DNA from: Candidatus Latescibacterota bacterium
GTDB lineage: Bacteria > Latescibacterota > UBA2968
Direction: 5' to 3'
DNA length: 64,000 bases
Assembly (NCBI GenBank): GCA_965204375.1
Contig: OZ241986.1
Location: forward strand, 2,304,001 to 2,368,000
The notes under the pieces are model-generated. The model searched no databases and was not told the DNA's origin. It saw only the letters and a list, made by a program, of their open reading frames with translations. Below, one piece after another: positions 1 through 64,000 of the stretch (within the stretch, counting starts at the first letter, position 1; each line of letters begins with the position of its first letter). The position numbers and the translations under genes were made by a program.

Positions 1-2359
1 TCGGACGCTCGCTCATACCCGGACGATCCCGCCCGAAGAGTTCCTTGCCGCGAACATAAGTATTCACATCATCGGTCCTCCTGGCAAAAAACACGCGATT
101 GGGATTCATCTCAAAATCGATAGACTCGAAATCACTGACCGAGACCACCTCTCCCAACTCAGACTCGATCTCGACATCGCGCGTCGATGTGCGCAACCGA
201 CCTATCCGCGCGATAATTTCCTGCTTGGCCTCTGGCGACAGCGCCGCTATCAACCGCTCCTTTACCCGCACGACCTCCGCATCTGTCTCAAACCGAATAT
301 CCGATCTTTTACTCACATGCGCGGGTTCGCCATAGCGGATATACACATCGCCGCGCCTGTCCCATTTTCGTCCATCTTTTGAAAAATTCTGCAACACATA
401 AACAACGCGCCGATAGTGCTCGACCAACCGCTCGTTGCCAGGTGTTGCTGGCGTGGGATCGCGCTTTTGCCAGAACGCCCGAACAAACTGCGCCCGCTCT
501 TCGGGTTCCATACCCTGGTACGCCGTCAATTCCTCTTGACCCGCCACGAGTGAAATATCTTCCACGCGCGCGCGCGCCTCATCGCTGAGCGTGCGCAACT
601 CCTCTGCAATCAGCGCGTGCGCTTTCCCCGTTTCCCCAATATTGAGATACGCATCCAGCAGTGGATGCACGCATAAACTGCGGAAATCGGGCCGCGCCTC
701 CATCAATTCTCGCCAAATAACCGTAGCCGAATCAATATGCCCTTGTTTGAACAACACGCGTCCAAAGTCAAAGCGCGCCCTCGCAAACAGGGGATCCACG
801 GCAATCTGCCGACTATACGCAACCGCACTCTCGGCAAGTTCGCCCCTGCGCTCCAACACCCGCCCCATCATATAATGGAGAAAAGGATGGGTTGAATCTC
901 GTTCAACAGCCGCTTTCAGATATTCCAAACCCTCGCCCTTCCCGGAAAGAAAACGCGCCAGTTCTGCATTTGTCCAATACGCGGCCTCTTGAAATTTTTC
1001 AACAGCACCATTCCAATCGCCGCGCCCCATCCTCACAATCCCCATAGCATTGCGCGCTTCGGGCAAATCGGGAGCGACATCGAGCGCCTTTCGCACCCAA
1101 ACCTCGCCTTCGACCAGCCCCCCACTCTCAAGCGCGACCACAGCTCTGGCAGTCAACGCCTGTGGATCACGCGAATCTTCAGCCAGCACAAAATCGACCA
1201 TATCGCGCGCCATGCTCACCGCAAGCGTATCCACCTCGGGCAAACGCTCGCCAAACGTCTTGTCAACGCGCTTCTTGAGCGTTTCCTCGAGACCTATCGC
1301 CCGCAACATCGCCATCCCAACCTCGCGATTGCCCAATCCCACGACCGATGCGACATAAGCCTGTGCGAAAAGTGGCGCCCGCTCGAGATAATGTCCGTAA
1401 ATAAAAGCTGCTCGTTCTCCCGCATCGACTTTCGCGTATTCCCGCACGGCCTCTGGCGTTGAAAAGCGTTCCAGAATTTTCTCCATAAGAGCCTGTTGCT
1501 GTGCCGTGAGCGATAATTCAACACGAGAACCCAGAATGAGAAAATTGCGTTGCGTGCGCGCAACCTGCTCCCCTGCACGCGCTTCAACGCTCAGCGTGTA
1601 CTCACCTGCGGGCAAACCGCGCAGCGGAATCCCCTCGACAAATTTTGCATCCGCGCGATATGTGGGAAATTCCCGCCGATGATCAAAAACGACATGATCG
1701 AAATGGTCGCGGACCTGAAAACGCACACCGTGGGCAAGCCGCCCGATCTCGTAAAGCTCGACATAAAAGTGCAGGGGCGCGCCATTCCCGGCCTCGCGCT
1801 CAGGTGCAGGCAAAAGAACCCGGCCCGCCTTGAAAAAAGAATCGGCTTCAAAATTCTGAGCAGGCGGATCTATTTCACTCACAAAAAACAGATCGCTAAA
1901 CGCAATCCGGCCCGTCTTATACTCGGGTACCTCAATAGAAAACACCGCCCGTCCCTGGCGGTCATTGCCCACGGCTTTGACTTCCAGAACCGCGTGATAA
2001 TACCCCGCTGGAACCTGGAATCGCGCGATATCATAGACAAAGTGTTCTGGATCGTCGATCCGCTCTGCAGAAGAAAAATTGCGCTCGCCCTCTATCCTCT
2101 TGACCGAATTGCCATTCTCATCGAACAACTCGAGCCGCGGAACATAACGCGCAACAAAAAGGCTATCACCTCGTGTCTCAAACGCGAGCTGCGCCGCAGG
2201 AAAACGGATAACAACCTCTTCATAAGGCCCATCGTCTCCGCGAAAACTACATGCATCAACGCCGAGCGCGAGACTGCCTTCCGAAGACACCCGTCCCTCT
2301 TCAGCAGTCGCCTGCAATGGGAGAAACGCGAGAAAAAGAAAAAAAAGTAAAAAGGACAT
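1..2359 (-). CDS. Exported TPR-repeat and GWxTD-domain protein; 3' end runs off the left edge (absent from the ORF track)
   Basis: Manual translation from ATG 2359 is open through the GWxTD region, with no stop found before the window edge. It gives a signal-like MSFLLFFLFLAFLPLQATA, a beta-rich region, TPR-like helices (PEARNAMG, HPFLHYMMGRVLERRGELAESAVAY, ARARFDFGRVLFKQG), then FWQKRDPTPATPGNERLVEHYRRV...WDRRGDVYIRYGEP, typical of GWxTD domains. Confidence 0.85.
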   Translation of the reverse strand, partial: MSFLLFFLFLAFLPLQATAEEGRVSSEGSLALGVDACSFRGDDGPYEEVVIRFPAAQLAFETRGDSLFVARYVPRLELFDENGNSVKRIEGERNFSSAERIDDPEHFVYDIARFQVPAGYYHAVLEVKAVGNDRQGRAVFSIEVPEYKTGRIAFSDLFFVSEIDPPAQNFEADSFFKAGRVLLPAPEREAGNGAPLHFYVELYEIGRLAHGVRFQVRDHFDHVVFDHRREFPTYRADAKFVEGIPLRGLPAGEYTLSVEARAGEQVARTQRNFLILGSRVELSLTAQQQALMEKILERFSTPEAVREYAKVDAGERAAFIYGHYLERAPLFAQAYVASVVGLGNREVGMAMLRAIGLEETLKKRVDKTFGERLPEVDTLAVSMARDMVDFVLAEDSRDPQALTARAVVALESGGLVEGEVWVRKALDVAPDLPEARNAMGIVRMGRGDWNGAVEKFQEAAYWTNAELARFLSGKGEGLEYLKAAVERDSTHPFLHYMMGRVLERRGELAESAVAYSRQIAVDPLFARARFDFGRVLFKQGHIDSATVIWRELMEARPDFRSLCVHPLLDAYLNIGETGKAHALIAEELRTLSDEARARVEDISLVAGQEELTAYQGMEPEERAQFVRAFWQKRDPTPATPGNERLVEHYRRVVYVLQNFSKDGRKWDRRGDVYIRYGEPAHVSKRSDIRFETDAEVVRVKERLIAALSPEAKQEIIARIGRLRTSTRDVEIESELGEVVSVSDFESIDFEMNPNRVFFARRTDDVNTYVRGKELFGRDRPGMSERP

Positions 2360-2554
2360 AGTGGTACTCTCAAAATCGCTCACATCCTGCCATGAATCAT
2401 TCATCAAAGCGGTAACAGTTCTGGGACCACCGTCAATTGCCAGATCAGACATTTTTCCGATCCTCTCAATGGGCGAGTTTATGCGATATATCACAATATA
2501 GTGCAAGTCAGTCTCATAAAGCAATCTATCTCGACATTTAAGTTGAGTAAAAAT

Positions 2555-2588
2555 AAAACCGATCCCTATAAAATCAGAGATCGGTTTT
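2555..2588 (-). terminator. Probable intrinsic terminator downstream of the Rieske gene (possibly bidirectional)
   Basis: Inverted repeat AAAACCGATC...GATCGGTTTT with A/T tracts on both sides, about 45 bp after the stop at 2635. Confidence 0.6.
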
Positions 2589-2634
2589 TGTTATTGTGAT
2601 AAATATTTAGCGACAACTCCTGGTCGCTCACTCC

Positions 2635-3084
2635 TTAAAACAAAATCGTCAACGCCTGTGTTCCATTATCATAATTACTCTCAAACCGCGGCAAAGGCGC
2701 GTTAGCAGGTCCTCGCAGAACCGCCCCTGTTGTCCTATCAAATCTCGCACCGTGGCATGAACACCAGATTTGCGGATCGCGATCCCCCGGCAAATCCACC
2801 TCACACGCCTCATGTGTACACACAGAACTCAAAACCACAAAATTTTCTTCGGCAGCGCGGAAAATAATCACGGGCGCGCCGCCATTTTGCCCTTCAAAAA
2901 CTTGTTTCACAGACCCTCCCACCTGTGCCAACGCAGGCGCGCTACCCACATCAAATTGCACACTCACACCAGACGACTTCAACACATCATTCTCACATCC
3001 CGAAAACCATCCGGCGCACATGCACCCCCCCACAAGCGCGAGGGCCTGTGTCAAAAACGCTCTTCTTTCAGTCTGATCATCCAC
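2635..3084 (-). CDS. Rieske [2Fe-2S] protein with Tat signal, probable lipoprotein
   Basis: CTHEAC and CSCHGARF Rieske boxes, twin-arginine ERRAFL, lipobox-like FSGC. Start reassigned to GTG 3084, which follows an AGGAGG RBS and removes the overlap with the sigma gene. Confidence 0.9.
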   Translation of the reverse strand: MDDQTERRAFLTQALALVGGCMCAGWFSGCENDVLKSSGVSVQFDVGSAPALAQVGGSVKQVFEGQNGGAPVIIFRAAEENFVVLSSVCTHEACEVDLPGDRDPQIWCSCHGARFDRTTGAVLRGPANAPLPRFESNYDNGTQALTILF

Positions 3085-3098
3085 TGATATGCCTCCTA

Positions 3099-3692
3099 TT
3101 ATGCCACAAGTGCCTTGTAAAACGGCCTCAACAACTTGCGGAGTTGGGCACGCGCCCGAAACAGACGCGATTTTACAGTGCCCACCGAACACCCCTCAAC
3201 ACGGGCAATCTCCTCATATGACAGCCCATTTAACTCGCGCAACACCAGCACAGACCGAAAAATGGGCGGCATCTGCGCCATCGCATGTGCCAAAACATCG
3301 CGCAACTCGCCCTGCTCTACCCTGTAATCCGTTCGCTTTGGCCCTGCAAACAGAGCTTCATCGTCTGCTTGTCTGCACCACCACTCATCATCCATCTTGA
3401 CGTCATATTTGCGCTGTTGCGACTTAATCCAATCCAGACAACAATTGATACTGATGCGATACAACCAGGTGGAAAACAGCGATTTTCCCTTAAATTTGTC
3501 AAGCGACTGAAACGCCTTGACAAACGCGAGCTGTGCCAGATCATCGGCATCTTCCCTATTGCCCACCATGCCAAACGCCGTATGAAAAATCCGCACATGG
3601 TGCCGCCGAACCAATTCAGAAAACGCTCTGGCCTGCCCCTTTTGAGCATACCCAACGAGCAATTTATCGTCGCATGTTGACCAATTGAGCAC
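3099..3692 (-). CDS. ECF RNA polymerase sigma-70 factor (RpoE/SigW-like)
   Basis: Region 2 DADDLAQLAFVKAF..FSTWLYRI and region 4 LSYEEIA...GTVKSRLFRAR. Confidence 0.95.
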   Translation of the reverse strand: MLNWSTCDDKLLVGYAQKGQARAFSELVRRHHVRIFHTAFGMVGNREDADDLAQLAFVKAFQSLDKFKGKSLFSTWLYRISINCCLDWIKSQQRKYDVKMDDEWWCRQADDEALFAGPKRTDYRVEQGELRDVLAHAMAQMPPIFRSVLVLRELNGLSYEEIARVEGCSVGTVKSRLFRARAQLRKLLRPFYKALVA

Positions 3693-3797
3693 AGAAAATC
3701 TCCCGCCTAAAATTCGATAGTCAAATCAAAAGATACACTTTGGCGCCTACCGTAGTGATAAAATTCGTCATTTGAAAAATTGCACAGCTACAGTGTT

Positions 3798-3825
3798 TTA
3801 GACAAGCGACAGCCCACTTCGTTCC
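3798..3825 (-). promoter_or_regulatory. ECF-type promoter, probably autoregulatory for the sigma gene
   Basis: Minus strand reads GGAAC-N17-GTCTAA about 105 bp upstream of the sigma start, matching the RpoE-like GGAAC/GTCnnA consensus. Confidence 0.7.
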
Positions 3826-4127
3826 CATGAAAATTGTAATAAATTGTTAAAATTTTACAGTTTGTACACTTAAAAAGACCGACAGGATCCGCTTCGCTAC
3901 ATCCTGAAATATGGCGATATCTATACAGCAATATCCCCACATCCTTGCAGAATTGATCCCCGGTCTTGTATCCTTAGATCAGAAAATGGCCGTGCGCGTT
4001 CCATACAGACTCAAAAAAAATCGACCTATTATTATTGATCCCTTTTCCGCTTGCGATAGTGGGAGTATGGCATTAGGTTAAGCACCGATATTTCGAGAAC
4101 AATACTGGAATAGGAAAGGAGCGAGTA

Positions 4128-4946
4128 ATGATTCGGTTGGGAACAATGACGAGTGTGTGTCCGGATTGGTCTGTTGAGCAGATTATCGATGGGATGCAGC
4201 GCCATGGATTCGAAGGATTGGAGCCTCGCGCGGGATGGGGACACGCCTCGGGTTTTGAACTGGACATGCCTGCGGCTGCGCGAGATGCTGCGCGGGCGAA
4301 AATGGAAGATGCCGGACTAAAAATATCCTGTGTAGCTACCGGGGCAAAATTTGCCGCAGAAGACCCAGCAGATCTGGACAAATCCATCGCCGAGGCCAAC
4401 GCTGCAATAGATCTCGCGGCTGATCTGGGGGCCGGATTGATCCGCACATTTGGCGGCGCACGCGGTAAAGGCGAAATATTCTGGATGGTAAACCGCACCG
4501 CTGAGGCATACAAGCGCGTAATGGATCACGCGGCCGAGCGCGGCGTCATAGTAATGATGGAAACACACGACGAGTGGTGTGTCTCGACGCAAGTACGCGC
4601 AGTGGTTGAAAAAGTAAATCATCCCAATCTGGGCGTATTGTGGGACCTGATGCACCCACAGCGCCACATGGAACGCCCCGAAGAAACCATGCAGACGATT
4701 GGTGCGATGACCAAACACCTGCACGCACACGACGGGCGTTATGACACCGAAAATGGAAAAATTACCACAGTCGCTCTGGGCGAAGGCGACCTGGATTACG
4801 TCACCCCCTTAAAATTATTGCACGATGCCGGATTTGACGGCTTCTTTTCCGTGGAAGTAATCCACAAGGCCGGCAGCGATCACGACGCAGATGCAACCCT
4901 GAAAGCTTATGGCGATGGGTTCAGAAAAATTGTCGAAAATTTTTAA
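4128..4946 (+). CDS. Sugar phosphate isomerase/epimerase (xylose isomerase-like TIM barrel)
   Basis: GFEGLE, IRTFGG, METHD, LWDLMH, HLHAHD and SVE metal-ligand pattern. Confidence 0.9.
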   Translation: MIRLGTMTSVCPDWSVEQIIDGMQRHGFEGLEPRAGWGHASGFELDMPAAARDAARAKMEDAGLKISCVATGAKFAAEDPADLDKSIAEANAAIDLAADLGAGLIRTFGGARGKGEIFWMVNRTAEAYKRVMDHAAERGVIVMMETHDEWCVSTQVRAVVEKVNHPNLGVLWDLMHPQRHMERPEETMQTIGAMTKHLHAHDGRYDTENGKITTVALGEGDLDYVTPLKLLHDAGFDGFFSVEVIHKAGSDHDADATLKAYGDGFRKIVENF

Positions 4947-4958
4947 TTGGAGAATAGC

Positions 4959-6383
4959 ATGGCAAAACAGAATGTAATTTTATTTGGAATCGATAGTTTG
5001 TGGTCCGATCACATGAGCTGTTACGGTTATAATCGGCTCACGACGCCACATATCGACAAATTTGCCACACAGGGCGTCTTGTTCGAAAACACATTTAGCG
5101 CGCATATACCCACCACACCGGCCTATGCGTCAATGCTGACGGGAATGGATTGTTTTTCGACCGATGTCGTGGCACTGCGCCACCGCGGCGGATTGACAGA
5201 AGATGTCACCACCTTGCCCGAAATTTTGAGCGGAGAAGGCTATGAAACCGTGTGTGTGGGCTTTACGGGAAATCCGAGTTCTCGCGGCTTTGACGAATAT
5301 GTAAACTTCAGAGCGTGGGGAAGTTGGGACGAACGTCCGCTGCGCAAAGCCGAATTGCTCAACGAAGTAACATTGCCCGAACTGGAACGCCTGGCCGCGG
5401 GCGACAAACCGTTTTTCCTATTTTTGCGACACATGGACCCGCATGCGCCCTATTTGCCGCCGCCACCGTACGATTCGATGTTCTACAGCAAAGACCCGTG
5501 CGACCCGTCCAAAACCACCATGGAACCGGTCAAAGCATTCAAGCCCTTCCGAGATTTCCATTTGAGCTGGATGCCGCCGGGCATTACCGACGCCGATTTT
5601 GTAGTGGCGCAATACGACGGTGAAATCGCCTATATGGACGCGTGTATCCAGCACCTGCTCACCCGTGTTGATGAACTGGGGCTGAGAGATAATACCCTCG
5701 TCGTAATCAACGGCGACCACGGCGAGACCCTCGACGAACACGATTGCTATTTTGATCACCACGGGATGTATGAATGCACCTTGAAAGTACCCCTCGCAAT
5801 GCGCCTGCCCGGGAGCTTGCCCGAAGGCGTGCGCGTGAAGGGCTACAATCAGCACAAAGATCTGACGCCCACGATTTTGGAACTCCTGAATGTAGAAACA
5901 GACATCGCGTTTGACGGTCGTAGCTTGATCCCGATGGTTGAGGGAAAACGCCACACGCACGAATCGGAATTTTATATTACCGAGTGTACATGGATGCGAA
6001 AACACGGCTGGCGCACACCCGAGTGGAAGCTGATCGTGGCATTGGAACCCGACTTCCATTTTAAGCCCGAAGTGGAGCTTTACAATCTGATTCAGGACCC
6101 GGGCGAGACCACAAATCTCGCAGACAAAGAACCCGAAATGGTCGCCCTGTTGCGCGGACGGATGGAAGCCTATATTGCCAAACGCGAAAAAGAAGTGGGC
6201 CATACCAATCCCATGTACACAAACCTGAACTGGCACGGCCGCAAAAATTACGACGGCCCCTTCAAATCCTCAGAAGACGCGTATAATTACATGCACATCG
6301 GCTCTGCCAGCCAGGCCGCACGGCTACAGGCGGGAAATAAGAAGGTGGAAGGCACGGTTGAAGAGAAGACGAAAGACGAATAA
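4959..6383 (+). CDS. Sulfatase-like alkaline-phosphatase-superfamily hydrolase with non-canonical Thr motif
   Basis: NVILFGIDSL, TTPAYASMLTG, DPHAPY, GDHGE and ELYNL..DPGETTNLA motifs. ATG 4959 follows a GGAG RBS. Confidence 0.88.
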   Translation: MAKQNVILFGIDSLWSDHMSCYGYNRLTTPHIDKFATQGVLFENTFSAHIPTTPAYASMLTGMDCFSTDVVALRHRGGLTEDVTTLPEILSGEGYETVCVGFTGNPSSRGFDEYVNFRAWGSWDERPLRKAELLNEVTLPELERLAAGDKPFFLFLRHMDPHAPYLPPPPYDSMFYSKDPCDPSKTTMEPVKAFKPFRDFHLSWMPPGITDADFVVAQYDGEIAYMDACIQHLLTRVDELGLRDNTLVVINGDHGETLDEHDCYFDHHGMYECTLKVPLAMRLPGSLPEGVRVKGYNQHKDLTPTILELLNVETDIAFDGRSLIPMVEGKRHTHESEFYITECTWMRKHGWRTPEWKLIVALEPDFHFKPEVELYNLIQDPGETTNLADKEPEMVALLRGRMEAYIAKREKEVGHTNPMYTNLNWHGRKNYDGPFKSSEDAYNYMHIGSASQAARLQAGNKKVEGTVEEKTKDE

Positions 6384-6398
6384 AATAAAAGGGGCAAA

Positions 6399-6823
6399 GT
6401 GCCAACACAGGATGAATTGAAAGCATTGGCCTCTCTCCGATTACAGGAGGCAGAGACGCTGTACAATGCAGGCCAGGCCAGTATAATGGTAGTGTCTATC
6501 TTGCAGGATATGCCGTGGAACTCGCTTTGAAAGCCAGAATCTGTAAGGTATTGGGGTTGCGCGATTACCCGGATCAAGGGAAATTAAAGCCTGTCTATGC
6601 TGTTCACGACCTTGATCAACTGCTACTCCTCGCAGGTCTTAAACCAGAACTGGATTCCAACAATACAACATTGTTCAATAACTGGTCAACAGCGGTTCCG
6701 TGGAATCCTCTATGGCGATACGCAGCAACAGGTACCTATTCTCAGCAGGATGCCATTGATATGTTGGATGCAATCAGAGATCAAACAGATGGGGTCTTAC
6801 AATGGATCATGAAATACTGGTGA
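6399..6823 (+). pseudogene. HEPN-domain protein frameshifted by a 5-bp duplication
   Basis: GTG 6399 gives MPTQDELKALASLRLQEAETLYNAG. GGCCA is tandemly duplicated at 6471-6480; removing one copy restores GQYNGSVYLAGYAVELALKARIC...HDLDQL, a HEPN signature. Confidence 0.8.
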
Positions 6824-7197
6824 ATCAACTTCGCCTGCTTCTTGATAAGCTGAGCGATAAACGGGGTCCTGTGGCACTCTTTATGCTCAATACATTTGGG
6901 CCTGGCTTTGCACAACCCTGGCACTTAATCGTCAGCGCCAAAAAATTTGACCAGCTTTCTCGCTCTGAAGCGATCAAGGAAATGACAACGCTCGTGCGGA
7001 AACATGGCGACGAATCTTTTTGGCGACCGCTTATTCGAATCACCGTTCTAAAAACCCAGGATCCATTTGTACGTTCTGTTAATGCCTCAATGCAGGTAAG
7101 CCCGAATGAGATAGAAACTATCTCTGACGCCACCGTAGCAGGATTTGAGATTCCATACGCTCTGTTGGTTCGTTCGCAAAGCGTAGTGGCTGCTTAG
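6802..7197 (+). CDS. Hypothetical protein, putative antitoxin partner of the HEPN gene
   Basis: 131-aa ORF overlapping the HEPN 3' end, with a WHLIVSA motif. Role is inferred from gene position only. Confidence 0.65.
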   Translation: MDHEILVNQLRLLLDKLSDKRGPVALFMLNTFGPGFAQPWHLIVSAKKFDQLSRSEAIKEMTTLVRKHGDESFWRPLIRITVLKTQDPFVRSVNASMQVSPNEIETISDATVAGFEIPYALLVRSQSVVAA

Positions 7198-7229
7198 TGC
7201 ATGAAAATTGGTTGAGGTTCAATGCATCA

Positions 7230-7276
7230 ATGGCGATTGATAACATAACGTCCGAAGCGATTGAGATGATGAATCC
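7230..7276 (+). repeat. Diverged direct-repeat copy of the 5' end of the gene at 10431
   Basis: 38 of 47 nt identical to 10431-10477 by manual alignment (MAIDNITSEAIEMMNP vs MAIDTITSEAIDLINP). Confidence 0.85.
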
Positions 7277-7553
7277 AAGAGTAAAAGATGTAACACCTCT
7301 TGCTGATTATCAGCTCAAAATTGCGTTTACAAATGATGAAACTGGCATCTATGACTGTCGTCCATTGCTGGATTTCGGTGTGTTCAAAGAACTGGCAGAT
7401 GAAGCTTATTTCCGCCAAGTTCGAGCAGAGGGCGGCACCGTCACATGGCCTCATGAGCAAGATATTTGTCCCGATACGGTTTATTTAGATTCAAGGATAT
7501 CGAGGACAGAGTGGTCCCATTGTCCTAGCCATCGTGCAACATTGGACATGTGA
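7230..7553 (+). CDS. DUF2442-family protein (putative antitoxin) with a captured N-terminal peptide
   Basis: VKDVTPLADYQLKIAFTNDE...FKEL.DEAYF.QV...GGTVTWPHEQDICPDTVY matches DUF2442. An alternative start is at ATG 7266/7269. Confidence 0.8.
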   Translation: MAIDNITSEAIEMMNPRVKDVTPLADYQLKIAFTNDETGIYDCRPLLDFGVFKELADEAYFRQVRAEGGTVTWPHEQDICPDTVYLDSRISRTEWSHCPSHRATLDM

Positions 7554-7654
7554 CTAAATATTCGGTGTTGTATAGAATAATATTGGATGCTATTAGCCGT
7601 TGGATTGCGTGCCGTAGTTGCAGCGAAATTTGACATCATGAGGAGATATTCGAT

Positions 7655-9895
7655 ATGAGGGACGCGCAGAAACCTGATCATGTCAGTCTAACGAGCTTAA
7701 TCAACCGCCTACGTGATGGGAGCTACGTAATTCCCGATTTCCAGCGCGAATTTGAGTGGAATCCTGGAGATATTCTCGCATTGATGCGGTCAATCTTTCT
7801 CGATTACTATATTGGAAGCCTACTTTTGTGGAAAGGAAAGGCGGAGAACTTCAAAGCACTGGCGTGTGAACCAATCTACGGACATGTCGGAAATGGAAAT
7901 CAATCGACCATAGTCCTTGACGGACAACAGCGTCTTACTGCAATGTACTATACGTTCTGTGCTCCCGATGTACGACTTCCTAATCGTGCCAATAGGTACC
8001 TCTACTTCATTCACGTCGATAGATTCATGGATGAATCCTACGATACTGCATTCTACTACGACTGGACTCGGCGGGGGCTGAACTTATTAAAAAATAAGGA
8101 AGCTCAGTTTCAGAGACATATCTTTCCTCTCGCTGTCGTAGGCGAAGGCGGTTGGGCTTTGCCGAACTGGGTACAAGAATATGAACGCTATTGGCATCAG
8201 GAAGCCATTGATGCGCGCGAGGAGGGTGATATCGCTGAAGCTGATAATGCTCAGCACCACGCAGAGAATGCAGGTACCTTTGGCAAGCATCTCAAGGAAA
8301 TTACTGAGGAGTATCAGGTTGCCCTTATTGAACTTGATCAAGATATTGAGATCGACAAAGTATGTGACATTTTCACGCAGATTAACAGCAGGGGCAGGCG
8401 GCTCGACATCTTCGATCTTATGAACGCCTTGCTAAAGCCCAAGGGGCTTCAACTGAAGCATATGTGGCGTATAGCGGAGCCACGGCTTGACTTTGTCGAG
8501 ACAGATCGAATGAATGTCTATATCCTGCAAATTATGTCGATCCTTCGACAAAACTACTGCTCACCGAAGTACCTGTATTACCTTCTTCCGGGACAAGAAC
8601 GAACTGTTCGTGAGCCTGATGGTTCGTTAAAAAAAGAAATTCTGGTTCCAAATATCACCGATTTTGAGCAACGGTGGGAGCAGGCAGTAGAAGCATTGGA
8701 AGATGCAATTGAACTCTTACGATCTCCTCAGGAGTTTGGTGCCATTTCTTCTAAATACCTACCCTATGTCTCAATCCTACCCGTATTTGCTGCTCTCCAG
8801 GCTTATTCACGGCAACTACCGCCCAACCAACGACTTAATACCAAACGCAAAATCCGTCACTGGTACTGGGCAAGCGTTTTTACAAACCGGTATTCCGGAT
8901 CGGTAGAATCAACGAGTGCGAGTGACTTCATTGCTGTCAAGAATTGGTTTAAAAATAATGATGATGAACCTGACATGATCGCTGAATTCCGCTTACGCTT
9001 CCGTGAACTTGATTTGAATAGAGAGACAAAGCGCGGCACTTCTATCTACAACGGCATTTTTAACCTACTCGTACTACGAGGAGCAAGAGACTGGAGTACC
9101 GGAAACGCTCCACGACCAGATGACCTTGATGACCACCACATTGTACCAAAATCTTGGGGAAAGAGAGTGGGCTTGAGCAATCGTATCGACACAATTCTGA
9201 ACCGGACACCTCTTACATCTGAAACAAACCGTGAAGTGATTCGTGATAATCTCCCGAACAGCTACCTACCAGAATTGATTGATGCCAGTGGCGAAGACAC
9301 CGTACGAGCAATATTGGAATCGCACTTCATCTCACCAGCAGCATTTGACATTCTGCTGCGGCAACCCTTTGAGGAGGAAGACTTTGAAGCCTTTATATCA
9401 GAACGTCAGCGAACCTTGAAAGACGCGATTGAAGACTTACTTGTAAAAGAAAGGTTGGATCTTGCTCCGAAGTTACGAGAATTGGACGCCAAAATCGAAA
9501 GTGTTGAACTTGATCTACGCCAAACGATAATCAAGAACTTAAATGGTAATGTATCTCAACTTCCGTCACACATTCTTCAAAGCGCCAAGTCCAGGCTTCT
9601 ATCTGCGGCAAAAAAGAACCCTGAACTTGATGAAGATTATTATCAACGGCTTCCGGGGATACTAGAGTACTGCGACTTGCGAGAGCTTCAAGCAACGCTC
9701 ACAAATAAGGCAATCTGGCCCATTTTCCAAGAGTGTTTCAAAAACAACAAAGAAATGGTTGACAGACGTTTTGATCAACTGTGTGAACTACGAAATGGTA
9801 TCCGCCATAGCAGGACGGTTACCGAGGTGACGCAGAAGGAAGGTGAAGCGGCAATCGTTTGGTTTGAGCATATTCTCATGACACAGACGGAATAG
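7655..9895 (+). CDS. GmrSD-family (DUF262 + DUF1524/HNH) modification-dependent restriction protein with C-terminal HEPN-like domain
   Basis: IPDFQREFEW, LDGQQRLT and FTQINSRG (DUF262); DDHHIVPKS..NRTPLTSETN (HNH-type); C-terminal helical domain with LRNGIRH (RxxxxH). Confidence 0.88.
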   Translation: MRDAQKPDHVSLTSLINRLRDGSYVIPDFQREFEWNPGDILALMRSIFLDYYIGSLLLWKGKAENFKALACEPIYGHVGNGNQSTIVLDGQQRLTAMYYTFCAPDVRLPNRANRYLYFIHVDRFMDESYDTAFYYDWTRRGLNLLKNKEAQFQRHIFPLAVVGEGGWALPNWVQEYERYWHQEAIDAREEGDIAEADNAQHHAENAGTFGKHLKEITEEYQVALIELDQDIEIDKVCDIFTQINSRGRRLDIFDLMNALLKPKGLQLKHMWRIAEPRLDFVETDRMNVYILQIMSILRQNYCSPKYLYYLLPGQERTVREPDGSLKKEILVPNITDFEQRWEQAVEALEDAIELLRSPQEFGAISSKYLPYVSILPVFAALQAYSRQLPPNQRLNTKRKIRHWYWASVFTNRYSGSVESTSASDFIAVKNWFKNNDDEPDMIAEFRLRFRELDLNRETKRGTSIYNGIFNLLVLRGARDWSTGNAPRPDDLDDHHIVPKSWGKRVGLSNRIDTILNRTPLTSETNREVIRDNLPNSYLPELIDASGEDTVRAILESHFISPAAFDILLRQPFEEEDFEAFISERQRTLKDAIEDLLVKERLDLAPKLRELDAKIESVELDLRQTIIKNLNGNVSQLPSHILQSAKSRLLSAAKKNPELDEDYYQRLPGILEYCDLRELQATLTNKAIWPIFQECFKNNKEMVDRRFDQLCELRNGIRHSRTVTEVTQKEGEAAIVWFEHILMTQTE

Positions 9896-9930
9896 CAATT
9901 ATTGTCGTGAATTCCTTGGACTTAGCACAG

Positions 9931-9968
9931 GTTATAGAGACATTGCTCTATAACACAGAACATATAAT
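9931..9968 (+). promoter_or_regulatory. Palindromic operator-like site and -10 box upstream of the RHH gene
   Basis: Perfect inverted repeat GTTATAGAG-N6-CTCTATAAC at 9931-9954, and TATAAT at 9963-9968. Confidence 0.5.
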
Positions 9969-9977
9969 AGGCTATCC

Positions 9978-10214
9978 ATGACCCGATGGAATATCGTCAT
10001 ATCAGAGGAAACCGACCGCCAGGTTCGGAGTTATCTGGCCCGGACTGGCGGCAAAAAAGGCGATCTATCCCGTTTCGTTGACCGTGCGGTACGTCAAGCT
10101 ATCTTCTGGGAGACAGTCGAAACGGTCTGGGAACGGAACAAGCACCTTCCGGCTGAAGAAGCTCAAGCCCTCGCCGACGAAGCTGTGGATAGCGTCCGTA
10201 AGAGTTATTCTTGA
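9978..10214 (+). CDS. Ribbon-helix-helix protein, putative antitoxin
   Basis: MTRWNIVISEETDRQVRSYLA..GGKKGDLSRFVDRAVR is an RHH pattern. The tail EEAQALADEAV..VR resembles antitoxins that precede PIN toxins. Confidence 0.8.
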   Translation: MTRWNIVISEETDRQVRSYLARTGGKKGDLSRFVDRAVRQAIFWETVETVWERNKHLPAEEAQALADEAVDSVRKSYS

Positions 10215-10230
10215 ATCCAAAGTGGGCTAA
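10198..10230 (+). pseudogene. Possible PIN-toxin N-terminal remnant
   Basis: An overlapping frame reads VRVILESKVG*, resembling the MRVILDTNV start of PIN toxins, at the expected position. Confidence 0.45.
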
Positions 10231-10305
10231 TCGCGCAAATGGCTTAACCAAAAGCAAGCATTGAGGATTCTTTCAAAAAAATTTGTTGATATGTTTTTCC
10301 GATAG

Positions 10306-10377
10306 ACTGGATTGCGGCTTTAAGCATGCCGCAATGACAACCGCCGTTCGTCACTCCGGCGCAAGCCGAAGTCCAGT
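10306..10377. repeat. REP-like composite palindromic element
   Basis: Two related hairpin units in inverted orientation: CTGGATTGCGGC-tttaagcat-GCCGCAATGAC and GTCACTCCGGC-gcaa-GCCGAAGTCCAG. Confidence 0.65.
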
Positions 10378-10430
10378 GGGGTTAGACACAACTTATTTGA
10401 AATACCATTGAGTATTTGGAGGTATATGAC

Positions 10431-11564
10431 ATGGCAATTGATACCATCACATCCGAAGCCATTGATCTAATAAATCCGACTGGAAGGCGCGTATTACAAC
10501 TGACGACGAATGCGCGGCGGTCGGTGCATGGGTATTACGACCTGCCCCCGTGGTCACCTGTGGATGGGCGCATTGCATTTAGCCGCATGGACGCACCGGA
10601 TTCAAAAACAGGTGATATTTGCGTCATGGATGCCGATGGGGGCAACTTGCACAAAGTCGCCGAATCGCGGGCGATGTCCGCCAATGGCGGCGCGCTGGCG
10701 CAATGGGCATCGGACGGATCGCGGATCTACTTTAAGGATCGGGACCGCGAAACCCGTTTGATCGGATGGGTCGATCCAGACACCGGTATGTCGGGCACGC
10801 ACCCTGGAGACCTGCGGATGATTTCACCCGCTGGACACCTGCACGCCTATCACACGATGCACGGGGACTACGACGAAGACGACGTTCCCAAAATGAAAGA
10901 TGTACACGGTGTATTTGCGCAGGATTTAGAAACAGGTGAGTCCAGACAACTCGCAACCCTCGCCGATTGCCTGACACTCCATCCCCGCCGGGATGAAATT
11001 GCCGACTGGCATTTGTTTGTCAAACACACCAAATGGTCCCCCGATGGATCGCGGATGATGTTTGTATTCACCAACGAAATCCATTTTGATCGGAAATACG
11101 GCGAACTCCCCAGGGTGAAAGATGTGTACGTCATCAATGCCGACGGCTCCAATCTCAAACGTGTATGCGAATTTGGCAATCACCCACTGTGGCATCCCAA
11201 TGGTCGAGAAATACTGACCAACAGCCCATTTGAAGGCTCACCGGACAATAAACTGGTACTGACCGATGTGGAAACCGGTGAAGAGCGTCTGGCTGCGACC
11301 TGCGCAAAGGGATCGGGGCATCCCTCCTTTTCCCCAGACGGCAAATACATTGTCATAGATGTGGTGAACAACACCACAAAAGAAGCCAAATTCCTGCTCG
11401 TAGATGTCGAAACCGACACATCTGAGACCCTGTTGGAACTCCCCGTCTTCGACCACTCTCATGCCGGAACCCATCTGCACCCGGTATGGCGGCAAGACAG
11501 CTCGCAAATTCTATACGCCAGCGACGCATCCGAAATTTGCCAGTTATGTGTGTGTGACGTGTAA
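10431..11564 (+). CDS. TolB-like / oligogalacturonate-lyase-like beta-propeller protein
   Basis: Repeated blade motifs WSPVDG, WASDG, WSPDG, WHPNG, FSPDG and WRQDS. No obvious signal peptide. GGAGG RBS before ATG 10431. Confidence 0.8.
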   Translation: MAIDTITSEAIDLINPTGRRVLQLTTNARRSVHGYYDLPPWSPVDGRIAFSRMDAPDSKTGDICVMDADGGNLHKVAESRAMSANGGALAQWASDGSRIYFKDRDRETRLIGWVDPDTGMSGTHPGDLRMISPAGHLHAYHTMHGDYDEDDVPKMKDVHGVFAQDLETGESRQLATLADCLTLHPRRDEIADWHLFVKHTKWSPDGSRMMFVFTNEIHFDRKYGELPRVKDVYVINADGSNLKRVCEFGNHPLWHPNGREILTNSPFEGSPDNKLVLTDVETGEERLAATCAKGSGHPSFSPDGKYIVIDVVNNTTKEAKFLLVDVETDTSETLLELPVFDHSHAGTHLHPVWRQDSSQILYASDASEICQLCVCDV

Positions 11565-11575
11565 AGGAGAACCCC

Positions 11576-12409
11576 ATGTCCGTAAAATCAGTTTACATGA
11601 TGACCGATTTGGAAGGCTCAGCCGGAGTAGATGACTGGGACCCCAGACACCGGGAAGATGCGACAACGGCAAAAGGCGTGTACGACCGCGCTGAAATGCA
11701 GCGATTGTTGACAGGAGAAGTCAACGCCGCAGCCGAAGGATTATTTGCAGCAGGCGTAGAAAACATCATCATCAATGACGCACATGGGGCGGGACGCACA
11801 ATATTGTCAGAAGAATTGATCTCAGGCGTGAAACTCGTGCAGGGTGTCAACCGTCCCTGCTGGCTACCGGGATTATCCCCCAGATTCGACGCACTCATCC
11901 AATTGGGCATGCATGCAATGACCAATACACCCAACGGATGTCTCGCACATTCGATGAGCCGCAATATGGTCTATCGCGTCAACGGTGCCGAAGTCGGCGA
12001 GATGGAAATGGCGGCTTATTTGTGTGGCCATCTGGGCATCCCCTGGGTCTTTACATCGGGCGATCTGCACGCGTGTACCGAGTCCGAGCGCTGGGTCAAT
12101 GGTATTGTCACAGCACCTGTAAAAGAAGGCCTGGGCGAATTATGTGCGCTCCACATGGCGCCAGTAGATGCCCGCGCCCTCATCAGGACGCGCGTTTATG
12201 AAGCCATGGAGATCGTTGAAAATACCGAACCCCTCATTGCAGAAAGTCCTGTCGTGATGGAGGTAACGTTCCCCGAACCCATCCCGCCCTCGACAAAAAA
12301 AGGATTAGAGCGCGTAGATGATTTTACAATTCGGTGTGAAGGTGAATCCTTCTGGCAGGTATTTCACCACTATGTTTATGGCAAGCCCGATTATCCAGTT
12401 CCCGCGTAA
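11576..12409 (+). CDS. M55-family metallopeptidase (DppA-like D-aminopeptidase)
   Basis: MTDLEG, EVNAAAEG, NDAHG, GMHA, LAHS, VGE and SGD motifs. Confidence 0.9.
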   Translation: MSVKSVYMMTDLEGSAGVDDWDPRHREDATTAKGVYDRAEMQRLLTGEVNAAAEGLFAAGVENIIINDAHGAGRTILSEELISGVKLVQGVNRPCWLPGLSPRFDALIQLGMHAMTNTPNGCLAHSMSRNMVYRVNGAEVGEMEMAAYLCGHLGIPWVFTSGDLHACTESERWVNGIVTAPVKEGLGELCALHMAPVDARALIRTRVYEAMEIVENTEPLIAESPVVMEVTFPEPIPPSTKKGLERVDDFTIRCEGESFWQVFHHYVYGKPDYPVPA

Positions 12410-12433
12410 TTTCTTCACATTAAAGGAGGCTTC

Positions 12434-13141
12434 ATGAAAGTCAAAATAGAGAACCAATTTCGAGCGCCTTATGGCGTACCAAACGGTTTGCAACTCACCG
12501 ACGATGGTCTGTGGATTGCAGATCAGATGACGGACCGGGTGGCGTTGATGAGCATGAAAGATGAGGACAAAGACGATTATTACGGCAATCGCCGCCTGTT
12601 GAGGGACATCCCATCGGAATCCTCAAACACCAGTGGCATGGCCGCGGGCGATGGATCGCTGTGGTTGGCGGCCAATGGACCGGGGCAACGCTGGCGGCTA
12701 CCGCGCGAGACCGATGCGCCCCAAGGTGAAGTTTTGCGCGTGGATCCCTGTAACGGAGAAACACAGGGGCGCTGGGCACTACCCACGGGCGGCGGCACGC
12801 ACGGCATAGAATACGACGCAATTGAACCGGGCACATTGTGGTTGACCACCTTAAAAGAGCAGACCATTACGCAGATGCGTATTAGTGATTGGTCCGTCAT
12901 CCGCACATTAAAACTGCCTTTGCCTCGCGCACACGGCGTGGTGCGAATGGAAGAAGATTCGATCTGGGTCGTTCATACAGGTCATCGGGTAATTGTAAAC
13001 CTGGACCTTGCAACAAATGAAGAACTCGACCGCATAGAAGTGCCCGAACCACATCCCGAACCACACGGACTCTCCATCTGCAACGGCGGATTCTTGTATT
13101 GCGACGCCACATCCGGATGGGTTGCCAAAATTTCCTGGTGA
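12434..13141 (+). CDS. Beta-propeller protein (Vgb/glutaminyl-cyclase-like repeats), function unknown
   Basis: Repeated blades PNGL...LWIAD, SGMA...LWLA, THGIEY...LWLT, AHGV...IWVV and PHGL. Confidence 0.7.
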   Translation: MKVKIENQFRAPYGVPNGLQLTDDGLWIADQMTDRVALMSMKDEDKDDYYGNRRLLRDIPSESSNTSGMAAGDGSLWLAANGPGQRWRLPRETDAPQGEVLRVDPCNGETQGRWALPTGGGTHGIEYDAIEPGTLWLTTLKEQTITQMRISDWSVIRTLKLPLPRAHGVVRMEEDSIWVVHTGHRVIVNLDLATNEELDRIEVPEPHPEPHGLSICNGGFLYCDATSGWVAKISW

Positions 13142-13175
13142 GACGCAGAGGGGACATTCCTGTTATCTTCCAATT

Positions 13176-13203
13176 AGCCCCGGTCCTCCGGGGCTTTTCT
13201 TTC
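13176..13203 (+). terminator. Intrinsic terminator inside the gene cluster
   Basis: Stem-loop AGCCCCGG-tcct-CCGGGGCT followed by TTTCTTTC. Confidence 0.75.
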
Positions 13204-13218
13204 TGACAACTGAGGTAA

Positions 13219-14808
13219 GTGATGAGTAATCGAGCAGTAATCGGCGTCGATGTGGGTACAGGCAGCGTGCGGGCAGGCGTATTTGACCTGTACGGCACGA
13301 TGTTGGGCACAGCATCCTCGCCCATTCTGGAATTTAATCCCAAGCCCGATTTTTACGAACAATCCTCGGAAAATATCTGGGCAGAAACCGGGAAAGTCAT
13401 TCGCCAGGCTATCGCCCAATCTGGCCTCTCACCCGATGCCATAATCGGCATGAGTTTTGACGCCACCTGTTCTCTCGTCGTCTTAGATGCTGCTGAACAG
13501 CCCCTGACCGTATCTGAAACGGGCGAAACCGAACGCAACATCATCGTCTGGCGCGATCACCGCGCAATTGATCAGGTAAATCGCATCAATGCGGGCGGAT
13601 ACGATGTATTGCAATATGTCGGGGGCACGATGTCGCCCGAGCAAGAACCACCAAAACTGTTGTGGATCAAAGAAAACCTGCCCGAAACATGGCAAAAAGC
13701 GGGCAAATTTTTTGACCTGGCAGATTTTATGGTCTATAAAGCAACGGGGACCGACCGCCGCAGTCTGTGTACCAACGTATGCAAATGGACCTATCTGGGC
13801 CATGAATCGCGCTGGGACCGCACCTTCTTTGACGCCATTGGTCTGGACGATTTATTCGACGACGGGAAAGTGACAGAAGATATCGCACCCATGGGCGAAT
13901 ACGCGGGCACACTGAGTGCAGAAGCCGCCGATTTGATGGGATTGACAACGCAAACTGCCGTGGGTGTCGGCATCATCGATGCACATGCAGGGGGTATTGG
14001 CGTTGGCGTCAGCGAACCGATATTAGCATTGATCGGCGGCACCTCGTCGTGCCACATGGCCGTGTCAAAAGAGGCGCGATTTATCCCCGGCGTGTGGGGA
14101 CCTTACTTCGGTGCAATGCTGCCTGGCTCGTGGCTCAGCGAAGGCGGGCAAAGTGCAACGGGCGCATTGTTAGATCACACCATCGAGCGATTTGGCATGG
14201 TCAAAGAAGAAGATCACTACTGGCATGTGCTCACGGGAAAAGAAATCAATGCCGTGTACGCCGAACTCAACGCGTACATCGCCTCAAAAGGCGTGTGCTC
14301 GGATTGGACAGAACGGCTGCATATCTTGCCCGACCACCACGGCAACCGATCTCCCAAAGCCGATCCCAACGCACGGGGAATGATGGATGGTTTAACCCTG
14401 GATATGTCCTACAATACACTGGCACAAATTTATCACGCAACCATCCAGGCAGTAGCTTATGGCACGCGCAATATTATCGACGAAATGGAAAAACAGGGCT
14501 ACGCAATCGAGCAGATCAACGCATGTGGAGGCGGCACAAAAAACGAACTGTGGATACGCGAACACGCCGACGCCACACAGCGCCCCATTCACCTCCCAAA
14601 AGAACCCGAAGCCGTATTACTCGGATCGGCAATCCTCGGTGCCGTCGCCGCAGGCACCTATGAATCAATACAGGAAGCGATGGACGCAATGTGTCACGCG
14701 GGCGAGGTCATCGAACCCAATCGAGACACCGCAGATTATCACGCCTGGAAATACGAGCAACAGTTGGCTATGTACGACCAGCACGTTGACCGACGCAACA
14801 TCGACTAA
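13219..14808 (+). CDS. FGGY-family carbohydrate kinase (pentulose/D-ribulokinase-like)
   Basis: GVDVGTGSVRAG, FDATCSLV, WRDHRA, IDAHAGG, GTSSCHM, EGGQSATG and HGNRSP motifs. Confidence 0.93.
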   Translation: MMSNRAVIGVDVGTGSVRAGVFDLYGTMLGTASSPILEFNPKPDFYEQSSENIWAETGKVIRQAIAQSGLSPDAIIGMSFDATCSLVVLDAAEQPLTVSETGETERNIIVWRDHRAIDQVNRINAGGYDVLQYVGGTMSPEQEPPKLLWIKENLPETWQKAGKFFDLADFMVYKATGTDRRSLCTNVCKWTYLGHESRWDRTFFDAIGLDDLFDDGKVTEDIAPMGEYAGTLSAEAADLMGLTTQTAVGVGIIDAHAGGIGVGVSEPILALIGGTSSCHMAVSKEARFIPGVWGPYFGAMLPGSWLSEGGQSATGALLDHTIERFGMVKEEDHYWHVLTGKEINAVYAELNAYIASKGVCSDWTERLHILPDHHGNRSPKADPNARGMMDGLTLDMSYNTLAQIYHATIQAVAYGTRNIIDEMEKQGYAIEQINACGGGTKNELWIREHADATQRPIHLPKEPEAVLLGSAILGAVAAGTYESIQEAMDAMCHAGEVIEPNRDTADYHAWKYEQQLAMYDQHVDRRNID

Positions 14809-14883
14809 TCAGAAATTCGGTTGTGTTTCGCGACATATCGCATTAGCATGGAGTTGTAAATTATCAACTGAAGGAGGCAAATC

Positions 14884-15714
14884 GTGAAAATCGGATACGG
14901 CACTTATGCAATGCAAACGGAAAATATCTTCGACGCGCTCCCGCGCCTGCGCGACATAGGTTACGAAGCCCTCGAAATCAACACGGGTGACGACTGGCCC
15001 ACCGCCCCGCACAAACTCGACACCGCTACCCGCGAAACACTCGCCAAAACCATCCAGGACCTCGGCTTTGAATCCCCCGTCACAATGGCCTTGATGCCCA
15101 TCTGCACACAGGGCGATGACCGCCCGGCCATCCTCGAAAAATTTGACGCCGCCTGTATCCTCGCCAGTGACCTCGCCTTCGGCGATACTCCCGGCATCAT
15201 CGTCAGCACACTCGGCGGACTGCACGGCACCTGGGACGAAGTCAAACACACCTATTGCGATCAACTCCTCGAATTGGGCGACCACGCCGCCAAACACAAC
15301 GTCATCCTCGCAACCGAACCCCATGCGGGCCACCCGCTCGACACCCCCCAAAAAGTCGATTGGCTCATGCGGCAAACCAATCACGACAACGTCAAAGTCA
15401 ATTTCGACATGAGCCACTTTTACGTTGACGGTATCGACCTCCAGCCGAGCGTTGACCTGTGCGCCCCTTACACCGTCTCCACCCACATCAAAGACGGTCA
15501 TCGCGTCAATGGACAGGTGCGCTACCTCCTGCCCGGCGTAGGCGACTTCGACCTCGTCGCCTACTTCAAAGCCGTCGCAGCCGCAGGCATCACCGTCCCA
15601 ATCACCGTCGAGGTTACCGCGCAAATCTGGAGACAACCCGACTACGACCCCTGGCCCGTCGCCGAACAATGCTTCAAAGCACTCGATAACGCACGAAGTG
15701 AAGCAGGTGTATAA
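14884..15714 (+). CDS. Sugar phosphate isomerase/epimerase (TIM barrel)
   Basis: GYEALE, ATEPH, NFDMSHF, THIKD and TVE motifs; GGAGG RBS. Confidence 0.9.
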   Translation: MKIGYGTYAMQTENIFDALPRLRDIGYEALEINTGDDWPTAPHKLDTATRETLAKTIQDLGFESPVTMALMPICTQGDDRPAILEKFDAACILASDLAFGDTPGIIVSTLGGLHGTWDEVKHTYCDQLLELGDHAAKHNVILATEPHAGHPLDTPQKVDWLMRQTNHDNVKVNFDMSHFYVDGIDLQPSVDLCAPYTVSTHIKDGHRVNGQVRYLLPGVGDFDLVAYFKAVAAAGITVPITVEVTAQIWRQPDYDPWPVAEQCFKALDNARSEAGV

Positions 15715-15805
15715 TAGATGTACAAGCAGGGTATGGAAAATCTCAAAGGAATATGTTATCTTTTGATAAACGGATGATCTGACTTTATCACTGGAGAAAC
15801 ACGCC

Positions 15806-17224
15806 ATGCAATCTGCCAATGGCTCAAAATCGACACCCGTGACATTTCGGTTCAAAAATATCGGCCCCGTAAAAGAGGCCGATATGGAACTGGGCGATCT
15901 CACGATCATTGCCGGCCGCAATAACACCGGCAAAACGTATTTGGCATATACGCTTTATGGCTTCTTGAAAACGTGGCGAGAATTGGCTGCTTCGGTTCCC
16001 CCAGGTTTCGATCACCTTGTCAGAATGGTCATTGAAACGGGCCAAGCAGAGCAATCCATAGATCAAGAATCGTTCAATTCGGAGCGAGAGGCAATGATTC
16101 AAAGACTGACACAGGACTTCTCTGAAAAAGTTTTATCAGATGTATTCAGTTGTTCAGACGAAACTTTCGAGAGCGCATCTTTCGAAATTATACTCAACGA
16201 TGCGTTTCCATTGGCAGGACAGTCTAAAAAAGAGGGCAATTTTTCTATCACTTATGATGGAAGCAATATTGTCATAGAACAAGAGGACTTCCTGAAAAAC
16301 GATGCCTCTTTAGGGACCTTGGAAAAAAATAATTATCTGAATAATATGGGCAGGACGATGCAGATAATTCACTATCTTTACGTATCGTTTCTATCTCCGG
16401 ATTTTCCATATCCATTCATCCTTTCCGCCGAAAGATTCGGCATCTCGCTTTTTTATAAAGAGTTGGATTTTACAAAAAGTCGTTTAGTAGAGGCATTGCA
16501 GAAGTTGTCTGAAGACCGCGAAGGCGCAATAAATCCTCTTTTTTTCTTAGACGAGAGTTCTGCCCGCTATGCGTTGCCCATTAAGGATAATATTGACTAC
16601 ACCAGAAGCATAAGTGATTTTCGTAGAAAAAAAAGTGAGATTTACGGGGATAAGTTATTCAACGATATAAGGGATATGATGGATGGCTATTATAGCAACA
16701 CGGGAGACAATATCGAATTTAGGTCAACAGCACGCGGAAAACGCAAATTCATCATACCCCTGCATATTGCTTCCTCTTCGGCACGCGGATTGTCTGATCT
16801 GTACTTCTACCTGCGTTATGTCGCGCAGAAAAATCATCTCCTAATCATTGATGAGCCAGAAAGCCATCTCGATACGGCCAACCAAATACAATTGGCACGC
16901 TTGTTGGCGCGATTCATTCAAGCTGGCTTGAAAATTCTGATAACCACACACAGCGACTATCTCATCAAAGAGATCAACAACCTCATCATGTTGAGCAAGT
17001 CTTTTGAAAAAAAAGAAGAGATCGTTCAGAAACTCGGATACAAAGAGGACGATTTACTTGAACCAGATTCAGTTCGAGCGTATGTCGCAGAAGAGGATGG
17101 CTTAAGCGAGTGCGAAGTGGATGACTTTGGTATAAACATGCCAGTCTTCGACGAGACCATCGACAAAATCAATCGCGTATCAAACGAACTCGCATCCCGA
17201 CTGGCGGCGGATGGGCAAACGTAA
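15806..17224 (+). CDS. ABC/AAA_15-type ATPase, defence-associated
   Basis: FKNIGPVK, Walker A GRNNTGKT, AER, signature-like ASSS, Walker B IIDEPESHL and H-loop TTHSDY. Visibly more AT-rich than flanking genes. Confidence 0.88.
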   Translation: MQSANGSKSTPVTFRFKNIGPVKEADMELGDLTIIAGRNNTGKTYLAYTLYGFLKTWRELAASVPPGFDHLVRMVIETGQAEQSIDQESFNSEREAMIQRLTQDFSEKVLSDVFSCSDETFESASFEIILNDAFPLAGQSKKEGNFSITYDGSNIVIEQEDFLKNDASLGTLEKNNYLNNMGRTMQIIHYLYVSFLSPDFPYPFILSAERFGISLFYKELDFTKSRLVEALQKLSEDREGAINPLFFLDESSARYALPIKDNIDYTRSISDFRRKKSEIYGDKLFNDIRDMMDGYYSNTGDNIEFRSTARGKRKFIIPLHIASSSARGLSDLYFYLRYVAQKNHLLIIDEPESHLDTANQIQLARLLARFIQAGLKILITTHSDYLIKEINNLIMLSKSFEKKEEIVQKLGYKEDDLLEPDSVRAYVAEEDGLSECEVDDFGINMPVFDETIDKINRVSNELASRLAADGQT

Positions 17225-17768
17225 AATGTCTCTAAACTTGATGCTGGAAAAAGTTTTGAAGGAAGATGCGCTAAGAAAAAAAAGAAATAGTGATTTGAGT
17301 CTTCGAGAGCGCCAAGCGAAGATGATAGTTCAAGTCGTCGGTGCTCTCGTGCCCGTCACTGCGATACGTCTGAACAAGTTTAGCCACTTTTCCGCTTTGA
17401 AGAGCGACAATTCCCGGACCAAAAAATGCGATTATCTATTGATCGTTGAATTGGACGGTATTATTCACGCCGTTTTTATTGAACTAAAAAAGACGTTTAC
17501 TGAAGATGATGAAGCAAAAGAACAGCTACGACGATCACGGCCTTTTCTCGCTTACCTTATTTCTGTCTGCGAAATCGAAAACGAGCTTTCTCTTGAGCCG
17601 AAACCCATCGAAAAATACGTTATTATCGCAGAAAAATTTAGCGAGAGATTCGATAAACAGCGAGTGAATGTTAAGCCAAACAACATTCCTACAGAACAGT
17701 ACAAGGGAATAGAAATAAAAAACATAGTAAAGACCACAGTCTCTCTTGCCGACTTGACAAACAGCTAA
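17211..17768 (+). CDS. Hypothetical protein with PD-(D/E)xK-like motif, coupled to the ATPase
   Basis: KKCDYLLI...VFIELKK...AKEQL. The start overlaps or abuts the ATPase stop (alternative ATG 17226). Confidence 0.7.
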   Translation: MGKRKMSLNLMLEKVLKEDALRKKRNSDLSLRERQAKMIVQVVGALVPVTAIRLNKFSHFSALKSDNSRTKKCDYLLIVELDGIIHAVFIELKKTFTEDDEAKEQLRRSRPFLAYLISVCEIENELSLEPKPIEKYVIIAEKFSERFDKQRVNVKPNNIPTEQYKGIEIKNIVKTTVSLADLTNS

Positions 17769-17831
17769 ATCTGAGCAAGTTTACTCGAAGACCTGACCCA
17801 GAATGGGTTTTTGAATAAAAGGAGATCCATA

Positions 17832-17987
17832 GTGGGTTACTGGCAGATCGCAACAGGGTCCGAAGGCCGCGACTATGCTGAATATTTTTTTCCTACAGAT
17901 CGTTATCCCCGAGATGATACAATAGAAGGAGCACTTGAAGTATTTCGACTACTTCTTCCACAGATTTCAAACAGATCCATATTTTGA
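17832..17987 (+). pseudogene. 51-aa mini-ORF, probable gene remnant
   Basis: AAGGAG RBS, then GTG: MGYWQIATGSEGRDYAEYFFPTDRYPRDDTIEGALEVFRLLLPQISNRSIF*. Confidence 0.4.
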
Positions 17988-17993
17988 TTTTTC

Positions 17994-19436
17994 ATGCCCT
18001 ACAACATCCTCCTCATCCTGACCGATCAACAGCGCTGGGACTCCCTCGGTTGTTGCGGTGTAAGCGGCGTACACACCCCCAATCTCGACCGCCTCGCCAG
18101 TGAAGGCACGCGCTACGACCAGTGCTATGTCAACAACCCGATATGCACGCCCAGTCGCGCCAGCCTCTGGACCGGCAAACACCTGCCCGGCCACGGCGTC
18201 TATCGCCTGCACGACGTCTTACCCCAGGATGAAATCCTCTTTCCACATCACCTGCGCGAAGCCGGATACGACACTGCGCTCTTTGGCAAACTCCACGTTG
18301 CCGGTCACATGTGGGAAATGCAATACCGCCACCGCTTCGACGGCTTCAACACCTACGAATGGGCACCCGATCCCAATGGATATCGCGGCTGTGACACCGC
18401 GTACTTCCGCTGGCTTGCGGTACACCACCCCGACATTCTCCAACGCTGGAAACGCGACGGCAACAGCATCGGTCATGTGCGTGCCGAGAGCCACTTCACC
18501 ACCTGGGCCGCCGACCGCACCATCGACTATCTCCACCGCATGCAGGGCACACATCAGCCCTTCTTCTGTTGCATGAGCGTCTTTGATCCGCACAGTCCCT
18601 ATACAAATTATCCCAAAGAATACGCCGATTACCTCGACTTCGATGCCCTGCCCGAACCCTTTGCCGTAGATGAATCCTTTGACCATCGCCCAATCGCACA
18701 CTGGCGAGAGCACAACGGGCGATCTTTCCCCTCAACGGACACCCTGCGCGAAAGCCGCATCGGCTACCACGCGGCCATCACCCTCATCGACGAACAAATC
18801 GGGCGCGTCTTGCAAACACTCGACGACACAAATTTTGCGGACAACACCATCGTCATCTTTGCCAGCGACCACGGCGACATGCTCGGCGACCACGGCCTCA
18901 CCGTCAAAGGCGCATACATGTACGATGCCTGCACCCGGGTGCCCATGATCATCCGCGCACCGGGCACATCCGGCGGTCAAATCATCGACGCGCCCTGCCA
19001 ACTTCACGACATTGCCGCAACCGCACTCGCCATCGCCGGATGCGAACAACCCGACCACATGCCCGATGCATGCGACCTCCTGGACATCAACGCCTTGCAA
19101 CAACGCGGCTATGCCGTCTGCATGCACCGCAACTCGAGCACCACGCGCGGGGGCTATCACAACCCGGAATTGCATATCACCATGTGGCGAGAAAACCGCT
19201 ACAAACTCAGCATCTACCACGCGCCACAACCCGGACCTGACGATTGCCCCGGCGAACTCTTTGACCTGGAAACAGACCCCGACGAAATGAACAACCTCTG
19301 GTTCGACGCCGACATGTCCGACACGCGCGACCAACTCATCCACAAACTCACGACTTTTCTCGTACAACAAGACGCACAGGGACGCGCGAGAGGTAGCGAA
19401 GCCCTGCCACCGGGATTTTGGAAAGATAGCTCATGA
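17994..19436 (+). CDS. Cys-type (formylglycine-dependent) sulfatase
   Basis: NILLILTDQQR, canonical CTPSRASLWTG, GKLH, DPHSPY and SDHGD motifs. Confidence 0.95.
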   Translation: MPYNILLILTDQQRWDSLGCCGVSGVHTPNLDRLASEGTRYDQCYVNNPICTPSRASLWTGKHLPGHGVYRLHDVLPQDEILFPHHLREAGYDTALFGKLHVAGHMWEMQYRHRFDGFNTYEWAPDPNGYRGCDTAYFRWLAVHHPDILQRWKRDGNSIGHVRAESHFTTWAADRTIDYLHRMQGTHQPFFCCMSVFDPHSPYTNYPKEYADYLDFDALPEPFAVDESFDHRPIAHWREHNGRSFPSTDTLRESRIGYHAAITLIDEQIGRVLQTLDDTNFADNTIVIFASDHGDMLGDHGLTVKGAYMYDACTRVPMIIRAPGTSGGQIIDAPCQLHDIAATALAIAGCEQPDHMPDACDLLDINALQQRGYAVCMHRNSSTTRGGYHNPELHITMWRENRYKLSIYHAPQPGPDDCPGELFDLETDPDEMNNLWFDADMSDTRDQLIHKLTTFLVQQDAQGRARGSEALPPGFWKDSS

Positions 19437-20596
19437 CAAAAACCATCATCATGCCCAAATACGGACTTCAGCAAGACAACGGCACCGTCGTTGAATGGCG
19501 CGTCAAAGAAGGCGACCACGTCAACAAGGGCGACATCCTCCTCGACCTGGAAACAGACAAAGCCCTCTTCGAATACGAATCGCCCGAAAGCGGTTACGTC
19601 CGCAAACTCGTCGCCCAAAACGGCGAAGAAGTGCCAGTGCTCTCGGTCATTGCCATCATCACCGACGAAGCCGACGAAGCCATTGAAGATATAGCACCTG
19701 CGAGCACTGACTCACCCATAGAGGAAACGCGCCAGATAACGGACACCGCAGAGCGAGAACCCGCGCTGGAAGCCCCCACCCAGCGCATCAAAAGATCTCC
19801 TGCCGCCCGTCGCCGCGCCCGTGAACTCAACATTGACCTCGCCAACATCGCAGGCACGGGTCCAGGTGGTCGCATTGTACTCGCCGATGTCGAACTCGCG
19901 GCATCTGCGGCACCATCCTCCACCACACTATCGCGCATGCGCCAGGCCATTGGCAGAACCATGGCCTATAGCAAAAGCACCATCCCGCACTTCTACGTTG
20001 CCACTGAAATCGACATGACCGACGCGGAAACCTGGCGCAAAAACCTCGCAGAAACCGACGCCATCGTGCTCTCTGTCACCGACCTCTTTGTCAAAGCCGC
20101 CGCCGATGCCCTCACCCAATACCCGGCGCTCAACGCCAGCCTCGATGGAGATACCGCCGTTATCGTACACGACACAGTCGATATCGGCCTTGCCGTTGGC
20201 ACCGATGACGGCCTCGTCGTCCCGGTCATCCCAAATGCCGATCGGGCATTCCTGACCGACCTCGCCGACGAACGCACCCGGCGCGTCGATGAAGCCAGGC
20301 AGGGCAGATTGCGCGGCGATGCCAGTGCCACCTTCACCATTTCGAACCTGGGGATGTACGGCATTACATCCTTCACCGCCATTGTCAATCCCCCCGAAGC
20401 CGCCATCTTAGCTGTCGGTGCAGCCATCGCTCGCGTTGTCCCCATCGGCGATCCCATGACCATCGCTGTTCGCCAAATCGCAGAAGTCACACTCTCCGCC
20501 GACCACCGCCTCGTCGATGGGGTGGTCGCGGCTCAATTTTTACAGGCACTAAAACAAAACCTGGAAGACACAAACAAATTGGAAAGTTGGTTGTAA
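19433..20596 (+). CDS. Dihydrolipoamide acyltransferase (E2) of a 2-oxoacid/acetoin dehydrogenase complex
   Basis: Lipoyl domain ETDKA, peripheral-subunit-binding SPAARRRA...GTGPGGRI, FTISNLG and catalytic DHRLVDG. Confidence 0.95.
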   Translation: MTKTIIMPKYGLQQDNGTVVEWRVKEGDHVNKGDILLDLETDKALFEYESPESGYVRKLVAQNGEEVPVLSVIAIITDEADEAIEDIAPASTDSPIEETRQITDTAEREPALEAPTQRIKRSPAARRRARELNIDLANIAGTGPGGRIVLADVELAASAAPSSTTLSRMRQAIGRTMAYSKSTIPHFYVATEIDMTDAETWRKNLAETDAIVLSVTDLFVKAAADALTQYPALNASLDGDTAVIVHDTVDIGLAVGTDDGLVVPVIPNADRAFLTDLADERTRRVDEARQGRLRGDASATFTISNLGMYGITSFTAIVNPPEAAILAVGAAIARVVPIGDPMTIAVRQIAEVTLSADHRLVDGVVAAQFLQALKQNLEDTNKLESWL

Positions 20597-20608
20597 AAAG
20601 GAGCCTTT

Positions 20609-21571
20609 ATGTCCCTACCCTCTGAAATCCTGATCAAAATGTACCGCGCCATGCTCCGCATCCGCCGTTTTGAAGAACAAATATGGGAAGTCTATACCGG
20701 CGGCCTCATGCACGGACTCGCGCACCTCTACATCGGCGAAGAAGCCGTTGCCGTGGGCGTTTGCGCCGCACTGCGCGACGACGACTTCATCACCAGCACC
20801 CACCGCGGGCACGGGCACTGCGTTGCCAAAGGTGGGAACCTCGAAGCCATGATGGCCGAAGTGATGGGCCGCGTCACCGGGCACTGCCGCGGCAAAGGCG
20901 GATCCATGCACATCGCCGACATGTCCGTTGGCATCCTCGGCGCAAATGGCATTGTCGGCGGCGGATTTGGCATTGCCACAGGCGCAGCACTCTCAGCCCA
21001 AAAACGCGGCACCGACCAGGTTGCCGTCTGCTTCTTTGGCGACGGCGCCTCCAATCAGGGCATCTTCTTCGAAGTCATGAACTTCGCCGCAATATGGAAA
21101 CTCCCGGTCATCTACGTCTGTGAAAACAACCACTACGGCGAATACACCCCCACCGGAAACGTCACCGCGGGCAAAAGCATCGCCGATCGCTCTCTCCCCT
21201 TCGGCATTCCCAGCACAACCGTAGATGGCAGCGACGCCATTGCCGTGTACGAAGCCACTGCCCGAGCAGTCGAACGCGCCAGAAAGGGCGATGGCGCCAC
21301 ACTCATCGAATGCGACACGTACCGCTATCGCGGGCACCACGTTGGCGATCCCGGAGAAGGCTATCGCACAAAAGAAGAAATCGAATCCTGGATGGCCAAA
21401 GACCCCATCCAGCAACTCCGCACAAAAATACTGGATGACAACATCGCCTCTGGAGCCGAACTCGATGCAGAAGAGCGCGAAGTCGAAAAAGAAATGGAAA
21501 ACGCGCTCGAAGCAGCCAAAGCCGCGCCTTATCCCGATGTTGAGGAGGTCAATCAACATGTCTATGCGTGA
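20609..21571 (+). CDS. ThDP-dependent dehydrogenase E1 alpha subunit (AcoA/PdhA-like)
   Basis: HLYIGEEA, STHRGHGH, GKGGSMH, ThDP motif GDGA...ENN and YRYRGH. Confidence 0.95.
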   Translation: MSLPSEILIKMYRAMLRIRRFEEQIWEVYTGGLMHGLAHLYIGEEAVAVGVCAALRDDDFITSTHRGHGHCVAKGGNLEAMMAEVMGRVTGHCRGKGGSMHIADMSVGILGANGIVGGGFGIATGAALSAQKRGTDQVAVCFFGDGASNQGIFFEVMNFAAIWKLPVIYVCENNHYGEYTPTGNVTAGKSIADRSLPFGIPSTTVDGSDAIAVYEATARAVERARKGDGATLIECDTYRYRGHHVGDPGEGYRTKEEIESWMAKDPIQQLRTKILDDNIASGAELDAEEREVEKEMENALEAAKAAPYPDVEEVNQHVYA

Positions 21572-22547
21572 AATGACTTATGGCGAAGCCGTCAAAGAAG
21601 CCATGGCCGAAGAAATGCGCCGCGATCCCACAGTCTTTCTCATGGGAGAAGATGTCGGCAAAGCGGGTACCGTATTCAAAGTCCTCCTCGGTTTGCACGA
21701 CGAATTTGGCGACGACCGCGTCATCGACACGCCCATTGCAGAAGCGGGTCTCGTCGGCCTCGGCGTCGGTGCTGCGCTTACCGGCTCGCGCCCCATTGTC
21801 GATATCATGTTTGGCGACTTCATAACCCTGGCAATGGACCAGATCGTAAACCAGGCCGCCAAACTGCGCTACATGTCCGGTGGTCAGGCCATCGTGCCCA
21901 TCACCATCCGCTCCACAATGGGTGCGGGGCGCTCCTCTGCCGCGCAGCATTCGCAAAGCTTACACGCCTGGCTCGCGCACATCCCCGGCCTCAAAGTCGC
22001 CATTCCCTCCACACCCGCCGACGCCAAGGGCCTCTTCAAAAGTGCTGTTAGAGACGACAACCCCGTCGTCATTTACGAAGACAAAATGATGTACGCCCTC
22101 AAAGGCATGGTCCCCACAGAAGAAGACTACACCATACCCTTTGGACAGGCCGACATCAAACGCGAAGGCGACGACATCACCCTCATCGCCACATCGAGCA
22201 TGGTCCACGTCGCCCTCGAAGCTGCCGACGCCCTTGCCGAACAGGGCATCAGCGTCGAAGTCGTTGACCCGCGCACCCTCGTTCCGCTCGATAGAGAAAC
22301 CCTCATCGAATCCGTAGTCAAAACCACCCGTGCCGTCATCATCGACGAAGGCTATAAAAGTTTTGGTATCACAGGGGAAATCGCCTCCATCGTCTATAAC
22401 GGCGCCTTTGACTACATCGACGCACCCATCGTTCGCCTCGGCGCAATGGACGTACCTGTACCGTTTAGCAAACCCCTCGAAGACGCCACAATCCCCACGC
22501 CCGAAGATGTAATCAAAGCCGTACAGGACATGAAAATGGACCTCTGA
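21558..22547 (+). CDS. Dehydrogenase E1 beta subunit (AcoB/PdhB-like)
   Basis: MGEDVG, DTPIAEAG, AAQHSQS and VDPRTLVPLD motifs. Start moved to ATG 21558 after a GAGGAGG RBS. Confidence 0.95.
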   Translation: MSMREMTYGEAVKEAMAEEMRRDPTVFLMGEDVGKAGTVFKVLLGLHDEFGDDRVIDTPIAEAGLVGLGVGAALTGSRPIVDIMFGDFITLAMDQIVNQAAKLRYMSGGQAIVPITIRSTMGAGRSSAAQHSQSLHAWLAHIPGLKVAIPSTPADAKGLFKSAVRDDNPVVIYEDKMMYALKGMVPTEEDYTIPFGQADIKREGDDITLIATSSMVHVALEAADALAEQGISVEVVDPRTLVPLDRETLIESVVKTTRAVIIDEGYKSFGITGEIASIVYNGAFDYIDAPIVRLGAMDVPVPFSKPLEDATIPTPEDVIKAVQDMKMDL

Positions 22548-22559
22548 CCACCCGGCGCG

Positions 22560-23910
22560 TCAGAACTGCTGCCTGTATTGTAGCAAGATAGCGTGCGTGG
22601 CACGCCCGACAATCGACGCGCGGCGCTCGCCGCTCACCTGCACATCGAGCCGCTCGAACTTCCAATGCGGCCCCAGGCGATAGCTTCTGGTCCCTCGCGT
22701 GGTCGTCATCTCGCCAGAGAGCGTCAGCACCCCGCCAGACGCGAACAGGCCATAGCCCAGGCGGGCATTCAGACGCGCCGCACCAGACCCCGTCGCCTCC
22801 AGACCTTGCCCACGCAGGCCGCGCTCATAGAGCATCCGGATGCCGCTGGCACTATCGCCATAGCCAGGCCCCAGACTGAACGAGAGGCCGCGCCCATCTT
22901 TGCCTGGAATCAACTCGACTTCGATCTGTCCGCTCAATTCCCTGTATCCGCGCCGCACCAGCACGCGCCCGTTGCTCGCCAATGTCAGGCGCTGCACCGC
23001 ATAACTCAGTCCGCTGCCCAATTCTGCCCCACCGCCCGTCTCGCCGTCACCGCCATCGTAGCGTCCCCCCACTTCCAGGGTTGACGACAGCCGCGCCCCG
23101 TTGCCCACAGCGCGATTTTGGGTCGCCTCCAGAGCCATGCGCATGCGGCTGGCATCTACTGTTAGTCCCACGATCCCGGCCCCTTTCAGGCTGCTGTCTG
23201 CCACCTCGAGACTGGTCCACATGGTCTCGCTCTTGAGGCGCAGTCTGGTCGCCCCCAGTGCCACTGCTTGCGTGCTCAGGCCCCCGCCGGCAGTGCGGGT
23301 GTTCACGTCGCTTGATCGGGTGCCGATCTCCAAACCGCCTCTACCATAGCCCGCCGTGATCCACGCCTCCCAGTCGTTTCGCCTCCAGTTCGCGTAGGGA
23401 TGGACGCTGGCGAGGATCAGGTTGTACGCATCGCCGTTCCCTGTGCCCGATAAGTCCAGTTCGCTCAGGCTCCACGCCGCTGCTATCCCGGCGATATAGT
23501 CATTGAAAAGGCGGGCGTCCGCCCCCAGATGGATCGTGAACAGGTCGCCGTTCCAGGCCGCTGCACCGCCGCGACTGGCGAAGTTTCGGTAGTCACCGCC
23601 ACCCCAGAGGGCGAAGGAGGACGCGTACTGCTGTGGTGATGCCGAGTGAGATGCCAGCACGAAATCGCTGCTGTTCATCATGCTCTTAAAGGTGCTATTC
23701 ATCATGTCCTTGAAGATGCTACTCATCATGTGTCGGGAGGTAGATGCATCTCTGTTCAGAGCATAGAATAGGCCAGGCCAGCCGCCGGGTAGCGAGAACA
23801 GACTGGTCGGTAGCTCGGAACCGCCACCGTCTCGCGCTCGCCCGATGCGTCGTGTGATCGCGCCTACGCGCTGATCGGCCAGTGCCCGCGCCAGATCCGC
23901 CAGCAGGGCT
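22560..23910 (-). other. Linker helix and autotransporter-like beta-barrel domain of the giant protein
   Basis: LLADLARALADQRVGAITRRI helix, then ALWGGGDY, HLGAD, SVHPY, TAGYGRG, GGRYDGGDGETGGGAELG and terminal LQYRQQF. Confidence 0.8.
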
Positions 23911-26900
23911 GGATTGACCGCGATGTCGTTGTCGGTCACGGTGACTCGCACAGGAGTGGTCGTGGTCACCTCGTCGTAGCCACTGACTACATGGGTGATC
24001 GTGGTACTCTCAGAGTATGCGTCATCGTCCTCTGTGGTGGTCAGGCTCACTGTCTGTGCCCTACTCCATGTATCAGGTGTGAATGTCAGGACACCACTCA
24101 CCCGCGTCACGCCTGTCACATCGCTGGTCGCGCGCACCGTCACAGTACCAGAGGGTCGCGTATCCAGCACCACTGTGTATGTGCCAGTGCCCCCTTCCGC
24201 GATGGTCAGTGCAACTGGCTCTATCGTCACACCAGGCACCCCATCATCCATCACAGCCACCATCACAGGCTCAGCAGTGGTCACACCGTCGTAGCGACTG
24301 ACCACATGGGTGATCATAGTGCTTTCAGAGTATGCATCATCGTCCTGCATGCCAGTGACAGTGATCGTCTGCGCCTCGTTCCAGGTATCAGGTGTGAACG
24401 TCACAGACACTGGTGATATTGTCACTATATCTGTTGTACCGTTGATCGGGGTCACTGTCACAGTACCAGAGGGTCGTGCGTTCAATACCACTGTGTACGT
24501 GCTAAAGCCCCCTTCGGTGATGGTCAATGCGGTGGGAACTACTGTCACACCCCCGTCTGTATCCGTCGGTACCTTATCATTGTCCGCAATCGTCAATTCC
24601 GTATCCGTCACCGCCAGGTCGGTAGCAGAACCACTCATCGAAACCGTTTCTTCCCCCTCTGCTATCGCATCATTTACAGGCGTCAGCGTGAATGTCTCCA
24701 TCCCACTCGTCTGACCAGCCACTATCGTCACTGTGAAATCCGACACTGCACCATAGTCCGTACCTTCTGTTGCGCTGTCACTGCCATCACCCACGCTCAC
24801 TGTCACCGTCGTCGCCACCGTCCGCGCATCCGCATTCAGCGTCGCTGTCACGGTCACCGTCGTCGCGCTGTCATCCTCACCCACCGACGATGGAACCACC
24901 GTCAAAGCCACCGAACTCGAAGCCGTATCATCATCTCTGAGCGTCAACTCTGTATCCGTCGCTGTCAGACCAGACGCGCTACCATTCACCTGAACCGTCT
25001 CATCTCCTTCCGCAACCGAATCATTCACCGGCGTAATCGTAAACGTCCCTGTCCCATCCGTCTGACCCGCTGCGATCGTCACTGTGACGTTACTCACCGG
25101 CCCATAATCGTCTGGCGAAGTCGCTGTCCCATCTGCCACGCTCACCGTCACGGTCGTCGCCACAGGCAGTGCTGAACCATTCAACATCGCTGTCACAGTC
25201 ACCGTCTGAGAACCACCATCCTCCGTCACAATATTCGGACTCAAGCTCAACCCAATCCCTGTCGGTGGCGCATCATTGTCCACGATTTTCAAGGCAGCAC
25301 CCACCACTGTGAAATTCGTCGCTGTGCCCTTGATCGAAACCGTCTCATTACCCTCTGCTATCGAATCGTCCACCGGACTCAGCGTAAACGTTCCCATACC
25401 GCTCGTCTGTTCTGCTCCTATTGTCACCGTGAAATTCGACACTGTATCATAGTCCGTACCCTCGGTGGCACTGTCACTGCCATCACCCACAGAGACCGTC
25501 ACTGTCGTCGCCACCGTCCTGGCAGATTCATTCAACGTCGCTGTCACGGTCACTGTCGTCGCGCTTGCACCCTCACCAACCTCCGAGGGAGAAACTGACA
25601 ACGCCACCTCAGTCGAAGCCGTATCATCATCAGTAACAGACACCGCCACAGAGTCAGCAGTGGTCACAGAACCATACCCACTCACCGCATGACTGATCGT
25701 AGCACTCTCAGAGTATGCGTCATAGTCCTGAACCCCTGTCACCGTTACCGTCTGTGCCGTGTTCCAGCTAAATGGTGTGAACCTCATAGACACTGGTGAT
25801 ACCCTCGCCACACCCGTCGCACCACTACTCGCACGCACCGTCACAGTACCAGAGGGTCGCGTGTCCAATACCACTGTGTACGTGCCAGTGCCTCCTTCCG
25901 CGATGGTCAGTGCAGTTGGCTCTATCGTCACACCGGGAACCTCATCATCCTTCACAGACACCGCCACAGGATCAGCAGTGGTCACAGAACCATAGCCACT
26001 GACCACATGGGTGATCATGGTGCTCTCAGAGTATGCGTCATAGTCCTGAACCCCTGTCACCGTTACCGTCTGTGCCGTGTTCCAGCTAAATGGTGTGAAC
26101 CTCATAGACACTGGTGATACCCTCGCCACACCCGTCGCACTACTACTCGCACGCACCGTCACAGTACCAGAGGGTCGCGTGTCCAATACCACTGTGTACG
26201 TGCCAGTGCCTCCTTCGGCGATGGTCAATGTGGTGGGAACTACCGTCACACCCCGTTCGTCCGTACCCGTCGTCGCGTCATTGTCCGCAATCGTCAATTC
26301 CGTATTCGTCACCGTCAGATCGGTAGCAGATCCCGTCACTGAAATCTTCTCATCCTCCTCCGCTATCGAATCGTTCACCGGCCTCAGCATGAACATCCCC
26401 GTCCCACTTGTCTGACCAGCCACAATCGTCACTGTGAAGTCATTCACCTCTGTGTAGTCCGTACCCTCTATCGCACTGTCACCGACATCACCCACAGACA
26501 CCATCACCGTCGTCGCCATCGTCCGGGCATCTGCATTCAACGTCGCTGTCACAGTCACCGTCGTCTCGCTGTCACCCTCACCCACTGACGAGGGAACCAC
26601 CTTCAGAACCACCGAACTCGACTGGGTTTCTGTCGGCTCCGTGTCATCGTCTGTAATTGTCAGCGATGTCCCATTCACCGTCAGACCCGGCGTCGAACCC
26701 GTCACCGAAACCGTCTCGCTCCCTTCCACAATCGAATCATTCACTGGCGTAATCGTAAACGTCCCCATACCACTCGTCTGTCCAGCAGCAATTGTCACCC
26801 TGAAGTCAGACACGGTACCATAGTCCGTTCCCTCCGTCGCGCTACCATCTCCCACAGACACCATCACCGTCGTCACCACTGTCCGGGCATCTGCATTCAG

Positions 26901-29900
26901 CGTCGCTGTCACACTCACTATCGTTGCGCCGTCACCCTCACCAACTGACGAGGGAACCACCTTCAGAACCACCGAACTCGAAGCCGTCTGAGTTCCAGTT
27001 TCATCCGGCTCCGTATCATTATCCCTGATTGTCAGCGATGTCCCATTCACCGTCAGGCCCGGCGCTGTACCCTGGACAGTCACCGTCTCATCCCCTTCCA
27101 CAATCGAATCATTCACTGGCGTAATTGAAAACGTCCCTGTCCCATTCGTCTGACCCGTTGCTATCGTCACTGTGATCGCGCCCACCGCCCCATAATCGTC
27201 TGGCGAAGTCGCCGTCCCATCCGACACGCTCACCGTTACCGTCGTCACATCAGGCAATGCCGACCCGTTCAACATCGCCGTCACTGTCACCGTCTGTGCT
27301 CCGCCCTCCTCTGTCACGCTCCCCGGGTTCAGGCTCAACTGGATACCCGTTGGTGCCGTGTCATTGTCTGTAATCGTCAGCGACGTTCCGTTCACCGTCA
27401 GACCCGGCGTCGAACCCGTCACCGAAACCGTCTCGCTCCCTTCCACAATTGAATCATTCACTGGCGTAATCGTAAACGTCTCGGTACCACTCGTCTGTCC
27501 AGCAGCAATTGTCACCCTGAAGTCAGACACGGTACCATAGTCCGTGCCCTCCGTCGCGCTGTCACCGGCATCACCCACGCTCACCGTCACCAGCGTCTCC
27601 ACTGTCCGCGCATCTGCATTCAACCTCGCTGTCACGGTCACCGTCGTCGCGCCATCACCCTCACCAACTGACGAGGGAACCACCGTCAAAGACACCGAAC
27701 TCGAGACCGTCGGGGTTTCTGTCGGCTCCGTATCGTCATCCCTGATCGTCAGCGATGTCCCATTCACCGTCAGACCTGACGCACTACCACGCACTGAAAC
27801 CGTCTCATTACCCTCAGCAACCGAATCATTCACCGGCGTAATCGCAAACATCCCTGTTCCACTTGTTTGACCCGTTGCTATCGTCACCGTGAAGTTACTC
27901 ACCGCCCCATAATCGTCTGGCGAAGTCGCCGTCCCATCCGCTACGCTCACCGTCACCGTCGTCGCCACTGTCCGCGCTGACCCGTTCAGCATCGCCGTCA
28001 CAGTCACAGTCTGAGAACCGCCATCTTCTGTCACAGCATTCGGATTCAGACTCAGATCAATTCCCGTCGAAGCCATGTCATTATCGGTAATCGTCAACTC
28101 TGTATCCGTCACCGTCAGATCTGACGTCGAACCCGTCACCGTAACTGTCTCATTACCCTCCGCAAACGAATCATCATTCGGCGTTATGGTAAACGTCCCC
28201 GTCCCATTCGTCTGACCCGCTGCTATCGTCACCGTGACGTCATTCACCGATGCGTAGTCCGTGCCCTCCGTCGCACTATCACTGCCAGCACCCACAGACA
28301 CTGTCACCGTCGTCGCCACTGTCCGCGCATCCGCATTCAGCGTCGCTGTCACGGTCACCGTCGTCGCACTGTCACTCTCACCAACTGACGAGGGTACCAC
28401 CGCCAAAGCCACAGAACTCGAAGCCGTATCATCATCCCTTATTGTCAAACTCGCTGTATCACCTGTCAGACCTGACGCACTACCACGCACCGAAACTGTC
28501 TCATCCCCTTCCGCAACAGAATCATTCACCGGCGTAATCGTAAACGTCCCCATACCACTCGTCTGACCCGATGCGATCGTCACCGTAAAGTTACTCACCG
28601 ATCCATAATCGTCTGGCGAAGTCGCTGTCCCATCCGCCACGCTCACCGTCACTGTCGTCGCGCCTACCAGTACCGCGCCGTTCAGCATCGCCGTCACACT
28701 CACCGTCTGAGAACCGCCCTCCTCCGTCACGCTCTCCGGACTCAGGCTCAAAGCAATACCTGTCGATGCCGCATCATTATCCATAATTTTCAGACTCGCA
28801 CCCGTCACCGAAAGGGCACCCGCAGAGCCGTTCACCGACACCTGTTCTTCTCCCTCCGATATAGAATCGTCACTCGGCGTGATCGTAAACGTCCCGCTAC
28901 CACTGGTCTCTTCCCCGCCGATCATCACGGTGAAATCCGCTACGGTACCATAGTCCGTGCCCTCCGTGGCACTGTCACTGCCAGAACCCACGCTCACCGT
29001 CACCGTCGTCGCATCAGGCAATACCGACCCTGAAAGCGTTGCCGTCACGCTCACTGTCGTTGCAGAATCACCCTCACCTACCATAGCAGGGTCCACAGAA
29101 AGATCAACGGTCGGTGCTGTGTCATTGTCGGTAATCGTCAGTGACGTTCCATTCACCGTAAGACCTGACGTGCTACCACCCACCGAAACTGTCTCATTAC
29201 CCTCCGCAACTGAATCGTCACTCGGACTAATCGTAAACGTCCCACTACCACTTGATGAACCAGCAGCTATGGTCACCGTCACATCCGACACGGTACTATA
29301 GTCTGTACCTTCGGTCGCACTGTCATTGGTAGCCCCTATCGAGACCGTCACCGTCGTCGCCACCGTCCGCGCAGATTCATTCAACGTCGCTGTCACGCTC
29401 ACCGTCGTCGCGCTTGCACCCTCACCAACCGACGAGGGAGATACAGACAACGCCACCTCAGTCGAAGCCGTATCATCATCCGTCACAGACACCGCCACCT
29501 CATCCGCTGTGGTTACGCTACCATACCCACTCACCGTATGACTGATCGTAGCACTACCATTGTCTGCATCATCATCCGAAACCCCGCTCACCGTCACTGT
29601 CTGTGCTGTGCTCCAGTTGGTCGTCGTGAATGTCACAGTCACTGGGGACACTGTCGCCACACTTGTCGCACTACTCCTCGCACTCACCGTCACATTACCA
29701 CCTGGCTGACTACTCAGTTTCAGCGTATAGGTATTCGTGCTACCTTCACCCACCGTCAGCGTCTTCGGAGAAACCACCACACCTGCCATGTCGTCATCCG
29801 TAATCGTCAGTGACGTCCCATTCACCGTCAGACCTGACGTGCTACCACTCACCGAAACTGTCTCATTACCCTCCGCAACAGAATCATCACTCGGACTAAT

Positions 29901-32900
29901 CGTAAACGTCCCGCTACCACTTGTCTGACCCGATGAGATCGTCACCGTGACGTCATTCACAGATGCGTAGTCTGTACCCTCCGTCGCACTGTCACTGGTA
30001 GTTCCTATCGAGACCGTCACCGTCGTCGCCACTGTCCGCGCATCTGCATTCAGCGTCGCTGTCACACTCACCGTCGTTGCAGAATCATCCTCACCCACTG
30101 ACGAGGGAGATACCGACAACGCCACCGAACTGGATGCCGTCTCATCATCACGGATCGTCAAACTCGCTGTATCACCTGTCAGACCTGACACACTGCCACG
30201 CACAGAAACCGTCTCATTCCCCTCCGCAACAGAATCATTCACTGGACTAATTGTAAACGTCCCGCTACCACTCGTCTTCTCCGCTGCTATCGTTACGGTG
30301 ACATCCGACACAGCACCATAGTCCGTACCCTCTACCGCACTGTCACCACTCGCTCCGACAGACACCGTCACCGTCGTCGCACCCGGCAATGCTGACCCGT
30401 TCAACATCACCGTCACGCTCACCGTCACAGAACCACCATTTTCTGTCACACTATTCGGATTCAGACTCAACCCTATCCCGGTCGGCGACGTATCATTATC
30501 CATAATTTTCAGACTCGCACCCGTCACCGAAAGAGTGCCCGCAGAGCCGTTCACAGAAACCTGTTCTTCTCCTTCCGATATAGAATCGTCACTCGGCGTA
30601 ATCGTAAACGTCCCGCTACCACTTGACGAATTAGCTGCTATCGTTACGGTGACATCCGACACGGTACCATAGTCCGTGCCCTCTACCGCACTGTCACCAC
30701 TCGCTCCGACAGACACCGTCACCGTCGTCGCACCTGGCAGTACCGACCCTGAAAGCGTTGCCGTCACACTCACCGTCGTCGCGCTATCACCCTCACTAAC
30801 CATCGCAGGGTCCACAGAAAGATCAACGGTCGGTGCCGTGTCATTGTCTGTAATCGTCAGCGATGTCCCATTCACAGTCAGACCTGTGGCACTGCCACTC
30901 ACAGAAACCGTCTCGTTCCCTTCCAATATCGAATCGTCACTCGGCGTGATTGTAAACGTCCCGCTACCACTTGTATTCCCCGATGCTATCGTCACCGTCA
31001 CATCAGACACAGTACCATAGTCCGTGCCCTCGGTTGCACTGTCATTGGTAGCCCCTATCGAGATCGTCACCGTCGTCGCTACCGTCCGCGCAGATTCATT
31101 CAACGTCGCTGTCACACTCACCGTCGTCGCGCTTGCACCCTCACCTACCGACGAGGGAGATACAGACAACGCCACTGAACTGGAAGCCGTATCATCATCT
31201 GTTACAGACACCGCTACCTGATCCGCTGTGGTCACAGAGCCATATCCACTCACCGTATGACTGATCGTAGCACTGTCATTCTCTGCATCATCGTCCGCAA
31301 CCCCGCTCACTGTCACCGTCTGCGCTGTGCTCCAATTGCTTGAGGTGAATGTCACAGTCACTGGGGACACTGTCGCCACACTTGTCGCACTACTCCTCGC
31401 ACTCACTGTCACATTTCCACCTGGCTGGCTACTCAGTTTCAGCGTATAGGTATTCGTGCTACCCTCACCCACTGTCAGACTGGTTGGATTGACCACCACA
31501 CCTGCCGTCTCATCATCCGTCACAGACACCGCCACTTGATCCGCTGTGGTCACGGAGCCATACCCACTCACCGTATGGCTGATCGTAGCACTGTCATTGT
31601 CTGCATCATCATCCGAAACCCCACTCACTGTTACCGTCTGTGCATCACTCCAATTGCTTGAGGTGAATGTCACAGTCACTGGCGATACTGTCGCAACACT
31701 TGTCGCACTACTCCTCGCACTCACCGTCACATTCCCACCCGGCTTACTACTCAGCTTCAGCGTATAGGTCTTGCTCGAACCCTCATTTATCGTCAGACTG
31801 GTTGGATTGACTACCACACCTGCCACGTCGTCATCGGTAATCGTCAGCAATGTTCCATTCACCGTAAGACCTGACGTGCTACCATCCACCGAAACTGTCT
31901 CATTACCCTCCGCAACTGAATCGTCCGTCGGCGTGATTGTAAACGTCCCGCTACCACTTGATGAACCAGCAGCTATGGTCACTGTAACATCCGATACGGT
32001 ACCATAATCCGTACCCTCCGTTGCACTGTCACTGCCAGAACCCACGCTCACCGTCACCGTCGTCGCCACTGTCCGGACAGATTCATTCAACGTCGCTGTC
32101 ACGCTCACTGTCGTTGCAGAATCATCCTCACCAACCGACGAGGGAGATACAGACAATGTCACCTCAGTCGAAGCCGTATCATCATCAGTAACAGACACCG
32201 CTACCTGATCCGCTGTGGTCACAGAGCCATACCCACTCACCGTATGACTGATCGTCGCACTGCCATTCTCCGCATCGTCATCCGCAACCCCACTCACTGT
32301 CACTGTCTGTGCTGTGCTCCAATTGCTTGAGGTGAATGTCACAGTCGCTGGGGACACTGTCGCCACACTTACCGCACTACTCCTCGCACTCACCGTCACA
32401 TTCCCACCCGGCTTACTGCTCAGTTTCAACGTGTAGGTATTCGTCGATCCCTCATTTATCGTCAGACTGGTCGGATCAACCACCACACCTGCCACGTCGT
32501 CATCGGTAATCGTCAGCGACGTCCCATTCACCGTCAGACCTGACGTGCTACCACCCACCGAAACCGTCTCATTCCCCTCCGCAACTGAATCATCACTCGG
32601 CGTAATTGTAAACGTCCCGCTACCACTTGATGAACCAGCGGCTATGGTCACTGTAACATCCGCCACAGTACCATAGTCCGTACCCTCCGTTGCACTGTCA
32701 CTGCCAGAACCCACGCTCACCGTCACTGTCGTCGCCACCGTCCGGGCAGATTCATTCAGCGTCGCTGTCACCGTTACCGTCGTCGCGCTGTCATCTTCAC
32801 CTACCGACGAGGGAGATACAGACAACGCCACCTCAGTCGAAGCCGTATCATCATCAGTTACGGACACCGCCACCTCATCCGCTGTGGTTACGCTACCATA

Positions 32901-35900
32901 CCCACTCACCGTATGACTGATCGTGGCACTGCCATTCTCCGCATCACCGTCTTGAACCCCACTCACCGTCACGGTCTGTGCTGTGCTCCAATTGCTTGAG
33001 GTGAATGTCACAGTCACTGGGGACACTGTCGCAACACTTACCGCACTACTCCTCGCACTCACCGTCACATTACCACCCGGCTTACTGCTCAGTTTCAACG
33101 TATAGGTATTCGTGCTGCCCTCACCCACTGTCAGCGTCTTGGGGTCAACCACCACACCTGCCATGTCGTCATCGGTTACGGTGATGTCCACAGAGTCCAC
33201 TGTCAGGCTGGACGAATACTTGCTATCACTGCTGGCGGACTGATGACTGATCGTAGCACTGCCATTATCCGCATCATCATCCGAAACCCCACTCACCGTC
33301 ACGGTCTGTGCTGTGCTCCAATTGCTTGAGGTGAATGTCACAGTCACTGGGGACACTGTCGCCACACTTATCGCACTACTCCTCGCGCTCACCGTCACAT
33401 TTCCACCCGGCTTACTGCTCAGTTTCAGCGTATAGGTCTTCGTGTTGCCCTCACCCACTGTCAGGCTGGTTGGGTCAACCACCACACCTGCCATGTCATC
33501 ATCCGTAATCGTCAGTGACGTTCCGTTCACCGTCAGACCTGACGTGCTACCATCCACCGAAACCGTCTCATTCCCCTCCGCAACTGAATCATCACTCGGC
33601 GTGATTGTAAACGTCCCTGTTCCACTCGTCTTTCCCGCTGCTATCGTGACGGTGACATCAGACACAGTACCATAGTCCGTGCCCTCCGTTGCACTGTCAC
33701 TGCCATCCCCTATCGAGACTGTCACCGTCGTCGCCACTGTCCGCGCAGATTCATTCAGCGTCGCTGTCACCGTTACCATCGTCGCACTGTCATCCTCACC
33801 AACTGACGAAGGAGATACAGACAATGTCACCTCAGTCGAAGCCGTATCATCATCAGTGACGGATACCGCCACCTGATCCGCTGTGGTTACGCTACCATAC
33901 CCACTCACCGTATGACTGATCGTCGCACTGCCATTCTCCGCATCGTCATCCGCAACCCCACTCACTGTCACTGTCTGCGCTGTGCTCCAATTGCTGGAAG
34001 TGAATGTCACAGTCACTGGGGACACTGTCGCAACACTTGTCGCACTACTCCTCGCACGCACCGTCACATTCCCACCCGGCTTACTGCTCAGTTTCAACGT
34101 GTAGGTATTCGTGCTGCCCTCACCCACTGTCAGCGTCTTGGGGTCAACCACCACACCTGCCATGTCGTCATCGGTTACGGTGATGTCCACAGAGTCCACT
34201 GTCAGGCTGGACGAATACTTGCTATCACTGCTGGCGGACTGATGACTGATCGTGGCACTGCCATTCTCCGCATCATCATCCGCAACCCCGCTCACCGTCA
34301 CTGTCTGCGCTGTGCTCCAATTGCTTGAGGTGAATGTCACAGTCGCTGGGGACACTGTCGCCACACTTACCGCACTACTCCTCGCACTCACCGTCACATT
34401 CCCACCTGGCTTACTGCTCAGTTTCAACGTGTAGGTATTCGTGTTGCCTTCACCCACTGTCAGACTGGTTGGATTGACAACCACACCTGCCATGTCGTCA
34501 TCCGTAATCGTCAGCGACGTTCCGTTCACCGTCAGACCTGACGTGCTACCATCCACCGAAACCGTCTCATTCCCCTCCGCAACTGAATCGTCCGTCGGCG
34601 TGATTGTAAACGTCCCTGTTCCACTCGTCTTTCCCGCTGCTATCGTGACGGTGACATCAGACACAGTACCATAGTCCGTGCCCTCTACCGCACTGTCACT
34701 GCCATCACCTATCGAGACTGTCACTGTCGTCGCCACCGTCCGCGCATCTGCATTCAGCGTCGCTGTCACTGTCACGGTTGTCGCACTGTCATCCTCACCA
34801 ACCGACGAAGGAGATACAGACAACGCCACCTCGGTCGAAGCCGTATCATCATCACGGATCGTCAAACTCGATGTAGCACCTGTCAGACCCGACACACTGC
34901 CACGCACAGAAACCGTCTCATTACCCTCCGCAACTGAATCGTCCGTCGGCGTAATCGTAAACGTCCCGCTACCACTCGTCTTTTCCGATGCAATCGTCAC
35001 AGTGACATCAGACACAGTACCATAGTCCGTGCCCTCCGTTGCACTATCACTGCCAGAACCCACAGACACTGTCACCATCGTCGCACCCGGCAATGCCGAC
35101 CCGTTCAACATCACCGTCACGCTCACCGTCACAGAACCACCATTTTCTGTCACACTATTCGGATTCAGACTCAACCCTATCCCGGTCGGTGCCGCATCAT
35201 TATCCATAATTTTCAGACTCGCACCCGTCACCGAAAGAGTGCCCGCAGAGCCGTTCACAGAAACCTGTTCTTCTCCCTCCGATATAGAATCGTCCGTCGG
35301 CGTAATCGTAAACGTCCCTTTACCACTTGTCTTTCCCGCTGCGATCGTCACCGTCACATCAGACACAGTACCATAGTCCGTACCCTCCGTTGCACTGTCA
35401 CCGCTCGCTCCAACAGACACCGTCACCGTCGTCGCATCAGGCAGTATCGACCCTGAAAGCGTTGCCGTCACGCTCACTGTCGTCGCGCTATCACCCTCAC
35501 CTACCATCGCAGGGTCCACAGAAAGAACAATGGTCGGTGCTGTGTCATTGTCGGTAATTGTGCCAGTCGCTTCAAGCGTGCTCCCGCCACCTGATAGCGT
35601 CGCATTCACCGCATTGCTCAACGTCACCTTAAATGTCTCATTACCCTCATATATCGTGTCATCACTAATCGTCACACTAATCGCCTGACTCAGCCCACCC
35701 CCAGAACTGAACGTCACACGACCATCCGTCACTGCTGTATAGTCCTTGCCCGCCTCTGCCGTCCCATCCGCTGTCACCCAACTCACCGTCACGGCCTCGC
35801 TACTCGCCACACTCAAACTCACCGTAAACGTCAGCGTACCTGCACCCTCAGCAGCACTGGCAGAACCTATGCTAAGCACTGGCACTGTGGTTTCTGTAAT

Positions 35901-38900
35901 GCTCACCATCACACTTGAAGCTGTCTTACCACTATAGTCACCCGTGCTGCTGACACTATGCGTGACCGTCACTTGTGCATCCACCACCGCATCAGCGTCC
36001 GCAGCCGCACGGACCGTCACGGTCTGCGCTGTGTTCCAAGTATCTGCTGTGAACGTCAGACTCGTCGGACTTGCCGACACATCCGTCCCTGTCGGCACGC
36101 TCACACCAACCGTCACTGACGCTGTTGGTTTAGAGGTCAGTTTCACCGTATATATCTTACTCGAACCCTCATTTATCGTCAGACTGGTTGGATTGACTAC
36201 CACACCTGCCATGTCATCATCCGTAATCGTCAGTGACGTCCCATTCACCGTCAGACCTGACGTGCTACCACTCACTGAAACCGTCTCATTCCCTTCTGCA
36301 ACTGAATCGTCCGTCGGCGTGATTGTAAACGTCCCACTACCACTGGTCTTCCCCGATGCTATCGTGACGGTGACATCAGACACAGTACCATAGTCCGTGC
36401 CCTCCGTCGCACTGTCACTGCCAGAACCCACGCTCACCATCACTGTCGTCGCCACCGTCCGGGCAGATTCATTCAATGTCGCTGTCACACTCACTGTCGT
36501 CGCGCTGTCATCTTCACCAACCGACGAGGGAGATACAGACAACGCCACCTCAGTCGAAGCCGTATCATCATCCGTCACAGACACCGCCACCTCATCCGCT
36601 GTGGTTACGCTACCATACCCACTCACCGTATGACTGATCGTAGCACTGCCATTGTTTGCATCATCATCCGAAACCCCACTCACCGTCACTGTCTGCGCAT
36701 CACTCCAATTGCTGGAAGTGAACGTCACAGTCGCAGGGGACACTGTCGCCACACTTATCGCACTACTCCTCGCACTCACCGTTACATTTCCACCTGGCTT
36801 ACTGCTCAGTTTCAACGTGTAGGTATTCGTGCTGCCCTCACCCACTGTCAGCGTCTTGGGGTCAACCACCACACCTGCCGTCTCGTCATCGGTAACAGAC
36901 ACCGCTACCTGATCCGCTGTGGTCACAGAGCCATACCCACTCACCGTATGACTGATCGTCGCACTGCCATTGTTTGCATCATCATCCGAAACCCCACTCA
37001 CTGTCACTGTCTGCGCATCACTCCAATTGCTTGAGGTGAATGTCACAGTCGCAGGGGACACTGTCGCTACACTTACCGCACTACTCCTCGCACTCACCGT
37101 CACATTCCCACCCGGCTTACTGCTCAGTTTCAATGTGTAGGTATTCGTCGATCCCTCATTTATCGTCAGACTGGTCGGATCAACCACCACACCTGCCACG
37201 TCGTCATCCGTAATCGTCAGTGACGTCCCATTCACCGTCAGACCTGACGTGCTACCACTCACCGAAACCGTCTCATTACCCTCCGCAACTGAATCATCAC
37301 TCGGCGTAATTGTAAACGTCTCGCTACCACTCGTCTGACCCGATGATATCGTCACCGTCACATCAGACACAGTACCATAGTCCGTGCCCTCCGTCGCACT
37401 GTCACTGCCATCCCCTATCGAGACCGTCACCGTCGTCGCCACCGTCCGGACAGATTCATTCAACGTCGCTGTCACACTCACCGTCGTCGCGCTTGCACCC
37501 TCACCAACCGACGAGGGAGATACAGACAACGCCACTGAACTGGAAGCCGTATCATCATCAGTAACAGACACCGCCACCTTATCCGCTGTGGTCACAGAGC
37601 CATACCCACTCACCGTATGACTGATCGTGGCACTGCCATTCTCCGCATCATCGTCTTGAACCCCACTCACTGTCACCGTCTGTGCATCACTCCAATTGCT
37701 TGAGGTGAATGTCACAGTCGCTGGGGACACTGTCGCTACACTTATCGCACCACTACTCGCACTCACCGTCACATTACCACCAGGCTTACTGCTCAGTTTC
37801 AACGTGTAAGTCTTCGTCGATCCCTCACCTACTGTCAGACTGGTTGGATTGACAACCACACCTGCCGTCTCGTCATCGGTAACAGACACCGCTACCTGAT
37901 CCGCTGTGGTTACGCTACCATACCCACTCACCGTATGACTGATCGTCGCACTGCCATTGTTTGCATCATCATCCGAAACCCCACTCACTGTCACTGTCTG
38001 CGCATCACTCCAATTGCTGGAAGTGAATGTCACAGTCGCTGGGGACACTGTCGCTACACTTATCGCACTACTCCTCGCACTCACCGTTACATTACCACCT
38101 GGCTTACTGCTCAGTTTCAACGTGTAGGTATTCGTGTTGCCTTCACCCACTGTCAGCGTCTTGGGGTCAACCACCACACCTGCCATGTCATCATCCGTAA
38201 TCGTCAGTGACGTTCCGTTCACCGTCAGACCTGACGTGCTACCATCCACCGAAACCGTCTCATTCCCCTCCGCAACTGAATCATCACTCGGCGTAATTGT
38301 AAACGTCCCGCTACCACTTGATGAACCAGCGGCTATGGTCACTGTAACATCCGCCACAGTACCATAGTCCGTACCCTCCGTCGCACTGTCACTGCCATCC
38401 CCTATCGAGACTGTCACCGTCGTCGCCACCGTCCGGACAGATTCATTCAACGTCGCTGTCACACTCACCGTCGTTGCAGAATCATCCTCACCCACTGACG
38501 AGGGAGATACAGACAATGTCACCTCAGTCGAAGCCGTATCATCATCTGTTACGGATACCGCTACTTGATCCGCTGTGGTCACAGAGCCATACCCACTCAC
38601 CGTATGACTGATCGTCGCACTGCCATTATCCGCATCATCATCCGCAACCCCACTCACTGTCACCGTCTGTGCTGTGCTCCAATTGCTTGAGGTGAATGTC
38701 ACAGTCGCTGGGGACACTGTCGCCACACTTATCGCACTACTCCTCGCACTCACCGTCACATTCCCACCCGGCTGGCTACTCAGTTTCAGCGTATAGGTAT
38801 TCGTGCTACCCTCATCTACCGTCAGCGTCTTCGGGTCAACCACCACACCTGCCGTCTCGTCATCGGTAACAGACACCGCTACCTGATCCGCTGTGGTCAC

Positions 38901-41900
38901 AGAGCCATACCCACTCACCGTATGACTGATCGTCGCACTGCCATTGTTTGCATCATCATCCGAAACCCCACTCACTGTCACTGTCTGCGCATCACTCCAA
39001 TTGCTTGAGGTGAATGTCACAGTCGCAGGGGACACTGTCGCTACACCTATCGCACTACTCCTCGCACTCACTGTCACATTTCCACCTGGCTGGCTACTCA
39101 GTTTCAGCGTATAGGTATTCGTGCTACCCTCACCCACTGTCAGCGTCTTCGGGTCAACCACCACACCTGCCATGTCGTCATCCGTAATCGTCAGCGACGT
39201 TCCGTTTACCGTCAGACCTGACGTGCTACCACCCACAGAAACCGTCTCATTACCCTCCGCAAACGAATCGTCCGTCGGCGTGATTGTAAACGTACCGCTA
39301 CCACTCGTATTCCCCGATGCTATCGTCACGGTGACATCAGACACTGTACCATAGTCCGTGCCCTCCGTCGCACTGTCATTGGTAGCCCCTATCGAGATCG
39401 TCACCGTCGTCGTCACCGTCCTGGCAGATTCATCCAACGTCGCTGTCACGCTCACCATCGTCGCAGAATCATCCTCACCCACTGACGAGGGAGAAACCGA
39501 CAATGTCACCTCGGTCGAAGCCGTATCATCATCAGTTACGGATACCGCTACTTGATCCGCTGTGGTCACAGAGCCGTATCCACTCACCGTATGACTGATC
39601 GTGGCACTGCCATTCTCCGCATCATCGTCCGCAACCCCACTCACCGTCACTGTCTGCGCTGTGCTCCAATTGCTTGAGGTAAACGTCACAGTCACTGGGG
39701 ACACTGTCGCTACACTTACCGCACTACTCCTCGCACTCACCGTCACATTTCCACCCGGCTTACTGCTCAGTTTCAACGTGTAGGTCTTACTCGAACCCTC
39801 ACCCACTGTCAGACTGGTTGGATTGACAACCACACCTGCCGTCTCGTCATCAGTTACGGATACCGCCACCTCATCCGCTGTGGTTACGCTACCATACCCA
39901 CTCACCGTATGACTGATTGTAGCACTGCCATTGTCTGCATCGTCATCCGAAACCCCGCTCACCGTCACCGTCTGCGCTGTGCTCCAATTGCTTGAGGTGA
40001 ATGTCACAGTCGCAGGGGACACTGTCGCTACACTTACCGCACTACTCCTCGCACTCACCGTCACATTTCCACCCGGCTGACTGCTCAGCTTCAACGTGTA
40101 GGTATTCGTGCTACCCTCATCTACCGTCAGCGTCTTGGGGTCAACCACCACACCTGCCGTCTCGTCATCAGTTATGGTGATGTCCACAGAGTCCACTGTC
40201 AGACTGGACGAATACTTGCTATCACTGCTGGTGGACTGATGACTGATCGTCGCACTGTCGTTGTTCGCATCATCATCCTGAACCCCACTCACCGTCACTG
40301 TCTGTGCTGTGCTCCAATTGTCTGAGGTAAATGTCACAGTCACTGGGGACACTGTCGCCACACTTGTCGCACTACTCCTCGCACTCACCGTTACATTACC
40401 ACCAGGCTTACTGCTCAGTTTCAGCGTATAGGTATTCGTGCTGCCCTCATCTACCGTCAGCGTCTTCGGAGCAACCACCACACCTGCCATGTCGTCATCC
40501 GTAATCGTCAGTTCCGTCCCATTCACCGTCAGACCTGTGGCACTGCCACTCACCGAAACCGTCTCATTCCCCTCCGCAACTGAATCGTCCGTCGGCGTGA
40601 TTGTAAACGTACCGCTACCACTTGTCTGACCCGATGCGATCGTCACCGTCACATCCGACACGGTACCATAGTCCGTGCCCTCTACCGCACTGTCACTGGT
40701 AGTTCCTATCGAGACTATCACCGTCGTCGCCACCGTCCGGGCAGATTCATTCAACGTCGCTGTCACCGTTACCGTCGTCGCGCTGTCATCTTCACCTACC
40801 GACGAGGGAGATACAGACAACGCCACCTCAGTCGAAGCCGTATCATCATCAGTTACGGACACCGCCACCTCATCCGCTGTGGTTACGCTACCATACCCAC
40901 TCACCGTATGACTGATTGTAGCACTGCCATTCTCCGCATCATCATCCGAAACCCCGCTCACTGTCACCGTCTGTGCTGTGCTCCAATTGCTTGAGGTGAA
41001 TGTCACAGTCACTGGGGACACTGTCGCCACACTTATCGCACTACTCCTCGCACTCACCGTCACATTCCCACCTGGCTTACTGCTCAGTTTCAACGTGTAA
41101 GTATTCGTCGATCCCTCACCCACTGTCAGCGTCTTCGGGTCAACCACCACACCTGCCGTCTCGTCATCCGTCACAGACACCGCCACTTGATCTGCTGTGG
41201 TCACGGAGCCATACCCACTCACCGTATGACTGATTGTAGCACTGCCATTGTCTGCATCATCATCCGCAATCCCGCTCACCGTTACCGTCTGTGCTGTGCT
41301 CCAATTGCTTGAGGTGAACGTCACAGTCACTGGGGACACTGTCGCCACACTTATCGCACTACTCCTCGCACGCACCGTCACATTTCCACCCGGCTTACTG
41401 CTCAGTTTCAGCGTATAGGTCTTCGTGTTGCCCTCACCCACTGTCAGGCTGGTTGGGTCAACCACCACACCTGCCATGTCGTCATCCGTAATCGTCAGTG
41501 ACGTTCCGTTCACCGTCAGACCTGACGTGCTACCATCCACCGAAACCGTCTCATTCCCCTCCGCAACTGAATCATCACTCGGCGTGATTGTAAACGTCTC
41601 GCTACCACTCGTCTGACCCGATGCGATCGTCACCGTCACATCCGACACAGTACCATAGTCCGTGCCCTCCGTCGCACTGTCACTGCCATCCCCTATCGAG
41701 ACCGTCACCGTCGTCGCCACCGTCCGGGCAGATTCATTCAACGTCGCTGTCACGCTCACTGTCGTTGCAGAATCATCCTCACCAACCGACGAGGGAGATA
41801 CAGACAATGTCACCTCAGTCGAAGCCGTATCATCATCCGTCACAGACACCGCTACTTGATCCGCTGTGGTCACAGAGCCATACCCACTCACCGTATGACT

Positions 41901-44900
41901 GATCGTCGCACTGCCATTCTCCGCATCGTCATCCGCAACCCCACTCACTGTCACTGTCTGTGCTGTGCTCCAATTGCTTGAGGTAAATGTCACAGTCGCT
42001 GGGGACACTGTCGCCACACTTACCGCACTACTCCTCGCGCTCACCGTTACATTACCACCCGGCTTACTGCTCAGTTTCAGCGTATAGGTCTTGCTCGAAC
42101 CCTCATTTATCGTCAGACTGGTTGGATTGACTACCACACCTGCCGTCTCGTCATCAGTTACGGATACCGCTACCTGATCCGCTGTGGTCACAGAGCCGTA
42201 TCCACTCACCGTATGACTGATCGTAGCACTGCCATTGTCTGCATCGTCATCCGAAACCCCGCTCACCGTCACTGTCTGCGCTGTGCTCCAATTGCTTGAG
42301 GTGAATGTCACAGTCGCAGGGGACACTGTCGCCACACTTACCGCACTACTCCTCGCACTCACCGTCACAGTCCCACCTGGCTGACTGCTCAGTTTCAACG
42401 TATAGGTCTTACTCGAACCCTCACCCACTGTCAGCGTCTTGGGGTCAACCACCACACCCGCCATGTCGTCATCCGTAATCGTCAGTGACGTCCCATTCAC
42501 CGTCAGACCTGTGGCACTGCCACCCACCGAAACCGTCTCATTACCCTCCGCAACTGAATCGTCCGTCGGACTAATTGTAAACGTCCCGCTACCACTTGTA
42601 TTCCCCGATGCTATCGTCACCGTCACATCAGACACAGTACCATAGTCCGTGCCCTCCGTGGCACTGTCACTACCATCCCCTATCGAGACTATCACCGTCG
42701 TCGCCACCGTCCTGGCAGATTCATTCAATGTCGCTGTCACGCTCACTGTCGTCGCGCTGTCATCTTCACCAACCGACGAGGGAGATACAGACAAAGACAC
42801 CTCGGTCGAAGCCGTATCATCATCCGTCACAGACACCGCTACTTGATCCGCTGTGGTGACAGAGCCATACCCACTCACCGTATGACTGATCGTAGCACTG
42901 CCATTCTCCGCATCATCGTCAGCAACCCCGCTCACTGTCACCGTCTGCGCTGTGCTCCAATTGCTTGAGGTGAACGTCACAGTCGCAGGGGACACTGTCG
43001 CCACACTTACCGCACTACTCCTCGCACTCACCGTCACATTTCCACCCGGCTTACTACTCAGTTTCAACGTATAGGTATTCGTGTTGCCCTCACCCACTGT
43101 CAACGTCTTCGGATCAACCACCACACCCGCCGTCTCGTCATCAGTTACGGATACCGCTACTTGATCCGCTGTGGTCACAGAGCCATACCCACTCACCGAA
43201 TGACTGATCGTGGCACTGCCATTGTCTGCATCGTCATCCGCAACCCCGCTCACCGTCACTGTCTGCGCTGTGCTCCAATTGCTTGAGGTGAATGTCACAG
43301 TCGCAGGGGACACTGTCGCCACACTTACCGCACTACTCCTCGCACTCACCGTCACATTACCACCCGGCTTACTGCTCAGTTTCAGCGTGTAGGTATTCGT
43401 CGATCCCTCATCCACTGTCAGCGTCTTGGGGTCAACCACCACACCTGCCATGTCGTCATCCGTAATCGTCAGTGACGTCCCATTTACCGTCAGACCTGAC
43501 GTGCTACCATCCACCGAAACCGTCTCATTACCCTCCGCAACTGAATCGTCCGTCGGCGTAATTGTAAACGTCTCGCTACCACTCGTCTGACCCGATGAGA
43601 TCGTCACCGTCACATCAGACACAGTACCATAGTCCGTGCCCTCCGTTGCACTGTCACTGCCAGAACCCACGCTCACCGTCACCGTCGTCGCCACTGTCCG
43701 GACAGATTCATTCAACGTCGCTGTCACGCTCACTGTCGTTGCAGAATCATCCTCACCAACCGACGAGGGAGATACAGACAATGTCACCTCAGTCGAAGCC
43801 GTATCATCATCAGTAACAGACACCGCTACCTGATCCGCTGTGGTCACAGAGCCATACCCACTCACCGTATGACTGATCGTCGCACTGCCATTCTCCGCAT
43901 CACCGTCTTGAACCCCACTCACTGTCACCGTCTGCGCATCACTCCAATTGCTGGAAGTGAACGTCACAGTCGCAGGGGACACTGTCGCTACACTTATCGC
44001 ACCACTCCTCGCACTCACCGTTACATTTCCACCAGGCTTACTGCTCAGTTTCAACGTGTAAGTCTTCGTCGATCCCTCACCTACTGTCAGACTGGTTGGA
44101 TTGACAACCACACCTGCCGTCTCGTCATCGGTAACAGACACCGCTACCTGATCCGCTGTGGTTACGCTACCATACCCACTCACCGAATGACTGATCGTAG
44201 CACTGCCATTGTTTGCATCATCATCCGAAACCCCACTCACCGTCACTGTCTGCGCATCACTCCAATTGCTGGAAGTGAACGTCACAGTCGCTGGGGACAC
44301 TGTCGCTACACTTATCGCACTACTCCTCGCACTCACCGTTACATTTCCACCAGGCTTACTGCTCAGTTTCAACGTGTAAGTCTTCGTCGATCCCTCACCT
44401 ACTGTCAGACTGGTTGGATTGACAACCACACCTGCCGTCTCGTCATCGGTAACAGACACCGCTACCTGATCCGCTGTGGTTACGCTACCATACCCACTCA
44501 CCGAATGACTGATCGTAGCACTGCCATTGTTTGCATCATCATCCGAAACCCCACTCACCGTCACTGTCTGCGCATCACTCCAATTGCTGGAAGTGAACGT
44601 CACAGTCGCTGGGGACACTGTCGCTACACTTATCGCACTACTCCTCGCACTCACCGTTACATTTCCACCTGGCTTACTGCTCAGTTTCAACGTGTAGGTA
44701 TTCGTGCTACCCTCATCCACTGTCAGCGTCTTCGGATCAACCACCACACCTGCCGTCTCGTCATCAGTTACGGTGATGTCCACAGAGTCCACTGTCAGGC
44801 TGGACGAATACTTGCTATCACTGCTGGTGGACTGATGACTGATCGTAGCACTGTCGTTGTCTGCATCATCGTCCGCAACCCCACTCACTGTCACTGTCTG

Positions 44901-47900
44901 CGCTGTGCTCCAATTGCTTGACGTGAATGTCACAGTCGCAGGGGACACTGTCGCCACACTTATCGCACTACTCCTCGCACTCACTGTCACATTTCCACCT
45001 GGCTTACTGCTCAGTTTCAAGGTGTAGGTATTCGTGCTGCCCTCATCCACTGTCAGCGTCTTCGGATCAACCACCACACCTGCCATGTCATCATCCGTCA
45101 CAGACACCGCCACCTGATCCGCTGTGGTCACAGAGCCATACCCACTCACTGTATGACTGATCGTAGCACTGCCATTGTCTGCATCATCATCCGCAACCCC
45201 ACTCACCGTCACCGTCTGTGCTGTGCTCCAATTGCTGGAAGTGAATGTCACAGTCACTGGGGACACTGTCGCCACACTTATCGCACTACTCCTCGCACTC
45301 ACCGTCACATTTCCACCCGGCTCACTGTTCAGTTTCAAGGTGTAGGTATTCGTGCCACCCTCACCCACTGTCAGACTGGTTGGGTCAACCACCACACCTG
45401 CCGTCTCGTCATCGGTCACAGACACCGCCACTGAGGCCACTGTCAGGCTGGACGAATACTTGCTATCACTGCTGGTGGACTGATGGCTGATCGTCGTACT
45501 GCCATCCTCTGCATCATTGTCTTGAACCCCGCTCACCGTCACTGTCTGTGCATCACTCCAATTGCTGGAAGTGAACGTCACAGTCGTTGGGGACACTGTC
45601 GCCACACTTACCGCACCACTCCTCGCACTCACCGTCACATTCCCACCTGGCTGACTGCTCAGTTTCAGCGTGTAGGTCTTACTCGAACCCTCACCCACTG
45701 TCAGGCTGGTTGGGTCAACCACCACACCTGCCTCATCGTCATCAGTGACGGATACCGCCACCTGATCCGCTGTGGTCACGGAGCCATACCCACTCACCGT
45801 ATGGGTAATCGTGGTATTGTCGTTGTCTGCATCATCGTCCGCAACCCCACTCACTGTCACTGTCTGTGCATCACTCCAATTGCTTGAGGTGAATGTCACA
45901 GTCACTGGCGATACTGTCGCCACACTTACCGCACTACTCCTCGCACTCACCGTCACATTTCCACCTGGCTGACTGCTCAGTTTCAAGGTGTAGGTATTCG
46001 TGCTACCCTCACCCACTGTCAACGTCTTGGGATCAACCACCACACCTGCCATGTCGTCATCCGTAATCGTCAGTGACGTCCCATTCACCGTCAGACCTGT
46101 GGCACTGCCACCCACCGAAACCGTCTCATTACCCTCCGCAACTGAATCGTCCGTCGGACTAATTGTAAACGTCCCGCTACCACTTGTCTGACCCGATGAT
46201 ATCGTCACCGTCACATCAGACACAGTACCATAGTCCGTGCCCTCCGTTGCACTGTCACTACCATCCCCTATCGAGACTATCACCGTCGTCGCCACCGTCC
46301 GGGCAGATTCATTCAATGTCGCTGTCACACTCACCGTCGTCGCGCTGTCATCTTCACCTACCGACGAGGGAGATACAGACAACGCCACCTCGGTCGAAGC
46401 CGTATCATCATCCGTCACAGACACCGCCACCTCATCTGCTGTGGTGACAGACCCATACCCACTCACCGAATGACTGATCGTCGCACTGCCATTGTCTGCA
46501 TCATCGTCAGCAACCCCGCTCACTGTCACCGTCTGCGCTGTGCTCCAATTGCTTGAGGTGAATGTCACAGTCGCTGGGGACACTGTCGCCACACTTGTCG
46601 CACTACTCCTCGCGCTCACCGTTACATTACCACCAGGCTTACTGCTCAGTTTCAACGTGTAAGTCTTCGTCGATCCCTCACCTACTGTCAGACTGGTTGG
46701 ATTGACCACCACACCTGCCGTCTCGTCATCGGTAACAGACACCGCTACCTGATCCGCTGTGGTCACGGAGCCATACCCACTCACCGTATGACTGATCGTC
46801 GCACTGCCATTGTTTGCATCATCATCCGAAACCCCACTCACTGTCACTGTCTGCGCATCACTCCAATTGCTTGAGGTGAATGTCACAGTCGCAGGGGACA
46901 CTGTCGCTACACTTATCGCACTACTCCTCGCACTCACCGTTACATTACCACCAGGCTTACTGCTCAGTTTCAACGTGTAGGTATTCGTGTTGCCCTCACC
47001 CACTGTCAACGTCTTCGGATCAACCACCACACCTGCCATGTCGTCATCGGTAATCGTCAGCGACGTCCCATTCACCGTCAGACCTGACGTGCTACCACCC
47101 ACCGAAACCGTCTCATTCCCCTCCGCAACTGAATCATCACTCGGCGTAATTGTAAACGTCCCGCTACCACTTGATGAACCAGCGGCTATGGTCACTGTAA
47201 CATCCGCCACAGTACCATAGTCCGTGCCCTCCGTCGCACTGTCATTGGTAGCCCCTATCGAGACTGTCACTGCCGTCGCGCCGGGCAGTGCTGACCCGTT
47301 CAACATTGCCTTCACACTCACCGTCTGAGCACCACCATCCTCTGTCACAGCACTCGGATTCAGACTCAATCCTATCCCGGTCGGTGCCGCATCATTATCC
47401 ATGATTTTCAGATCCGCACTCGTCACTGTGAAACCCGACGCCGTGCCATTGACTGAAACCTTTTCTTCTCCTTCCGCTATCCCATCATCACTCGGCGTAA
47501 TGGTAAATGTCCCGGTACTACTTGACGAATTAGCTGCTATCGTCACCGTGACGTCATTCACTGATGCGTAGTCCGTGCCCTCCGTTGCACTGTCACTGGT
47601 AGTCCCTATTGAGACTGTCACCGTCGTCGCAGCAGGCAGGGTCACACTGCCTGATATTGTCGCTGTCACTGTCACAGTCGTCGCGCCAGCACCTTCACCT
47701 ACCATTGCAGGTGACAAAGACAGACGAATGCCTGTCGGTGCTGTGTCATTGTCGGTAATTGTACCCGTCGCCTCAAGCGTGTTTCCGCCACCTGAAAGCG
47801 TCGCATTCACCGCATTGCTCAACGTCACCTTAAATGTCTCATTACCCTCATATATCGTGTCATCACTGATCGTCACACTAATCGCCTGGCTCAACCCATC

Positions 47901-50900
47901 CCCTGAACTGAACGTCACACGACCATCCGTCACTGCTGTATAGTCCTTACCCGCCTCTGCCGTTCCATCCACTGTCACCCAACTCACCGTCACGGCCTTG
48001 CTACTCGACACACTCAAACCCACCGTAAACGTCATCGTACCTGCATTCTCAGCAGCACTCGCATTACCGATGCTCAGCACAGGCACTGTGGTTTCTGTAA
48101 TGTTCACCACCACACTTGAAGCCGTCTTACCACTATAGTCTCCCGTGCTGCTGACACTATGCCTAATCGTCACTTTATCATCCACCACCGCATCGTTGTC
48201 CGTAGCCACGCTCACCGTCACCGTCTGTGCTGTGCTCCAATTGGTCGTCGTGAACGTCACAGTTGTTGGACTTGCCGACACATCTGTCCCTGTTGGCACG
48301 CTCACTCCAACCGTCACTGACGCTGTCGGCTCAGAATCCAGCACCACCGTATAGGTCTTGCTCGAACCCTCATTTATCGTCAGACTGGTTGGGTCAACCG
48401 TCACGCCTGCTGTCTCGTCATCCGTCACAGACACGGCCACCGAGGCCACTGTCAGGCTCGACGAATACTTGCTATCGCTGCTGGAAGACTGATGGCTGAT
48501 CGTCGCACTGTCATTGTTCGCATCATCGTCCGCAACCCCACTCACTGTCACCGTCTGTGCATCACTCCAATTGCTTGAGGTGAATGTCACAGTCGCTGGG
48601 GACACTGTCGCAACACTTATCGCGCTACTACTCGCACTCACCGTCACATTTGTTGAAGGCTTACTGCTCAGTTTCAACGTATAGGTATTCGTGCTGCCCT
48701 CATCCACTGTCAGCGTCTTCGGGTCAACCTCCACGCCCGCCATGTCGTCATCGGTAATCGTCAGCGACGTCCCATTTACCGTCAGACCTGATGTGCTACC
48801 ACGCACCGAAACTGTCTCATCCCCTTCTGCAACTGAATCATTCACCGGACTAATCGAAAACGTCCCTTCACCACTCGTCTTCCCCGATGATATTGTTACC
48901 GTGATCGCGGCCACTGCCCCATAATCGGCAGGCGAAGTCGCCGTCCCATCAGACACACTCACCGTCACGGCCGTCGCGCCGGGCAGTGCTGAACCATTCA
49001 GCATCGCCTTCACGGTCACCGTCTGAGCACCACCATCCTCTGTCACAGCACTCGGATTCAGACTCAAAACGATACCTGTCGGTGCCGTGTCATTATCCAT
49101 GATTTTCAGATCTGCACCCGTCACATCAAGGCCGGTAGCAGAGCCGTTCACTGAGACCTTCTCTTCTCCTTCCGCGATCCCATCGTCACTCGGCGTTATG
49201 GTAAACGTCCCGCTACCACTTGACGAATTAGCTGCTATCGTCACTGCCACATCCGACACAGCACCATAGTCTGTACCTTCTGTTGCACTGTCACTGCCAT
49301 CACCCACGCTCACTGTCACCGTCGTCGCATCAGGTAGTGTCACACTGCCTGATATTGTCGCTGTCACTGTCACCGTCGTCGCGCCGTCACCCTCACTAAC
49401 CATCGCAGGCGACAAAGACAGACGAACACTCATCGGTGCGGTGTCATTGTCTGTAATTGTGCCCGTCGCTTCAAGCGTGGACCCGCCACCAGACAGCGTC
49501 GCATTCACCGCATTGCTCAATGTCACCTTGAACGTCTCGTTACCCTCAGCTATATTATCATCGCTGATCGTCACACTCACGGTCTTGCTCAGCGCATCCC
49601 CTGAACTAAACGTCACACGACCATCCGTCACTGCCGTATAATCCTTGCCCGCCTCTGCCGTCCCATCCGTAGTCGCCCAACTCACCGTCACGGCATCACT
49701 ACTCGCCACACTCAAACTCACCGTAAACGTCAGCGTCCCTGCACCCTCAGCAGCACTCGCATTACCGATGCCCAACACAGGCACTGTGGTTTCTGTGATA
49801 CTCACCACCACACTTGAAGCCGTCTTACCATTATAGTCACCTGTGCTGCTGACACTATGCGTAATCGTCACCTGTGCATCCGCCACCGCATCAGCATCCG
49901 CAGCCACGCTCACCGTCACCGTCTGTGCTGTGCTCCAGTTATCCGCTGTGAAGGTCAGACTCGTCGGACTCGCTGACACATCCGTCCCTGTCGGCACGCT
50001 CACACCAACCGTCACTGACGCTGTTGGCTTAGAGGTCAGTTTCATCGTATAGATCTTACTCGCACCCTCATTCACTGTCAGACTGGTTGGGTCAACCGTC
50101 ACACCAGTCGTCTCGTCATCAGTGACGGATACCGCCACTGAGGCCACTGTCAGACTGGACGAATACTTGCTATCACTGCTGGTGGACTGATGGCTGATCG
50201 TCGCACTTTCATTGTTTGCATCATCATCCGAAACCCCACTCACCGTCACCGTCTGTGCTGTGCTCCAATTGCTTGAGGTGAATGTCACAGACCCTGGCGA
50301 TACTGTCGCCACAGCCAGCGCACTACTGGTCGCCGTTACCGTCACATTACCGCCTGGCTGGCTGCTCAGTTTCAATGTGTAGGTATTCGTAGAACCCTCA
50401 TCCACTGTCAGCGTCTTCGGAGAAACCACCACGCTGGCCGTCTCGTCATCGTTCACGGTGATGGTCACAGAATCCACTGTCAGACTGGATGAATACTTGC
50501 TATCGCTACTGGACGACGAATGACTGATCGTCGCACTGCCATTGTTTGCATCATCATCCGCAACCCCACGCACCGTTACCGTCTGCGCCGTGCGCCAATT
50601 GGTCGTCGAGAACGTCACAGTCGCTGGGGACACCCTCGCCACATCTGTAGCATTACTGCTCGCACTCACTGTCACATTACCACTTGGCTGGCTGCTCAGC
50701 TTCAACGTGTAGGTATTCGTTGATCCCTCATTCACTGTCAGACTGGCTGGGTCAACCACCACACCTGCCATGTCGTCATCCGTAATCGTCAGCGACGTTC
50801 CATTCACCGTCAGACCTTCCGTCGAACCCGTCACCGAAACCGTCTCATTACCCTCCGCAACAGAATCATCATTCGGCGTAATCGTAAACGTCTCTTCACC

Positions 50901-53900
50901 ACTTGTCTTCCCCGATGATATCGTCACCGTGACGTCATTCACAGATGCATAGTCCGTGCCCTCCGTCGCACTGTCATTGGTAGCCCCTATCGAGACTGTC
51001 ACCATCGTCGCCACGGTCCGGGCATCTGCATTCAGACTCGCTGTCACTGTCACTGTCGTCGCAGAATCATCCTCACCAACCGACGAGGGTGATACAGACA
51101 ACGCCACCGAACTGGATGCTGTATCATCATCCCTTAGCGTCAAACTCGCTGTCCCGCCAGTCAAACCTTCCGTCGAACCCGTCACCGAAACTGTCTCATC
51201 CCCTTCCGCTACTGAATCATTCACTGGACTAATTGAAAACGTCCCTTCACCACTTGTCTGACCGGCTGCTATCGTCACCGTCACATCCGACACAGCACCA
51301 TAGTCCGTGCCCTCTACTGCACTGTCATTGGTAGCCCCTATCGAGACTGTCACTGTCGTCGCATTAGGCAGTGCTGACCCGTTCAACATTGCCTTCACAC
51401 TCACCGTCTGAGCACCACCATCTTCTGTCACATGACTCGGACTCAGACTCAATCCTATCCCGGTCGGTGCCGCATCATTATCCATGATTTTCAGATCCGC
51501 ACCCGTCACTGTGAAACCCGACGCCGTGCCATTGACTGAAACCTTTTCTTCTCCTTCCGCGATCCCATCATCACTCGGTGTGATCGTAAACGTCCCGCTA
51601 CCACTCGACGAATTAGCTGCTATCGTCACCGTCACATCAGACACAGCACCATAGTCCGTGCCCTCTACTGCACTGTCACCCACATTACCCACACTCACCG
51701 TTACCGTCGTTGCACCCGGCAGGGTCACACTCCCATCTATTGTCGCTGTCACTGTCACCGTCGTTGCGCCGTCACCTTCACCAACCATCGCAGGCGACAA
51801 AGACAGACGAACACTCATCGGTGCTGTGTCATTGTCTGTAATTGTGCCCGTCGCTTCAAGCGTCGCCCCTCCACCTGATAGCGTCGCATTCACCGCATTG
51901 CTCAACTTCACCTTGAACGTCTCGTTACCCTCAGCTATCGTATCATCGCTGATTGTCACACTAATCGCCTGACTTAGCCCATCCCCTGAACTAAACGTCA
52001 CACGACCATCTGTCACTGCCGTATAGTCCTTGCCCGCCTCGGCTGTCCCATCCGCTGTCACCCAACTCACCGTCACGGCATCACTACTCGCCACACTCAA
52101 ACTCACCGTAAACGTCAGCGTCCCTGCACCCTCAGCAGCACTCGCATTACCGATGCCCAACACAGGCACTGTGGTTTCTGTGATACTCACCACCACACTT
52201 GAAGCCGTCTTACCATTATAGTCACCTGTGCTGCTGACACTATGCGTAATCGTCACCTGTGCATCCGCCACCGCATCAGCATCCGCAGCCACGCTCACCG
52301 TCACCGTCTGTGCTGTGCTCCAGTTATCCGCTGTGAAGGTCAGACTCGTCGGACTCGCTGACACATCCGTCCCTGTCGGCACGCTCACACCAACCGTCAC
52401 AGACGCTGTTGGCTCAGAGGTCAGTTTCACCGTATAGGTCTTGCTCGCACCCTCATTTATCGTCAGACTGGTTGGGTCAACCGTCACGCCTGCTGTCTCG
52501 TCATCCGTCACAGACACGGCCACCGAGGCCACCATCAGGCTGGACGAATACTTGCTATCACTGCTGGAAGACTGATGGCTGATCGTCGCACTGTCATTGT
52601 TCGCATCATCGTCCGCAACCCCGCTCACTGTCACCGTCTGTGCATCACTCCAATTGCTTGAGGTGAATGTCACAGTCGCTGGAGACACTGTCGCCACACT
52701 TACCGCACCACTGGTCACCGTTACCGTCACATTTCCACCTGGCTGACTGTTCAGTTTCAGCGTGTAGGTATTCGTGCTACCCTCATCCACTGTCAGCGTC
52801 TTGGGGTCAACCACCACACCTGCCATGTCGTCATCCGTAATCGTCAGTGACGTCCCATTCACCGTCAGATCTGTGGCACTGCCACCCACCGAAACCGTCT
52901 CATTACCCTCCGCAACAGAATCATTCACTGGACTAATCGTAAACGTCACCTTACCACTCGTCTGACCCGCTGTGATCGTCACCGTCACATCCGACACAGT
53001 ACCATAGTCCGTGCCCTCTACCGCACTGTCACCGGTAGCTCCGACAGACACCGTCACCGTCGTTGCATCAGGCAGTATCGACCCTGAAAGCGTTGCCGTC
53101 ACTGTCACAGTCGTTGCGCCGTCACCCTCACCTACCATATCAGGCGACACAGACAGACGAACACCTGTCGGTGCTGTGTCATTGTCTGTAATCGTCAGCT
53201 CCGTTCCGTTCACCGTAAGAGAGGACGAACCCGTCACTGAAACCGTCTCATCCCCTTCCGCTATCGAATCATCATTCGGCTTAATCGTAAACGTCCCCGT
53301 ACTACTTGTCAGACCCGATGCTATCGTCACCGTCACATCCGACACGGCACTATAGTCCGTGCCCTCCGTTGCACTGTCACTGCCAGAACCCACGCTCACC
53401 GTGACCGTCGTCGCCACTGTCCGCGCATCTGCATTCAACGTCGCTGTCACACTCACCGTCGTCGCGCCGTCACCCTCACCAACCGACGAAGGAGATACAG
53501 ACAACGCCACCTCAGTCGAAGCCGTATCATCATCACGGATGTCGATCTCGATCTGGTTTCTATCGGAGATGCTTGCCGAAACTTCGCTGTTGACAAGTGC
53601 CATCTGCAGATGAAGCGTCTCAGTCTCCTCGTAGAGGTTGTCCCCAATAATGGTGATCTCACAGCTATCTGCACTGTCGGTCAGGATGCAGTTGCCGAGT
53701 GTGAAATCGTCCTCTGTGGCGGTGCTGGTGTTGTTTCGCGTGAAACTGAGCTCTATGTCACCCTCCCACGCCTTGTCCGCGTTTACCGGGAATCGGCGTA
53801 ATTGATCTGTGTCCGTTTCGTTAAGCGTCACTTTGGTGCCCCTGGATAACGTGACTACTTCGCTTCTGTCCGTTATCTTGACCATAAACCTTGCGTCTTG

Positions 53901-56900
53901 GGGATGAGGTGTGTAGCCGTCTCCGGGTTCGATAGTGATTAATATGTATTCCGGCGGCTCTATGACTTCGTCATCGCAGACCACGATCTGGAATTGGATA
54001 GAAGTTACTCCCATGCCCACAGACGCTCCCTCGACCATCACGATATCTACTCCACCATCGCTGCAACTACCAGTGGTTACAGCGGTGGCGAGTCTCTTGC
54101 CCGGCGAGGGAACCGCCTTCAATTTGACAATGGCTGAGGACAACTGTATGCCGGTACTGAAGTCTAACGCGATGGTAAACGATTGATCTCTTTCCGTCAC
54201 TCCTTCGATCACCTCCAACGAGGTATCCGTGAAGGAGACCGTGGGCGGTCCTTCATCGTCATCATTAATGGTTCCGGTCGCCAATTGCCTTTTGTAGTTA
54301 GTGTTCCCAGTTATGTTACTCAGCGTCAGCCTCAGCGTCTCGGACGCCCCTTCATTGAAAGTGTCGCCCGTCACCATCACGACCACGTCCATCGCGGATA
54401 CGCCCGGATTGAACGTCAGTGTACCTCTCCCCGCCGTGTAGTCCACGCCCGCCTTCGCCGTGCCGTCGCTCGTCGCCCATTCCACCATGGTTTCCCTGTC
54501 CGCCGGAGGCGACAGCGTCACCGTAAACACCAACTCGGTCTCGCCCGCGTCGCCCTCGGTCACCTCGGCATCCGCCACAGAGAACGCCGAAATGCCCTCG
54601 TCGTCAATCACCGTCACTGTCACCGCGCCGCTCACCATAGCATAGTCGCCCCCACTCGCCCCATGGACGATATTCGCCGTGCGGTCCGACGCGTTATCTA
54701 CATTGTCGTCCGTCCCCATCACCGTCACCGTCTGCGCTGTGTTCCAGGCGTCCGTCGCAAACGTCAGTGAGGTGGGGGTGACACGCGCCACAGCATTGTC
54801 TTCCGAGCTGACCGAGACCGTCACTTCCGCCGTGGGCTTCGACGTCAATGCCACCGCGTAGGTCGCCGTATTCATCGCACCCGATGCCTCTGTCACCGTC
54901 ACGCTCTGCGGCGACAGCGCGAGACCACGCTCGTCGTCGTCGATAATCGTACCCGTCGCGCTCGCCGTGCCGAGTGTGGCACCCCCAGTCGGGTTACTCA
55001 GCGTCACTGTCACCGCCTCGTTGTCCTCGTCAATCTCATCGCCATACACCGACACCGTCACCGCCTTCTCGGTCTCGCCCGCAGCGAAATTCTTTGAGCT
55101 GATCCTCGCTATGTAGTCCAGCCTCGCCTTCGCCGTGCCGTCGCTCGTCGCCCAGTCCACCCTGGTTTCCCTGTCCGCCGGAGGCGACAGCGTCACCGTA
55201 AACACCAACTCGGTCTCGCCCGCGTCGCCCTCCATCACCTCGGCATTCGCCACAGAGAACGCCGAGATGTCCTCGTCAATCACCGTCACTGTCACCGCGC
55301 CGCTGACCATAGCATAGTCGCCTCCACTCGCCACATGGACGATATTCGCCGTGCGGTCCGACGTGTTATCTACGTTGTCGTCCGTCCCCATCACCGTCAC
55401 CGTCTGCGCTGTGTTATAGCCGTCCGTCGCAAACGTCAGTGAGGTGGGAGTGACACGCGCCACAGCATCGTCTTCCGAGCTGACCGATACCGTCACCTCC
55501 GCCGTGGGTTGCGATGTCAACGCCACCGTGTAGGTCGCCGTGTGCATCGCACCCGATGCCTCTGTCACCGTCACGCTCTGCGGCGACAGCGCGAGACCGC
55601 GCTCGTCGTCGTCAATGATTGAGATGACCGCAATGGAATCTGCGCTTACGGTATAAGGCGCATAGGGTATTTCGGAGAGCTTGAGATAGATGGTCTCGGT
55701 GTCCTCTTTTTCGTCGTCACCCTTGATGGTGATGTCGAAGGAAACGGAGGTCTGTTGCGCGGACAGTTCGAGCGACCGGGATGGTAGGGTGTAGTCGGTA
55801 TCGAGGGTGGCTGTGCTTTCAGAACCAATATTGATGGTAACCGTGCTGGCCTCGGTCTGTGCCGGATTGATGTTCACCGTGAGGCTCAAGGTCGCGTCGC
55901 TGTCGGTCTCTGTGTGGCGATATGTGGTTTCGTCCCAACTGACATCGTATGAGCAAGTCGTGCCTGAGAATCTATGGATTTTCCCCGCCCAAGTCTGGAA
56001 CTCCATGTCTGCAGGTACACACAGCCCGGAGTTCCAGATACTCATTTGAAATAATTGCTTCAGTGCCGTGAACGTCCGGGGTAGTGGGCCCGACAACTTG
56101 TTGTTGGGGAGATTCAGGCGCCGCAGCTTGGACAGGTTGCCCAACTCTGATGGAATTGACCCCGACAAAGTGTTGGTACCGAGATGCAGGCTCGTCAGAT
56201 TGGACAGACCGCCCAACTCTGATGGAATTGACCCCGACAAAGTGTTGGCGCTGAGATTCAGGCTCGTCAGATTGGACAGGTTGCCCAACTCTGTTGGAAT
56301 TGACCCCGACAAAGCGTTGTTGGAGAGATCCAGACTCGTCAGATTGGACAGGTTGCCCAACTCTGTTGGAATTGACCCCGACAAAGCGTTGCGGGCGAGA
56401 TCCAAGCTCGTCAGATTGGACAAGCTACCCAACTCTGTTGGAATCGTCCCCATCAAATTGTTGTCGGAGAAGAACTCGAGTTGGGTGACCCGATTTTGTG
56501 AAACTTTGACGCCTTCCCAGTCGCTGATGGGTTTACTGTCATCCTTCCAGTTGGTGTTTCTATGCCAGTTCGCTCCATCGGTCGCATCGTAAAGCGCGAT
56601 CAGCGCCGCCCGGTCAGGGGACGCATCATCATCCTCTATCGTGACCGTCACACTGGCTGAACCCACAGTGTAAGGGGCATCGGCAATGGCCGAAAGGGTG
56701 AGAATGAAGACCTCTTCAAGCTCGTAGATGTCGTCACCCTTGATCGTGACGTCAAAAGTGGTGCTCTCAGTGTTTGCAGACAACATGAGGGACGTGCTGG
56801 AAACTGTGTAATCGCTCGTGCTGCTGGCGTGGTTGACGCCCGTCTGCGTGCTCTGCCCAGCACTCACGTTGACCGTACTGGCCTCGGTCAGTGCCGGGCT

Positions 56901-59900
56901 GATATTCACCGTGAGGCTCAAGGTCGCGTCGCTGTCGGTCTCTGTGTGGCTATATGTGGTTTCGTCCCAACTGACACTGACATCGCGGCAGGTCTGACCT
57001 CTGTAGGTCCCGATTTCCCCCACCCAGTTCCGGAACTCGGTGTCTGCAGGTACACACAGCCCGGCGTTCCCTCTGATTCTCAGAATATTGAGGCTCAGTG
57101 CCGTGAACGCCCGGGGAAGTGGGCCCGTCAACTCGTTGGCGGAGAGATCCAGGCTCAGCAGATTGGACAGGTCGCTCAGTTCTGTTGGAATCGTCCCCGA
57201 CAAAGCGTTGCGGGCGAGATTCAGGCTCGTCAACTTGGACAGGCTACCCAGCTCTGATGGAATTGACCCCGACAAAGCGTTGCCGTGGAGACTCAGGCTC
57301 GTCAGATTGGACAGATCGCCCAACTCTGATGGAATCGTCCCCGACAAAGCGTTGTTGGAGAGATCCAGGCTCGTCAGATTGGACAAGCTACCCAACTCTG
57401 TTGGAATCGTCCCCATCAAATTGTTGTTGGAGAGCCGGATTGTGGTGACCCGATTGTCCCGTGAAACCTGGACGCCTTCCCAGTCGCTGATGGGTTTACC
57501 TTCATCCTTCCAGTTGGTGTTTCTATGCCAGTTCGCTCCACCGGTCGCATCGTAAAGCGCGATCAGCGCAGCCCGGTCAGGGGACGCATCATCATCCTCT
57601 ATCGTGACCGTCACACTGGCTGAACCCACAGTGTAGGGGGCATCGGCAATGGCCGAAAGGGCGAGAATGAAGACCTCTTCAAGCTCGTAGATGTTGTCAC
57701 CCTTGATCGTGACGTCAAAAGTGGTGCTCTCAGTGTTTGCAGGCAACACGAGGGACGTGCTGGAAACTGTGTAATCGCTCGTGCTGATAGCGTGGTTGAC
57801 GCCCGTCTGCGTGCTCTGCCCAGCACTCACGTTGACCGTACTGGCCTCGGTCAGTGCCGGCCTGATATTCACCGTGAGGCTCAAGGTCGCGTCGTTGTCG
57901 GTCTCTGTGTGGCTATATGTGGTTTCGTCCCAACTGACATCGCGGCAGGTCTGACCGCTGTAGGTCAGGATTTCCCCCACCCAGTCCCGGAACTCCATGT
58001 CTGTAGGTACACACAACCCGGCGTTCGAGTTGATATCCAGATTAATAATGAGGTCCAATTTCGTGAACGCCCGGGGAAGTGGGTCCGTCAATTCGTTGTT
58101 GGAGAGAAAGAGGCTCCGCAGCTTGGACAGATTGCCCAATTCTGATGGAATTGACCCCGACAAAGCGTTGTTGGAGAGACCCAGGTGCCGCAGCTCGGAC
58201 AGGTTGCCCAATTCTGATGGAATTGACCCCGACAAAGCGTTGTTGGAGAGATTCAGGTACGTCAGCTTGGACAGGTTGCCCAATTCTGATGGAATTGACC
58301 CCGACAAATTGTTCTTGTTGAGTTCCAGGTACGTCAGCTCGGACAGGCTGCCCAACTCTGATGGAATCGTTCCTCTCAAATTGTTGCTGGAGAGAAAGAG
58401 GTTGGTGACCCGATTTTGTGAAACGGTGACGCCATACCAGTCGTTGATGGGTTTACTATCATCCTTCCAGTTGGTGTTATTCGACCAGTTTGCTCCACCG
58501 GTCGCATCGTAAAGCGCGATCAGCGCCGCCCGGTCAGGGGACGCATCGTCATCCACGATCGTCAGCGTTGATGACACGACACTCAGCCCCGACGCACTGC
58601 CACTCACTGAAACGGTCTCATTTCTTTCAAAAGACGAATCGTTTGTCGGCGTGATCGTGAACGTCCCTGTCCCACTCGTCTGACCCGCAGCAATTGTCAC
58701 CGTGACATCTGACACGGCACCATAGTCCGTACCCTCCGTTGCACTGTCACCGGTAGCCCCTATCGAGACTATTACCGTCGTCGCCACCGTCCGCGCATCT
58801 GCATTCATCGTCGTTGTCACCGTGACCGTCGTCGCGCCGTCACCCTCACCCACTGACGATGGAGACACCGTCAAAGACACCGAACTGGAAGCCGTCTGGG
58901 CTTCTATCCGCTTCGTATCGTCATCCTTGATCGTCAGCGACATTATGTTCACCAGCAGACCCGGCGTCGAACCCGTCACCGTAACTGTCTCATCCCTTTC
59001 TGCAAACGAATCATCCACTGGCGTCAGCGTGAACGTCCCTGTTCCACTCTGCTGCCCCGCAGGAATCGTCACCGTGACATCTGACACCGCTCCGTAGTCC
59101 GCTGGCGAAGTCGCTGTCCCATCACCCACACTCACCGTCACTGCCGTGCTCTCATTCAGTGTCGTGCTCCCATCTATCGTCGCTGTCACCGTCACTGTCG
59201 TCGCGCCGTCACCCTCACCCACTATCGCAGGGGACAAAGACAGACGAACACTCGTCGGTGCGGTGTCATTGTCTGTGATTGTACCCGTCGCTTCAAGCGT
59301 CGTCGCGCCACCTGAAAGCGTCGCATTCACCGCATTGCTCAGCTTCACCTTAAATGTCTCATTACCCTCAGCTATGTTATCATCACTGATCGTCACACTC
59401 ACGGTCTTGCTCAACGCATCCCCAGCACTAAACGTCACGCGACCATCCGTCACTGCTGTATAGTCCTTGTCCGCCTCTGCTGTCCCATCCGCTGTCACCC
59501 AACTCACCGTCACGGCCTCACTACTCGCTACACTCAAACTCACCGTGAACGTCAGCGTACCGGCGTCCTCAACAGCACTCCCATTTTCTATACTCAGCAC
59601 GGGCACTATTGTCTCACTGATGCTCACCACCACGCTCTCAGCCATCTCACCACTATAGTCACCTGTGCTACTGACACTGTGCGTAATCGTCACTTGATCA
59701 TCCACCACGGCATCATCGTCCGTAGCCGCGCTCACCGTCACGGTCTGTGCGGTGTTCCAGTTATCCCCTGTAAATGTCAGACTCGCCGGACTCGCCGACA
59801 CATCCGTCCCTGTCGGCACGCTCACTCCAACTGTCACAGACGCTGTCGGCTCAGAGGTCAGCTTCAGTGTGTAGGTCTGCGTGCTCCCCTCATCCACCGT

Positions 59901-62900
59901 CAGACTGGTCGGAGCAACCAACACATTAGGCGTCTCGTCATCCGTTACAGATACCGCCACCTGATCCGCTGTGGTTACAGAACCATAACCACTTACCTCA
60001 TGGCTGATCGTCGCACTGCCATTCTCTGCATCATCGTCCTGAACCCCACTCACTGTTACCGTCTGTGCCTCATGCCAGTTGTCCGCTGTAAACGTCACAG
60101 ACATTGGGGACACTGTCGCAACACTTATCGCACCACTGCTCACCGTTACCGTCACATCGCCATCAGGCTGGCTGCTCAGCTTCAGCGTGTATGTACCAGT
60201 GTTGCCCTCACTCACCGTCAGACTCGTCGGAGCAACCAACACACCCGCCATGTCGTCATCCGTAATCGTCAACTCTATACCCGTCACTGTCAGACCCGAC
60301 GTGCTACCACTCACAGAAACTGTCTCATTCCCCTCCGAAACCGAATCATCCATTGGCGTCAGCGTGAACGTTCCTGTCCCACTCGTCTGACCCGCAGGAA
60401 TCGTCACACTGAAGTCATTCACCGCTCCGTAGTCCTCCGGCGAAGTCGCTGTCCCATCACCCACGCTCACCGTCACTGTCGTGCTCCCATTCAGTGTCGT
60501 ACTTCCATCTATCGTCGCTGTCACGGAAACCGTCGTTGCGCCATCACCCTCACCAACCACCGCAGGTGACAAAGACAGACGAACACCCGTCGGTGCTGCA
60601 TCGTCATCCGTGATTGTCCCGGTCGCTTCAAGCGTCGTCGCGCCACCTGAAAGCGTCGCATTCACCGCATTGCTCAGCCTCACCTTAAATGTCTCGTTAC
60701 CCTCAGCTATATTATCATCACTGATCGTCACACTCACGGTCTTGCTCAACGCATCCCCAGCACTGAACGTCACGCGACCATCCGTCACTGCTGTATAGTC
60801 CTTGCCTGCCTCTGCTGTTCCATCCTCAGTCGCCCATGTCACTGTCACTGCCTCTCTACTCGCCACACTCAAACCCACCGTGAACGTCAGCGTACCGGCG
60901 TCCTCAACAGCACTCCCATTTTCTATATTCAGCACGGGCACGGTTGTCTCACTGATGCTCACCACCACGCTCTCAGCCATCTCACCACTATAGTCACCTG
61001 TGCTACTGACACTGTGCGTAATCGTCACCTGATCATCCACCACGGCATCATCGTCCGTAGCCGCACGCACCGTCACCGTCTGTGCCTCGTTCCAATTATC
61101 TGCTGTGAATGTCAGACTCGTCGGACTTGCCGACACATCTGTCCCTGTCGGCACTGTCACTTCAACTGTCACAGACGCTGTCGGCTCAGAGTTCAGTTTC
61201 ACAGTGTATATGCCAGTGTTCCCCTCATCCACCGTCAGGCTGGTCGGAACAACCAAAACGCCAAGCGCCTCGTCATCCGTTACAGATACCGCCACCTGAT
61301 CCGCTGTGGTTACAGAACCATAACCACTTACCTCATGGCTGATCGTCGCACTGCCATTCTCTGCATCATCGTCCTGAACCCCACTCACTGTTACCGTCTG
61401 TGCCTCATGCCAGTTGTCCGCTGTAAACGTCACAGAACCTGGGGATATTGTCGCAACATCTATCGCACCACTGCTCACCGTTACCGTCACATCGCCACCC
61501 GGCTGACTGCTCAGTTTCAAGGTGTAGGTCTGCGTTGCACCCTCATCCACCGTCAGGTTGGTCGGATTGACAACCACACCAGTCGTCTCGTCATCGGTGA
61601 CAGATACCGCCACAGGATCCGCTGTGGTCACGCTGCCATAACCACTCACCTCATGACTGATCGTAGCACTGCCATTATCCGCATCATCGTCCTGAACGCC
61701 AGCCACTGTCACCGTCTGCGCATCCTTCCAATTGTCCGGCGTGAATGTCAAAGACTCTGGGGATACTGTGGCTACACTTGCAGCACCACTACTCGCACGC
61801 ACCGTCACATCGCCACCTGGCTGACTGCTCAGTTTCAACGTGTACGTACCAGTGCTCCCCTCACCCACCGTCAAGCTGGTCGGAGCAACCAACACACCTG
61901 CCATGTCGTCATCCGTAATCATCAGCGATGTTCCATTCACCGTCAGACCTGACGTGCTACCACTCACCGAAACTGTCTCATTCTCCTCCGAAACCGAATC
62001 ATCACTCGGACTAATCGTAAACGTACCGCTACCACTTGACGAATTAGCTGCTATCGTCACCGTCACATCAGACACTGTGCCATAGTCTGTACCCTCCGTC
62101 GCACTGTCGCCCACATCACCCACAGACACCGTTACCGTCGTCGCGCCTACCAGTGTCGTACTTCCATCTATCGTCGCTGTCACGGAAACCGTCGTTGCGC
62201 CATCACCCTCACCAACCATATCAGGAGACACAGACAGACGAACACCCGTCGGTGCTGCATCGTCATCCGTGATTGTCCCGGTCGCTTCAAGCGTTGTCTC
62301 ACCACCGCTCAGCGTCGCATTCACTGCATTACTCAGCCTCACCTTAAATGTCTCGTTACCCTCAGCTATATTATCATCACTGATCGTCACACTCACGGTC
62401 TTGCTCAACGCATCCCCAGCACTAAACGTCACGCGACCATCCGTCACTGCTGTATAGTCCTTGCCTGCCTCTGCTGTTCCATCCGCTGTCACCCAACTCA
62501 CCGTCACTGCCTCTCTACTTGCCACACTCAAACCCACTGTGAAACTCAGCGTCCCTGCACCCTCAGCAGCACTCGCATTACCGATGCTCAGCACGGGCAC
62601 TATTGTCTCACTGATGCTCACCACCACACTCTCAGCCATCTCACCACTATAGTCACCTGTGCTACTGACACTGTGCGTAATCCTCACCTGATCATCCACC
62701 ACGGCATCATCGTCCGTAGCCGCGCTCACCGTCACGGTCTGTGCGGTGTTCCAGTTATCTGCTGTGAATGTCAGACTCGTCGGACTTGCCGACACATCCG
62801 TCCCTGTCGGCACGCTCACTCCAACTGTCACAGACGCTGTCGGCTCAGAGTTCAGTTTCACAGTGTATATGCCAGTGTTCCCCTCATCCACCGTCAGGCT

Positions 62901-64000
62901 GGTCGGAGCAACCAACACACCAGGCGTCTCATCGTCGGTCACAGTAATCTGAACCGGGTCCGCTGTGGTTACGCTACCATAGCCACTCACAGAATGGGTA
63001 ATCGTGGCACTGCCATTGTCTGCATCGTCATCCTCAACCCCACTCACTGTCACCGTCTGCGCTTCATGCCAATTGTCCACTGTGAACGTCACAGACATTG
63101 GGGACACCGTGACTACGGCTTCATCGCTACTACTCACGCTCACCATCACATCGCTACCAGGCTGGCTGCTCAGCTTCAGCGTGTATGTACCAGTGCTCCC
63201 CTCACCCACTGTCAGGCTGGTCGGAGCAACCAACACACCCGCCATGTCGTCATCCGTAATCATCAGCGATGTTCCATTCACCGTCAGACCTGACGTGCTA
63301 CCACTCACAGAAACCGTCTCATTCCCCTCCGAAACCGAATCATCCATTGGCGTCAGCGTGAACGTTCCTGTCCCACTCGTCTGACCCGCAGGAATCGTCA
63401 CACTGAAGTCATTCACCGCTCCGTAGTCCTCCGGCGAAGTCGCTGTCCCATCACCCACGCTCACCGTCACTGTCGTGCTCCCATTCAGTGTCGTACTTCC
63501 ATCTATCGTCGCTGTCACGGAAACCGTCGTTGCGCCATCACCCTCACCAACCACCGCAGGTGACAAAGACAGACGAACACCCGTTGGCGCTGAGTCATCA
63601 TCTGTGATTGTCCCGGTCGCTTCAAGCGTCGTCGCGCCACCTGAAAGCGTCGCATTCACCGCATCGCTCAGCTTCACCTTGAATGTCTCGTTACCCTCAG
63701 CTATGTTGTCATCACTGATCGTCACACTCACGGTCTTGCTCAACGCATCCCCAGCACTAAACGTCACACGACCATCCGTCACTGCTGTATAGTCCTTGTC
63801 CGCCTCTGCTGTCCCATCCGCTGTCACCCAACTCACCGTCACGGCCTCACTACTCGCTACACTCAAACCCACTGTGAAACTCAGCGTCCCTGCACCCTCA
63901 GAAGCACTCCCATTATCTATGCTCAGCACGGGCACTATTGTCTCACTGATGCTCACCACCACACTCTCAGCCATCTCACCACTATAGTCACCTGTGCTAC
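22560..64000 (-). CDS. Giant autotransporter-type surface protein/adhesin (>13,800 aa; Calx-beta/Ig-like repeats, LRR modules, C-terminal beta-barrel); 5' end outside the window
   Basis: Single stop-free frame. The track's Met at 63974 is an internal repeat residue (upstream reads STGDYSGE, as in other copies). Calx-beta-like motifs TADGTA..GKDY, D..AEGNETF and TITDDD recur. The C-terminus is barrel-like and ends in Phe. Confidence 0.93.
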   Translation of the reverse strand, partial: STGDYSGEMAESVVVSISETIVPVLSIDNGSASEGAGTLSFTVGLSVASSEAVTVSWVTADGTAEADKDYTAVTDGRVTFSAGDALSKTVSVTISDDNIAEGNETFKVKLSDAVNATLSGGATTLEATGTITDDDSAPTGVRLSLSPAVVGEGDGATTVSVTATIDGSTTLNGSTTVTVSVGDGTATSPEDYGAVNDFSVTIPAGQTSGTGTFTLTPMDDSVSEGNETVSVSGSTSGLTVNGTSLMITDDDMAGVLVAPTSLTVGEGSTGTYTLKLSSQPGSDVMVSVSSSDEAVVTVSPMSVTFTVDNWHEAQTVTVSGVEDDDADNGSATITHSVSGYGSVTTADPVQITVTDDETPGVLVAPTSLTVDEGNTGIYTVKLNSEPTASVTVGVSVPTGTDVSASPTSLTFTADNWNTAQTVTVSAATDDDAVVDDQVRITHSVSSTGDYSGEMAESVVVSISETIVPVLSIGNASAAEGAGTLSFTVGLSVASREAVTVSWVTADGTAEAGKDYTAVTDGRVTFSAGDALSKTVSVTISDDNIAEGNETFKVRLSNAVNATLSGGETTLEATGTITDDDAAPTGVRLSVSPDMVGEGDGATTVSVTATIDGSTTLVGATTVTVSVGDVGDSATEGTDYGTVSDVTVTIAANSSSGSGTFTISPSDDSVSEENETVSVSGSTSGLTVNGTSLMITDDDMAGVLVAPTSLTVGEGSTGTYTLKLSSQPGGDVTVRASSGAASVATVSPESLTFTPDNWKDAQTVTVAGVQDDDADNGSATISHEVSGYGSVTTADPVAVSVTDDETTGVVVNPTNLTVDEGATQTYTLKLSSQPGGDVTVTVSSGAIDVATISPGSVTFTADNWHEAQTVTVSGVQDDDAENGSATISHEVSGYGSVTTADQVAVSVTDDEALGVLVVPTSLTVDEGNTGIYTVKLNSEPTASVTVEVTVPTGTDVSASPTSLTFTADNWNEAQTVTVRAATDDDAVVDDQVTITHSVSSTGDYSGEMAESVVVSISETTVPVLNIENGSAVEDAGTLTFTVGLSVASREAVTVTWATEDGTAEAGKDYTAVTDGRVTFSAGDALSKTVSVTISDDNIAEGNETFKVRLSNAVNATLSGGATTLEATGTITDDDAAPTGVRLSLSPAVVGEGDGATTVSVTATIDGSTTLNGSTTVTVSVGDGTATSPEDYGAVNDFSVTIPAGQTSGTGTFTLTPMDDSVSEGNETVSVSGSTSGLTVTGIELTITDDDMAGVLVAPTSLTVSEGNTGTYTLKLSSQPDGDVTVTVSSGAISVATVSPMSVTFTADNWHEAQTVTVSGVQDDDAENGSATISHEVSGYGSVTTADQVAVSVTDDETPNVLVAPTSLTVDEGSTQTYTLKLTSEPTASVTVGVSVPTGTDVSASPASLTFTGDNWNTAQTVTVSAATDDDAVVDDQVTITHSVSSTGDYSGEMAESVVVSISETIVPVLSIENGSAVEDAGTLTFTVSLSVASSEAVTVSWVTADGTAEADKDYTAVTDGRVTFSAGDALSKTVSVTISDDNIAEGNETFKVKLSNAVNATLSGGATTLEATGTITDNDTAPTSVRLSLSPAIVGEGDGATTVTVTATIDGSTTLNESTAVTVSVGDGTATSPADYGAVSDVTVTIPAGQQSGTGTFTLTPVDDSFAERDETVTVTGSTPGLLVNIMSLTIKDDDTKRIEAQTASSSVSLTVSPSSVGEGDGATTVTVTTTMNADARTVATTVIVSIGATGDSATEGTDYGAVSDVTVTIAAGQTSGTGTFTITPTNDSSFERNETVSVSGSASGLSVVSSTLTIVDDDASPDRAALIALYDATGGANWSNNTNWKDDSKPINDWYGVTVSQNRVTNLFLSSNNLRGTIPSELGSLSELTYLELNKNNLSGSIPSELGNLSKLTYLNLSNNALSGSIPSELGNLSELRHLGLSNNALSGSIPSELGNLSKLRSLFLSNNELTDPLPRAFTKLDLIINLDINSNAGLCVPTDMEFRDWVGEILTYSGQTCRDVSWDETTYSHTETDNDATLSLTVNIRPALTEASTVNVSAGQSTQTGVNHAISTSDYTVSSTSLVLPANTESTTFDVTIKGDNIYELEEVFILALSAIADAPYTVGSASVTVTIEDDDASPDRAALIALYDATGGANWHRNTNWKDEGKPISDWEGVQVSRDNRVTTIRLSNNNLMGTIPTELGSLSNLTSLDLSNNALSGTIPSELGDLSNLTSLSLHGNALSGSIPSELGSLSKLTSLNLARNALSGTIPTELSDLSNLLSLDLSANELTGPLPRAFTALSLNILRIRGNAGLCVPADTEFRNWVGEIGTYRGQTCRDVSVSWDETTYSHTETDSDATLSLTVNISPALTEASTVNVSAGQSTQTGVNHASSTSDYTVSSTSLMLSANTESTTFDVTIKGDDIYELEEVFILTLSAIADAPYTVGSASVTVTIEDDDASPDRAALIALYDATDGANWHRNTNWKDDSKPISDWEGVKVSQNRVTQLEFFSDNNLMGTIPTELGSLSNLTSLDLARNALSGSIPTELGNLSNLTSLDLSNNALSGSIPTELGNLSNLTSLNLSANTLSGSIPSELGGLSNLTSLHLGTNTLSGSIPSELGNLSKLRRLNLPNNKLSGPLPRTFTALKQLFQMSIWNSGLCVPADMEFQTWAGKIHRFSGTTCSYDVSWDETTYRHTETDSDATLSLTVNINPAQTEASTVTINIGSESTATLDTDYTLPSRSLELSAQQTSVSFDITIKGDDEKEDTETIYLKLSEIPYAPYTVSADSIAVISIIDDDERGLALSPQSVTVTEASGAMHTATYTVALTSQPTAEVTVSVSSEDDAVARVTPTSLTFATDGYNTAQTVTVMGTDDNVDNTSDRTANIVHVASGGDYAMVSGAVTVTVIDEDISAFSVANAEVMEGDAGETELVFTVTLSPPADRETRVDWATSDGTAKARLDYIARISSKNFAAGETEKAVTVSVYGDEIDEDNEAVTVTLSNPTGGATLGTASATGTIIDDDERGLALSPQSVTVTEASGAMNTATYAVALTSKPTAEVTVSVSSEDNAVARVTPTSLTFATDAWNTAQTVTVMGTDDNVDNASDRTANIVHGASGGDYAMVSGAVTVTVIDDEGISAFSVADAEVTEGDAGETELVFTVTLSPPADRETMVEWATSDGTAKAGVDYTAGRGTLTFNPGVSAMDVVVMVTGDTFNEGASETLRLTLSNITGNTNYKRQLATGTINDDDEGPPTVSFTDTSLEVIEGVTERDQSFTIALDFSTGIQLSSAIVKLKAVPSPGKRLATAVTTGSCSDGGVDIVMVEGASVGMGVTSIQFQIVVCDDEVIEPPEYILITIEPGDGYTPHPQDARFMVKITDRSEVVTLSRGTKVTLNETDTDQLRRFPVNADKAWEGDIELSFTRNNTSTATEDDFTLGNCILTDSADSCEITIIGDNLYEETETLHLQMALVNSEVSASISDRNQIEIDIRDDDTASTEVALSVSPSSVGEGDGATTVSVTATLNADARTVATTVTVSVGSGSDSATEGTDYSAVSDVTVTIASGLTSSTGTFTIKPNDDSIAEGDETVSVTGSSSLTVNGTELTITDNDTAPTGVRLSVSPDMVGEGDGATTVTVTATLSGSILPDATTVTVSVGATGDSAVEGTDYGTVSDVTVTITAGQTSGKVTFTISPVNDSVAEGNETVSVGGSATDLTVNGTSLTITDDDMAGVVVDPKTLTVDEGSTNTYTLKLNSQPGGNVTVTVTSGAVSVATVSPATVTFTSSNWSDAQTVTVSGVADDDANNDSATISHQSSSSDSKYSSSLMVASVAVSVTDDETAGVTVDPTSLTINEGASKTYTVKLTSEPTASVTVGVSVPTGTDVSASPTSLTFTADNWSTAQTVTVSVAADADAVADAQVTITHSVSSTGDYNGKTASSVVVSITETTVPVLGIGNASAAEGAGTLTFTVSLSVASSDAVTVSWVTADGTAEAGKDYTAVTDGRVTFSSGDGLSQAISVTISDDTIAEGNETFKVKLSNAVNATLSGGGATLEATGTITDNDTAPMSVRLSLSPAMVGEGDGATTVTVTATIDGSVTLPGATTVTVSVGNVGDSAVEGTDYGAVSDVTVTIAANSSSGSGTFTITPSDDGIAEGEEKVSVNGTASGFTVTGADLKIMDNDAAPTGIGLSLSPSHVTEDGGAQTVSVKAMLNGSALPNATTVTVSIGATNDSAVEGTDYGAVSDVTVTIAAGQTSGEGTFSISPVNDSVAEGDETVSVTGSTEGLTGGTASLTLRDDDTASSSVALSVSPSSVGEDDSATTVTVTASLNADARTVATMVTVSIGATNDSATEGTDYASVNDVTVTISSGKTSGEETFTITPNDDSVAEGNETVSVTGSTEGLTVNGTSLTITDDDMAGVVVDPASLTVNEGSTNTYTLKLSSQPSGNVTVSASSNATDVARVSPATVTFSTTNWRTAQTVTVRGVADDDANNGSATISHSSSSSDSKYSSSLTVDSVTITVNDDETASVVVSPKTLTVDEGSTNTYTLKLSSQPGGNVTVTATSSALAVATVSPGSVTFTSSNWSTAQTVTVSGVSDDDANNESATISHQSTSSDSKYSSSLTVASVAVSVTDDETTGVTVDPTSLTVNEGASKIYTMKLTSKPTASVTVGVSVPTGTDVSASPTSLTFTADNWSTAQTVTVSVAADADAVADAQVTITHSVSSTGDYNGKTASSVVVSITETTVPVLGIGNASAAEGAGTLTFTVSLSVASSDAVTVSWATTDGTAEAGKDYTAVTDGRVTFSSGDALSKTVSVTISDDNIAEGNETFKVTLSNAVNATLSGGGSTLEATGTITDNDTAPMSVRLSLSPAMVSEGDGATTVTVTATISGSVTLPDATTVTVSVGDGSDSATEGTDYGAVSDVAVTIAANSSSGSGTFTITPSDDGIAEGEEKVSVNGSATGLDVTGADLKIMDNDTAPTGIVLSLNPSAVTEDGGAQTVTVKAMLNGSALPGATAVTVSVSDGTATSPADYGAVAAITVTISSGKTSGEGTFSISPVNDSVAEGDETVSVRGSTSGLTVNGTSLTITDDDMAGVEVDPKTLTVDEGSTNTYTLKLSSKPSTNVTVSASSSAISVATVSPATVTFTSSNWSDAQTVTVSGVADDDANNDSATISHQSSSSDSKYSSSLTVASVAVSVTDDETAGVTVDPTSLTINEGSSKTYTVVLDSEPTASVTVGVSVPTGTDVSASPTTVTFTTTNWSTAQTVTVSVATDNDAVVDDKVTIRHSVSSTGDYSGKTASSVVVNITETTVPVLSIGNASAAENAGTMTFTVGLSVSSSKAVTVSWVTVDGTAEAGKDYTAVTDGRVTFSSGDGLSQAISVTISDDTIYEGNETFKVTLSNAVNATLSGGGNTLEATGTITDNDTAPTGIRLSLSPAMVGEGAGATTVTVTATISGSVTLPAATTVTVSIGTTSDSATEGTDYASVNDVTVTIAANSSSSTGTFTITPSDDGIAEGEEKVSVNGTASGFTVTSADLKIMDNDAAPTGIGLSLNPSAVTEDGGAQTVSVKAMLNGSALPGATAVTVSIGATNDSATEGTDYGTVADVTVTIAAGSSSGSGTFTITPSDDSVAEGNETVSVGGSTSGLTVNGTSLTITDDDMAGVVVDPKTLTVGEGNTNTYTLKLSSKPGGNVTVSARSSAISVATVSPATVTFTSSNWSDAQTVTVSGVSDDDANNGSATISHTVSGYGSVTTADQVAVSVTDDETAGVVVNPTSLTVGEGSTKTYTLKLSSKPGGNVTVSARSSATSVATVSPATVTFTSSNWSTAQTVTVSGVADDDADNGSATISHSVSGYGSVTTADEVAVSVTDDDTASTEVALSVSPSSVGEDDSATTVSVTATLNESARTVATTVIVSIGDGSDSATEGTDYGTVSDVTVTISSGQTSGSGTFTISPTDDSVAEGNETVSVGGSATGLTVNGTSLTITDDDMAGVVVDPKTLTVGEGSTNTYTLKLSSQPGGNVTVSARSSAVSVATVSPVTVTFTSSNWSDAQTVTVSGVADDDADNDNTTITHTVSGYGSVTTADQVAVSVTDDDEAGVVVDPTSLTVGEGSSKTYTLKLSSQPGGNVTVSARSGAVSVATVSPTTVTFTSSNWSDAQTVTVSGVQDNDAEDGSTTISHQSTSSDSKYSSSLTVASVAVSVTDDETAGVVVDPTSLTVGEGGTNTYTLKLNSEPGGNVTVSARSSAISVATVSPVTVTFTSSNWSTAQTVTVSGVADDDADNGSATISHTVSGYGSVTTADQVAVSVTDDDMAGVVVDPKTLTVDEGSTNTYTLKLSSKPGGNVTVSARSSAISVATVSPATVTFTSSNWSTAQTVTVSGVADDDADNDSATISHQSTSSDSKYSSSLTVDSVDITVTDDETAGVVVDPKTLTVDEGSTNTYTLKLSSKPGGNVTVSARSSAISVATVSPATVTFTSSNWSDAQTVTVSGVSDDDANNGSATISHSVSGYGSVTTADQVAVSVTDDETAGVVVNPTSLTVGEGSTKTYTLKLSSKPGGNVTVSARSSAISVATVSPATVTFTSSNWSDAQTVTVSGVSDDDANNGSATISHSVSGYGSVTTADQVAVSVTDDETAGVVVNPTSLTVGEGSTKTYTLKLSSKPGGNVTVSARSGAISVATVSPATVTFTSSNWSDAQTVTVSGVQDGDAENGSATISHTVSGYGSVTTADQVAVSVTDDDTASTEVTLSVSPSSVGEDDSATTVSVTATLNESVRTVATTVTVSVGSGSDSATEGTDYGTVSDVTVTISSGQTSGSETFTITPTDDSVAEGNETVSVDGSTSGLTVNGTSLTITDDDMAGVVVDPKTLTVDEGSTNTYTLKLSSKPGGNVTVSARSSAVSVATVSPATVTFTSSNWSTAQTVTVSGVADDDADNGSATISHSVSGYGSVTTADQVAVSVTDDETAGVVVDPKTLTVGEGNTNTYTLKLSSKPGGNVTVSARSSAVSVATVSPATVTFTSSNWSTAQTVTVSGVADDDAENGSATISHTVSGYGSVTTADQVAVSVTDDDTASTEVSLSVSPSSVGEDDSATTVSVTATLNESARTVATTVIVSIGDGSDSATEGTDYGTVSDVTVTIASGNTSGSGTFTISPTDDSVAEGNETVSVGGSATGLTVNGTSLTITDDDMAGVVVDPKTLTVGEGSSKTYTLKLSSQPGGTVTVSARSSAVSVATVSPATVTFTSSNWSTAQTVTVSGVSDDDADNGSATISHTVSGYGSVTTADQVAVSVTDDETAGVVVNPTSLTINEGSSKTYTLKLSSKPGGNVTVSARSSAVSVATVSPATVTFTSSNWSTAQTVTVSGVADDDAENGSATISHTVSGYGSVTTADQVAVSVTDDDTASTEVTLSVSPSSVGEDDSATTVSVTATLNESARTVATTVTVSIGDGSDSATEGTDYGTVSDVTVTIASGQTSGSETFTITPSDDSVAEGNETVSVDGSTSGLTVNGTSLTITDDDMAGVVVDPTSLTVGEGNTKTYTLKLSSKPGGNVTVRARSSAISVATVSPVTVTFTSSNWSTAQTVTVSGIADDDADNGSATISHTVSGYGSVTTADQVAVSVTDDETAGVVVDPKTLTVGEGSTNTYTLKLSSKPGGNVTVSARSSAISVATVSPVTVTFTSSNWSTAQTVTVSGVSDDDAENGSATISHTVSGYGSVTTADEVAVSVTDDDTASTEVALSVSPSSVGEDDSATTVTVTATLNESARTVATTVIVSIGTTSDSAVEGTDYGTVSDVTVTIASGQTSGSGTFTITPTDDSVAEGNETVSVSGSATGLTVNGTELTITDDDMAGVVVAPKTLTVDEGSTNTYTLKLSSKPGGNVTVSARSSATSVATVSPVTVTFTSDNWSTAQTVTVSGVQDDDANNDSATISHQSTSSDSKYSSSLTVDSVDITITDDETAGVVVDPKTLTVDEGSTNTYTLKLSSQPGGNVTVSARSSAVSVATVSPATVTFTSSNWSTAQTVTVSGVSDDDADNGSATISHTVSGYGSVTTADEVAVSVTDDETAGVVVNPTSLTVGEGSSKTYTLKLSSKPGGNVTVSARSSAVSVATVSPVTVTFTSSNWSTAQTVTVSGVADDDAENGSATISHTVSGYGSVTTADQVAVSVTDDDTASTEVTLSVSPSSVGEDDSATMVSVTATLDESARTVTTTVTISIGATNDSATEGTDYGTVSDVTVTIASGNTSGSGTFTITPTDDSFAEGNETVSVGGSTSGLTVNGTSLTITDDDMAGVVVDPKTLTVGEGSTNTYTLKLSSQPGGNVTVSARSSAIGVATVSPATVTFTSSNWSDAQTVTVSGVSDDDANNGSATISHTVSGYGSVTTADQVAVSVTDDETAGVVVDPKTLTVDEGSTNTYTLKLSSQPGGNVTVSARSSAISVATVSPATVTFTSSNWSTAQTVTVSGVADDDADNGSATISHTVSGYGSVTTADQVAVSVTDDDTASTEVTLSVSPSSVGEDDSATTVSVTATLNESVRTVATTVTVSIGDGSDSATEGTDYGTVADVTVTIAAGSSSGSGTFTITPSDDSVAEGNETVSVDGSTSGLTVNGTSLTITDDDMAGVVVDPKTLTVGEGNTNTYTLKLSSKPGGNVTVSARSSAISVATVSPATVTFTSSNWSDAQTVTVSGVSDDDANNGSATISHTVSGYGSVTTADQVAVSVTDDETAGVVVNPTSLTVGEGSTKTYTLKLSSKPGGNVTVSASSGAISVATVSPATVTFTSSNWSDAQTVTVSGVQDDDAENGSATISHTVSGYGSVTTADKVAVSVTDDDTASSSVALSVSPSSVGEGASATTVSVTATLNESVRTVATTVTVSIGDGSDSATEGTDYGTVSDVTVTISSGQTSGSETFTITPSDDSVAEGNETVSVSGSTSGLTVNGTSLTITDDDVAGVVVDPTSLTINEGSTNTYTLKLSSKPGGNVTVSARSSAVSVATVSPATVTFTSSNWSDAQTVTVSGVSDDDANNGSATISHTVSGYGSVTTADQVAVSVTDDETAGVVVDPKTLTVGEGSTNTYTLKLSSKPGGNVTVSARSSAISVATVSPATVTFTSSNWSDAQTVTVSGVSDDDANNGSATISHTVSGYGSVTTADEVAVSVTDDDTASTEVALSVSPSSVGEDDSATTVSVTATLNESARTVATTVMVSVGSGSDSATEGTDYGTVSDVTVTIASGKTSGSGTFTITPTDDSVAEGNETVSVSGSTSGLTVNGTSLTITDDDMAGVVVNPTSLTINEGSSKIYTVKLTSKPTASVTVGVSVPTGTDVSASPTSLTFTADTWNTAQTVTVRAAADADAVVDAQVTVTHSVSSTGDYSGKTASSVMVSITETTVPVLSIGSASAAEGAGTLTFTVSLSVASSEAVTVSWVTADGTAEAGKDYTAVTDGRVTFSSGGGLSQAISVTISDDTIYEGNETFKVTLSNAVNATLSGGGSTLEATGTITDNDTAPTIVLSVDPAMVGEGDSATTVSVTATLSGSILPDATTVTVSVGASGDSATEGTDYGTVSDVTVTIAAGKTSGKGTFTITPTDDSISEGEEQVSVNGSAGTLSVTGASLKIMDNDAAPTGIGLSLNPNSVTENGGSVTVSVTVMLNGSALPGATMVTVSVGSGSDSATEGTDYGTVSDVTVTIASEKTSGSGTFTITPTDDSVAEGNETVSVRGSVSGLTGATSSLTIRDDDTASTEVALSVSPSSVGEDDSATTVTVTATLNADARTVATTVTVSIGDGSDSAVEGTDYGTVSDVTVTIAAGKTSGTGTFTITPTDDSVAEGNETVSVDGSTSGLTVNGTSLTITDDDMAGVVVNPTSLTVGEGNTNTYTLKLSSKPGGNVTVSARSSAVSVATVSPATVTFTSSNWSTAQTVTVSGVADDDAENGSATISHQSASSDSKYSSSLTVDSVDITVTDDDMAGVVVDPKTLTVGEGSTNTYTLKLSSKPGGNVTVRARSSATSVATVSPVTVTFTSSNWSTAQTVTVSGVADDDAENGSATISHTVSGYGSVTTADQVAVSVTDDDTASTEVTLSVSPSSVGEDDSATMVTVTATLNESARTVATTVTVSIGDGSDSATEGTDYGTVSDVTVTIAAGKTSGTGTFTITPSDDSVAEGNETVSVDGSTSGLTVNGTSLTITDDDMAGVVVDPTSLTVGEGNTKTYTLKLSSKPGGNVTVSARSSAISVATVSPVTVTFTSSNWSTAQTVTVSGVSDDDADNGSATISHQSASSDSKYSSSLTVDSVDITVTDDDMAGVVVDPKTLTVGEGSTNTYTLKLSSKPGGNVTVSARSSAVSVATVSPVTVTFTSSNWSTAQTVTVSGVQDGDAENGSATISHTVSGYGSVTTADEVAVSVTDDDTASTEVALSVSPSSVGEDDSATTVTVTATLNESARTVATTVTVSVGSGSDSATEGTDYGTVADVTVTIAAGSSSGSGTFTITPSDDSVAEGNETVSVGGSTSGLTVNGTSLTITDDDVAGVVVDPTSLTINEGSTNTYTLKLSSKPGGNVTVSARSSAVSVATVSPATVTFTSSNWSTAQTVTVSGVADDDAENGSATISHTVSGYGSVTTADQVAVSVTDDDTASTEVTLSVSPSSVGEDDSATTVSVTATLNESVRTVATTVTVSVGSGSDSATEGTDYGTVSDVTVTIAAGSSSGSGTFTITPTDDSVAEGNETVSVDGSTSGLTVNGTLLTITDDDVAGVVVNPTSLTINEGSSKTYTLKLSSKPGGNVTVSARSSATSVATVSPVTVTFTSSNWSDAQTVTVSGVSDDDADNDSATISHTVSGYGSVTTADQVAVSVTDDETAGVVVNPTSLTVGEGSTNTYTLKLSSQPGGNVTVSARSSATSVATVSPVTVTFTSSNWSTAQTVTVSGVADDDAENDSATISHTVSGYGSVTTADQVAVSVTDDDTASSSVALSVSPSSVGEGASATTVSVTATLNESARTVATTVTISIGATNDSATEGTDYGTVSDVTVTIASGNTSGSGTFTITPSDDSILEGNETVSVSGSATGLTVNGTSLTITDNDTAPTVDLSVDPAMVSEGDSATTVSVTATLSGSVLPGATTVTVSVGASGDSAVEGTDYGTVSDVTVTIAANSSSGSGTFTITPSDDSISEGEEQVSVNGSAGTLSVTGASLKIMDNDTSPTGIGLSLNPNSVTENGGSVTVSVTVMLNGSALPGATTVTVSVGASGDSAVEGTDYGAVSDVTVTIAAEKTSGSGTFTISPVNDSVAEGNETVSVRGSVSGLTGDTASLTIRDDETASSSVALSVSPSSVGEDDSATTVSVTATLNADARTVATTVTVSIGTTSDSATEGTDYASVNDVTVTISSGQTSGSGTFTISPSDDSVAEGNETVSVSGSTSGLTVNGTSLTITDDDMAGVVVSPKTLTVGEGSTNTYTLKLSSQPGGNVTVSARSSATSVATVSPVTVTFTTTNWSTAQTVTVSGVSDDDADNGSATISHTVSGYGSVTTADEVAVSVTDDDTASTEVALSVSPSSVGEGASATTVSVTATLNESARTVATTVTVSIGATNDSATEGTDYSTVSDVTVTIAAGSSSGSGTFTISPSDDSVAEGNETVSVGGSTSGLTVNGTSLTITDNDTAPTVDLSVDPAMVGEGDSATTVSVTATLSGSVLPDATTVTVSVGSGSDSATEGTDYGTVADFTVMIGGEETSGSGTFTITPSDDSISEGEEQVSVNGSAGALSVTGASLKIMDNDAASTGIALSLSPESVTEEGGSQTVSVTAMLNGAVLVGATTVTVSVADGTATSPDDYGSVSNFTVTIASGQTSGMGTFTITPVNDSVAEGDETVSVRGSASGLTGDTASLTIRDDDTASSSVALAVVPSSVGESDSATTVTVTATLNADARTVATTVTVSVGAGSDSATEGTDYASVNDVTVTIAAGQTNGTGTFTITPNDDSFAEGNETVTVTGSTSDLTVTDTELTITDNDMASTGIDLSLNPNAVTEDGGSQTVTVTAMLNGSARTVATTVTVSVADGTATSPDDYGAVSNFTVTIATGQTSGTGMFAITPVNDSVAEGNETVSVRGSASGLTVNGTSLTIRDDDTEPTETPTVSSSVSLTVVPSSVGEGDGATTVTVTARLNADARTVETLVTVSVGDAGDSATEGTDYGTVSDFRVTIAAGQTSGTETFTITPVNDSIVEGSETVSVTGSTPGLTVNGTSLTITDNDTAPTGIQLSLNPGSVTEEGGAQTVTVTAMLNGSALPDVTTVTVSVSDGTATSPDDYGAVGAITVTIATGQTNGTGTFSITPVNDSIVEGDETVTVQGTAPGLTVNGTSLTIRDNDTEPDETGTQTASSSVVLKVVPSSVGEGDGATIVSVTATLNADARTVVTTVMVSVGDGSATEGTDYGTVSDFRVTIAAGQTSGMGTFTITPVNDSIVEGSETVSVTGSTPGLTVNGTSLTITDDDTEPTETQSSSVVLKVVPSSVGEGDSETTVTVTATLNADARTMATTVMVSVGDVGDSAIEGTDYTEVNDFTVTIVAGQTSGTGMFMLRPVNDSIAEEDEKISVTGSATDLTVTNTELTIADNDATTGTDERGVTVVPTTLTIAEGGTGTYTVVLDTRPSGTVTVRASSSATGVARVSPVSMRFTPFSWNTAQTVTVTGVQDYDAYSESTMITHVVSGYGSVTTADPVAVSVKDDEVPGVTIEPTALTIAEGGTGTYTVVLDTRPSGTVTVRASSGATGVARVSPVSMRFTPFSWNTAQTVTVTGVQDYDAYSESATISHAVSGYGSVTTADSVAVSVTDDDTASTEVALSVSPSEVGEGASATTVTVTATLNESARTVATTVTVSVGDGSDSATEGTDYDTVSNFTVTIGAEQTSGMGTFTLSPVDDSIAEGNETVSIKGTATNFTVVGAALKIVDNDAPPTGIGLSLSPNIVTEDGGSQTVTVTAMLNGSALPVATTVTVSVADGTATSPDDYGPVSNVTVTIAAGQTDGTGTFTITPVNDSVAEGDETVQVNGSASGLTATDTELTLRDDDTASSSVALTVVPSSVGEDDSATTVTVTATLNADARTVATTVTVSVGDGSDSATEGTDYGAVSDFTVTIVAGQTSGMETFTLTPVNDAIAEGEETVSMSGSATDLAVTDTELTIADNDKVPTDTDGGVTVVPTALTITEGGFSTYTVVLNARPSGTVTVTPINGTTDIVTISPVSVTFTPDTWNEAQTITVTGMQDDDAYSESTMITHVVSRYDGVTTAEPVMVAVMDDGVPGVTIEPVALTIAEGGTGTYTVVLDTRPSGTVTVRATSDVTGVTRVSGVLTFTPDTWSRAQTVSLTTTEDDDAYSESTTITHVVSGYDEVTTTTPVRVTVTDNDIAVNPALLADLARALADQRVGAITRRIGRARDGGGSELPTSLFSLPGGWPGLFYALNRDASTSRHMMSSIFKDMMNSTFKSMMNSSDFVLASHSASPQQYASSFALWGGGDYRNFASRGGAAAWNGDLFTIHLGADARLFNDYIAGIAAAWSLSELDLSGTGNGDAYNLILASVHPYANWRRNDWEAWITAGYGRGGLEIGTRSSDVNTRTAGGGLSTQAVALGATRLRLKSETMWTSLEVADSSLKGAGIVGLTVDASRMRMALEATQNRAVGNGARLSSTLEVGGRYDGGDGETGGGAELGSGLSYAVQRLTLASNGRVLVRRGYRELSGQIEVELIPGKDGRGLSFSLGPGYGDSASGIRMLYERGLRGQGLEATGSGAARLNARLGYGLFASGGVLTLSGEMTTTRGTRSYRLGPHWKFERLDVQVSGERRASIVGRATHAILLQYRQQF
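23920..53535 (-). repeat. Array of ~105-120-aa Calx-beta/Ig-like domains, with a recurrent 987-bp higher-order unit between about 31 and 47 kb
   Basis: Homologous shadow ORFs recur at 987-bp spacing (40675/41662/42649/43636; 38134/39121; 46000/46987). The basic GVVV.P..LTV.EG unit is 318 bp. Confidence 0.9.
44004..44669. repeat. Perfect 318-bp-period tandem duplication
   Basis: Manual comparison shows position n equals n+318 from 44004 to 44351, with mismatches at 44003 and 44352. Confidence 0.85.
55950..58545 (-). repeat. Three capped LRR modules (24-aa/72-bp plant receptor-kinase-like repeats) separated by Calx-beta-like spacers
   Basis: Each module has N-cap DRAALIALYDAT.GANW..TNW, repeats LxxLxLxxNxLSGxIPxELGxL, and C-cap GLCVP...TC. 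Approximate spans are 57945-58540, 56985-57585 and 55950-56620. Confidence 0.93.
58560..64000 (-). repeat. N-proximal higher-order Calx-beta repeat array
   Basis: Homologous positions at 59467/60802/62461/63796 (spacings 1335, 1659, 1335 bp); long near-identical blocks lie 2994 bp apart. Confidence 0.85.

Follow-up and report, generated by a model that had tools for sequence, protein, structure and literature searches.

A stretch of 64,000 nucleotides of DNA, hereafter the window, carries on its minus strand a frame of 13,812 codons without a stop (22560..63998 in the ORF listing), and the question that this locus raises is whether the frame is one real gene and by which route its product could leave the cell. 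We find that the giant gene is a real, record-size variant of the known autotransporter (type V) plan and not a wholly new kind, and we consider it likely that a single real gene encodes a very acidic 1.4-MDa surface fibre on this plan. The protein is probably an adhesion fibre of about half a micrometre that binds Ca2+ and is held in the outer membrane by a barrel for its own export. Should the assembly be correct, the gene encodes the longest autotransporter-type protein among those compared, followed by a 13,331-aa frame from a set of 132 related genomes and a published 10,429-aa prediction.

A gene that starts beyond the window

The original prediction described more than 41 kb of stop-free coding sequence, ending in Phe and open at the window edge, and this holds from position 22560 to a start beyond the edge. 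It also proposed extending the contig to find the start and signal peptide. Upon extension, the frame runs on to an upstream stop at window-equivalent 64836 (window-equivalent coordinates being genome coordinates minus 2,304,000), with its first ATG at 64736 (G000:C1:2368736), 736 nt past the edge, and the resulting 42.2-kb ORF encodes 14,058 aa with a pI of 4.05. The second ATG lies 19 codons later (64679) and begins MSLRWALVALALLLDANPAAA followed by Q; by inspection, MSLRWALVALALLLDANPAAA and the QTTP that follows it have the charged n-region, hydrophobic core and AxA-like site of a Sec-type signal peptide. An alternative frame on the same strand is interrupted by 1,042 stops over 13,813 codons, as against the single terminal stop of the gene frame, and a stop-free frame of this size arising by chance is therefore excluded. 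The protein is rich in T (17.3%), S (14.6%), V (13.1%), A (9.3%), G (9.1%) and D (8.1%), and has 10 Cys in total.

22560..64000, minus strand: in-window part of the giant ORF, 13,812 codons (ORF listing, genome extension)
Window-equivalent 64611-64736, minus strand: start region and Sec-type signal peptide, outside the window (inspection)
22560..22562, minus strand: stop codon after the terminal Phe (...LLQYRQQF) (ORF listing)

Domain architecture of the passenger

Custom HMMs identify 114 tandem β-sandwich domains, 60 of them Calx-beta (about 116 aa each) and 54 Ig-like 'B' domains (about 104 aa each), which span 12,599 of the 14,058 residues. Two further degenerate, Cys-bearing Calx-like domains bring the passenger to about 116 β-sandwich domains, in line with the roughly 120 that had been anticipated. 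Pfam matches Calx-beta with E-values of 1e-109 to 1e-154 per protein segment, as well as LRR_8, LRR_1 and LRR_4. The 'B' domain is given no Pfam family because its matches are all sub-threshold (Big_2 with E 0.004, LapA with 0.12, and fn3_6 in long scans). The N-terminal 246 residues consist of the signal peptide followed by Calx-beta and Ig-like domains. From the N-terminus, the passenger is arranged as follows.

58542..64000 and on to window-equivalent 64604, minus strand: distal (N-terminal) array, residues 45-2065, with a total of 18 Calx-beta and B domains (HMMs)
57933..58541, minus strand: LRR module 1, residues 2066-2268, C-terminal cap Cys2242/Cys2264 (Pfam, HMMs)
57585..57932, minus strand: Calx-beta between LRR modules 1 and 2, residues 2269-2384 (HMMs)
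56982..57584, minus strand: LRR module 2, residues 2385-2585, C-terminal cap Cys2561/Cys2583 (Pfam, HMMs)
56622..56981, minus strand: Calx-beta between LRR modules 2 and 3, residues 2586-2705 (HMMs)
55932..56621, minus strand: LRR module 3, residues 2706-2935, C-terminal cap Cys2906/Cys2928 (Pfam, HMMs)
54252..55931, minus strand: five alternating Calx-beta and B domains, residues 2936-3495 (HMMs)
53520..54251, minus strand: two degenerate Calx-beta-like domains with 4 of the 10 Cys, residues 3496-3739 (inspection)
23925..53519, minus strand: proximal array of 89 tandem Calx-beta and B domains, residues 3740-13604 (Pfam, HMMs)

LRR module 3 opens with an N-terminal cap and closes with a C-terminal one, and between them lie about seven 24-residue repeats of the pattern LxxLxLxxNxLSGxIPxELGxLsx. 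Six of the ten Cys form three pairs (2242/2264, 2561/2583 and 2906/2928), one at the C-terminal end of each LRR module, and the other four (3558, 3587, 3683 and 3692) all lie within one odd segment. The earlier claim that Cys are confined to the LRR caps and one unique domain is thus right about the positions but not about the domain: a unique fold was considered for the odd segment and rejected, as by inspection it consists of the two degenerate Calx-beta-like domains. The LRR modules were also expected to be held far from the cell, and at residues 2066-2935 they are indeed separated from the membrane anchor by about 10,700 residues, which would place them at the far end of the fibre.

The C-terminal module is related to autotransporter translocators

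The last 454 aa, which end in ...LLQYRQQF, form a module of three parts.

23832..23924, minus strand: module start with a conserved α-helix (module residues 5-31, pLDDT 91-94) (alignment, AlphaFold, structural superposition)
23616..23831, minus strand: residues 13636-13707, about 72 aa leading from the helix to strand 1 (alignment, AlphaFold)
22563..23615, minus strand: β-strand region of 351 aa, residues 13708-14058 (Pfam, AlphaFold/DSSP)

Against the Pfam family PF03797 the module itself scores 23.7-24.5 bits (E 4-6e-5), just under the cut-off of 26 bits. Among its relatives, 8 of 14 are above threshold (30.6-54.6 bits), and PF03797 is carried by 28 of the best 30 nearest ESM-Atlas clusters. 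The match runs from profile position 1 to about 212 of 255 and covers approximately the first 190 residues of the strand region, or about 10 strands. The AlphaFold model of the module has a pLDDT of 82 and a pTM of 0.78. When this model was compared with 48,161 chains using VIA-align, the top six matches were NalP, Hbp, EstA, AaaA, AIDA-I and EspP (Z 17.9-16.0), with 232-263 residues aligned at an rmsd of 3.7-4.9 Å and alignments that begin at the N-terminal helix; a second structural search also ranks type Va translocators first (Z 16-18). The helix is a candidate linker, as it superimposes on the helix that crosses the pore in solved type Va translocators, with the alignment starting from model residue 1. 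The segment between the helix and strand 1 is partly of low confidence, contains short helices, one short strand and a conserved motif (...GSxFVLPLNA), and could possibly serve as a pore plug; helix and linker together, about 100 aa ahead of the barrel, are conserved in the family. The terminal residue is F in 124, W in 11 and Y in 4 of the best 150 relatives, and F454 is invariant in the family alignment.

A sequence search of the PDB with the single module gave no relevant match, and one with the family profile matched passenger-type Ig domains but no barrels. No autotransporter model was matched in the NCBIfam scan of the module. Protein homologue searches added 59 and 11 sequences, of which one is named 'autotransporter domain-containing protein'. 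Taken together, the Pfam relatives and the structural matches support the module as a divergent, predicted autotransporter translocator, that is, an outer-membrane β-barrel. The HMM and structure prediction that the original prediction had suggested for the C-terminus thus model an autotransporter-related membrane barrel; the barrel-like, Phe-terminated domain that it saw stands as a relative of autotransporter translocators, but not as a canonical type Va barrel, given its 18 predicted strands.

Some features of the protein speak against the autotransporter plan. They include the 18 predicted strands in place of 12, with about 155 residues beyond the end of the Pfam match, the module's own sub-threshold Pfam score together with the NCBIfam result, the roughly 70 residues between helix and strand 1, unlike solved translocators, and a passenger that is a chain of β-sandwiches rather than the β-helix usual for type Va.

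How many strands does the barrel have?

The solved AIDA-I barrel has 12 strands. DSSP predicts 18 strands between module residues 104 and 453 in both AlphaFold models, which come from two independent runs with inputs of 15 and 60 sequences. The predicted models thus depart from the canonical number, the autotransporter barrel being defined as one of 12 β-strands in the accessible text of PMC3419190, and an enlarged barrel is likely, but unproven, on the basis of these models. An extended version of this idea is that the module represents a new type V subclass, in which the barrel has grown to about 18 strands, is plugged by helices on its inside and offers a wider pore that, alone or as a hybrid with BamA/TamA, passes folded or partly folded β-sandwich domains of about 2.5 nm singly. 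This explanation is possible but less likely than not. A wider pore would account for the export of Ig-like chains as long as 14,000 residues despite the Ca2+ of a marine periplasm, yet the passage of folded domains is purely conjectural.

Several observations besides the recurrent strand count agree with an enlarged barrel. The strand region has 351 aa as against 255 positions in PF03797, and the 7 longest of 10 Pfam matches in relatives stop at profile positions 206-219 of 255, leaving about 155 residues. Across 205 homologues, strands 9-18 alternate strongly between hydrophobic and polar faces, as membrane strands do. Mean-field DCA, performed on 205 and then 286 sequences (Meff about 200) from the family of 4,866 clusters, lends support to the modelled hairpins, also within the extra strands (S13-S14 1.12 and S17-S18 1.31, where adjacent strand pairs average 0.80 and non-adjacent pairs 0.38 with an sd of 0.14). 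The conserved helix-plus-linker ahead of the barrel is a further point in its favour, as is the conserved terminal aromatic residue, which implies that the last strand is part of a BAM-assembled barrel.

However, covariation gives no signal for closure between strands 1 and 18 (z -0.5), and of the other closing pairs neither S1-S12 (z +0.7) nor S1-S13 (z +1.9) stands out; only 60 of the top 200 covarying pairs are local. The 12-stranded translocators also fit the model better (3.7-4.9 Å) than 18/19-stranded barrels do (4.5-6.0 Å), whereas a round 18-strand model should, by ideal geometry, give about 8 Å to the former and 1.6 Å to the latter, which argues that the module model is not a round 18-strand barrel. 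No internal duplication was found when the tail was compared with the head using hhalign (probability 2%). Finally, there is a cautionary precedent: the 'long-type' barrels of AIDA-I and Ag43 were, according to the accessible text of PMC3419190, formerly suspected of extra strands, and AIDA-I, since solved (PDB identifier 4mee), matches the module model like other translocators.

Is the assembled length real?

We next weigh an improbable alternative, in which the gene is real but its length is an artefact of assembly, the repeats having been expanded, collapsed or mis-joined, so that the true protein is much shorter or split. The passenger DNA has 49 self-matches of at least 90% identity, up to 2,070 bp long, and an exact repeat of 340-349 nt. 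In three of the four public runs that were checked, all of them as short Logan contigs, the repeat-region contigs measure only 194-523 nt, with a few alternative joints. No long read or contig in the public records spans the repeat stretch, so that the exact length is taken from the assembly. Against an artefact, the genome is a single 6.34-Mb contig, the frame is unbroken over 42 kb, and two samples yielded contigs that agree exactly over the 2.8 kb at the 3' end. The repeat copies have diverged, the sole self-match reaching 95% being 63 bp long, and accurate long reads could therefore place them. Moreover, four other one-contig genomes have frames of 10,886-13,331 aa that end in the same module.

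Comparison with known systems

Like the type Va proteins NalP, EspP, Hbp, AIDA-I, EstA and BrkA, the giant protein has, in this order, a signal peptide, a passenger, a putative helical linker and a predicted C-terminal barrel with a terminal aromatic residue. The kinship of its module to type Va rests on PF03797 homology over approximately the first 10 strands and on solved translocators as the top structural matches. It differs from type Va in having 18 predicted strands where type Va has 12, a helix set about 70 residues further from the barrel, a last stretch of about 155 residues outside the Pfam model, and a passenger of 116 β-sandwich domains and LRR modules instead of a β-helix, and it is 4-10 times longer than characterised members.

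Tandem Ig-like domains are exported through a type V barrel by the type Ve proteins intimin and invasin, which shows that β-sandwich chains can use the type V pathway. Type Ve proteins have an N-terminal 12-strand barrel and a handful of passenger domains. Type Ve itself was rejected for the giant protein, whose barrel is C-terminal and whose N-terminus consists of the signal peptide and Calx-beta/Ig-like domains. Type Vc was likewise rejected, as the Pfam scan of the C-terminal module has no YadA_anchor match and the strand region has 351 aa with 18 predicted strands per chain, unlike a short 4-strand anchor.

Another giant is BigE, a β-proteobacterial protein of 10,429 aa (Celik et al. 2012, PMC3419190). 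In the accessible text it is a predicted autotransporter that has grown by internal repetition of its passenger, with an EstA-type barrel and a BrkA-like passenger of predicted β-strand repeats. The giant protein is about 35% longer, combines Calx-beta, Ig-like and LRR domains in its passenger, and ends in a barrel module that is both divergent and longer. BigE thus means that giant autotransporter genes were already in print. The impression of a size without precedent therefore holds in so far as the protein is longer than the other giants compared, but it is tempered by the 2012 prediction of BigE and by the four frames of 10,886-13,331 aa in the same class.

A likeness in passenger composition is seen in BapP of Pseudoalteromonas tunicata (PMC12153261), which, in the text accessible, also comes from a marine, host-surface-associated bacterium, has a Sec signal, and mixes tandem Calx-beta domains with a shorter (90-94 aa) class of Ig-like repeats. 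It is proposed there to be an adhesin that depends on Ca2+, and its route of export is unsettled. With 12 repeats, BapP is far shorter in its array, it begins with a β-propeller at the N-terminus, and no C-terminal barrel is described in that text; the giant protein has 116 domains and a translocator-like barrel.

The RTX adhesins LapA, SiiE and MpIBP resemble the giant fibre as long, acidic, Ca2+-dependent rods of tandem Ig-, cadherin- or Calx-like domains that present ligand-binding modules, and they lack a Sec signal and have C-terminal RTX repeats and an adjacent T1SS, none of which was found for the giant protein. Almost no credence can be given to the alternative that it is such an adhesin, exported in one step from the cytoplasm by type I secretion with a C-terminal domain that is not a translocator: the likeness of the passenger (tandem Ca2+-binding arrays, a pI of 4.05, very few Cys, and Calx-beta-like domains reported in LapA in the accessible text of PMC12153261) is outweighed by a Sec-type signal peptide seen by inspection, a C-terminus that is predicted to fold as a membrane barrel ending in Phe, no HemolysinCabind/RTX (PF00353) match in Pfam scans of all four protein segments, and flanking regions of about 22 kb downstream (16 ORFs) and 17 kb upstream (10 ORFs) in which neither an ABC transporter nor a membrane-fusion or TolC-like protein is encoded. 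The original preference for an autotransporter over a type I plan is upheld by this lack of RTX repeats and flanking T1SS genes.

Proposed export and regulation

On the preferred autotransporter plan, the Sec-type signal peptide would bring the chain into the periplasm, where BAM/TAM would insert the 454-aa module (helix, linker of about 70 aa and type Va-homologous barrel) into the outer membrane. The barrel would then act as the anchor while the passenger threads outward, starting from its own C-terminal end. Outside the cell, the 116 Calx-beta and Ig-like domains would fold into a rod about 0.4-0.5 µm long, with Ca2+ probably sitting at the Asp-rich domain junctions. The three LRR binding modules near the tip would presumably meet a ligand of the host or a partner cell in a marine invertebrate (sponge or coral) habitat. 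Exposure at the surface, threading from C to N, stiffening by Ca2+, the length of the fibre, its binding of ligands and its regulation are inferred from the features above. The assembly machinery is encoded in the genome, where profile matches identify BAM and TamAB: Omp85 has 7 matches over the cut-off (best 157.5 bits, in an 815-aa ORF), and a TamB match of 166.9 bits lies about 3 kb from a 603-aa Omp85 ORF.

This plan sharpens a general problem of type V secretion. With the barrel translated last, a passenger of about 13,600 residues would have passed the inner membrane and be kept export-competent in the periplasm until export can begin, and in a marine setting Ca2+ there should already favour its folding. 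No autotransporter is known to hold about 13,600 residues in this state, which counts against the plan.

Transcription would most likely start from a sigma-54 promoter, switched by a divergently encoded sensor kinase and NtrC-type activator. An exact sigma-54 consensus (TGGCACACTTTTTGCT) occurs once in the 940-nt upstream spacer, 265 nt ahead of the first ATG (minus strand, window-equivalent 65001-65016). Such exact sites number 39 genome-wide as against 3 for a reversed control, and RpoN is encoded in the genome. The adjacent divergent genes have the domains Response_reg/PAS/HATPase_c and Response_reg/Sigma54_activat/HTH_8. In one RNA-library run the barrel region is represented by contigs from a relative with 96-97% identity; they may reflect DNA carry-over and are not counted as a sign of expression.

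A large module family, probably common among sponge-associated bacteria

The module family comprises 4,866 clusters with five phylum labels, in which the module is always C-terminal, in proteins of 310-7,796 aa. It is possible, if less likely than not, that it represents an undescribed branch of type V, with a barrel of about 18 strands and a built-in helical plug, specialised for very long chains of Ca2+-binding β-sandwiches (up to 14,000 residues, possibly as folded beads). Bacteria that live with sponges and corals, from at least five phylum-level lineages, would then have this branch in common, in part through gene transfer, and would use it as their main display of eukaryote-like binding modules. 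Searches of openly accessible full texts turned up no account of the module family, and none of giant autotransporters from sponge symbionts or of an autotransporter barrel with 18 strands. A family thousands strong with an apparently enlarged barrel offers a test system for whether barrel size sets the range of type V export. For symbiosis, it would mean that one shared anchor and export device lies behind many cadherin, Calx, Ig and LRR surface proteins, which are enriched in sponge microbiomes according to the accessible text of PMC10947273.

Frames of at least 10,000 aa occur in 5 of 132 genomes of the same class. As to the phylum of the host genome, the Planctomycete marker PSD1 gave no match, nor did it in control genomes. 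Three other species of the class have frames of 10,886, 11,240 and 11,178 aa with dozens of Calx and B domains plus the module, and a fourth genome has the frame of 13,331 aa, which ends in the same C-terminal module. The giant protein is probably the largest of a family common in marine-sponge bacteria. Runs labelled sponge metagenome and coral metagenome contain contigs that match the barrel region at 95-99% identity. Several record names of module relatives also point to sponge symbionts, the titles among the loci of the best 76 relatives including Poriferihabitaceae, Spongiihabitans and Porisulfidus.

The giant open reading frame and its assembled length

The host genome (G000) is a single contig (C1) of 6,340,849 bp, in which the window occupies G000:C1:2304001-2368000. 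The original prediction described a stop-free frame of more than 41 kb still open at the window edge, and both the open reading frame listing and the genome sequence bear this out:

22560..63998, minus strand: in-window part of the giant gene, stop-free and open at the window edge, continuing to an upstream stop at window-equivalent position 64836 (genome position minus 2,304,000)

Extending the contig, a check proposed with that prediction, places the first ATG at 64736, giving a protein of 14,058 amino acids. A second ATG 19 codons later gives an N-terminus of MSLRWALVALALLLDANPAAA followed by QTTP, which reads, by inspection, as a Sec signal peptide. In an alternative frame on the same strand, 1,042 of 13,813 codons are stops, so chance does not explain the open frame. 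The predicted protein has a mass of 1.405 MDa, a pI of 4.05 and 1,706 Asp and Glu against 445 Lys and Arg residues; its composition and the positions of its ten Cys agree with the earlier description. The finding of the giant gene is genuine and its location correct, and the interpretation placed on it is largely right.

Self-comparison of the gene yielded 49 matches of at least 90% identity, of which the longest covers 2,070 bp at 90.9%; a single match (63 bp) reaches 95% or more, and one repeat of 340-349 nt is exact. The passenger repeats have diverged from one another. Three public sequencing runs contain 69-85% of the words sampled from the 3' 10 kb of the gene. Over the 20 kb compared, contigs from two samples carry the 3' 2.8 kb without difference, while the repeat region appears in pieces of 194-523 nt, and no contig in the runs compared spans the repeat stretch. 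What supports the length of the gene is therefore the one-contig assembly, together with comparable frame sizes seen in other genomes. In runs with the labels sponge metagenome and coral metagenome, contigs match the barrel region at 95-99% identity, and one of the runs with such contigs is an RNA library, which is not in itself proof of transcription.

Passenger domains of the giant protein

Two HMMs trained on the protein's own repeats map 114 non-overlapping domains over 12,599 of the 14,058 residues. Sixty of these, of about 116 residues, are Calx-beta in Pfam (segment E-values of 1e-109 to 1e-154). The other 54, of about 104 residues (B domains), reach no Pfam threshold, the nearest matches being Big_2 (E-value 0.004), LapA (0.12) and fn3_6, and are treated here as Ig-like sandwiches without a family assignment. 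The protein contains 127 D[ND]D motifs, and its domain junctions are rich in Asp. Outside the map lie residues 3496-3739, the last 454 residues (hereafter the module) and three leucine-rich repeat (LRR) modules, among which Pfam matches LRR_8, LRR_1, LRR_4 and LRR_14:

Residues 2066-2268: LRR module 1
Residues 2385-2585: LRR module 2
Residues 2706-2935: LRR module 3

Each consists of 24-residue repeats (LxxLxLxxNxLSGxIPxELGxLsx), a type typical of plant receptors, flanked by an N-terminal and a C-terminal cap, the latter holding a single pair of Cys. About 10,700 residues separate the LRR modules from the C-terminal anchor. A unique Cys-containing domain had also been claimed; this segment, 3496-3739, instead reads as two degenerate Calx-like domains with four Cys, and we reject its interpretation as a new fold.

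Family and fold of the C-terminal module

Among 1.84 billion representative proteins scanned, 4,866 are relatives of the module with an E-value no higher than 1e-3, and 517 have one no higher than 1e-30. Among the matches listed, it is C-terminal in all 150 relatives, whose lengths range from 310 to 7,796 residues and whose terminal residue is Phe in 124, Trp in 11, Leu in 10, Tyr in 4 and Gln in one. The Pfam Autotransporter beta-domain (PF03797) scores 23.7-24.5 bits against the module, under the cut-off of 26 bits. Among 14 short relatives, ten match PF03797 at an E-value of 0.01 or better, eight of them above the cut-off (30.6-54.6 bits), and four give no match at all. NCBIfam contains nothing relevant to the module, 28 of the 30 nearest ESM Atlas clusters belong to PF03797, and one relative carries the source name 'autotransporter domain-containing protein'.

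AlphaFold2 models built from 15 and then 60 aligned sequences (pLDDT 72 for the first, and 82 with a pTM of 0.78 for the second) both contain a confident helix at module residues 5-31, a partly disordered stretch of about 70 residues with short helices, and 18 β-strands (DSSP) up to the C-terminus. In a structural comparison against 48,161 chains, the six best matches are all type Va translocators, namely NalP (Z-score 17.9), Hbp (17.3), EstA (17.1), AaaA (17.1), AIDA-I (16.8) and EspP (16.0), aligned from the helix over 232-263 residues with an RMSD of 3.7-4.9 Å. The 15-sequence model gives the identical ranking, and Foldseek also places EstA first. The C-terminus is thus modelled as an outer-membrane barrel and an autotransporter relative; the refuting condition set with the original prediction, a C-terminus without such a modelled fold, is thereby not borne out.

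A 12-strand barrel is part of the autotransporter family definition given in PMC3419190. Several observations point to more than 12 strands in the module. In addition to the DSSP count for the two models, the strands span a region of 351 residues, and in the seven relatives with a long Pfam match that match ends without exception at profile positions 206-219 of 255, leaving about 155 residues beyond it. Strands 9-18 alternate hydrophobic and polar faces in the manner of membrane strands (205 homologues), and covariation over 286 sequences backs the hairpins (mean of 0.80 for adjacent against 0.38 for non-adjacent strands, s.d. 0.14), those of the extra strands ranking among the strongest signals. 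A single enlarged barrel would account for these features, but it is a somewhat doubtful reading of the models. The strand 1-strand 18 contact that would close an 18-strand barrel is absent from the same covariation data (z of -0.5; +0.7 for strands 1 and 12, +1.9 for strands 1 and 13). Moreover, 12-strand translocators fit the model at lower RMSD than 18- and 19-strand barrels, whereas an ideal-geometry calculation indicates that a round 18-strand barrel should give the opposite order. We conclude that the module is an autotransporter relative with about 110 additional membrane-like residues.

The best reading of the giant protein is a predicted outer-membrane-anchored adhesion fibre using the autotransporter route. 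Its passenger resembles those of type I-secreted RTX adhesins and of BapP, as the latter is presented in PMC12153261, but the export signature here is type V. BigE, a predicted protein of 10,429 residues, is called 'the largest known autotransporter' in PMC3419190, from 2012, and bacterial giant genes encoding up to 85,804 residues are reported in bioRxiv 10.1101/2023.11.21.568195; the present size is a record among the sequences examined without being a new order of magnitude. Sponge microbiomes are described as enriched in adhesion domains (PMC10947273). The greatest interest lies in the apparently non-canonical barrel. Full-text literature searches found no account of the module family, of the extra strands it appears to have, of its association with β-sandwich passengers or of its abundance in sponge-type symbionts.

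Relatives of the module in other genomes

A pattern scan of genomes gave 224 confirmed module loci. The best 76 of these are all in metagenome-assembled genomes, often with 5-10 copies within one genome, and among the names in the titles of these genomes are Poriferihabitaceae, Spongiihabitans, Porisulfidus, Nitrospirales, Nitrospinales, Thermohalobaculum, Azotimanducaceae, Binatia, Vicinamibacterales and Marinacidobacterales. A quick phylogeny built with FastTree from 74 barrel sequences bears labels of five phyla (Pseudomonadota 41, Nitrospirota 18, Acidobacteriota 5, Nitrospinota 3, Binatota 1) and needs eight label changes against a minimum of four. A few cross-phylum pairs are well supported, and the diversity is mostly expansion inside genomes; the tree hints at some possible gene transfer between phyla. 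The giant gene's barrel sits on a long branch, with a best identity of 46% in this tree.

The module is present in 31 of the 41 nearest genomes and in 68 of the 132 genomes of the class. As the best same-genus match reaches just 36-37% identity, the giant gene is not a conserved orthologue; a metagenome protein reaches 58%. Frames of at least 10,000 residues ending in the module occur in five of the 132 class genomes (14,091 residues for the host frame, 13,331, 11,240, 11,178 and 10,886). Those of 11,240, 11,178 and 10,886 residues share the design of the giant protein, with one module and with 33-51 matches each to the Calx and B models, counted together with any overlaps between the two models. 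The 13,331-residue frame and frames of 9,381, 9,039 and 8,822 residues in four related genomes (G097:C1:5010875-5012326, minus strand; G107; G066; G010) end in the module, the part of their sequence that was read being the C-terminal module. Three copies in two further related genomes (G021:C1:7225501-7226652 and 7461173-7462324; G110:C1:1442894-1444060) each contain one in-frame TAG and may be decaying family members.

Genomic neighbourhood and candidate regulators

The host genome has seven Omp85-family matches, the best in an 815-residue ORF, and a TamB adjoining a 603-residue Omp85 ORF, which makes the host a diderm that has both BAM and TAM. The only PF03797-like match in this genome is the giant gene, and the sole, weaker paralogue of the module (27% identity) ends a 2,245-residue ORF:

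G000:C1:5181862-5188597, plus strand: module paralogue ORF, outside the window

This ORF has a signal-like N-terminus, a long Pro-Gln-rich (PPPQ) spacer and a last residue that is not aromatic.

The downstream neighbours of the giant gene are genes of the pyruvate-dehydrogenase type, sulfatase genes and defence-like genes. No secretion genes were found among the neighbours scanned up- and downstream. Upstream, in the adjoining locus L085 (position plus 64,000 gives the window equivalent), Pfam domains identify a divergent pair:

L085:1679-5675 (G000:C1:2369679-2373675), plus strand: hybrid sensor kinase (Response_reg, PAS, HATPase_c) and sigma-54-dependent response regulator (Response_reg, Sigma54_activat, HTH_8)

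A single exact match to the sigma-54 consensus, TGGCACACTTTTTGCT, lies in the 940-nt upstream spacer, in the orientation of the giant gene and 265 nt before its first ATG. The exact pattern occurs at 39 sites genome-wide against three for the reversed control, and RpoN is encoded in the genome. From this gene and promoter arrangement we infer that the neighbouring two-component pair regulates the giant gene, its members being candidate regulators. The AT-rich spacer that separates the giant gene from the divergent sensor-kinase gene also carries 13 consecutive G residues (L085:1397-1409, minus strand; window-equivalent 65397-65409), some 380 nt farther upstream than the sigma-54 motif. Slippage at homopolymer tracts close to adhesin promoters can lead to phase variation.

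Other genes in the window include the following:

2-2524, minus strand: TPR-repeat ORF of at least 841 residues, open at the window start
4947-6383 and 17994-19436, plus strand: two sulfatase genes (Sulfatase and SGSH_C)
7655-9895 and 15806-17768, plus strand: defence-like GmrSD-type restriction endonuclease and AAA_15/AAA_21 (AbiEii-like) ATPase followed by a 185-residue ORF

The 185-residue ORF has no Pfam match, and the defence-like genes lie in patches of low GC (0.42-0.47 against 0.52-0.59 around them). Close to the sulfatase genes are a gene for a xylose-isomerase-like TIM barrel and one for an FGGY sugar kinase, a neighbourhood that suggests possible use of sulfated glycans, as is often reported for sponge-associated bacteria.

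What the first reader, a model, noticed from the sequence alone, without database searches (positions are those of the whole stretch)
55950..58545. LRR modules with hypervariable concave-face codons: candidate diversified receptor on a giant stalk
Seen: the 72-bp LRR units are nearly identical in their backbone, but the exposed x positions of xxLxLxxN differ between units. Changes fall at codon positions 1-2 while position 3 is mostly fixed. One site reads GAT/AAT/CAT/AGT/GGT/TTT, the next TCC/GCC/AGC/CCC/CAC/AAC, the next AAC/CGC/GCC/ACC/GGC/AGC; exceptions are GAA, CGG, GGT and AAG. The same variant block (CTC GCC CGC AAC, LARN) occurs at different ranks in modules 2 and 3, and unit number differs between modules. 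Known: these positions form the ligand-binding face of LRR receptors, and NNY variation of AAY codons is the signature of diversity-generating retroelements. Inference: strong diversifying selection with unit shuffling (analogous to lamprey VLRs), or template-directed mutagenesis, produces a variable binding surface. No reverse transcriptase or template repeat is visible in this window.
Basis: partly seen in the sequence, partly recalled or inferred. Interest (0 to 1): 0.85.

Follow-up and report, generated by a model that had tools for sequence, protein, structure and literature searches.

The report
Fast-evolving LRR heads on giant adhesin
Three plant-type leucine-rich-repeat binding modules inside a roughly 14,000-residue bacterial surface protein have near-identical repeat backbones but rapidly changed ligand-facing residues, which looks like ordinary positive selection on duplicated repeats rather than a programmed diversity generator.

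Summary
On the minus strand, window 55947-58544 encodes three LRR modules of 5, 5 and 6 units of 24 residues, each with an N-cap and a Cys-pair C-cap. They lie in one ORF of about 14,040 aa. Backbone codons are shared down to synonymous choice, while codons 8, 10 and 11 vary at nt1 and nt2 but rarely at nt3 (16, 11 and 3 of 30).

Concave-face dN exceeds dS about 3-6 fold by pairwise, star-tree and parsimony counts.

The DGR and VLR readings fail. The genome's only two reverse transcriptases are group II intron maturases. There is no template repeat or silent cassette: nothing outside the gene exceeds 75% identity over 100 bp or more. Mismatches are not adenine-specific.

The pattern is family-wide. 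Omega exceeds 1 at the concave codons in 26 of 30 LRR arrays from relatives, most strongly in the youngest arrays.

Best reading: unit and module duplication or homogenisation, plus positive selection on binding surfaces. This is the mode known from plant R genes and fungal repeats of high internal conservation.

Variation within a population could not be tested, because the read-mapping tool did not complete.

The parts
22560..64000 (-). Giant ORF. It runs off the window; in the genome it continues to window-equivalent position 64835. There are 14,091 codons between stops. Candidate ATG starts give about 14,040-14,060 aa, followed by a signal-peptide-like MSLRWALVALALLLDANPAAA.
   Evidence: Pfam finds Calx-beta in 18 + 4 + 9 stretches plus LRR families. 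The signal peptide is read by eye and is an inference.
57939..58544 (-). LRR module 1: N-cap (ASPDRAALIALYDATGGANW...), 5 LRR units at 58059-58418, and a C-cap with a Cys pair.
   Evidence: Pfam LRR_1/LRR_8/LRR_14.
57588..57938 (-). Calx-beta domain CB1, between modules 1 and 2.
   Evidence: Pfam Calx-beta. Nearly identical to CB2: dS 0.025, dN 0.026.
56982..57587 (-). LRR module 2: N-cap, 5 LRR units at 57099-57458, and C-cap.
56625..56981 (-). Calx-beta domain CB2, between modules 2 and 3. Together with the following N-cap it forms a direct repeat of about 480 bp, 96-98% identical to the copy 963 bp away.
   Evidence: exact runs up to 71 bp.
55947..56624 (-). LRR module 3: N-cap, 6 LRR units at 56064-56495, and C-cap. 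This is the module that was modelled.
   Evidence: AlphaFold2 pLDDT 95.3, pTM 0.92. The listed matches are almost all plant LRR receptor ectodomains or related plant LRR proteins.
22563..23915 (-). C-terminal 451 residues: a probable autotransporter-like beta-barrel anchor. The protein ends in ...YRQQF.
   Evidence: Pfam Autotransporter PF03797, E 5.1e-5, 23.6 bits, below the 26-bit cut-off. The AF2 model has low confidence (pLDDT 43.9) but shows helices followed by at least 12 long strands. Homologous domains end giant ORFs in 17 of 20 other genomes of the genus.

Best explanation
The region encodes three ligand-binding heads of the plant-specific LRR type. Each has an N-cap, 5-6 units of 24 residues and a disulphide-type C-cap. 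They are spaced by Calx-beta domains at about residues 2,050-2,910 (counted from the ATG that precedes the signal peptide) of a secreted protein of about 14,040 residues. That protein consists mostly of Calx-beta/Ig-like repeats and probably ends in an outer-membrane beta-barrel, so the heads would sit near the distal end of a very long fibre.

The heads arose by tandem duplication at two scales: 72-bp units and a 963-bp super-repeat of module plus Calx-beta. They are kept similar by unequal crossing-over or gene conversion. This explains why synonymous codon choices are shared across units.

On this young, homogeneous background, positive selection has replaced the residues that point out of the concave beta-sheet (unit positions 6, 8, 10, 11). 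The three heads therefore now offer different binding surfaces.

Shown: the anatomy, the fold, the excess of non-synonymous change at the concave codons, and the absence of DGR or cassette machinery. Inferred: adhesin function, membrane anchoring, recombination as the homogenising process, and selection rather than an unknown targeted mutator as the cause. Diversification is read as evolutionary, between paralogous units, and not as programmed.
For: Anatomy and fold
- Anatomy.
- Fold: AF2 pLDDT 95.3. DSSP places a strand at unit positions 6-8 in units 2 to 6 and a second strand at 13-16 in units 2 to 5. The listed Foldseek matches are almost all plant LRR receptor ectodomains or related plant LRR proteins (MIK2, FLS2, ERL1/2, PGIP, SERK1, BIR3), with TMq up to 0.87 and 23-45% identity.

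Shared ancestry of the backbones
- Codons are position-specific: TTG at Leu-14 in 16 of 16 units, CTC at Leu-9 in 15 of 16, TCC at Ser-2 in 13 of 13.
- All-codon dS among the internal units is only 0.19.

Selection
- Pairwise: dN 1.06 at codons 8, 10, 11 against all-codon dS 0.19. For the classical xxLxLxx x-set 5, 6, 8, 10, 11, dN/dS is 3.5. For the backbone it is 0.06.
- Star tree from the consensus: pN 0.40 against pooled pS 0.096 (4.2-fold, Fisher p 3e-8). N:S changes are 29:1 at the hypervariable codons and 28:18 elsewhere (p 3e-4).
- Parsimony: 24-25 N and 1 S changes at the hypervariable codons, against 18.5-20.5 N and 14.5-15.5 S elsewhere.
- Third bases of the hypervariable codons change no faster than synonymous sites elsewhere (pS 0.14 against 0.17). 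Old neutral divergence would not give this.

Duplication dynamics
- CB1 and CB2 are almost identical (dS 0.025), while the LRR units between them have dS 0.13-0.21 and saturated concave codons.
- Direct repeats of about 480 bp at 96-98% identity lie 963 bp apart.
- Internal units are mostly nearest to neighbours in their own module.

Generality
- In 30 LRR arrays from relatives, omega at codons 6, 8, 10, 11 exceeds 1 in 26, with p<0.01 in 9. It is highest where synonymous divergence is lowest (L007: pS 0.03, omega 15.6; L004: pS 0.19, omega 3.6).
Against: - No orthologue or second strain was found, so all selection tests compare paralogous units inside one gene. Recombination among units violates the tree used for parsimony, and the units are not independent, so the p-values are indicative only.
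- The set 8, 10, 11 was chosen after seeing the data. The a-priori sets give lower but still >1 ratios.
- Only about 7-10 non-synonymous and about 19 synonymous sites per unit are involved.
- LRR synonymous divergence (0.13-0.21) is higher than that of the flanking Calx-beta (0.025). The history is therefore heterogeneous, and 'time since duplication' is not a single number.
- The array in this genome's own large paralogue (23 units at C1:5.314-5.316 Mb) shows omega 1.2, not significant. 4 of 30 relatives' arrays show omega below 1.
- The anchor assignment is weak: the Pfam score is below the cut-off and the model has low confidence.
- No ligand is known.
- The concave residues of the three heads are mostly small and polar (S, N, D), which gives no clue to specificity.
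Confidence: 0.7

Rival explanations
1. Ongoing repeat exchange of the kind seen in fungal repeats of high internal conservation and in TAL effectors. Units and whole modules are reshuffled, duplicated and deleted by homologous recombination often enough that strains or cells in one population carry different heads. The gene would then be a contingency-type, fast-switching adhesin locus. This extends the best explanation rather than contradicting it.
For: - Direct repeats of about 480 bp at 96-98% identity, with exact runs up to 71 bp, lie 963 bp apart and flank a whole module.
- 72-bp units are 74-92% identical.
- Unit number differs between modules, and LARN sits at different ranks.
- Internal units group within modules.
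- A relative (L007) has 11 units whose codons 14-24 are identical at every base apart from one substitution in codon 20 of one unit, with identical units recurring at ranks 1, 3 and 6. Its two modules differ in unit number.
Against: - No population data could be obtained.
- Internal units average 75% amino-acid identity. This is below the 85% used to define high internal conservation in fungi (PMC4986451, passages read).
- There is no sign of exchange between loci: other LRR genes of the same genome are 75% identical or less over 100 bp or more.
- A 24-nt backbone word present 5 times in the window has 0 hits in the metagenome contig collection. That collection may leave out near relatives.
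Confidence: 0.2
2. Relaxed constraint plus gene conversion, without positive selection. The x positions are simply free to drift, while conversion keeps resetting the backbone, so dS is artificially low and dN/dS is inflated.
For: - Conversion or unequal crossing-over is evidently active.
- In older arrays of relatives omega tends towards 1.
- The non-concave x positions (2, 3, 5, 13, 15, 17, 20, 21, 24) have omega about 1.
Against: - Drift cannot exceed omega 1, yet three methods give 3-6.
- Conversion tracts would have to skip nt1-2 but include nt3 of the same codons: nt3 differs in 3 of 30 cells, against 16 and 11 of 30 for nt1 and nt2.
- Synonymous divergence inside the hypervariable codons equals that elsewhere.
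Confidence: 0.07
3. A diversity-generating retroelement: an error-prone reverse transcriptase copies an AAY-rich template repeat and writes NNY codons into the LRR units.
For: Variation is concentrated at nt1-2 of codons whose consensus is AAT or AAC at two of the three sites. This resembles the codon pattern described for DGR targets (PMC10907252, passages read).
Against: - A whole-genome RVT_1 search finds 2 matches, both RT + Intron_maturas2 + HNH of 561 and 635 aa, at 1.65 and 3.94 Mb and so far from the gene.
- No copy of the LRR DNA outside the gene exceeds 75% identity over 100 bp or more.
- 25-41% of mismatches fall on A for any module taken as template, and 16-25% on T.
- 24 of 75 differences from the unit consensus are at A, and 7 of 16 A positions never vary, including the Asn-12 AAC.
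- The most variable codon, 10, has consensus TCC, with no A.
- The fold is LRR, not the C-type lectin fold in which the VR most often lies (PMC10907252).
- Variation is between paralogous units, not between a VR and a TR.
Confidence: 0.01
4. VLR-like assembly: an incomplete germline gene is completed by copying units from silent LRR cassettes.
For: LRR units with variable concave residues and variable unit number resemble the products of lamprey VLR assembly. This is a resemblance recalled from general knowledge, not a test.
Against: - The gene is a complete open frame.
- A six-frame scan finds LRR units at only 5 loci in the genome. 4 are other genes, one of them a pseudogene with 2 TAG stops, and all are at 75% nucleotide identity or less.
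- No cassette arrays flank the gene (the ORF list of window positions 1-23000, on the gene's 3' side, holds no further LRR frames by the scan).
Confidence: 0.01

Closest known systems
Plant LRR receptor ectodomains, receptor-like proteins, PGIPs and R-gene LRRs (plant-specific LRR class)
   Same: - A 24-residue unit with LxxLxLxxNxLsGxIPxxLG.
- N- and C-terminal caps.
- A second strand at LsGx.
- The listed solved-structure matches are almost all plant LRR proteins, mostly receptor ectodomains.
- Hypervariable, positively selected xxLxLxx positions on a conserved scaffold. For plants this is recalled knowledge, not read here.
   Different: - Bacterial.
- No kinase or transmembrane segment.
- Embedded three times in a Calx-beta fibre of about 14,000 residues.
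- Pfam LRRNT_2 did not match the N-cap at E<=0.01.
- Selection is seen between units of one gene, not between alleles or paralogous genes.
Fungal NLR repeats with high internal conservation (HET-D/E WD40; ANK and TPR)
   Same: Near-identical tandem repeats, concerted evolution, varying repeat number, and positive diversifying selection on a few residues of the interaction surface (PMC1805685 abstract; PMC4986451 passages).
   Different: - The repeat type is LRR, which those authors did not find in fungal NLRs (PMC4986451 abstract).
- The protein is an extracellular adhesin-like fibre, not a cytoplasmic STAND NTPase.
- Internal units are 75% identical, not over 85%.
- No exchange between loci was detected.
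- Allelic polymorphism was not tested.
Diversity-generating retroelement targets
   Same: Variation falls at the first two codon positions of Asn-type codons on a binding surface.
   Different: No DGR reverse transcriptase, no template repeat, no adenine specificity and a different fold.
Lamprey variable lymphocyte receptors
   Same: A capped LRR solenoid with variable concave residues and variable unit number.
   Different: No silent cassettes and a complete germline gene. Somatic assembly is neither expected nor seen.
Giant repetitive bacterial surface adhesins with a C-terminal autotransporter-type barrel
   Same: A signal-peptide-like N-terminus, a long array of beta-sandwich repeats, and a C-terminal domain with a weak PF03797 match ending in an aromatic residue.
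   Different: - Size (about 14,040 aa).
- Plant-type LRR heads inserted in the stalk.
- The barrel assignment is below the Pfam cut-off and is not confirmed by the model.

Membership tests
Leucine-rich repeat, plant-specific (PS) class | Tandem units of 24 residues with LxxLxLxxNxL followed by xGxIPxxLxx | tested here: met
   16 units with consensus LSNLTSLNLSNNALSGSIPSELGN. Pfam LRR_1 E 4.1e-49, LRR_8 E 1.6e-39, LRR_14 E 3.3e-32, all above their cut-offs.
Leucine-rich repeat, plant-specific (PS) class | Curved solenoid fold with a concave beta-sheet, closest to plant LRR ectodomains | tested here: met
   AF2 pLDDT 95.3, pTM 0.92, with strands at unit positions 6-8 and 13-16. The listed Foldseek hits are almost all plant LRR proteins, with E values down to 5.5e-15.
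Leucine-rich repeat, plant-specific (PS) class | Plant-type N-terminal cap (Pfam LRRNT_2, PF08263) | tested here: inconclusive
   PF08263 is not among the 12 families matched at E<=0.01. A helical cap is modelled (H5-16). Some homologues carry a precomputed PF08263 annotation.
Diversity-generating retroelement | DGR-type reverse transcriptase in the genome | tested here: not met
   2 RVT_1 matches in 6.34 Mb, both with intron maturase and HNH domains.
Diversity-generating retroelement | A template repeat matching the variable region at all non-adenine positions | tested here: not met
   blastn of the 2.6-kb region against the genome gives no hit outside the gene above 75% identity over 100 bp or more.
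Diversity-generating retroelement | Differences confined to template adenines | tested here: not met
   A fraction of mismatches is 0.25-0.41. 24 of 75 differences are at consensus A, and 7 of 16 A positions are invariant.
VLR-like cassette assembly | Arrays of silent donor LRR cassettes near an incomplete gene | tested here: not met
   5 LRR loci in the genome, none near-identical, and the gene is complete.
Repeats of high internal conservation with diversifying selection (fungal NLR type) | More than 85% identity between repeats over at least 100 residues (criterion of PMC4986451) | tested here: not met
   The internal units have a mean 75% amino-acid identity (range 58-92%); without codons 6, 8, 10, 11 it is 85%. 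The relative's array L007 has 91% mean nucleotide identity.
Repeats of high internal conservation with diversifying selection (fungal NLR type) | Positive selection on a few interaction-surface positions | tested here: met
   Omega 3.2-4.0 by parsimony, 4.2 by star tree, and 5.6 by pairwise comparison.
Repeats of high internal conservation with diversifying selection (fungal NLR type) | Repeat-number and sequence polymorphism between individuals | not testable with these tools
   The look-up of sequencing runs did not complete (11 tries). No second strain was found.
Autotransporter (type V secretion) | C-terminal beta-barrel domain (PF03797) | tested here: inconclusive
   E 5.1e-5, 23.6 bits, below the cut-off of 26. 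AF2 pLDDT 43.9.

The most novel reading that the evidence does not exclude
The capped plant-type LRR modules of this bacterial clade, including the three heads of this 14,000-residue fibre, form a rapidly diversifying recognition repertoire. Diversity would be generated by repeat exchange plus selection, without any retroelement. That would make it a bacterial, extracellular counterpart of fungal high-internal-conservation NLR repeats and of TAL-effector repeat shuffling. Unit and module composition would differ between cells or strains of one population.
Probability: 0.15. Interest if true: 0.7.

Novelty: new member of a known kind. Interest (0 to 1): 0.4.

Why it matters
The finding shows that the classical signature of LRR receptor evolution also operates in bacterial plant-type LRR modules. 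That signature is a scaffold conserved down to synonymous codons, with concave-face residues driven apart by selection. Here it is strong enough to mimic the NNY codon pattern of a diversity-generating retroelement. This is a useful caution for scans that call DGR targets from codon patterns alone.

The result also marks a large family as likely determinants of binding specificity on very long surface fibres. At least 7,933 database relatives score E<=1e-20 among the 8,000 candidates scored, and matches occur in 35 of the 41 genomes searched, this one included. If the heads vary between strains, the locus would be a tractable model for retroelement-free receptor diversification in bacteria.

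Tried and rejected
- DGR: rejected.
- VLR-like cassettes: rejected.
- Codon bias as the cause of the fixed third base: rejected. 18 of 21 four-fold codons at the hypervariable sites end in C, against 13% C across the gene.
- Close orthologues or strain variants, sought four ways. (1) genome search over 41 genomes: the best non-self match is 67% identical over about 150 residues. (2) metagenome contigs by protein: 27 pattern matches, none confirmed. (3) genome contigs: 3 distant loci at 46-52% identity. (4) The 5.8-billion-protein search: 7,933 of 8,000 scored candidates at E<=1e-20, with the best listed identity 56%. In addition, an exact 24-nt backbone word has 0 hits in metagenome contigs. 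These collections may leave out the window's own genome and near relatives.
- C-terminal anchor: the AF2 model has too low a confidence (pLDDT 43.9) to send to a fold search, so none was run on it.
- Literature. Searches for bacterial plant-type LRRs, for concerted evolution with positive selection in bacterial LRRs, and for LRR plus Calx-beta in symbionts returned no paper describing this pattern in bacterial LRR arrays. They did lead to the fungal analogue (PMC1805685, abstract and outline; PMC4986451, passages) and to a DGR reference (PMC10907252, passages). PMC7159879 and PMC8195603 were searched for passages on hypervariable repeats and gave nothing relevant. Supplements were not opened.
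Neighbouring genes (two sulfatases, a GWxTD protein, a TolB-like protein, PDH subunits) only indicate a diderm heterotroph.

Full report
ANATOMY

The finding lies on the minus strand, inside one enormous open frame.
- The ORF listing gives 22560-63998, open at the window's end.
- In the laid genome the frame continues to window-equivalent position 64835, with 14,091 codons between stops. Candidate ATG starts precede a signal-peptide-like MSLRWALVALALLLDANPAAA, giving about 14,040-14,060 residues. The signal peptide was read by eye.
- Pfam sees Calx-beta domains throughout (18, 4 and 9 stretches in three pieces) and LRR families only in the region of the finding.
- The last 451 residues match the Autotransporter beta-domain weakly (E 5.1e-5, 23.6 bits, cut-off 26).
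- An AlphaFold2 model of those residues has low confidence (pLDDT 43.9). Its secondary structure is helices followed by at least 12 long strands.
- Related C-terminal domains (24-36% identity) end very long frames, up to 11,240 codons, in 17 of 20 other genomes of the genus.

I therefore read the protein as a probable outer-membrane-anchored fibre whose N-terminal part is distal. This reading is an inference.

Translation of 55500-59000 shows three modules:
- Module 1: 57939-58544.
- Module 2: 56982-57587.
- Module 3: 55947-56624.

Each module has an N-cap (ASPDRAALIALYDAT.GANW...NTNWKD...W.GV), then 5, 5 or 6 LRR units of 24 residues, then a C-cap with two cysteines. Calx-beta domains separate the modules, giving a super-repeat of 957-963 bp.

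An AlphaFold2 model of module 3, built on a 14-sequence alignment, has pLDDT 95.3 and pTM 0.92. It places a strand at unit positions 6-8 in units 2 to 6 and a second strand at positions 13-16 in units 2 to 5. The listed Foldseek matches in the PDB are almost all plant LRR receptor ectodomains or related plant LRR proteins: MIK2, FLS2, ERL1/2, PGIP, SERK1, BIR3 and SRF6, with TMq up to 0.87 and 23-45% identity. The modules therefore belong to the plant-specific LRR class.

THE OBSERVATION

Only TTC at codon 8 and GAC at codon 11 were missed.
- Among the 10 internal units, 13 of 24 codons are invariant as amino acids. Codons 8, 10 and 11 carry 2.4, 2.0 and 2.3 bits.
- Backbone codons are the same synonymous codon in nearly every unit: TTG at Leu-14 in 16 of 16, CTC at Leu-9 in 15 of 16, and TCC, TCG and TCA at three different Ser positions. 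The backbone therefore shares recent nucleotide ancestry, not just amino-acid constraint.
- At codons 8, 10 and 11, nt1, nt2 and nt3 differ from the consensus in 16, 11 and 3 of 30 cells.
- In four-fold boxes, 18 of 21 codons at these sites end in C, although only 13% of such sites in the whole gene do.
- LARN occurs in unit 4 of module 2 and unit 2 of module 3. Unit numbers are 5, 5 and 6.

SELECTION TESTS

Three counts agree.
1. Pairwise Nei-Gojobori over the 45 pairs of internal units:
   - dN 1.06 at codons 8, 10, 11, against dS 0.16 in those codons and 0.19 over all codons.
   - dN/dS 3.5 for the classical xxLxLxx x-set 5, 6, 8, 10, 11.
   - dN/dS 0.75 for the other x positions.
   - dN/dS 0.06 for the backbone.
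2. Differences from the consensus unit, i.e. a star tree:
   - 29 N and 1 S change at the hypervariable codons, against 28 N and 18 S elsewhere (Fisher p 3e-4).
   - pN 0.40 against pooled pS 0.096 (4.2-fold, p 3e-8).
3. Fitch parsimony on NJ trees:
   - 24-25 N and 1 S at the hypervariable codons, against 18.5-20.5 N and 14.5-15.5 S elsewhere.
   - For the a-priori concave set 6, 8, 10, 11, omega is 3.2 (binomial p 1.5e-4).

Caveats:
- The units are paralogues inside one gene.
- They recombine and are not independent.
- The number of sites is small.
- The set 8, 10, 11 was picked after seeing the data.

The key qualitative point survives these caveats. Third positions inside the hypervariable codons evolve at the synonymous rate, while the first two positions evolve several times faster. 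Old neutral divergence masked by gene conversion would not produce this.

DUPLICATION HISTORY
- The Calx-beta domains after modules 1 and 2 are almost identical (dS 0.025, dN 0.026). The LRR units between them have dS 0.13-0.21 and concave-codon dN 0.8-1.2.
- The near-identity block covers about 480 bp (Calx-beta plus N-cap) at 96-98% identity, with exact runs up to 71 bp. It stops where the LRR units begin.
- Internal units are mostly nearest to neighbours in their own module. First and last units are positional orthologues across modules.

This fits duplication and homogenisation at both the unit and the module scale. It also leaves long direct repeats that could mediate further gain or loss of a module.

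DGR AND VLR READINGS
- A whole-genome RVT_1 search finds two matches. Both are 561-635-residue proteins with intron-maturase and HNH domains, i.e. group II intron proteins, and they lie megabases away.
- blastn of the 2.6-kb region against the 6.34-Mb genome finds nothing outside the gene above 75% identity over 100 bp or more.
- A six-frame scan finds LRR units at only five loci.
- Whichever module is taken as template, only 25-41% of mismatches fall on its adenines.
- 24 of 75 differences from the unit consensus are at A. 7 of 16 A positions never vary, including the AAC of the invariant Asn-12. The most variable codon has consensus TCC.

[quoted passage not shown] The gene is complete, and there are no donor cassettes. 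Both mechanisms are rejected for this genome.

FAMILY CONTEXT
- The capped module is very common. It matches in 35 of 41 genomes searched, this genome included, and 7,933 of 8,000 scored database candidates reach E<=1e-20.
- No close relative of this gene exists in those sources. The best match is 67% identical over about 150 residues in related genomes. Results are 0 in metagenome contigs, 3 distant loci in genome contigs, at most 56% in the protein database, and 0 hits for an exact 24-nt backbone word.
- I applied the same parsimony count to 30 arrays from relatives: all LRR loci fetched. I left out L001-L003 and L014-L019, which are RT loci, the window's own region, or C-terminal-domain loci. 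Omega at codons 6, 8, 10, 11 is above 1 in 26 of 30 arrays, with p<0.01 in 9.
- The signal is strongest where synonymous divergence is lowest. In L007, from a genome of the same genus, 11 units share codons 14-24 at every base apart from one substitution in codon 20 of one unit, yet carry AGT, TTT or TGG at codon 8 (pS 0.03, omega 15.6).
- The signal fades towards 1 in old, saturated arrays. The large paralogue in this genome gives 1.2, which is not significant.
- The arrays were chosen by similarity to the query, not by their conservation. Units were pooled per locus and frame, so an array may span two modules.

The window's gene is thus a fairly young, but not extreme, example of a family-wide mode of evolution.

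MECHANISM AND RIVALS

My best reading (0.7) has three parts:
- The modules are binding heads on a giant fibre.
- They were produced and kept similar by tandem duplication and recombination.
- They were then differentiated by positive selection on the concave face.

A stronger version (0.2) is that exchange is frequent enough to make the locus polymorphic within populations, as in fungal repeats of high internal conservation (PMC1805685 abstract; PMC4986451 passages). It is compatible with all the data but untested, because the look-up of sequencing runs did not complete in 11 tries. Pure relaxation plus conversion (0.07) cannot give omega well above 1 or spare the third bases. DGR and VLR-type assembly are each near 0.01.

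COMPARISON AND NOVELTY

In function and evolution the modules behave like plant LRR receptors and, at the level of repeat dynamics, like the fungal WD/ANK/TPR repeats. They fail the 85% identity criterion of the latter (75% here), and no inter-locus exchange was seen.

My four literature searches did not find this pattern described for bacterial plant-type LRR arrays. The library is partial and supplements were closed, so I do not claim that it is unpublished.

I rate it a new member of a known kind, with interest 0.4. The signature is clean and recurrent, and it is a good decoy for DGR calls based on codon patterns. The mechanism it points to is a familiar one.

Noticed in passing
window 22560-64000 (-), continuing to 64835 in genome coordinates: The host gene is one of the longest bacterial ORFs one is likely to meet (about 14,040 aa). 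Genomes of the same genus hold further giant frames (up to 11,240 codons) that end in a related C-terminal domain at only 24-36% identity.
   Followed up: partly
window 56500-56976 and 57463-57939: Direct repeats of about 480 bp (Calx-beta plus LRR N-cap), 96-98% identical with exact runs up to 71 bp, lie 963 bp apart. They are an obvious substrate for gain or loss of a whole LRR module by homologous recombination.
   Followed up: partly
window 36559-47057: About 26-29 tandem copies of a 318-bp (106-residue) stalk repeat at 63-66% matches. Younger pairs lie at 25624-26252 (92%) and 31186-31824 (87%). The long-stalk pieces also gave summed Pfam scores to unrelated families (Nop10p, FhaA_N, Peptidase_S24) with no single stretch passing. 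I take these as repeat artefacts.
   Followed up: no
L007 (G004:C1:312481-316038), units at 1723-2298 and 3067-3282: In a secreted protein of 1,135-1,158 residues from a genome of the same genus, 11 LRR units share codons 14-24 at every base apart from one substitution in codon 20 of one unit. They differ by one to three bases at codon 8 (AGT, TTT, TGG) and at codons 6, 10, 11 and 13. Its two modules have different unit numbers, and identical units recur at ranks 1, 3 and 6.
   Followed up: partly
G000:C1:5314273-5316546 (outside the window): A second LRR gene in the same genome has at least 23 units. It has its own position-specific codons (CTT at Leu-4 and Leu-9, AAT at Asn-12). Its concave-site omega is about 1.2, not significant.
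   Followed up: partly
G000:C1:3902064-3902546 (outside the window): An LRR fragment interrupted by two TAG stops, with 55% amino-acid identity to the modules. It is probably a pseudogene and is too diverged to be a donor cassette.
   Followed up: no
L001 and L002 (G000:C1:1646401-1650204 and 3936847-3940584): Two group II intron-type reverse transcriptase/maturase/HNH genes are the only RVT_1 matches in the genome.
   Followed up: yes
window 2-22547: The neighbours of the giant gene include two arylsulfatase-like genes (4947-6383 and 17994-19436), a GWxTD/TPR protein (2-2524, minus strand), a TolB-like beta-propeller (10416-11564), an FGGY pentulose kinase (13219-14808), and pyruvate dehydrogenase E2 and E1-beta (19433-22547). 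No secretion or modification genes specific to the giant protein were seen.
   Followed up: no
window 56001-58000: GC skew on the + strand is +0.015 in the LRR region, against -0.19 to -0.32 in most other 2-kb bins of the giant gene. This is probably a consequence of amino-acid composition (Leu/Asn/Ser against Thr/Val/Asp/Gly) rather than foreign origin. It was not tested.
   Followed up: no
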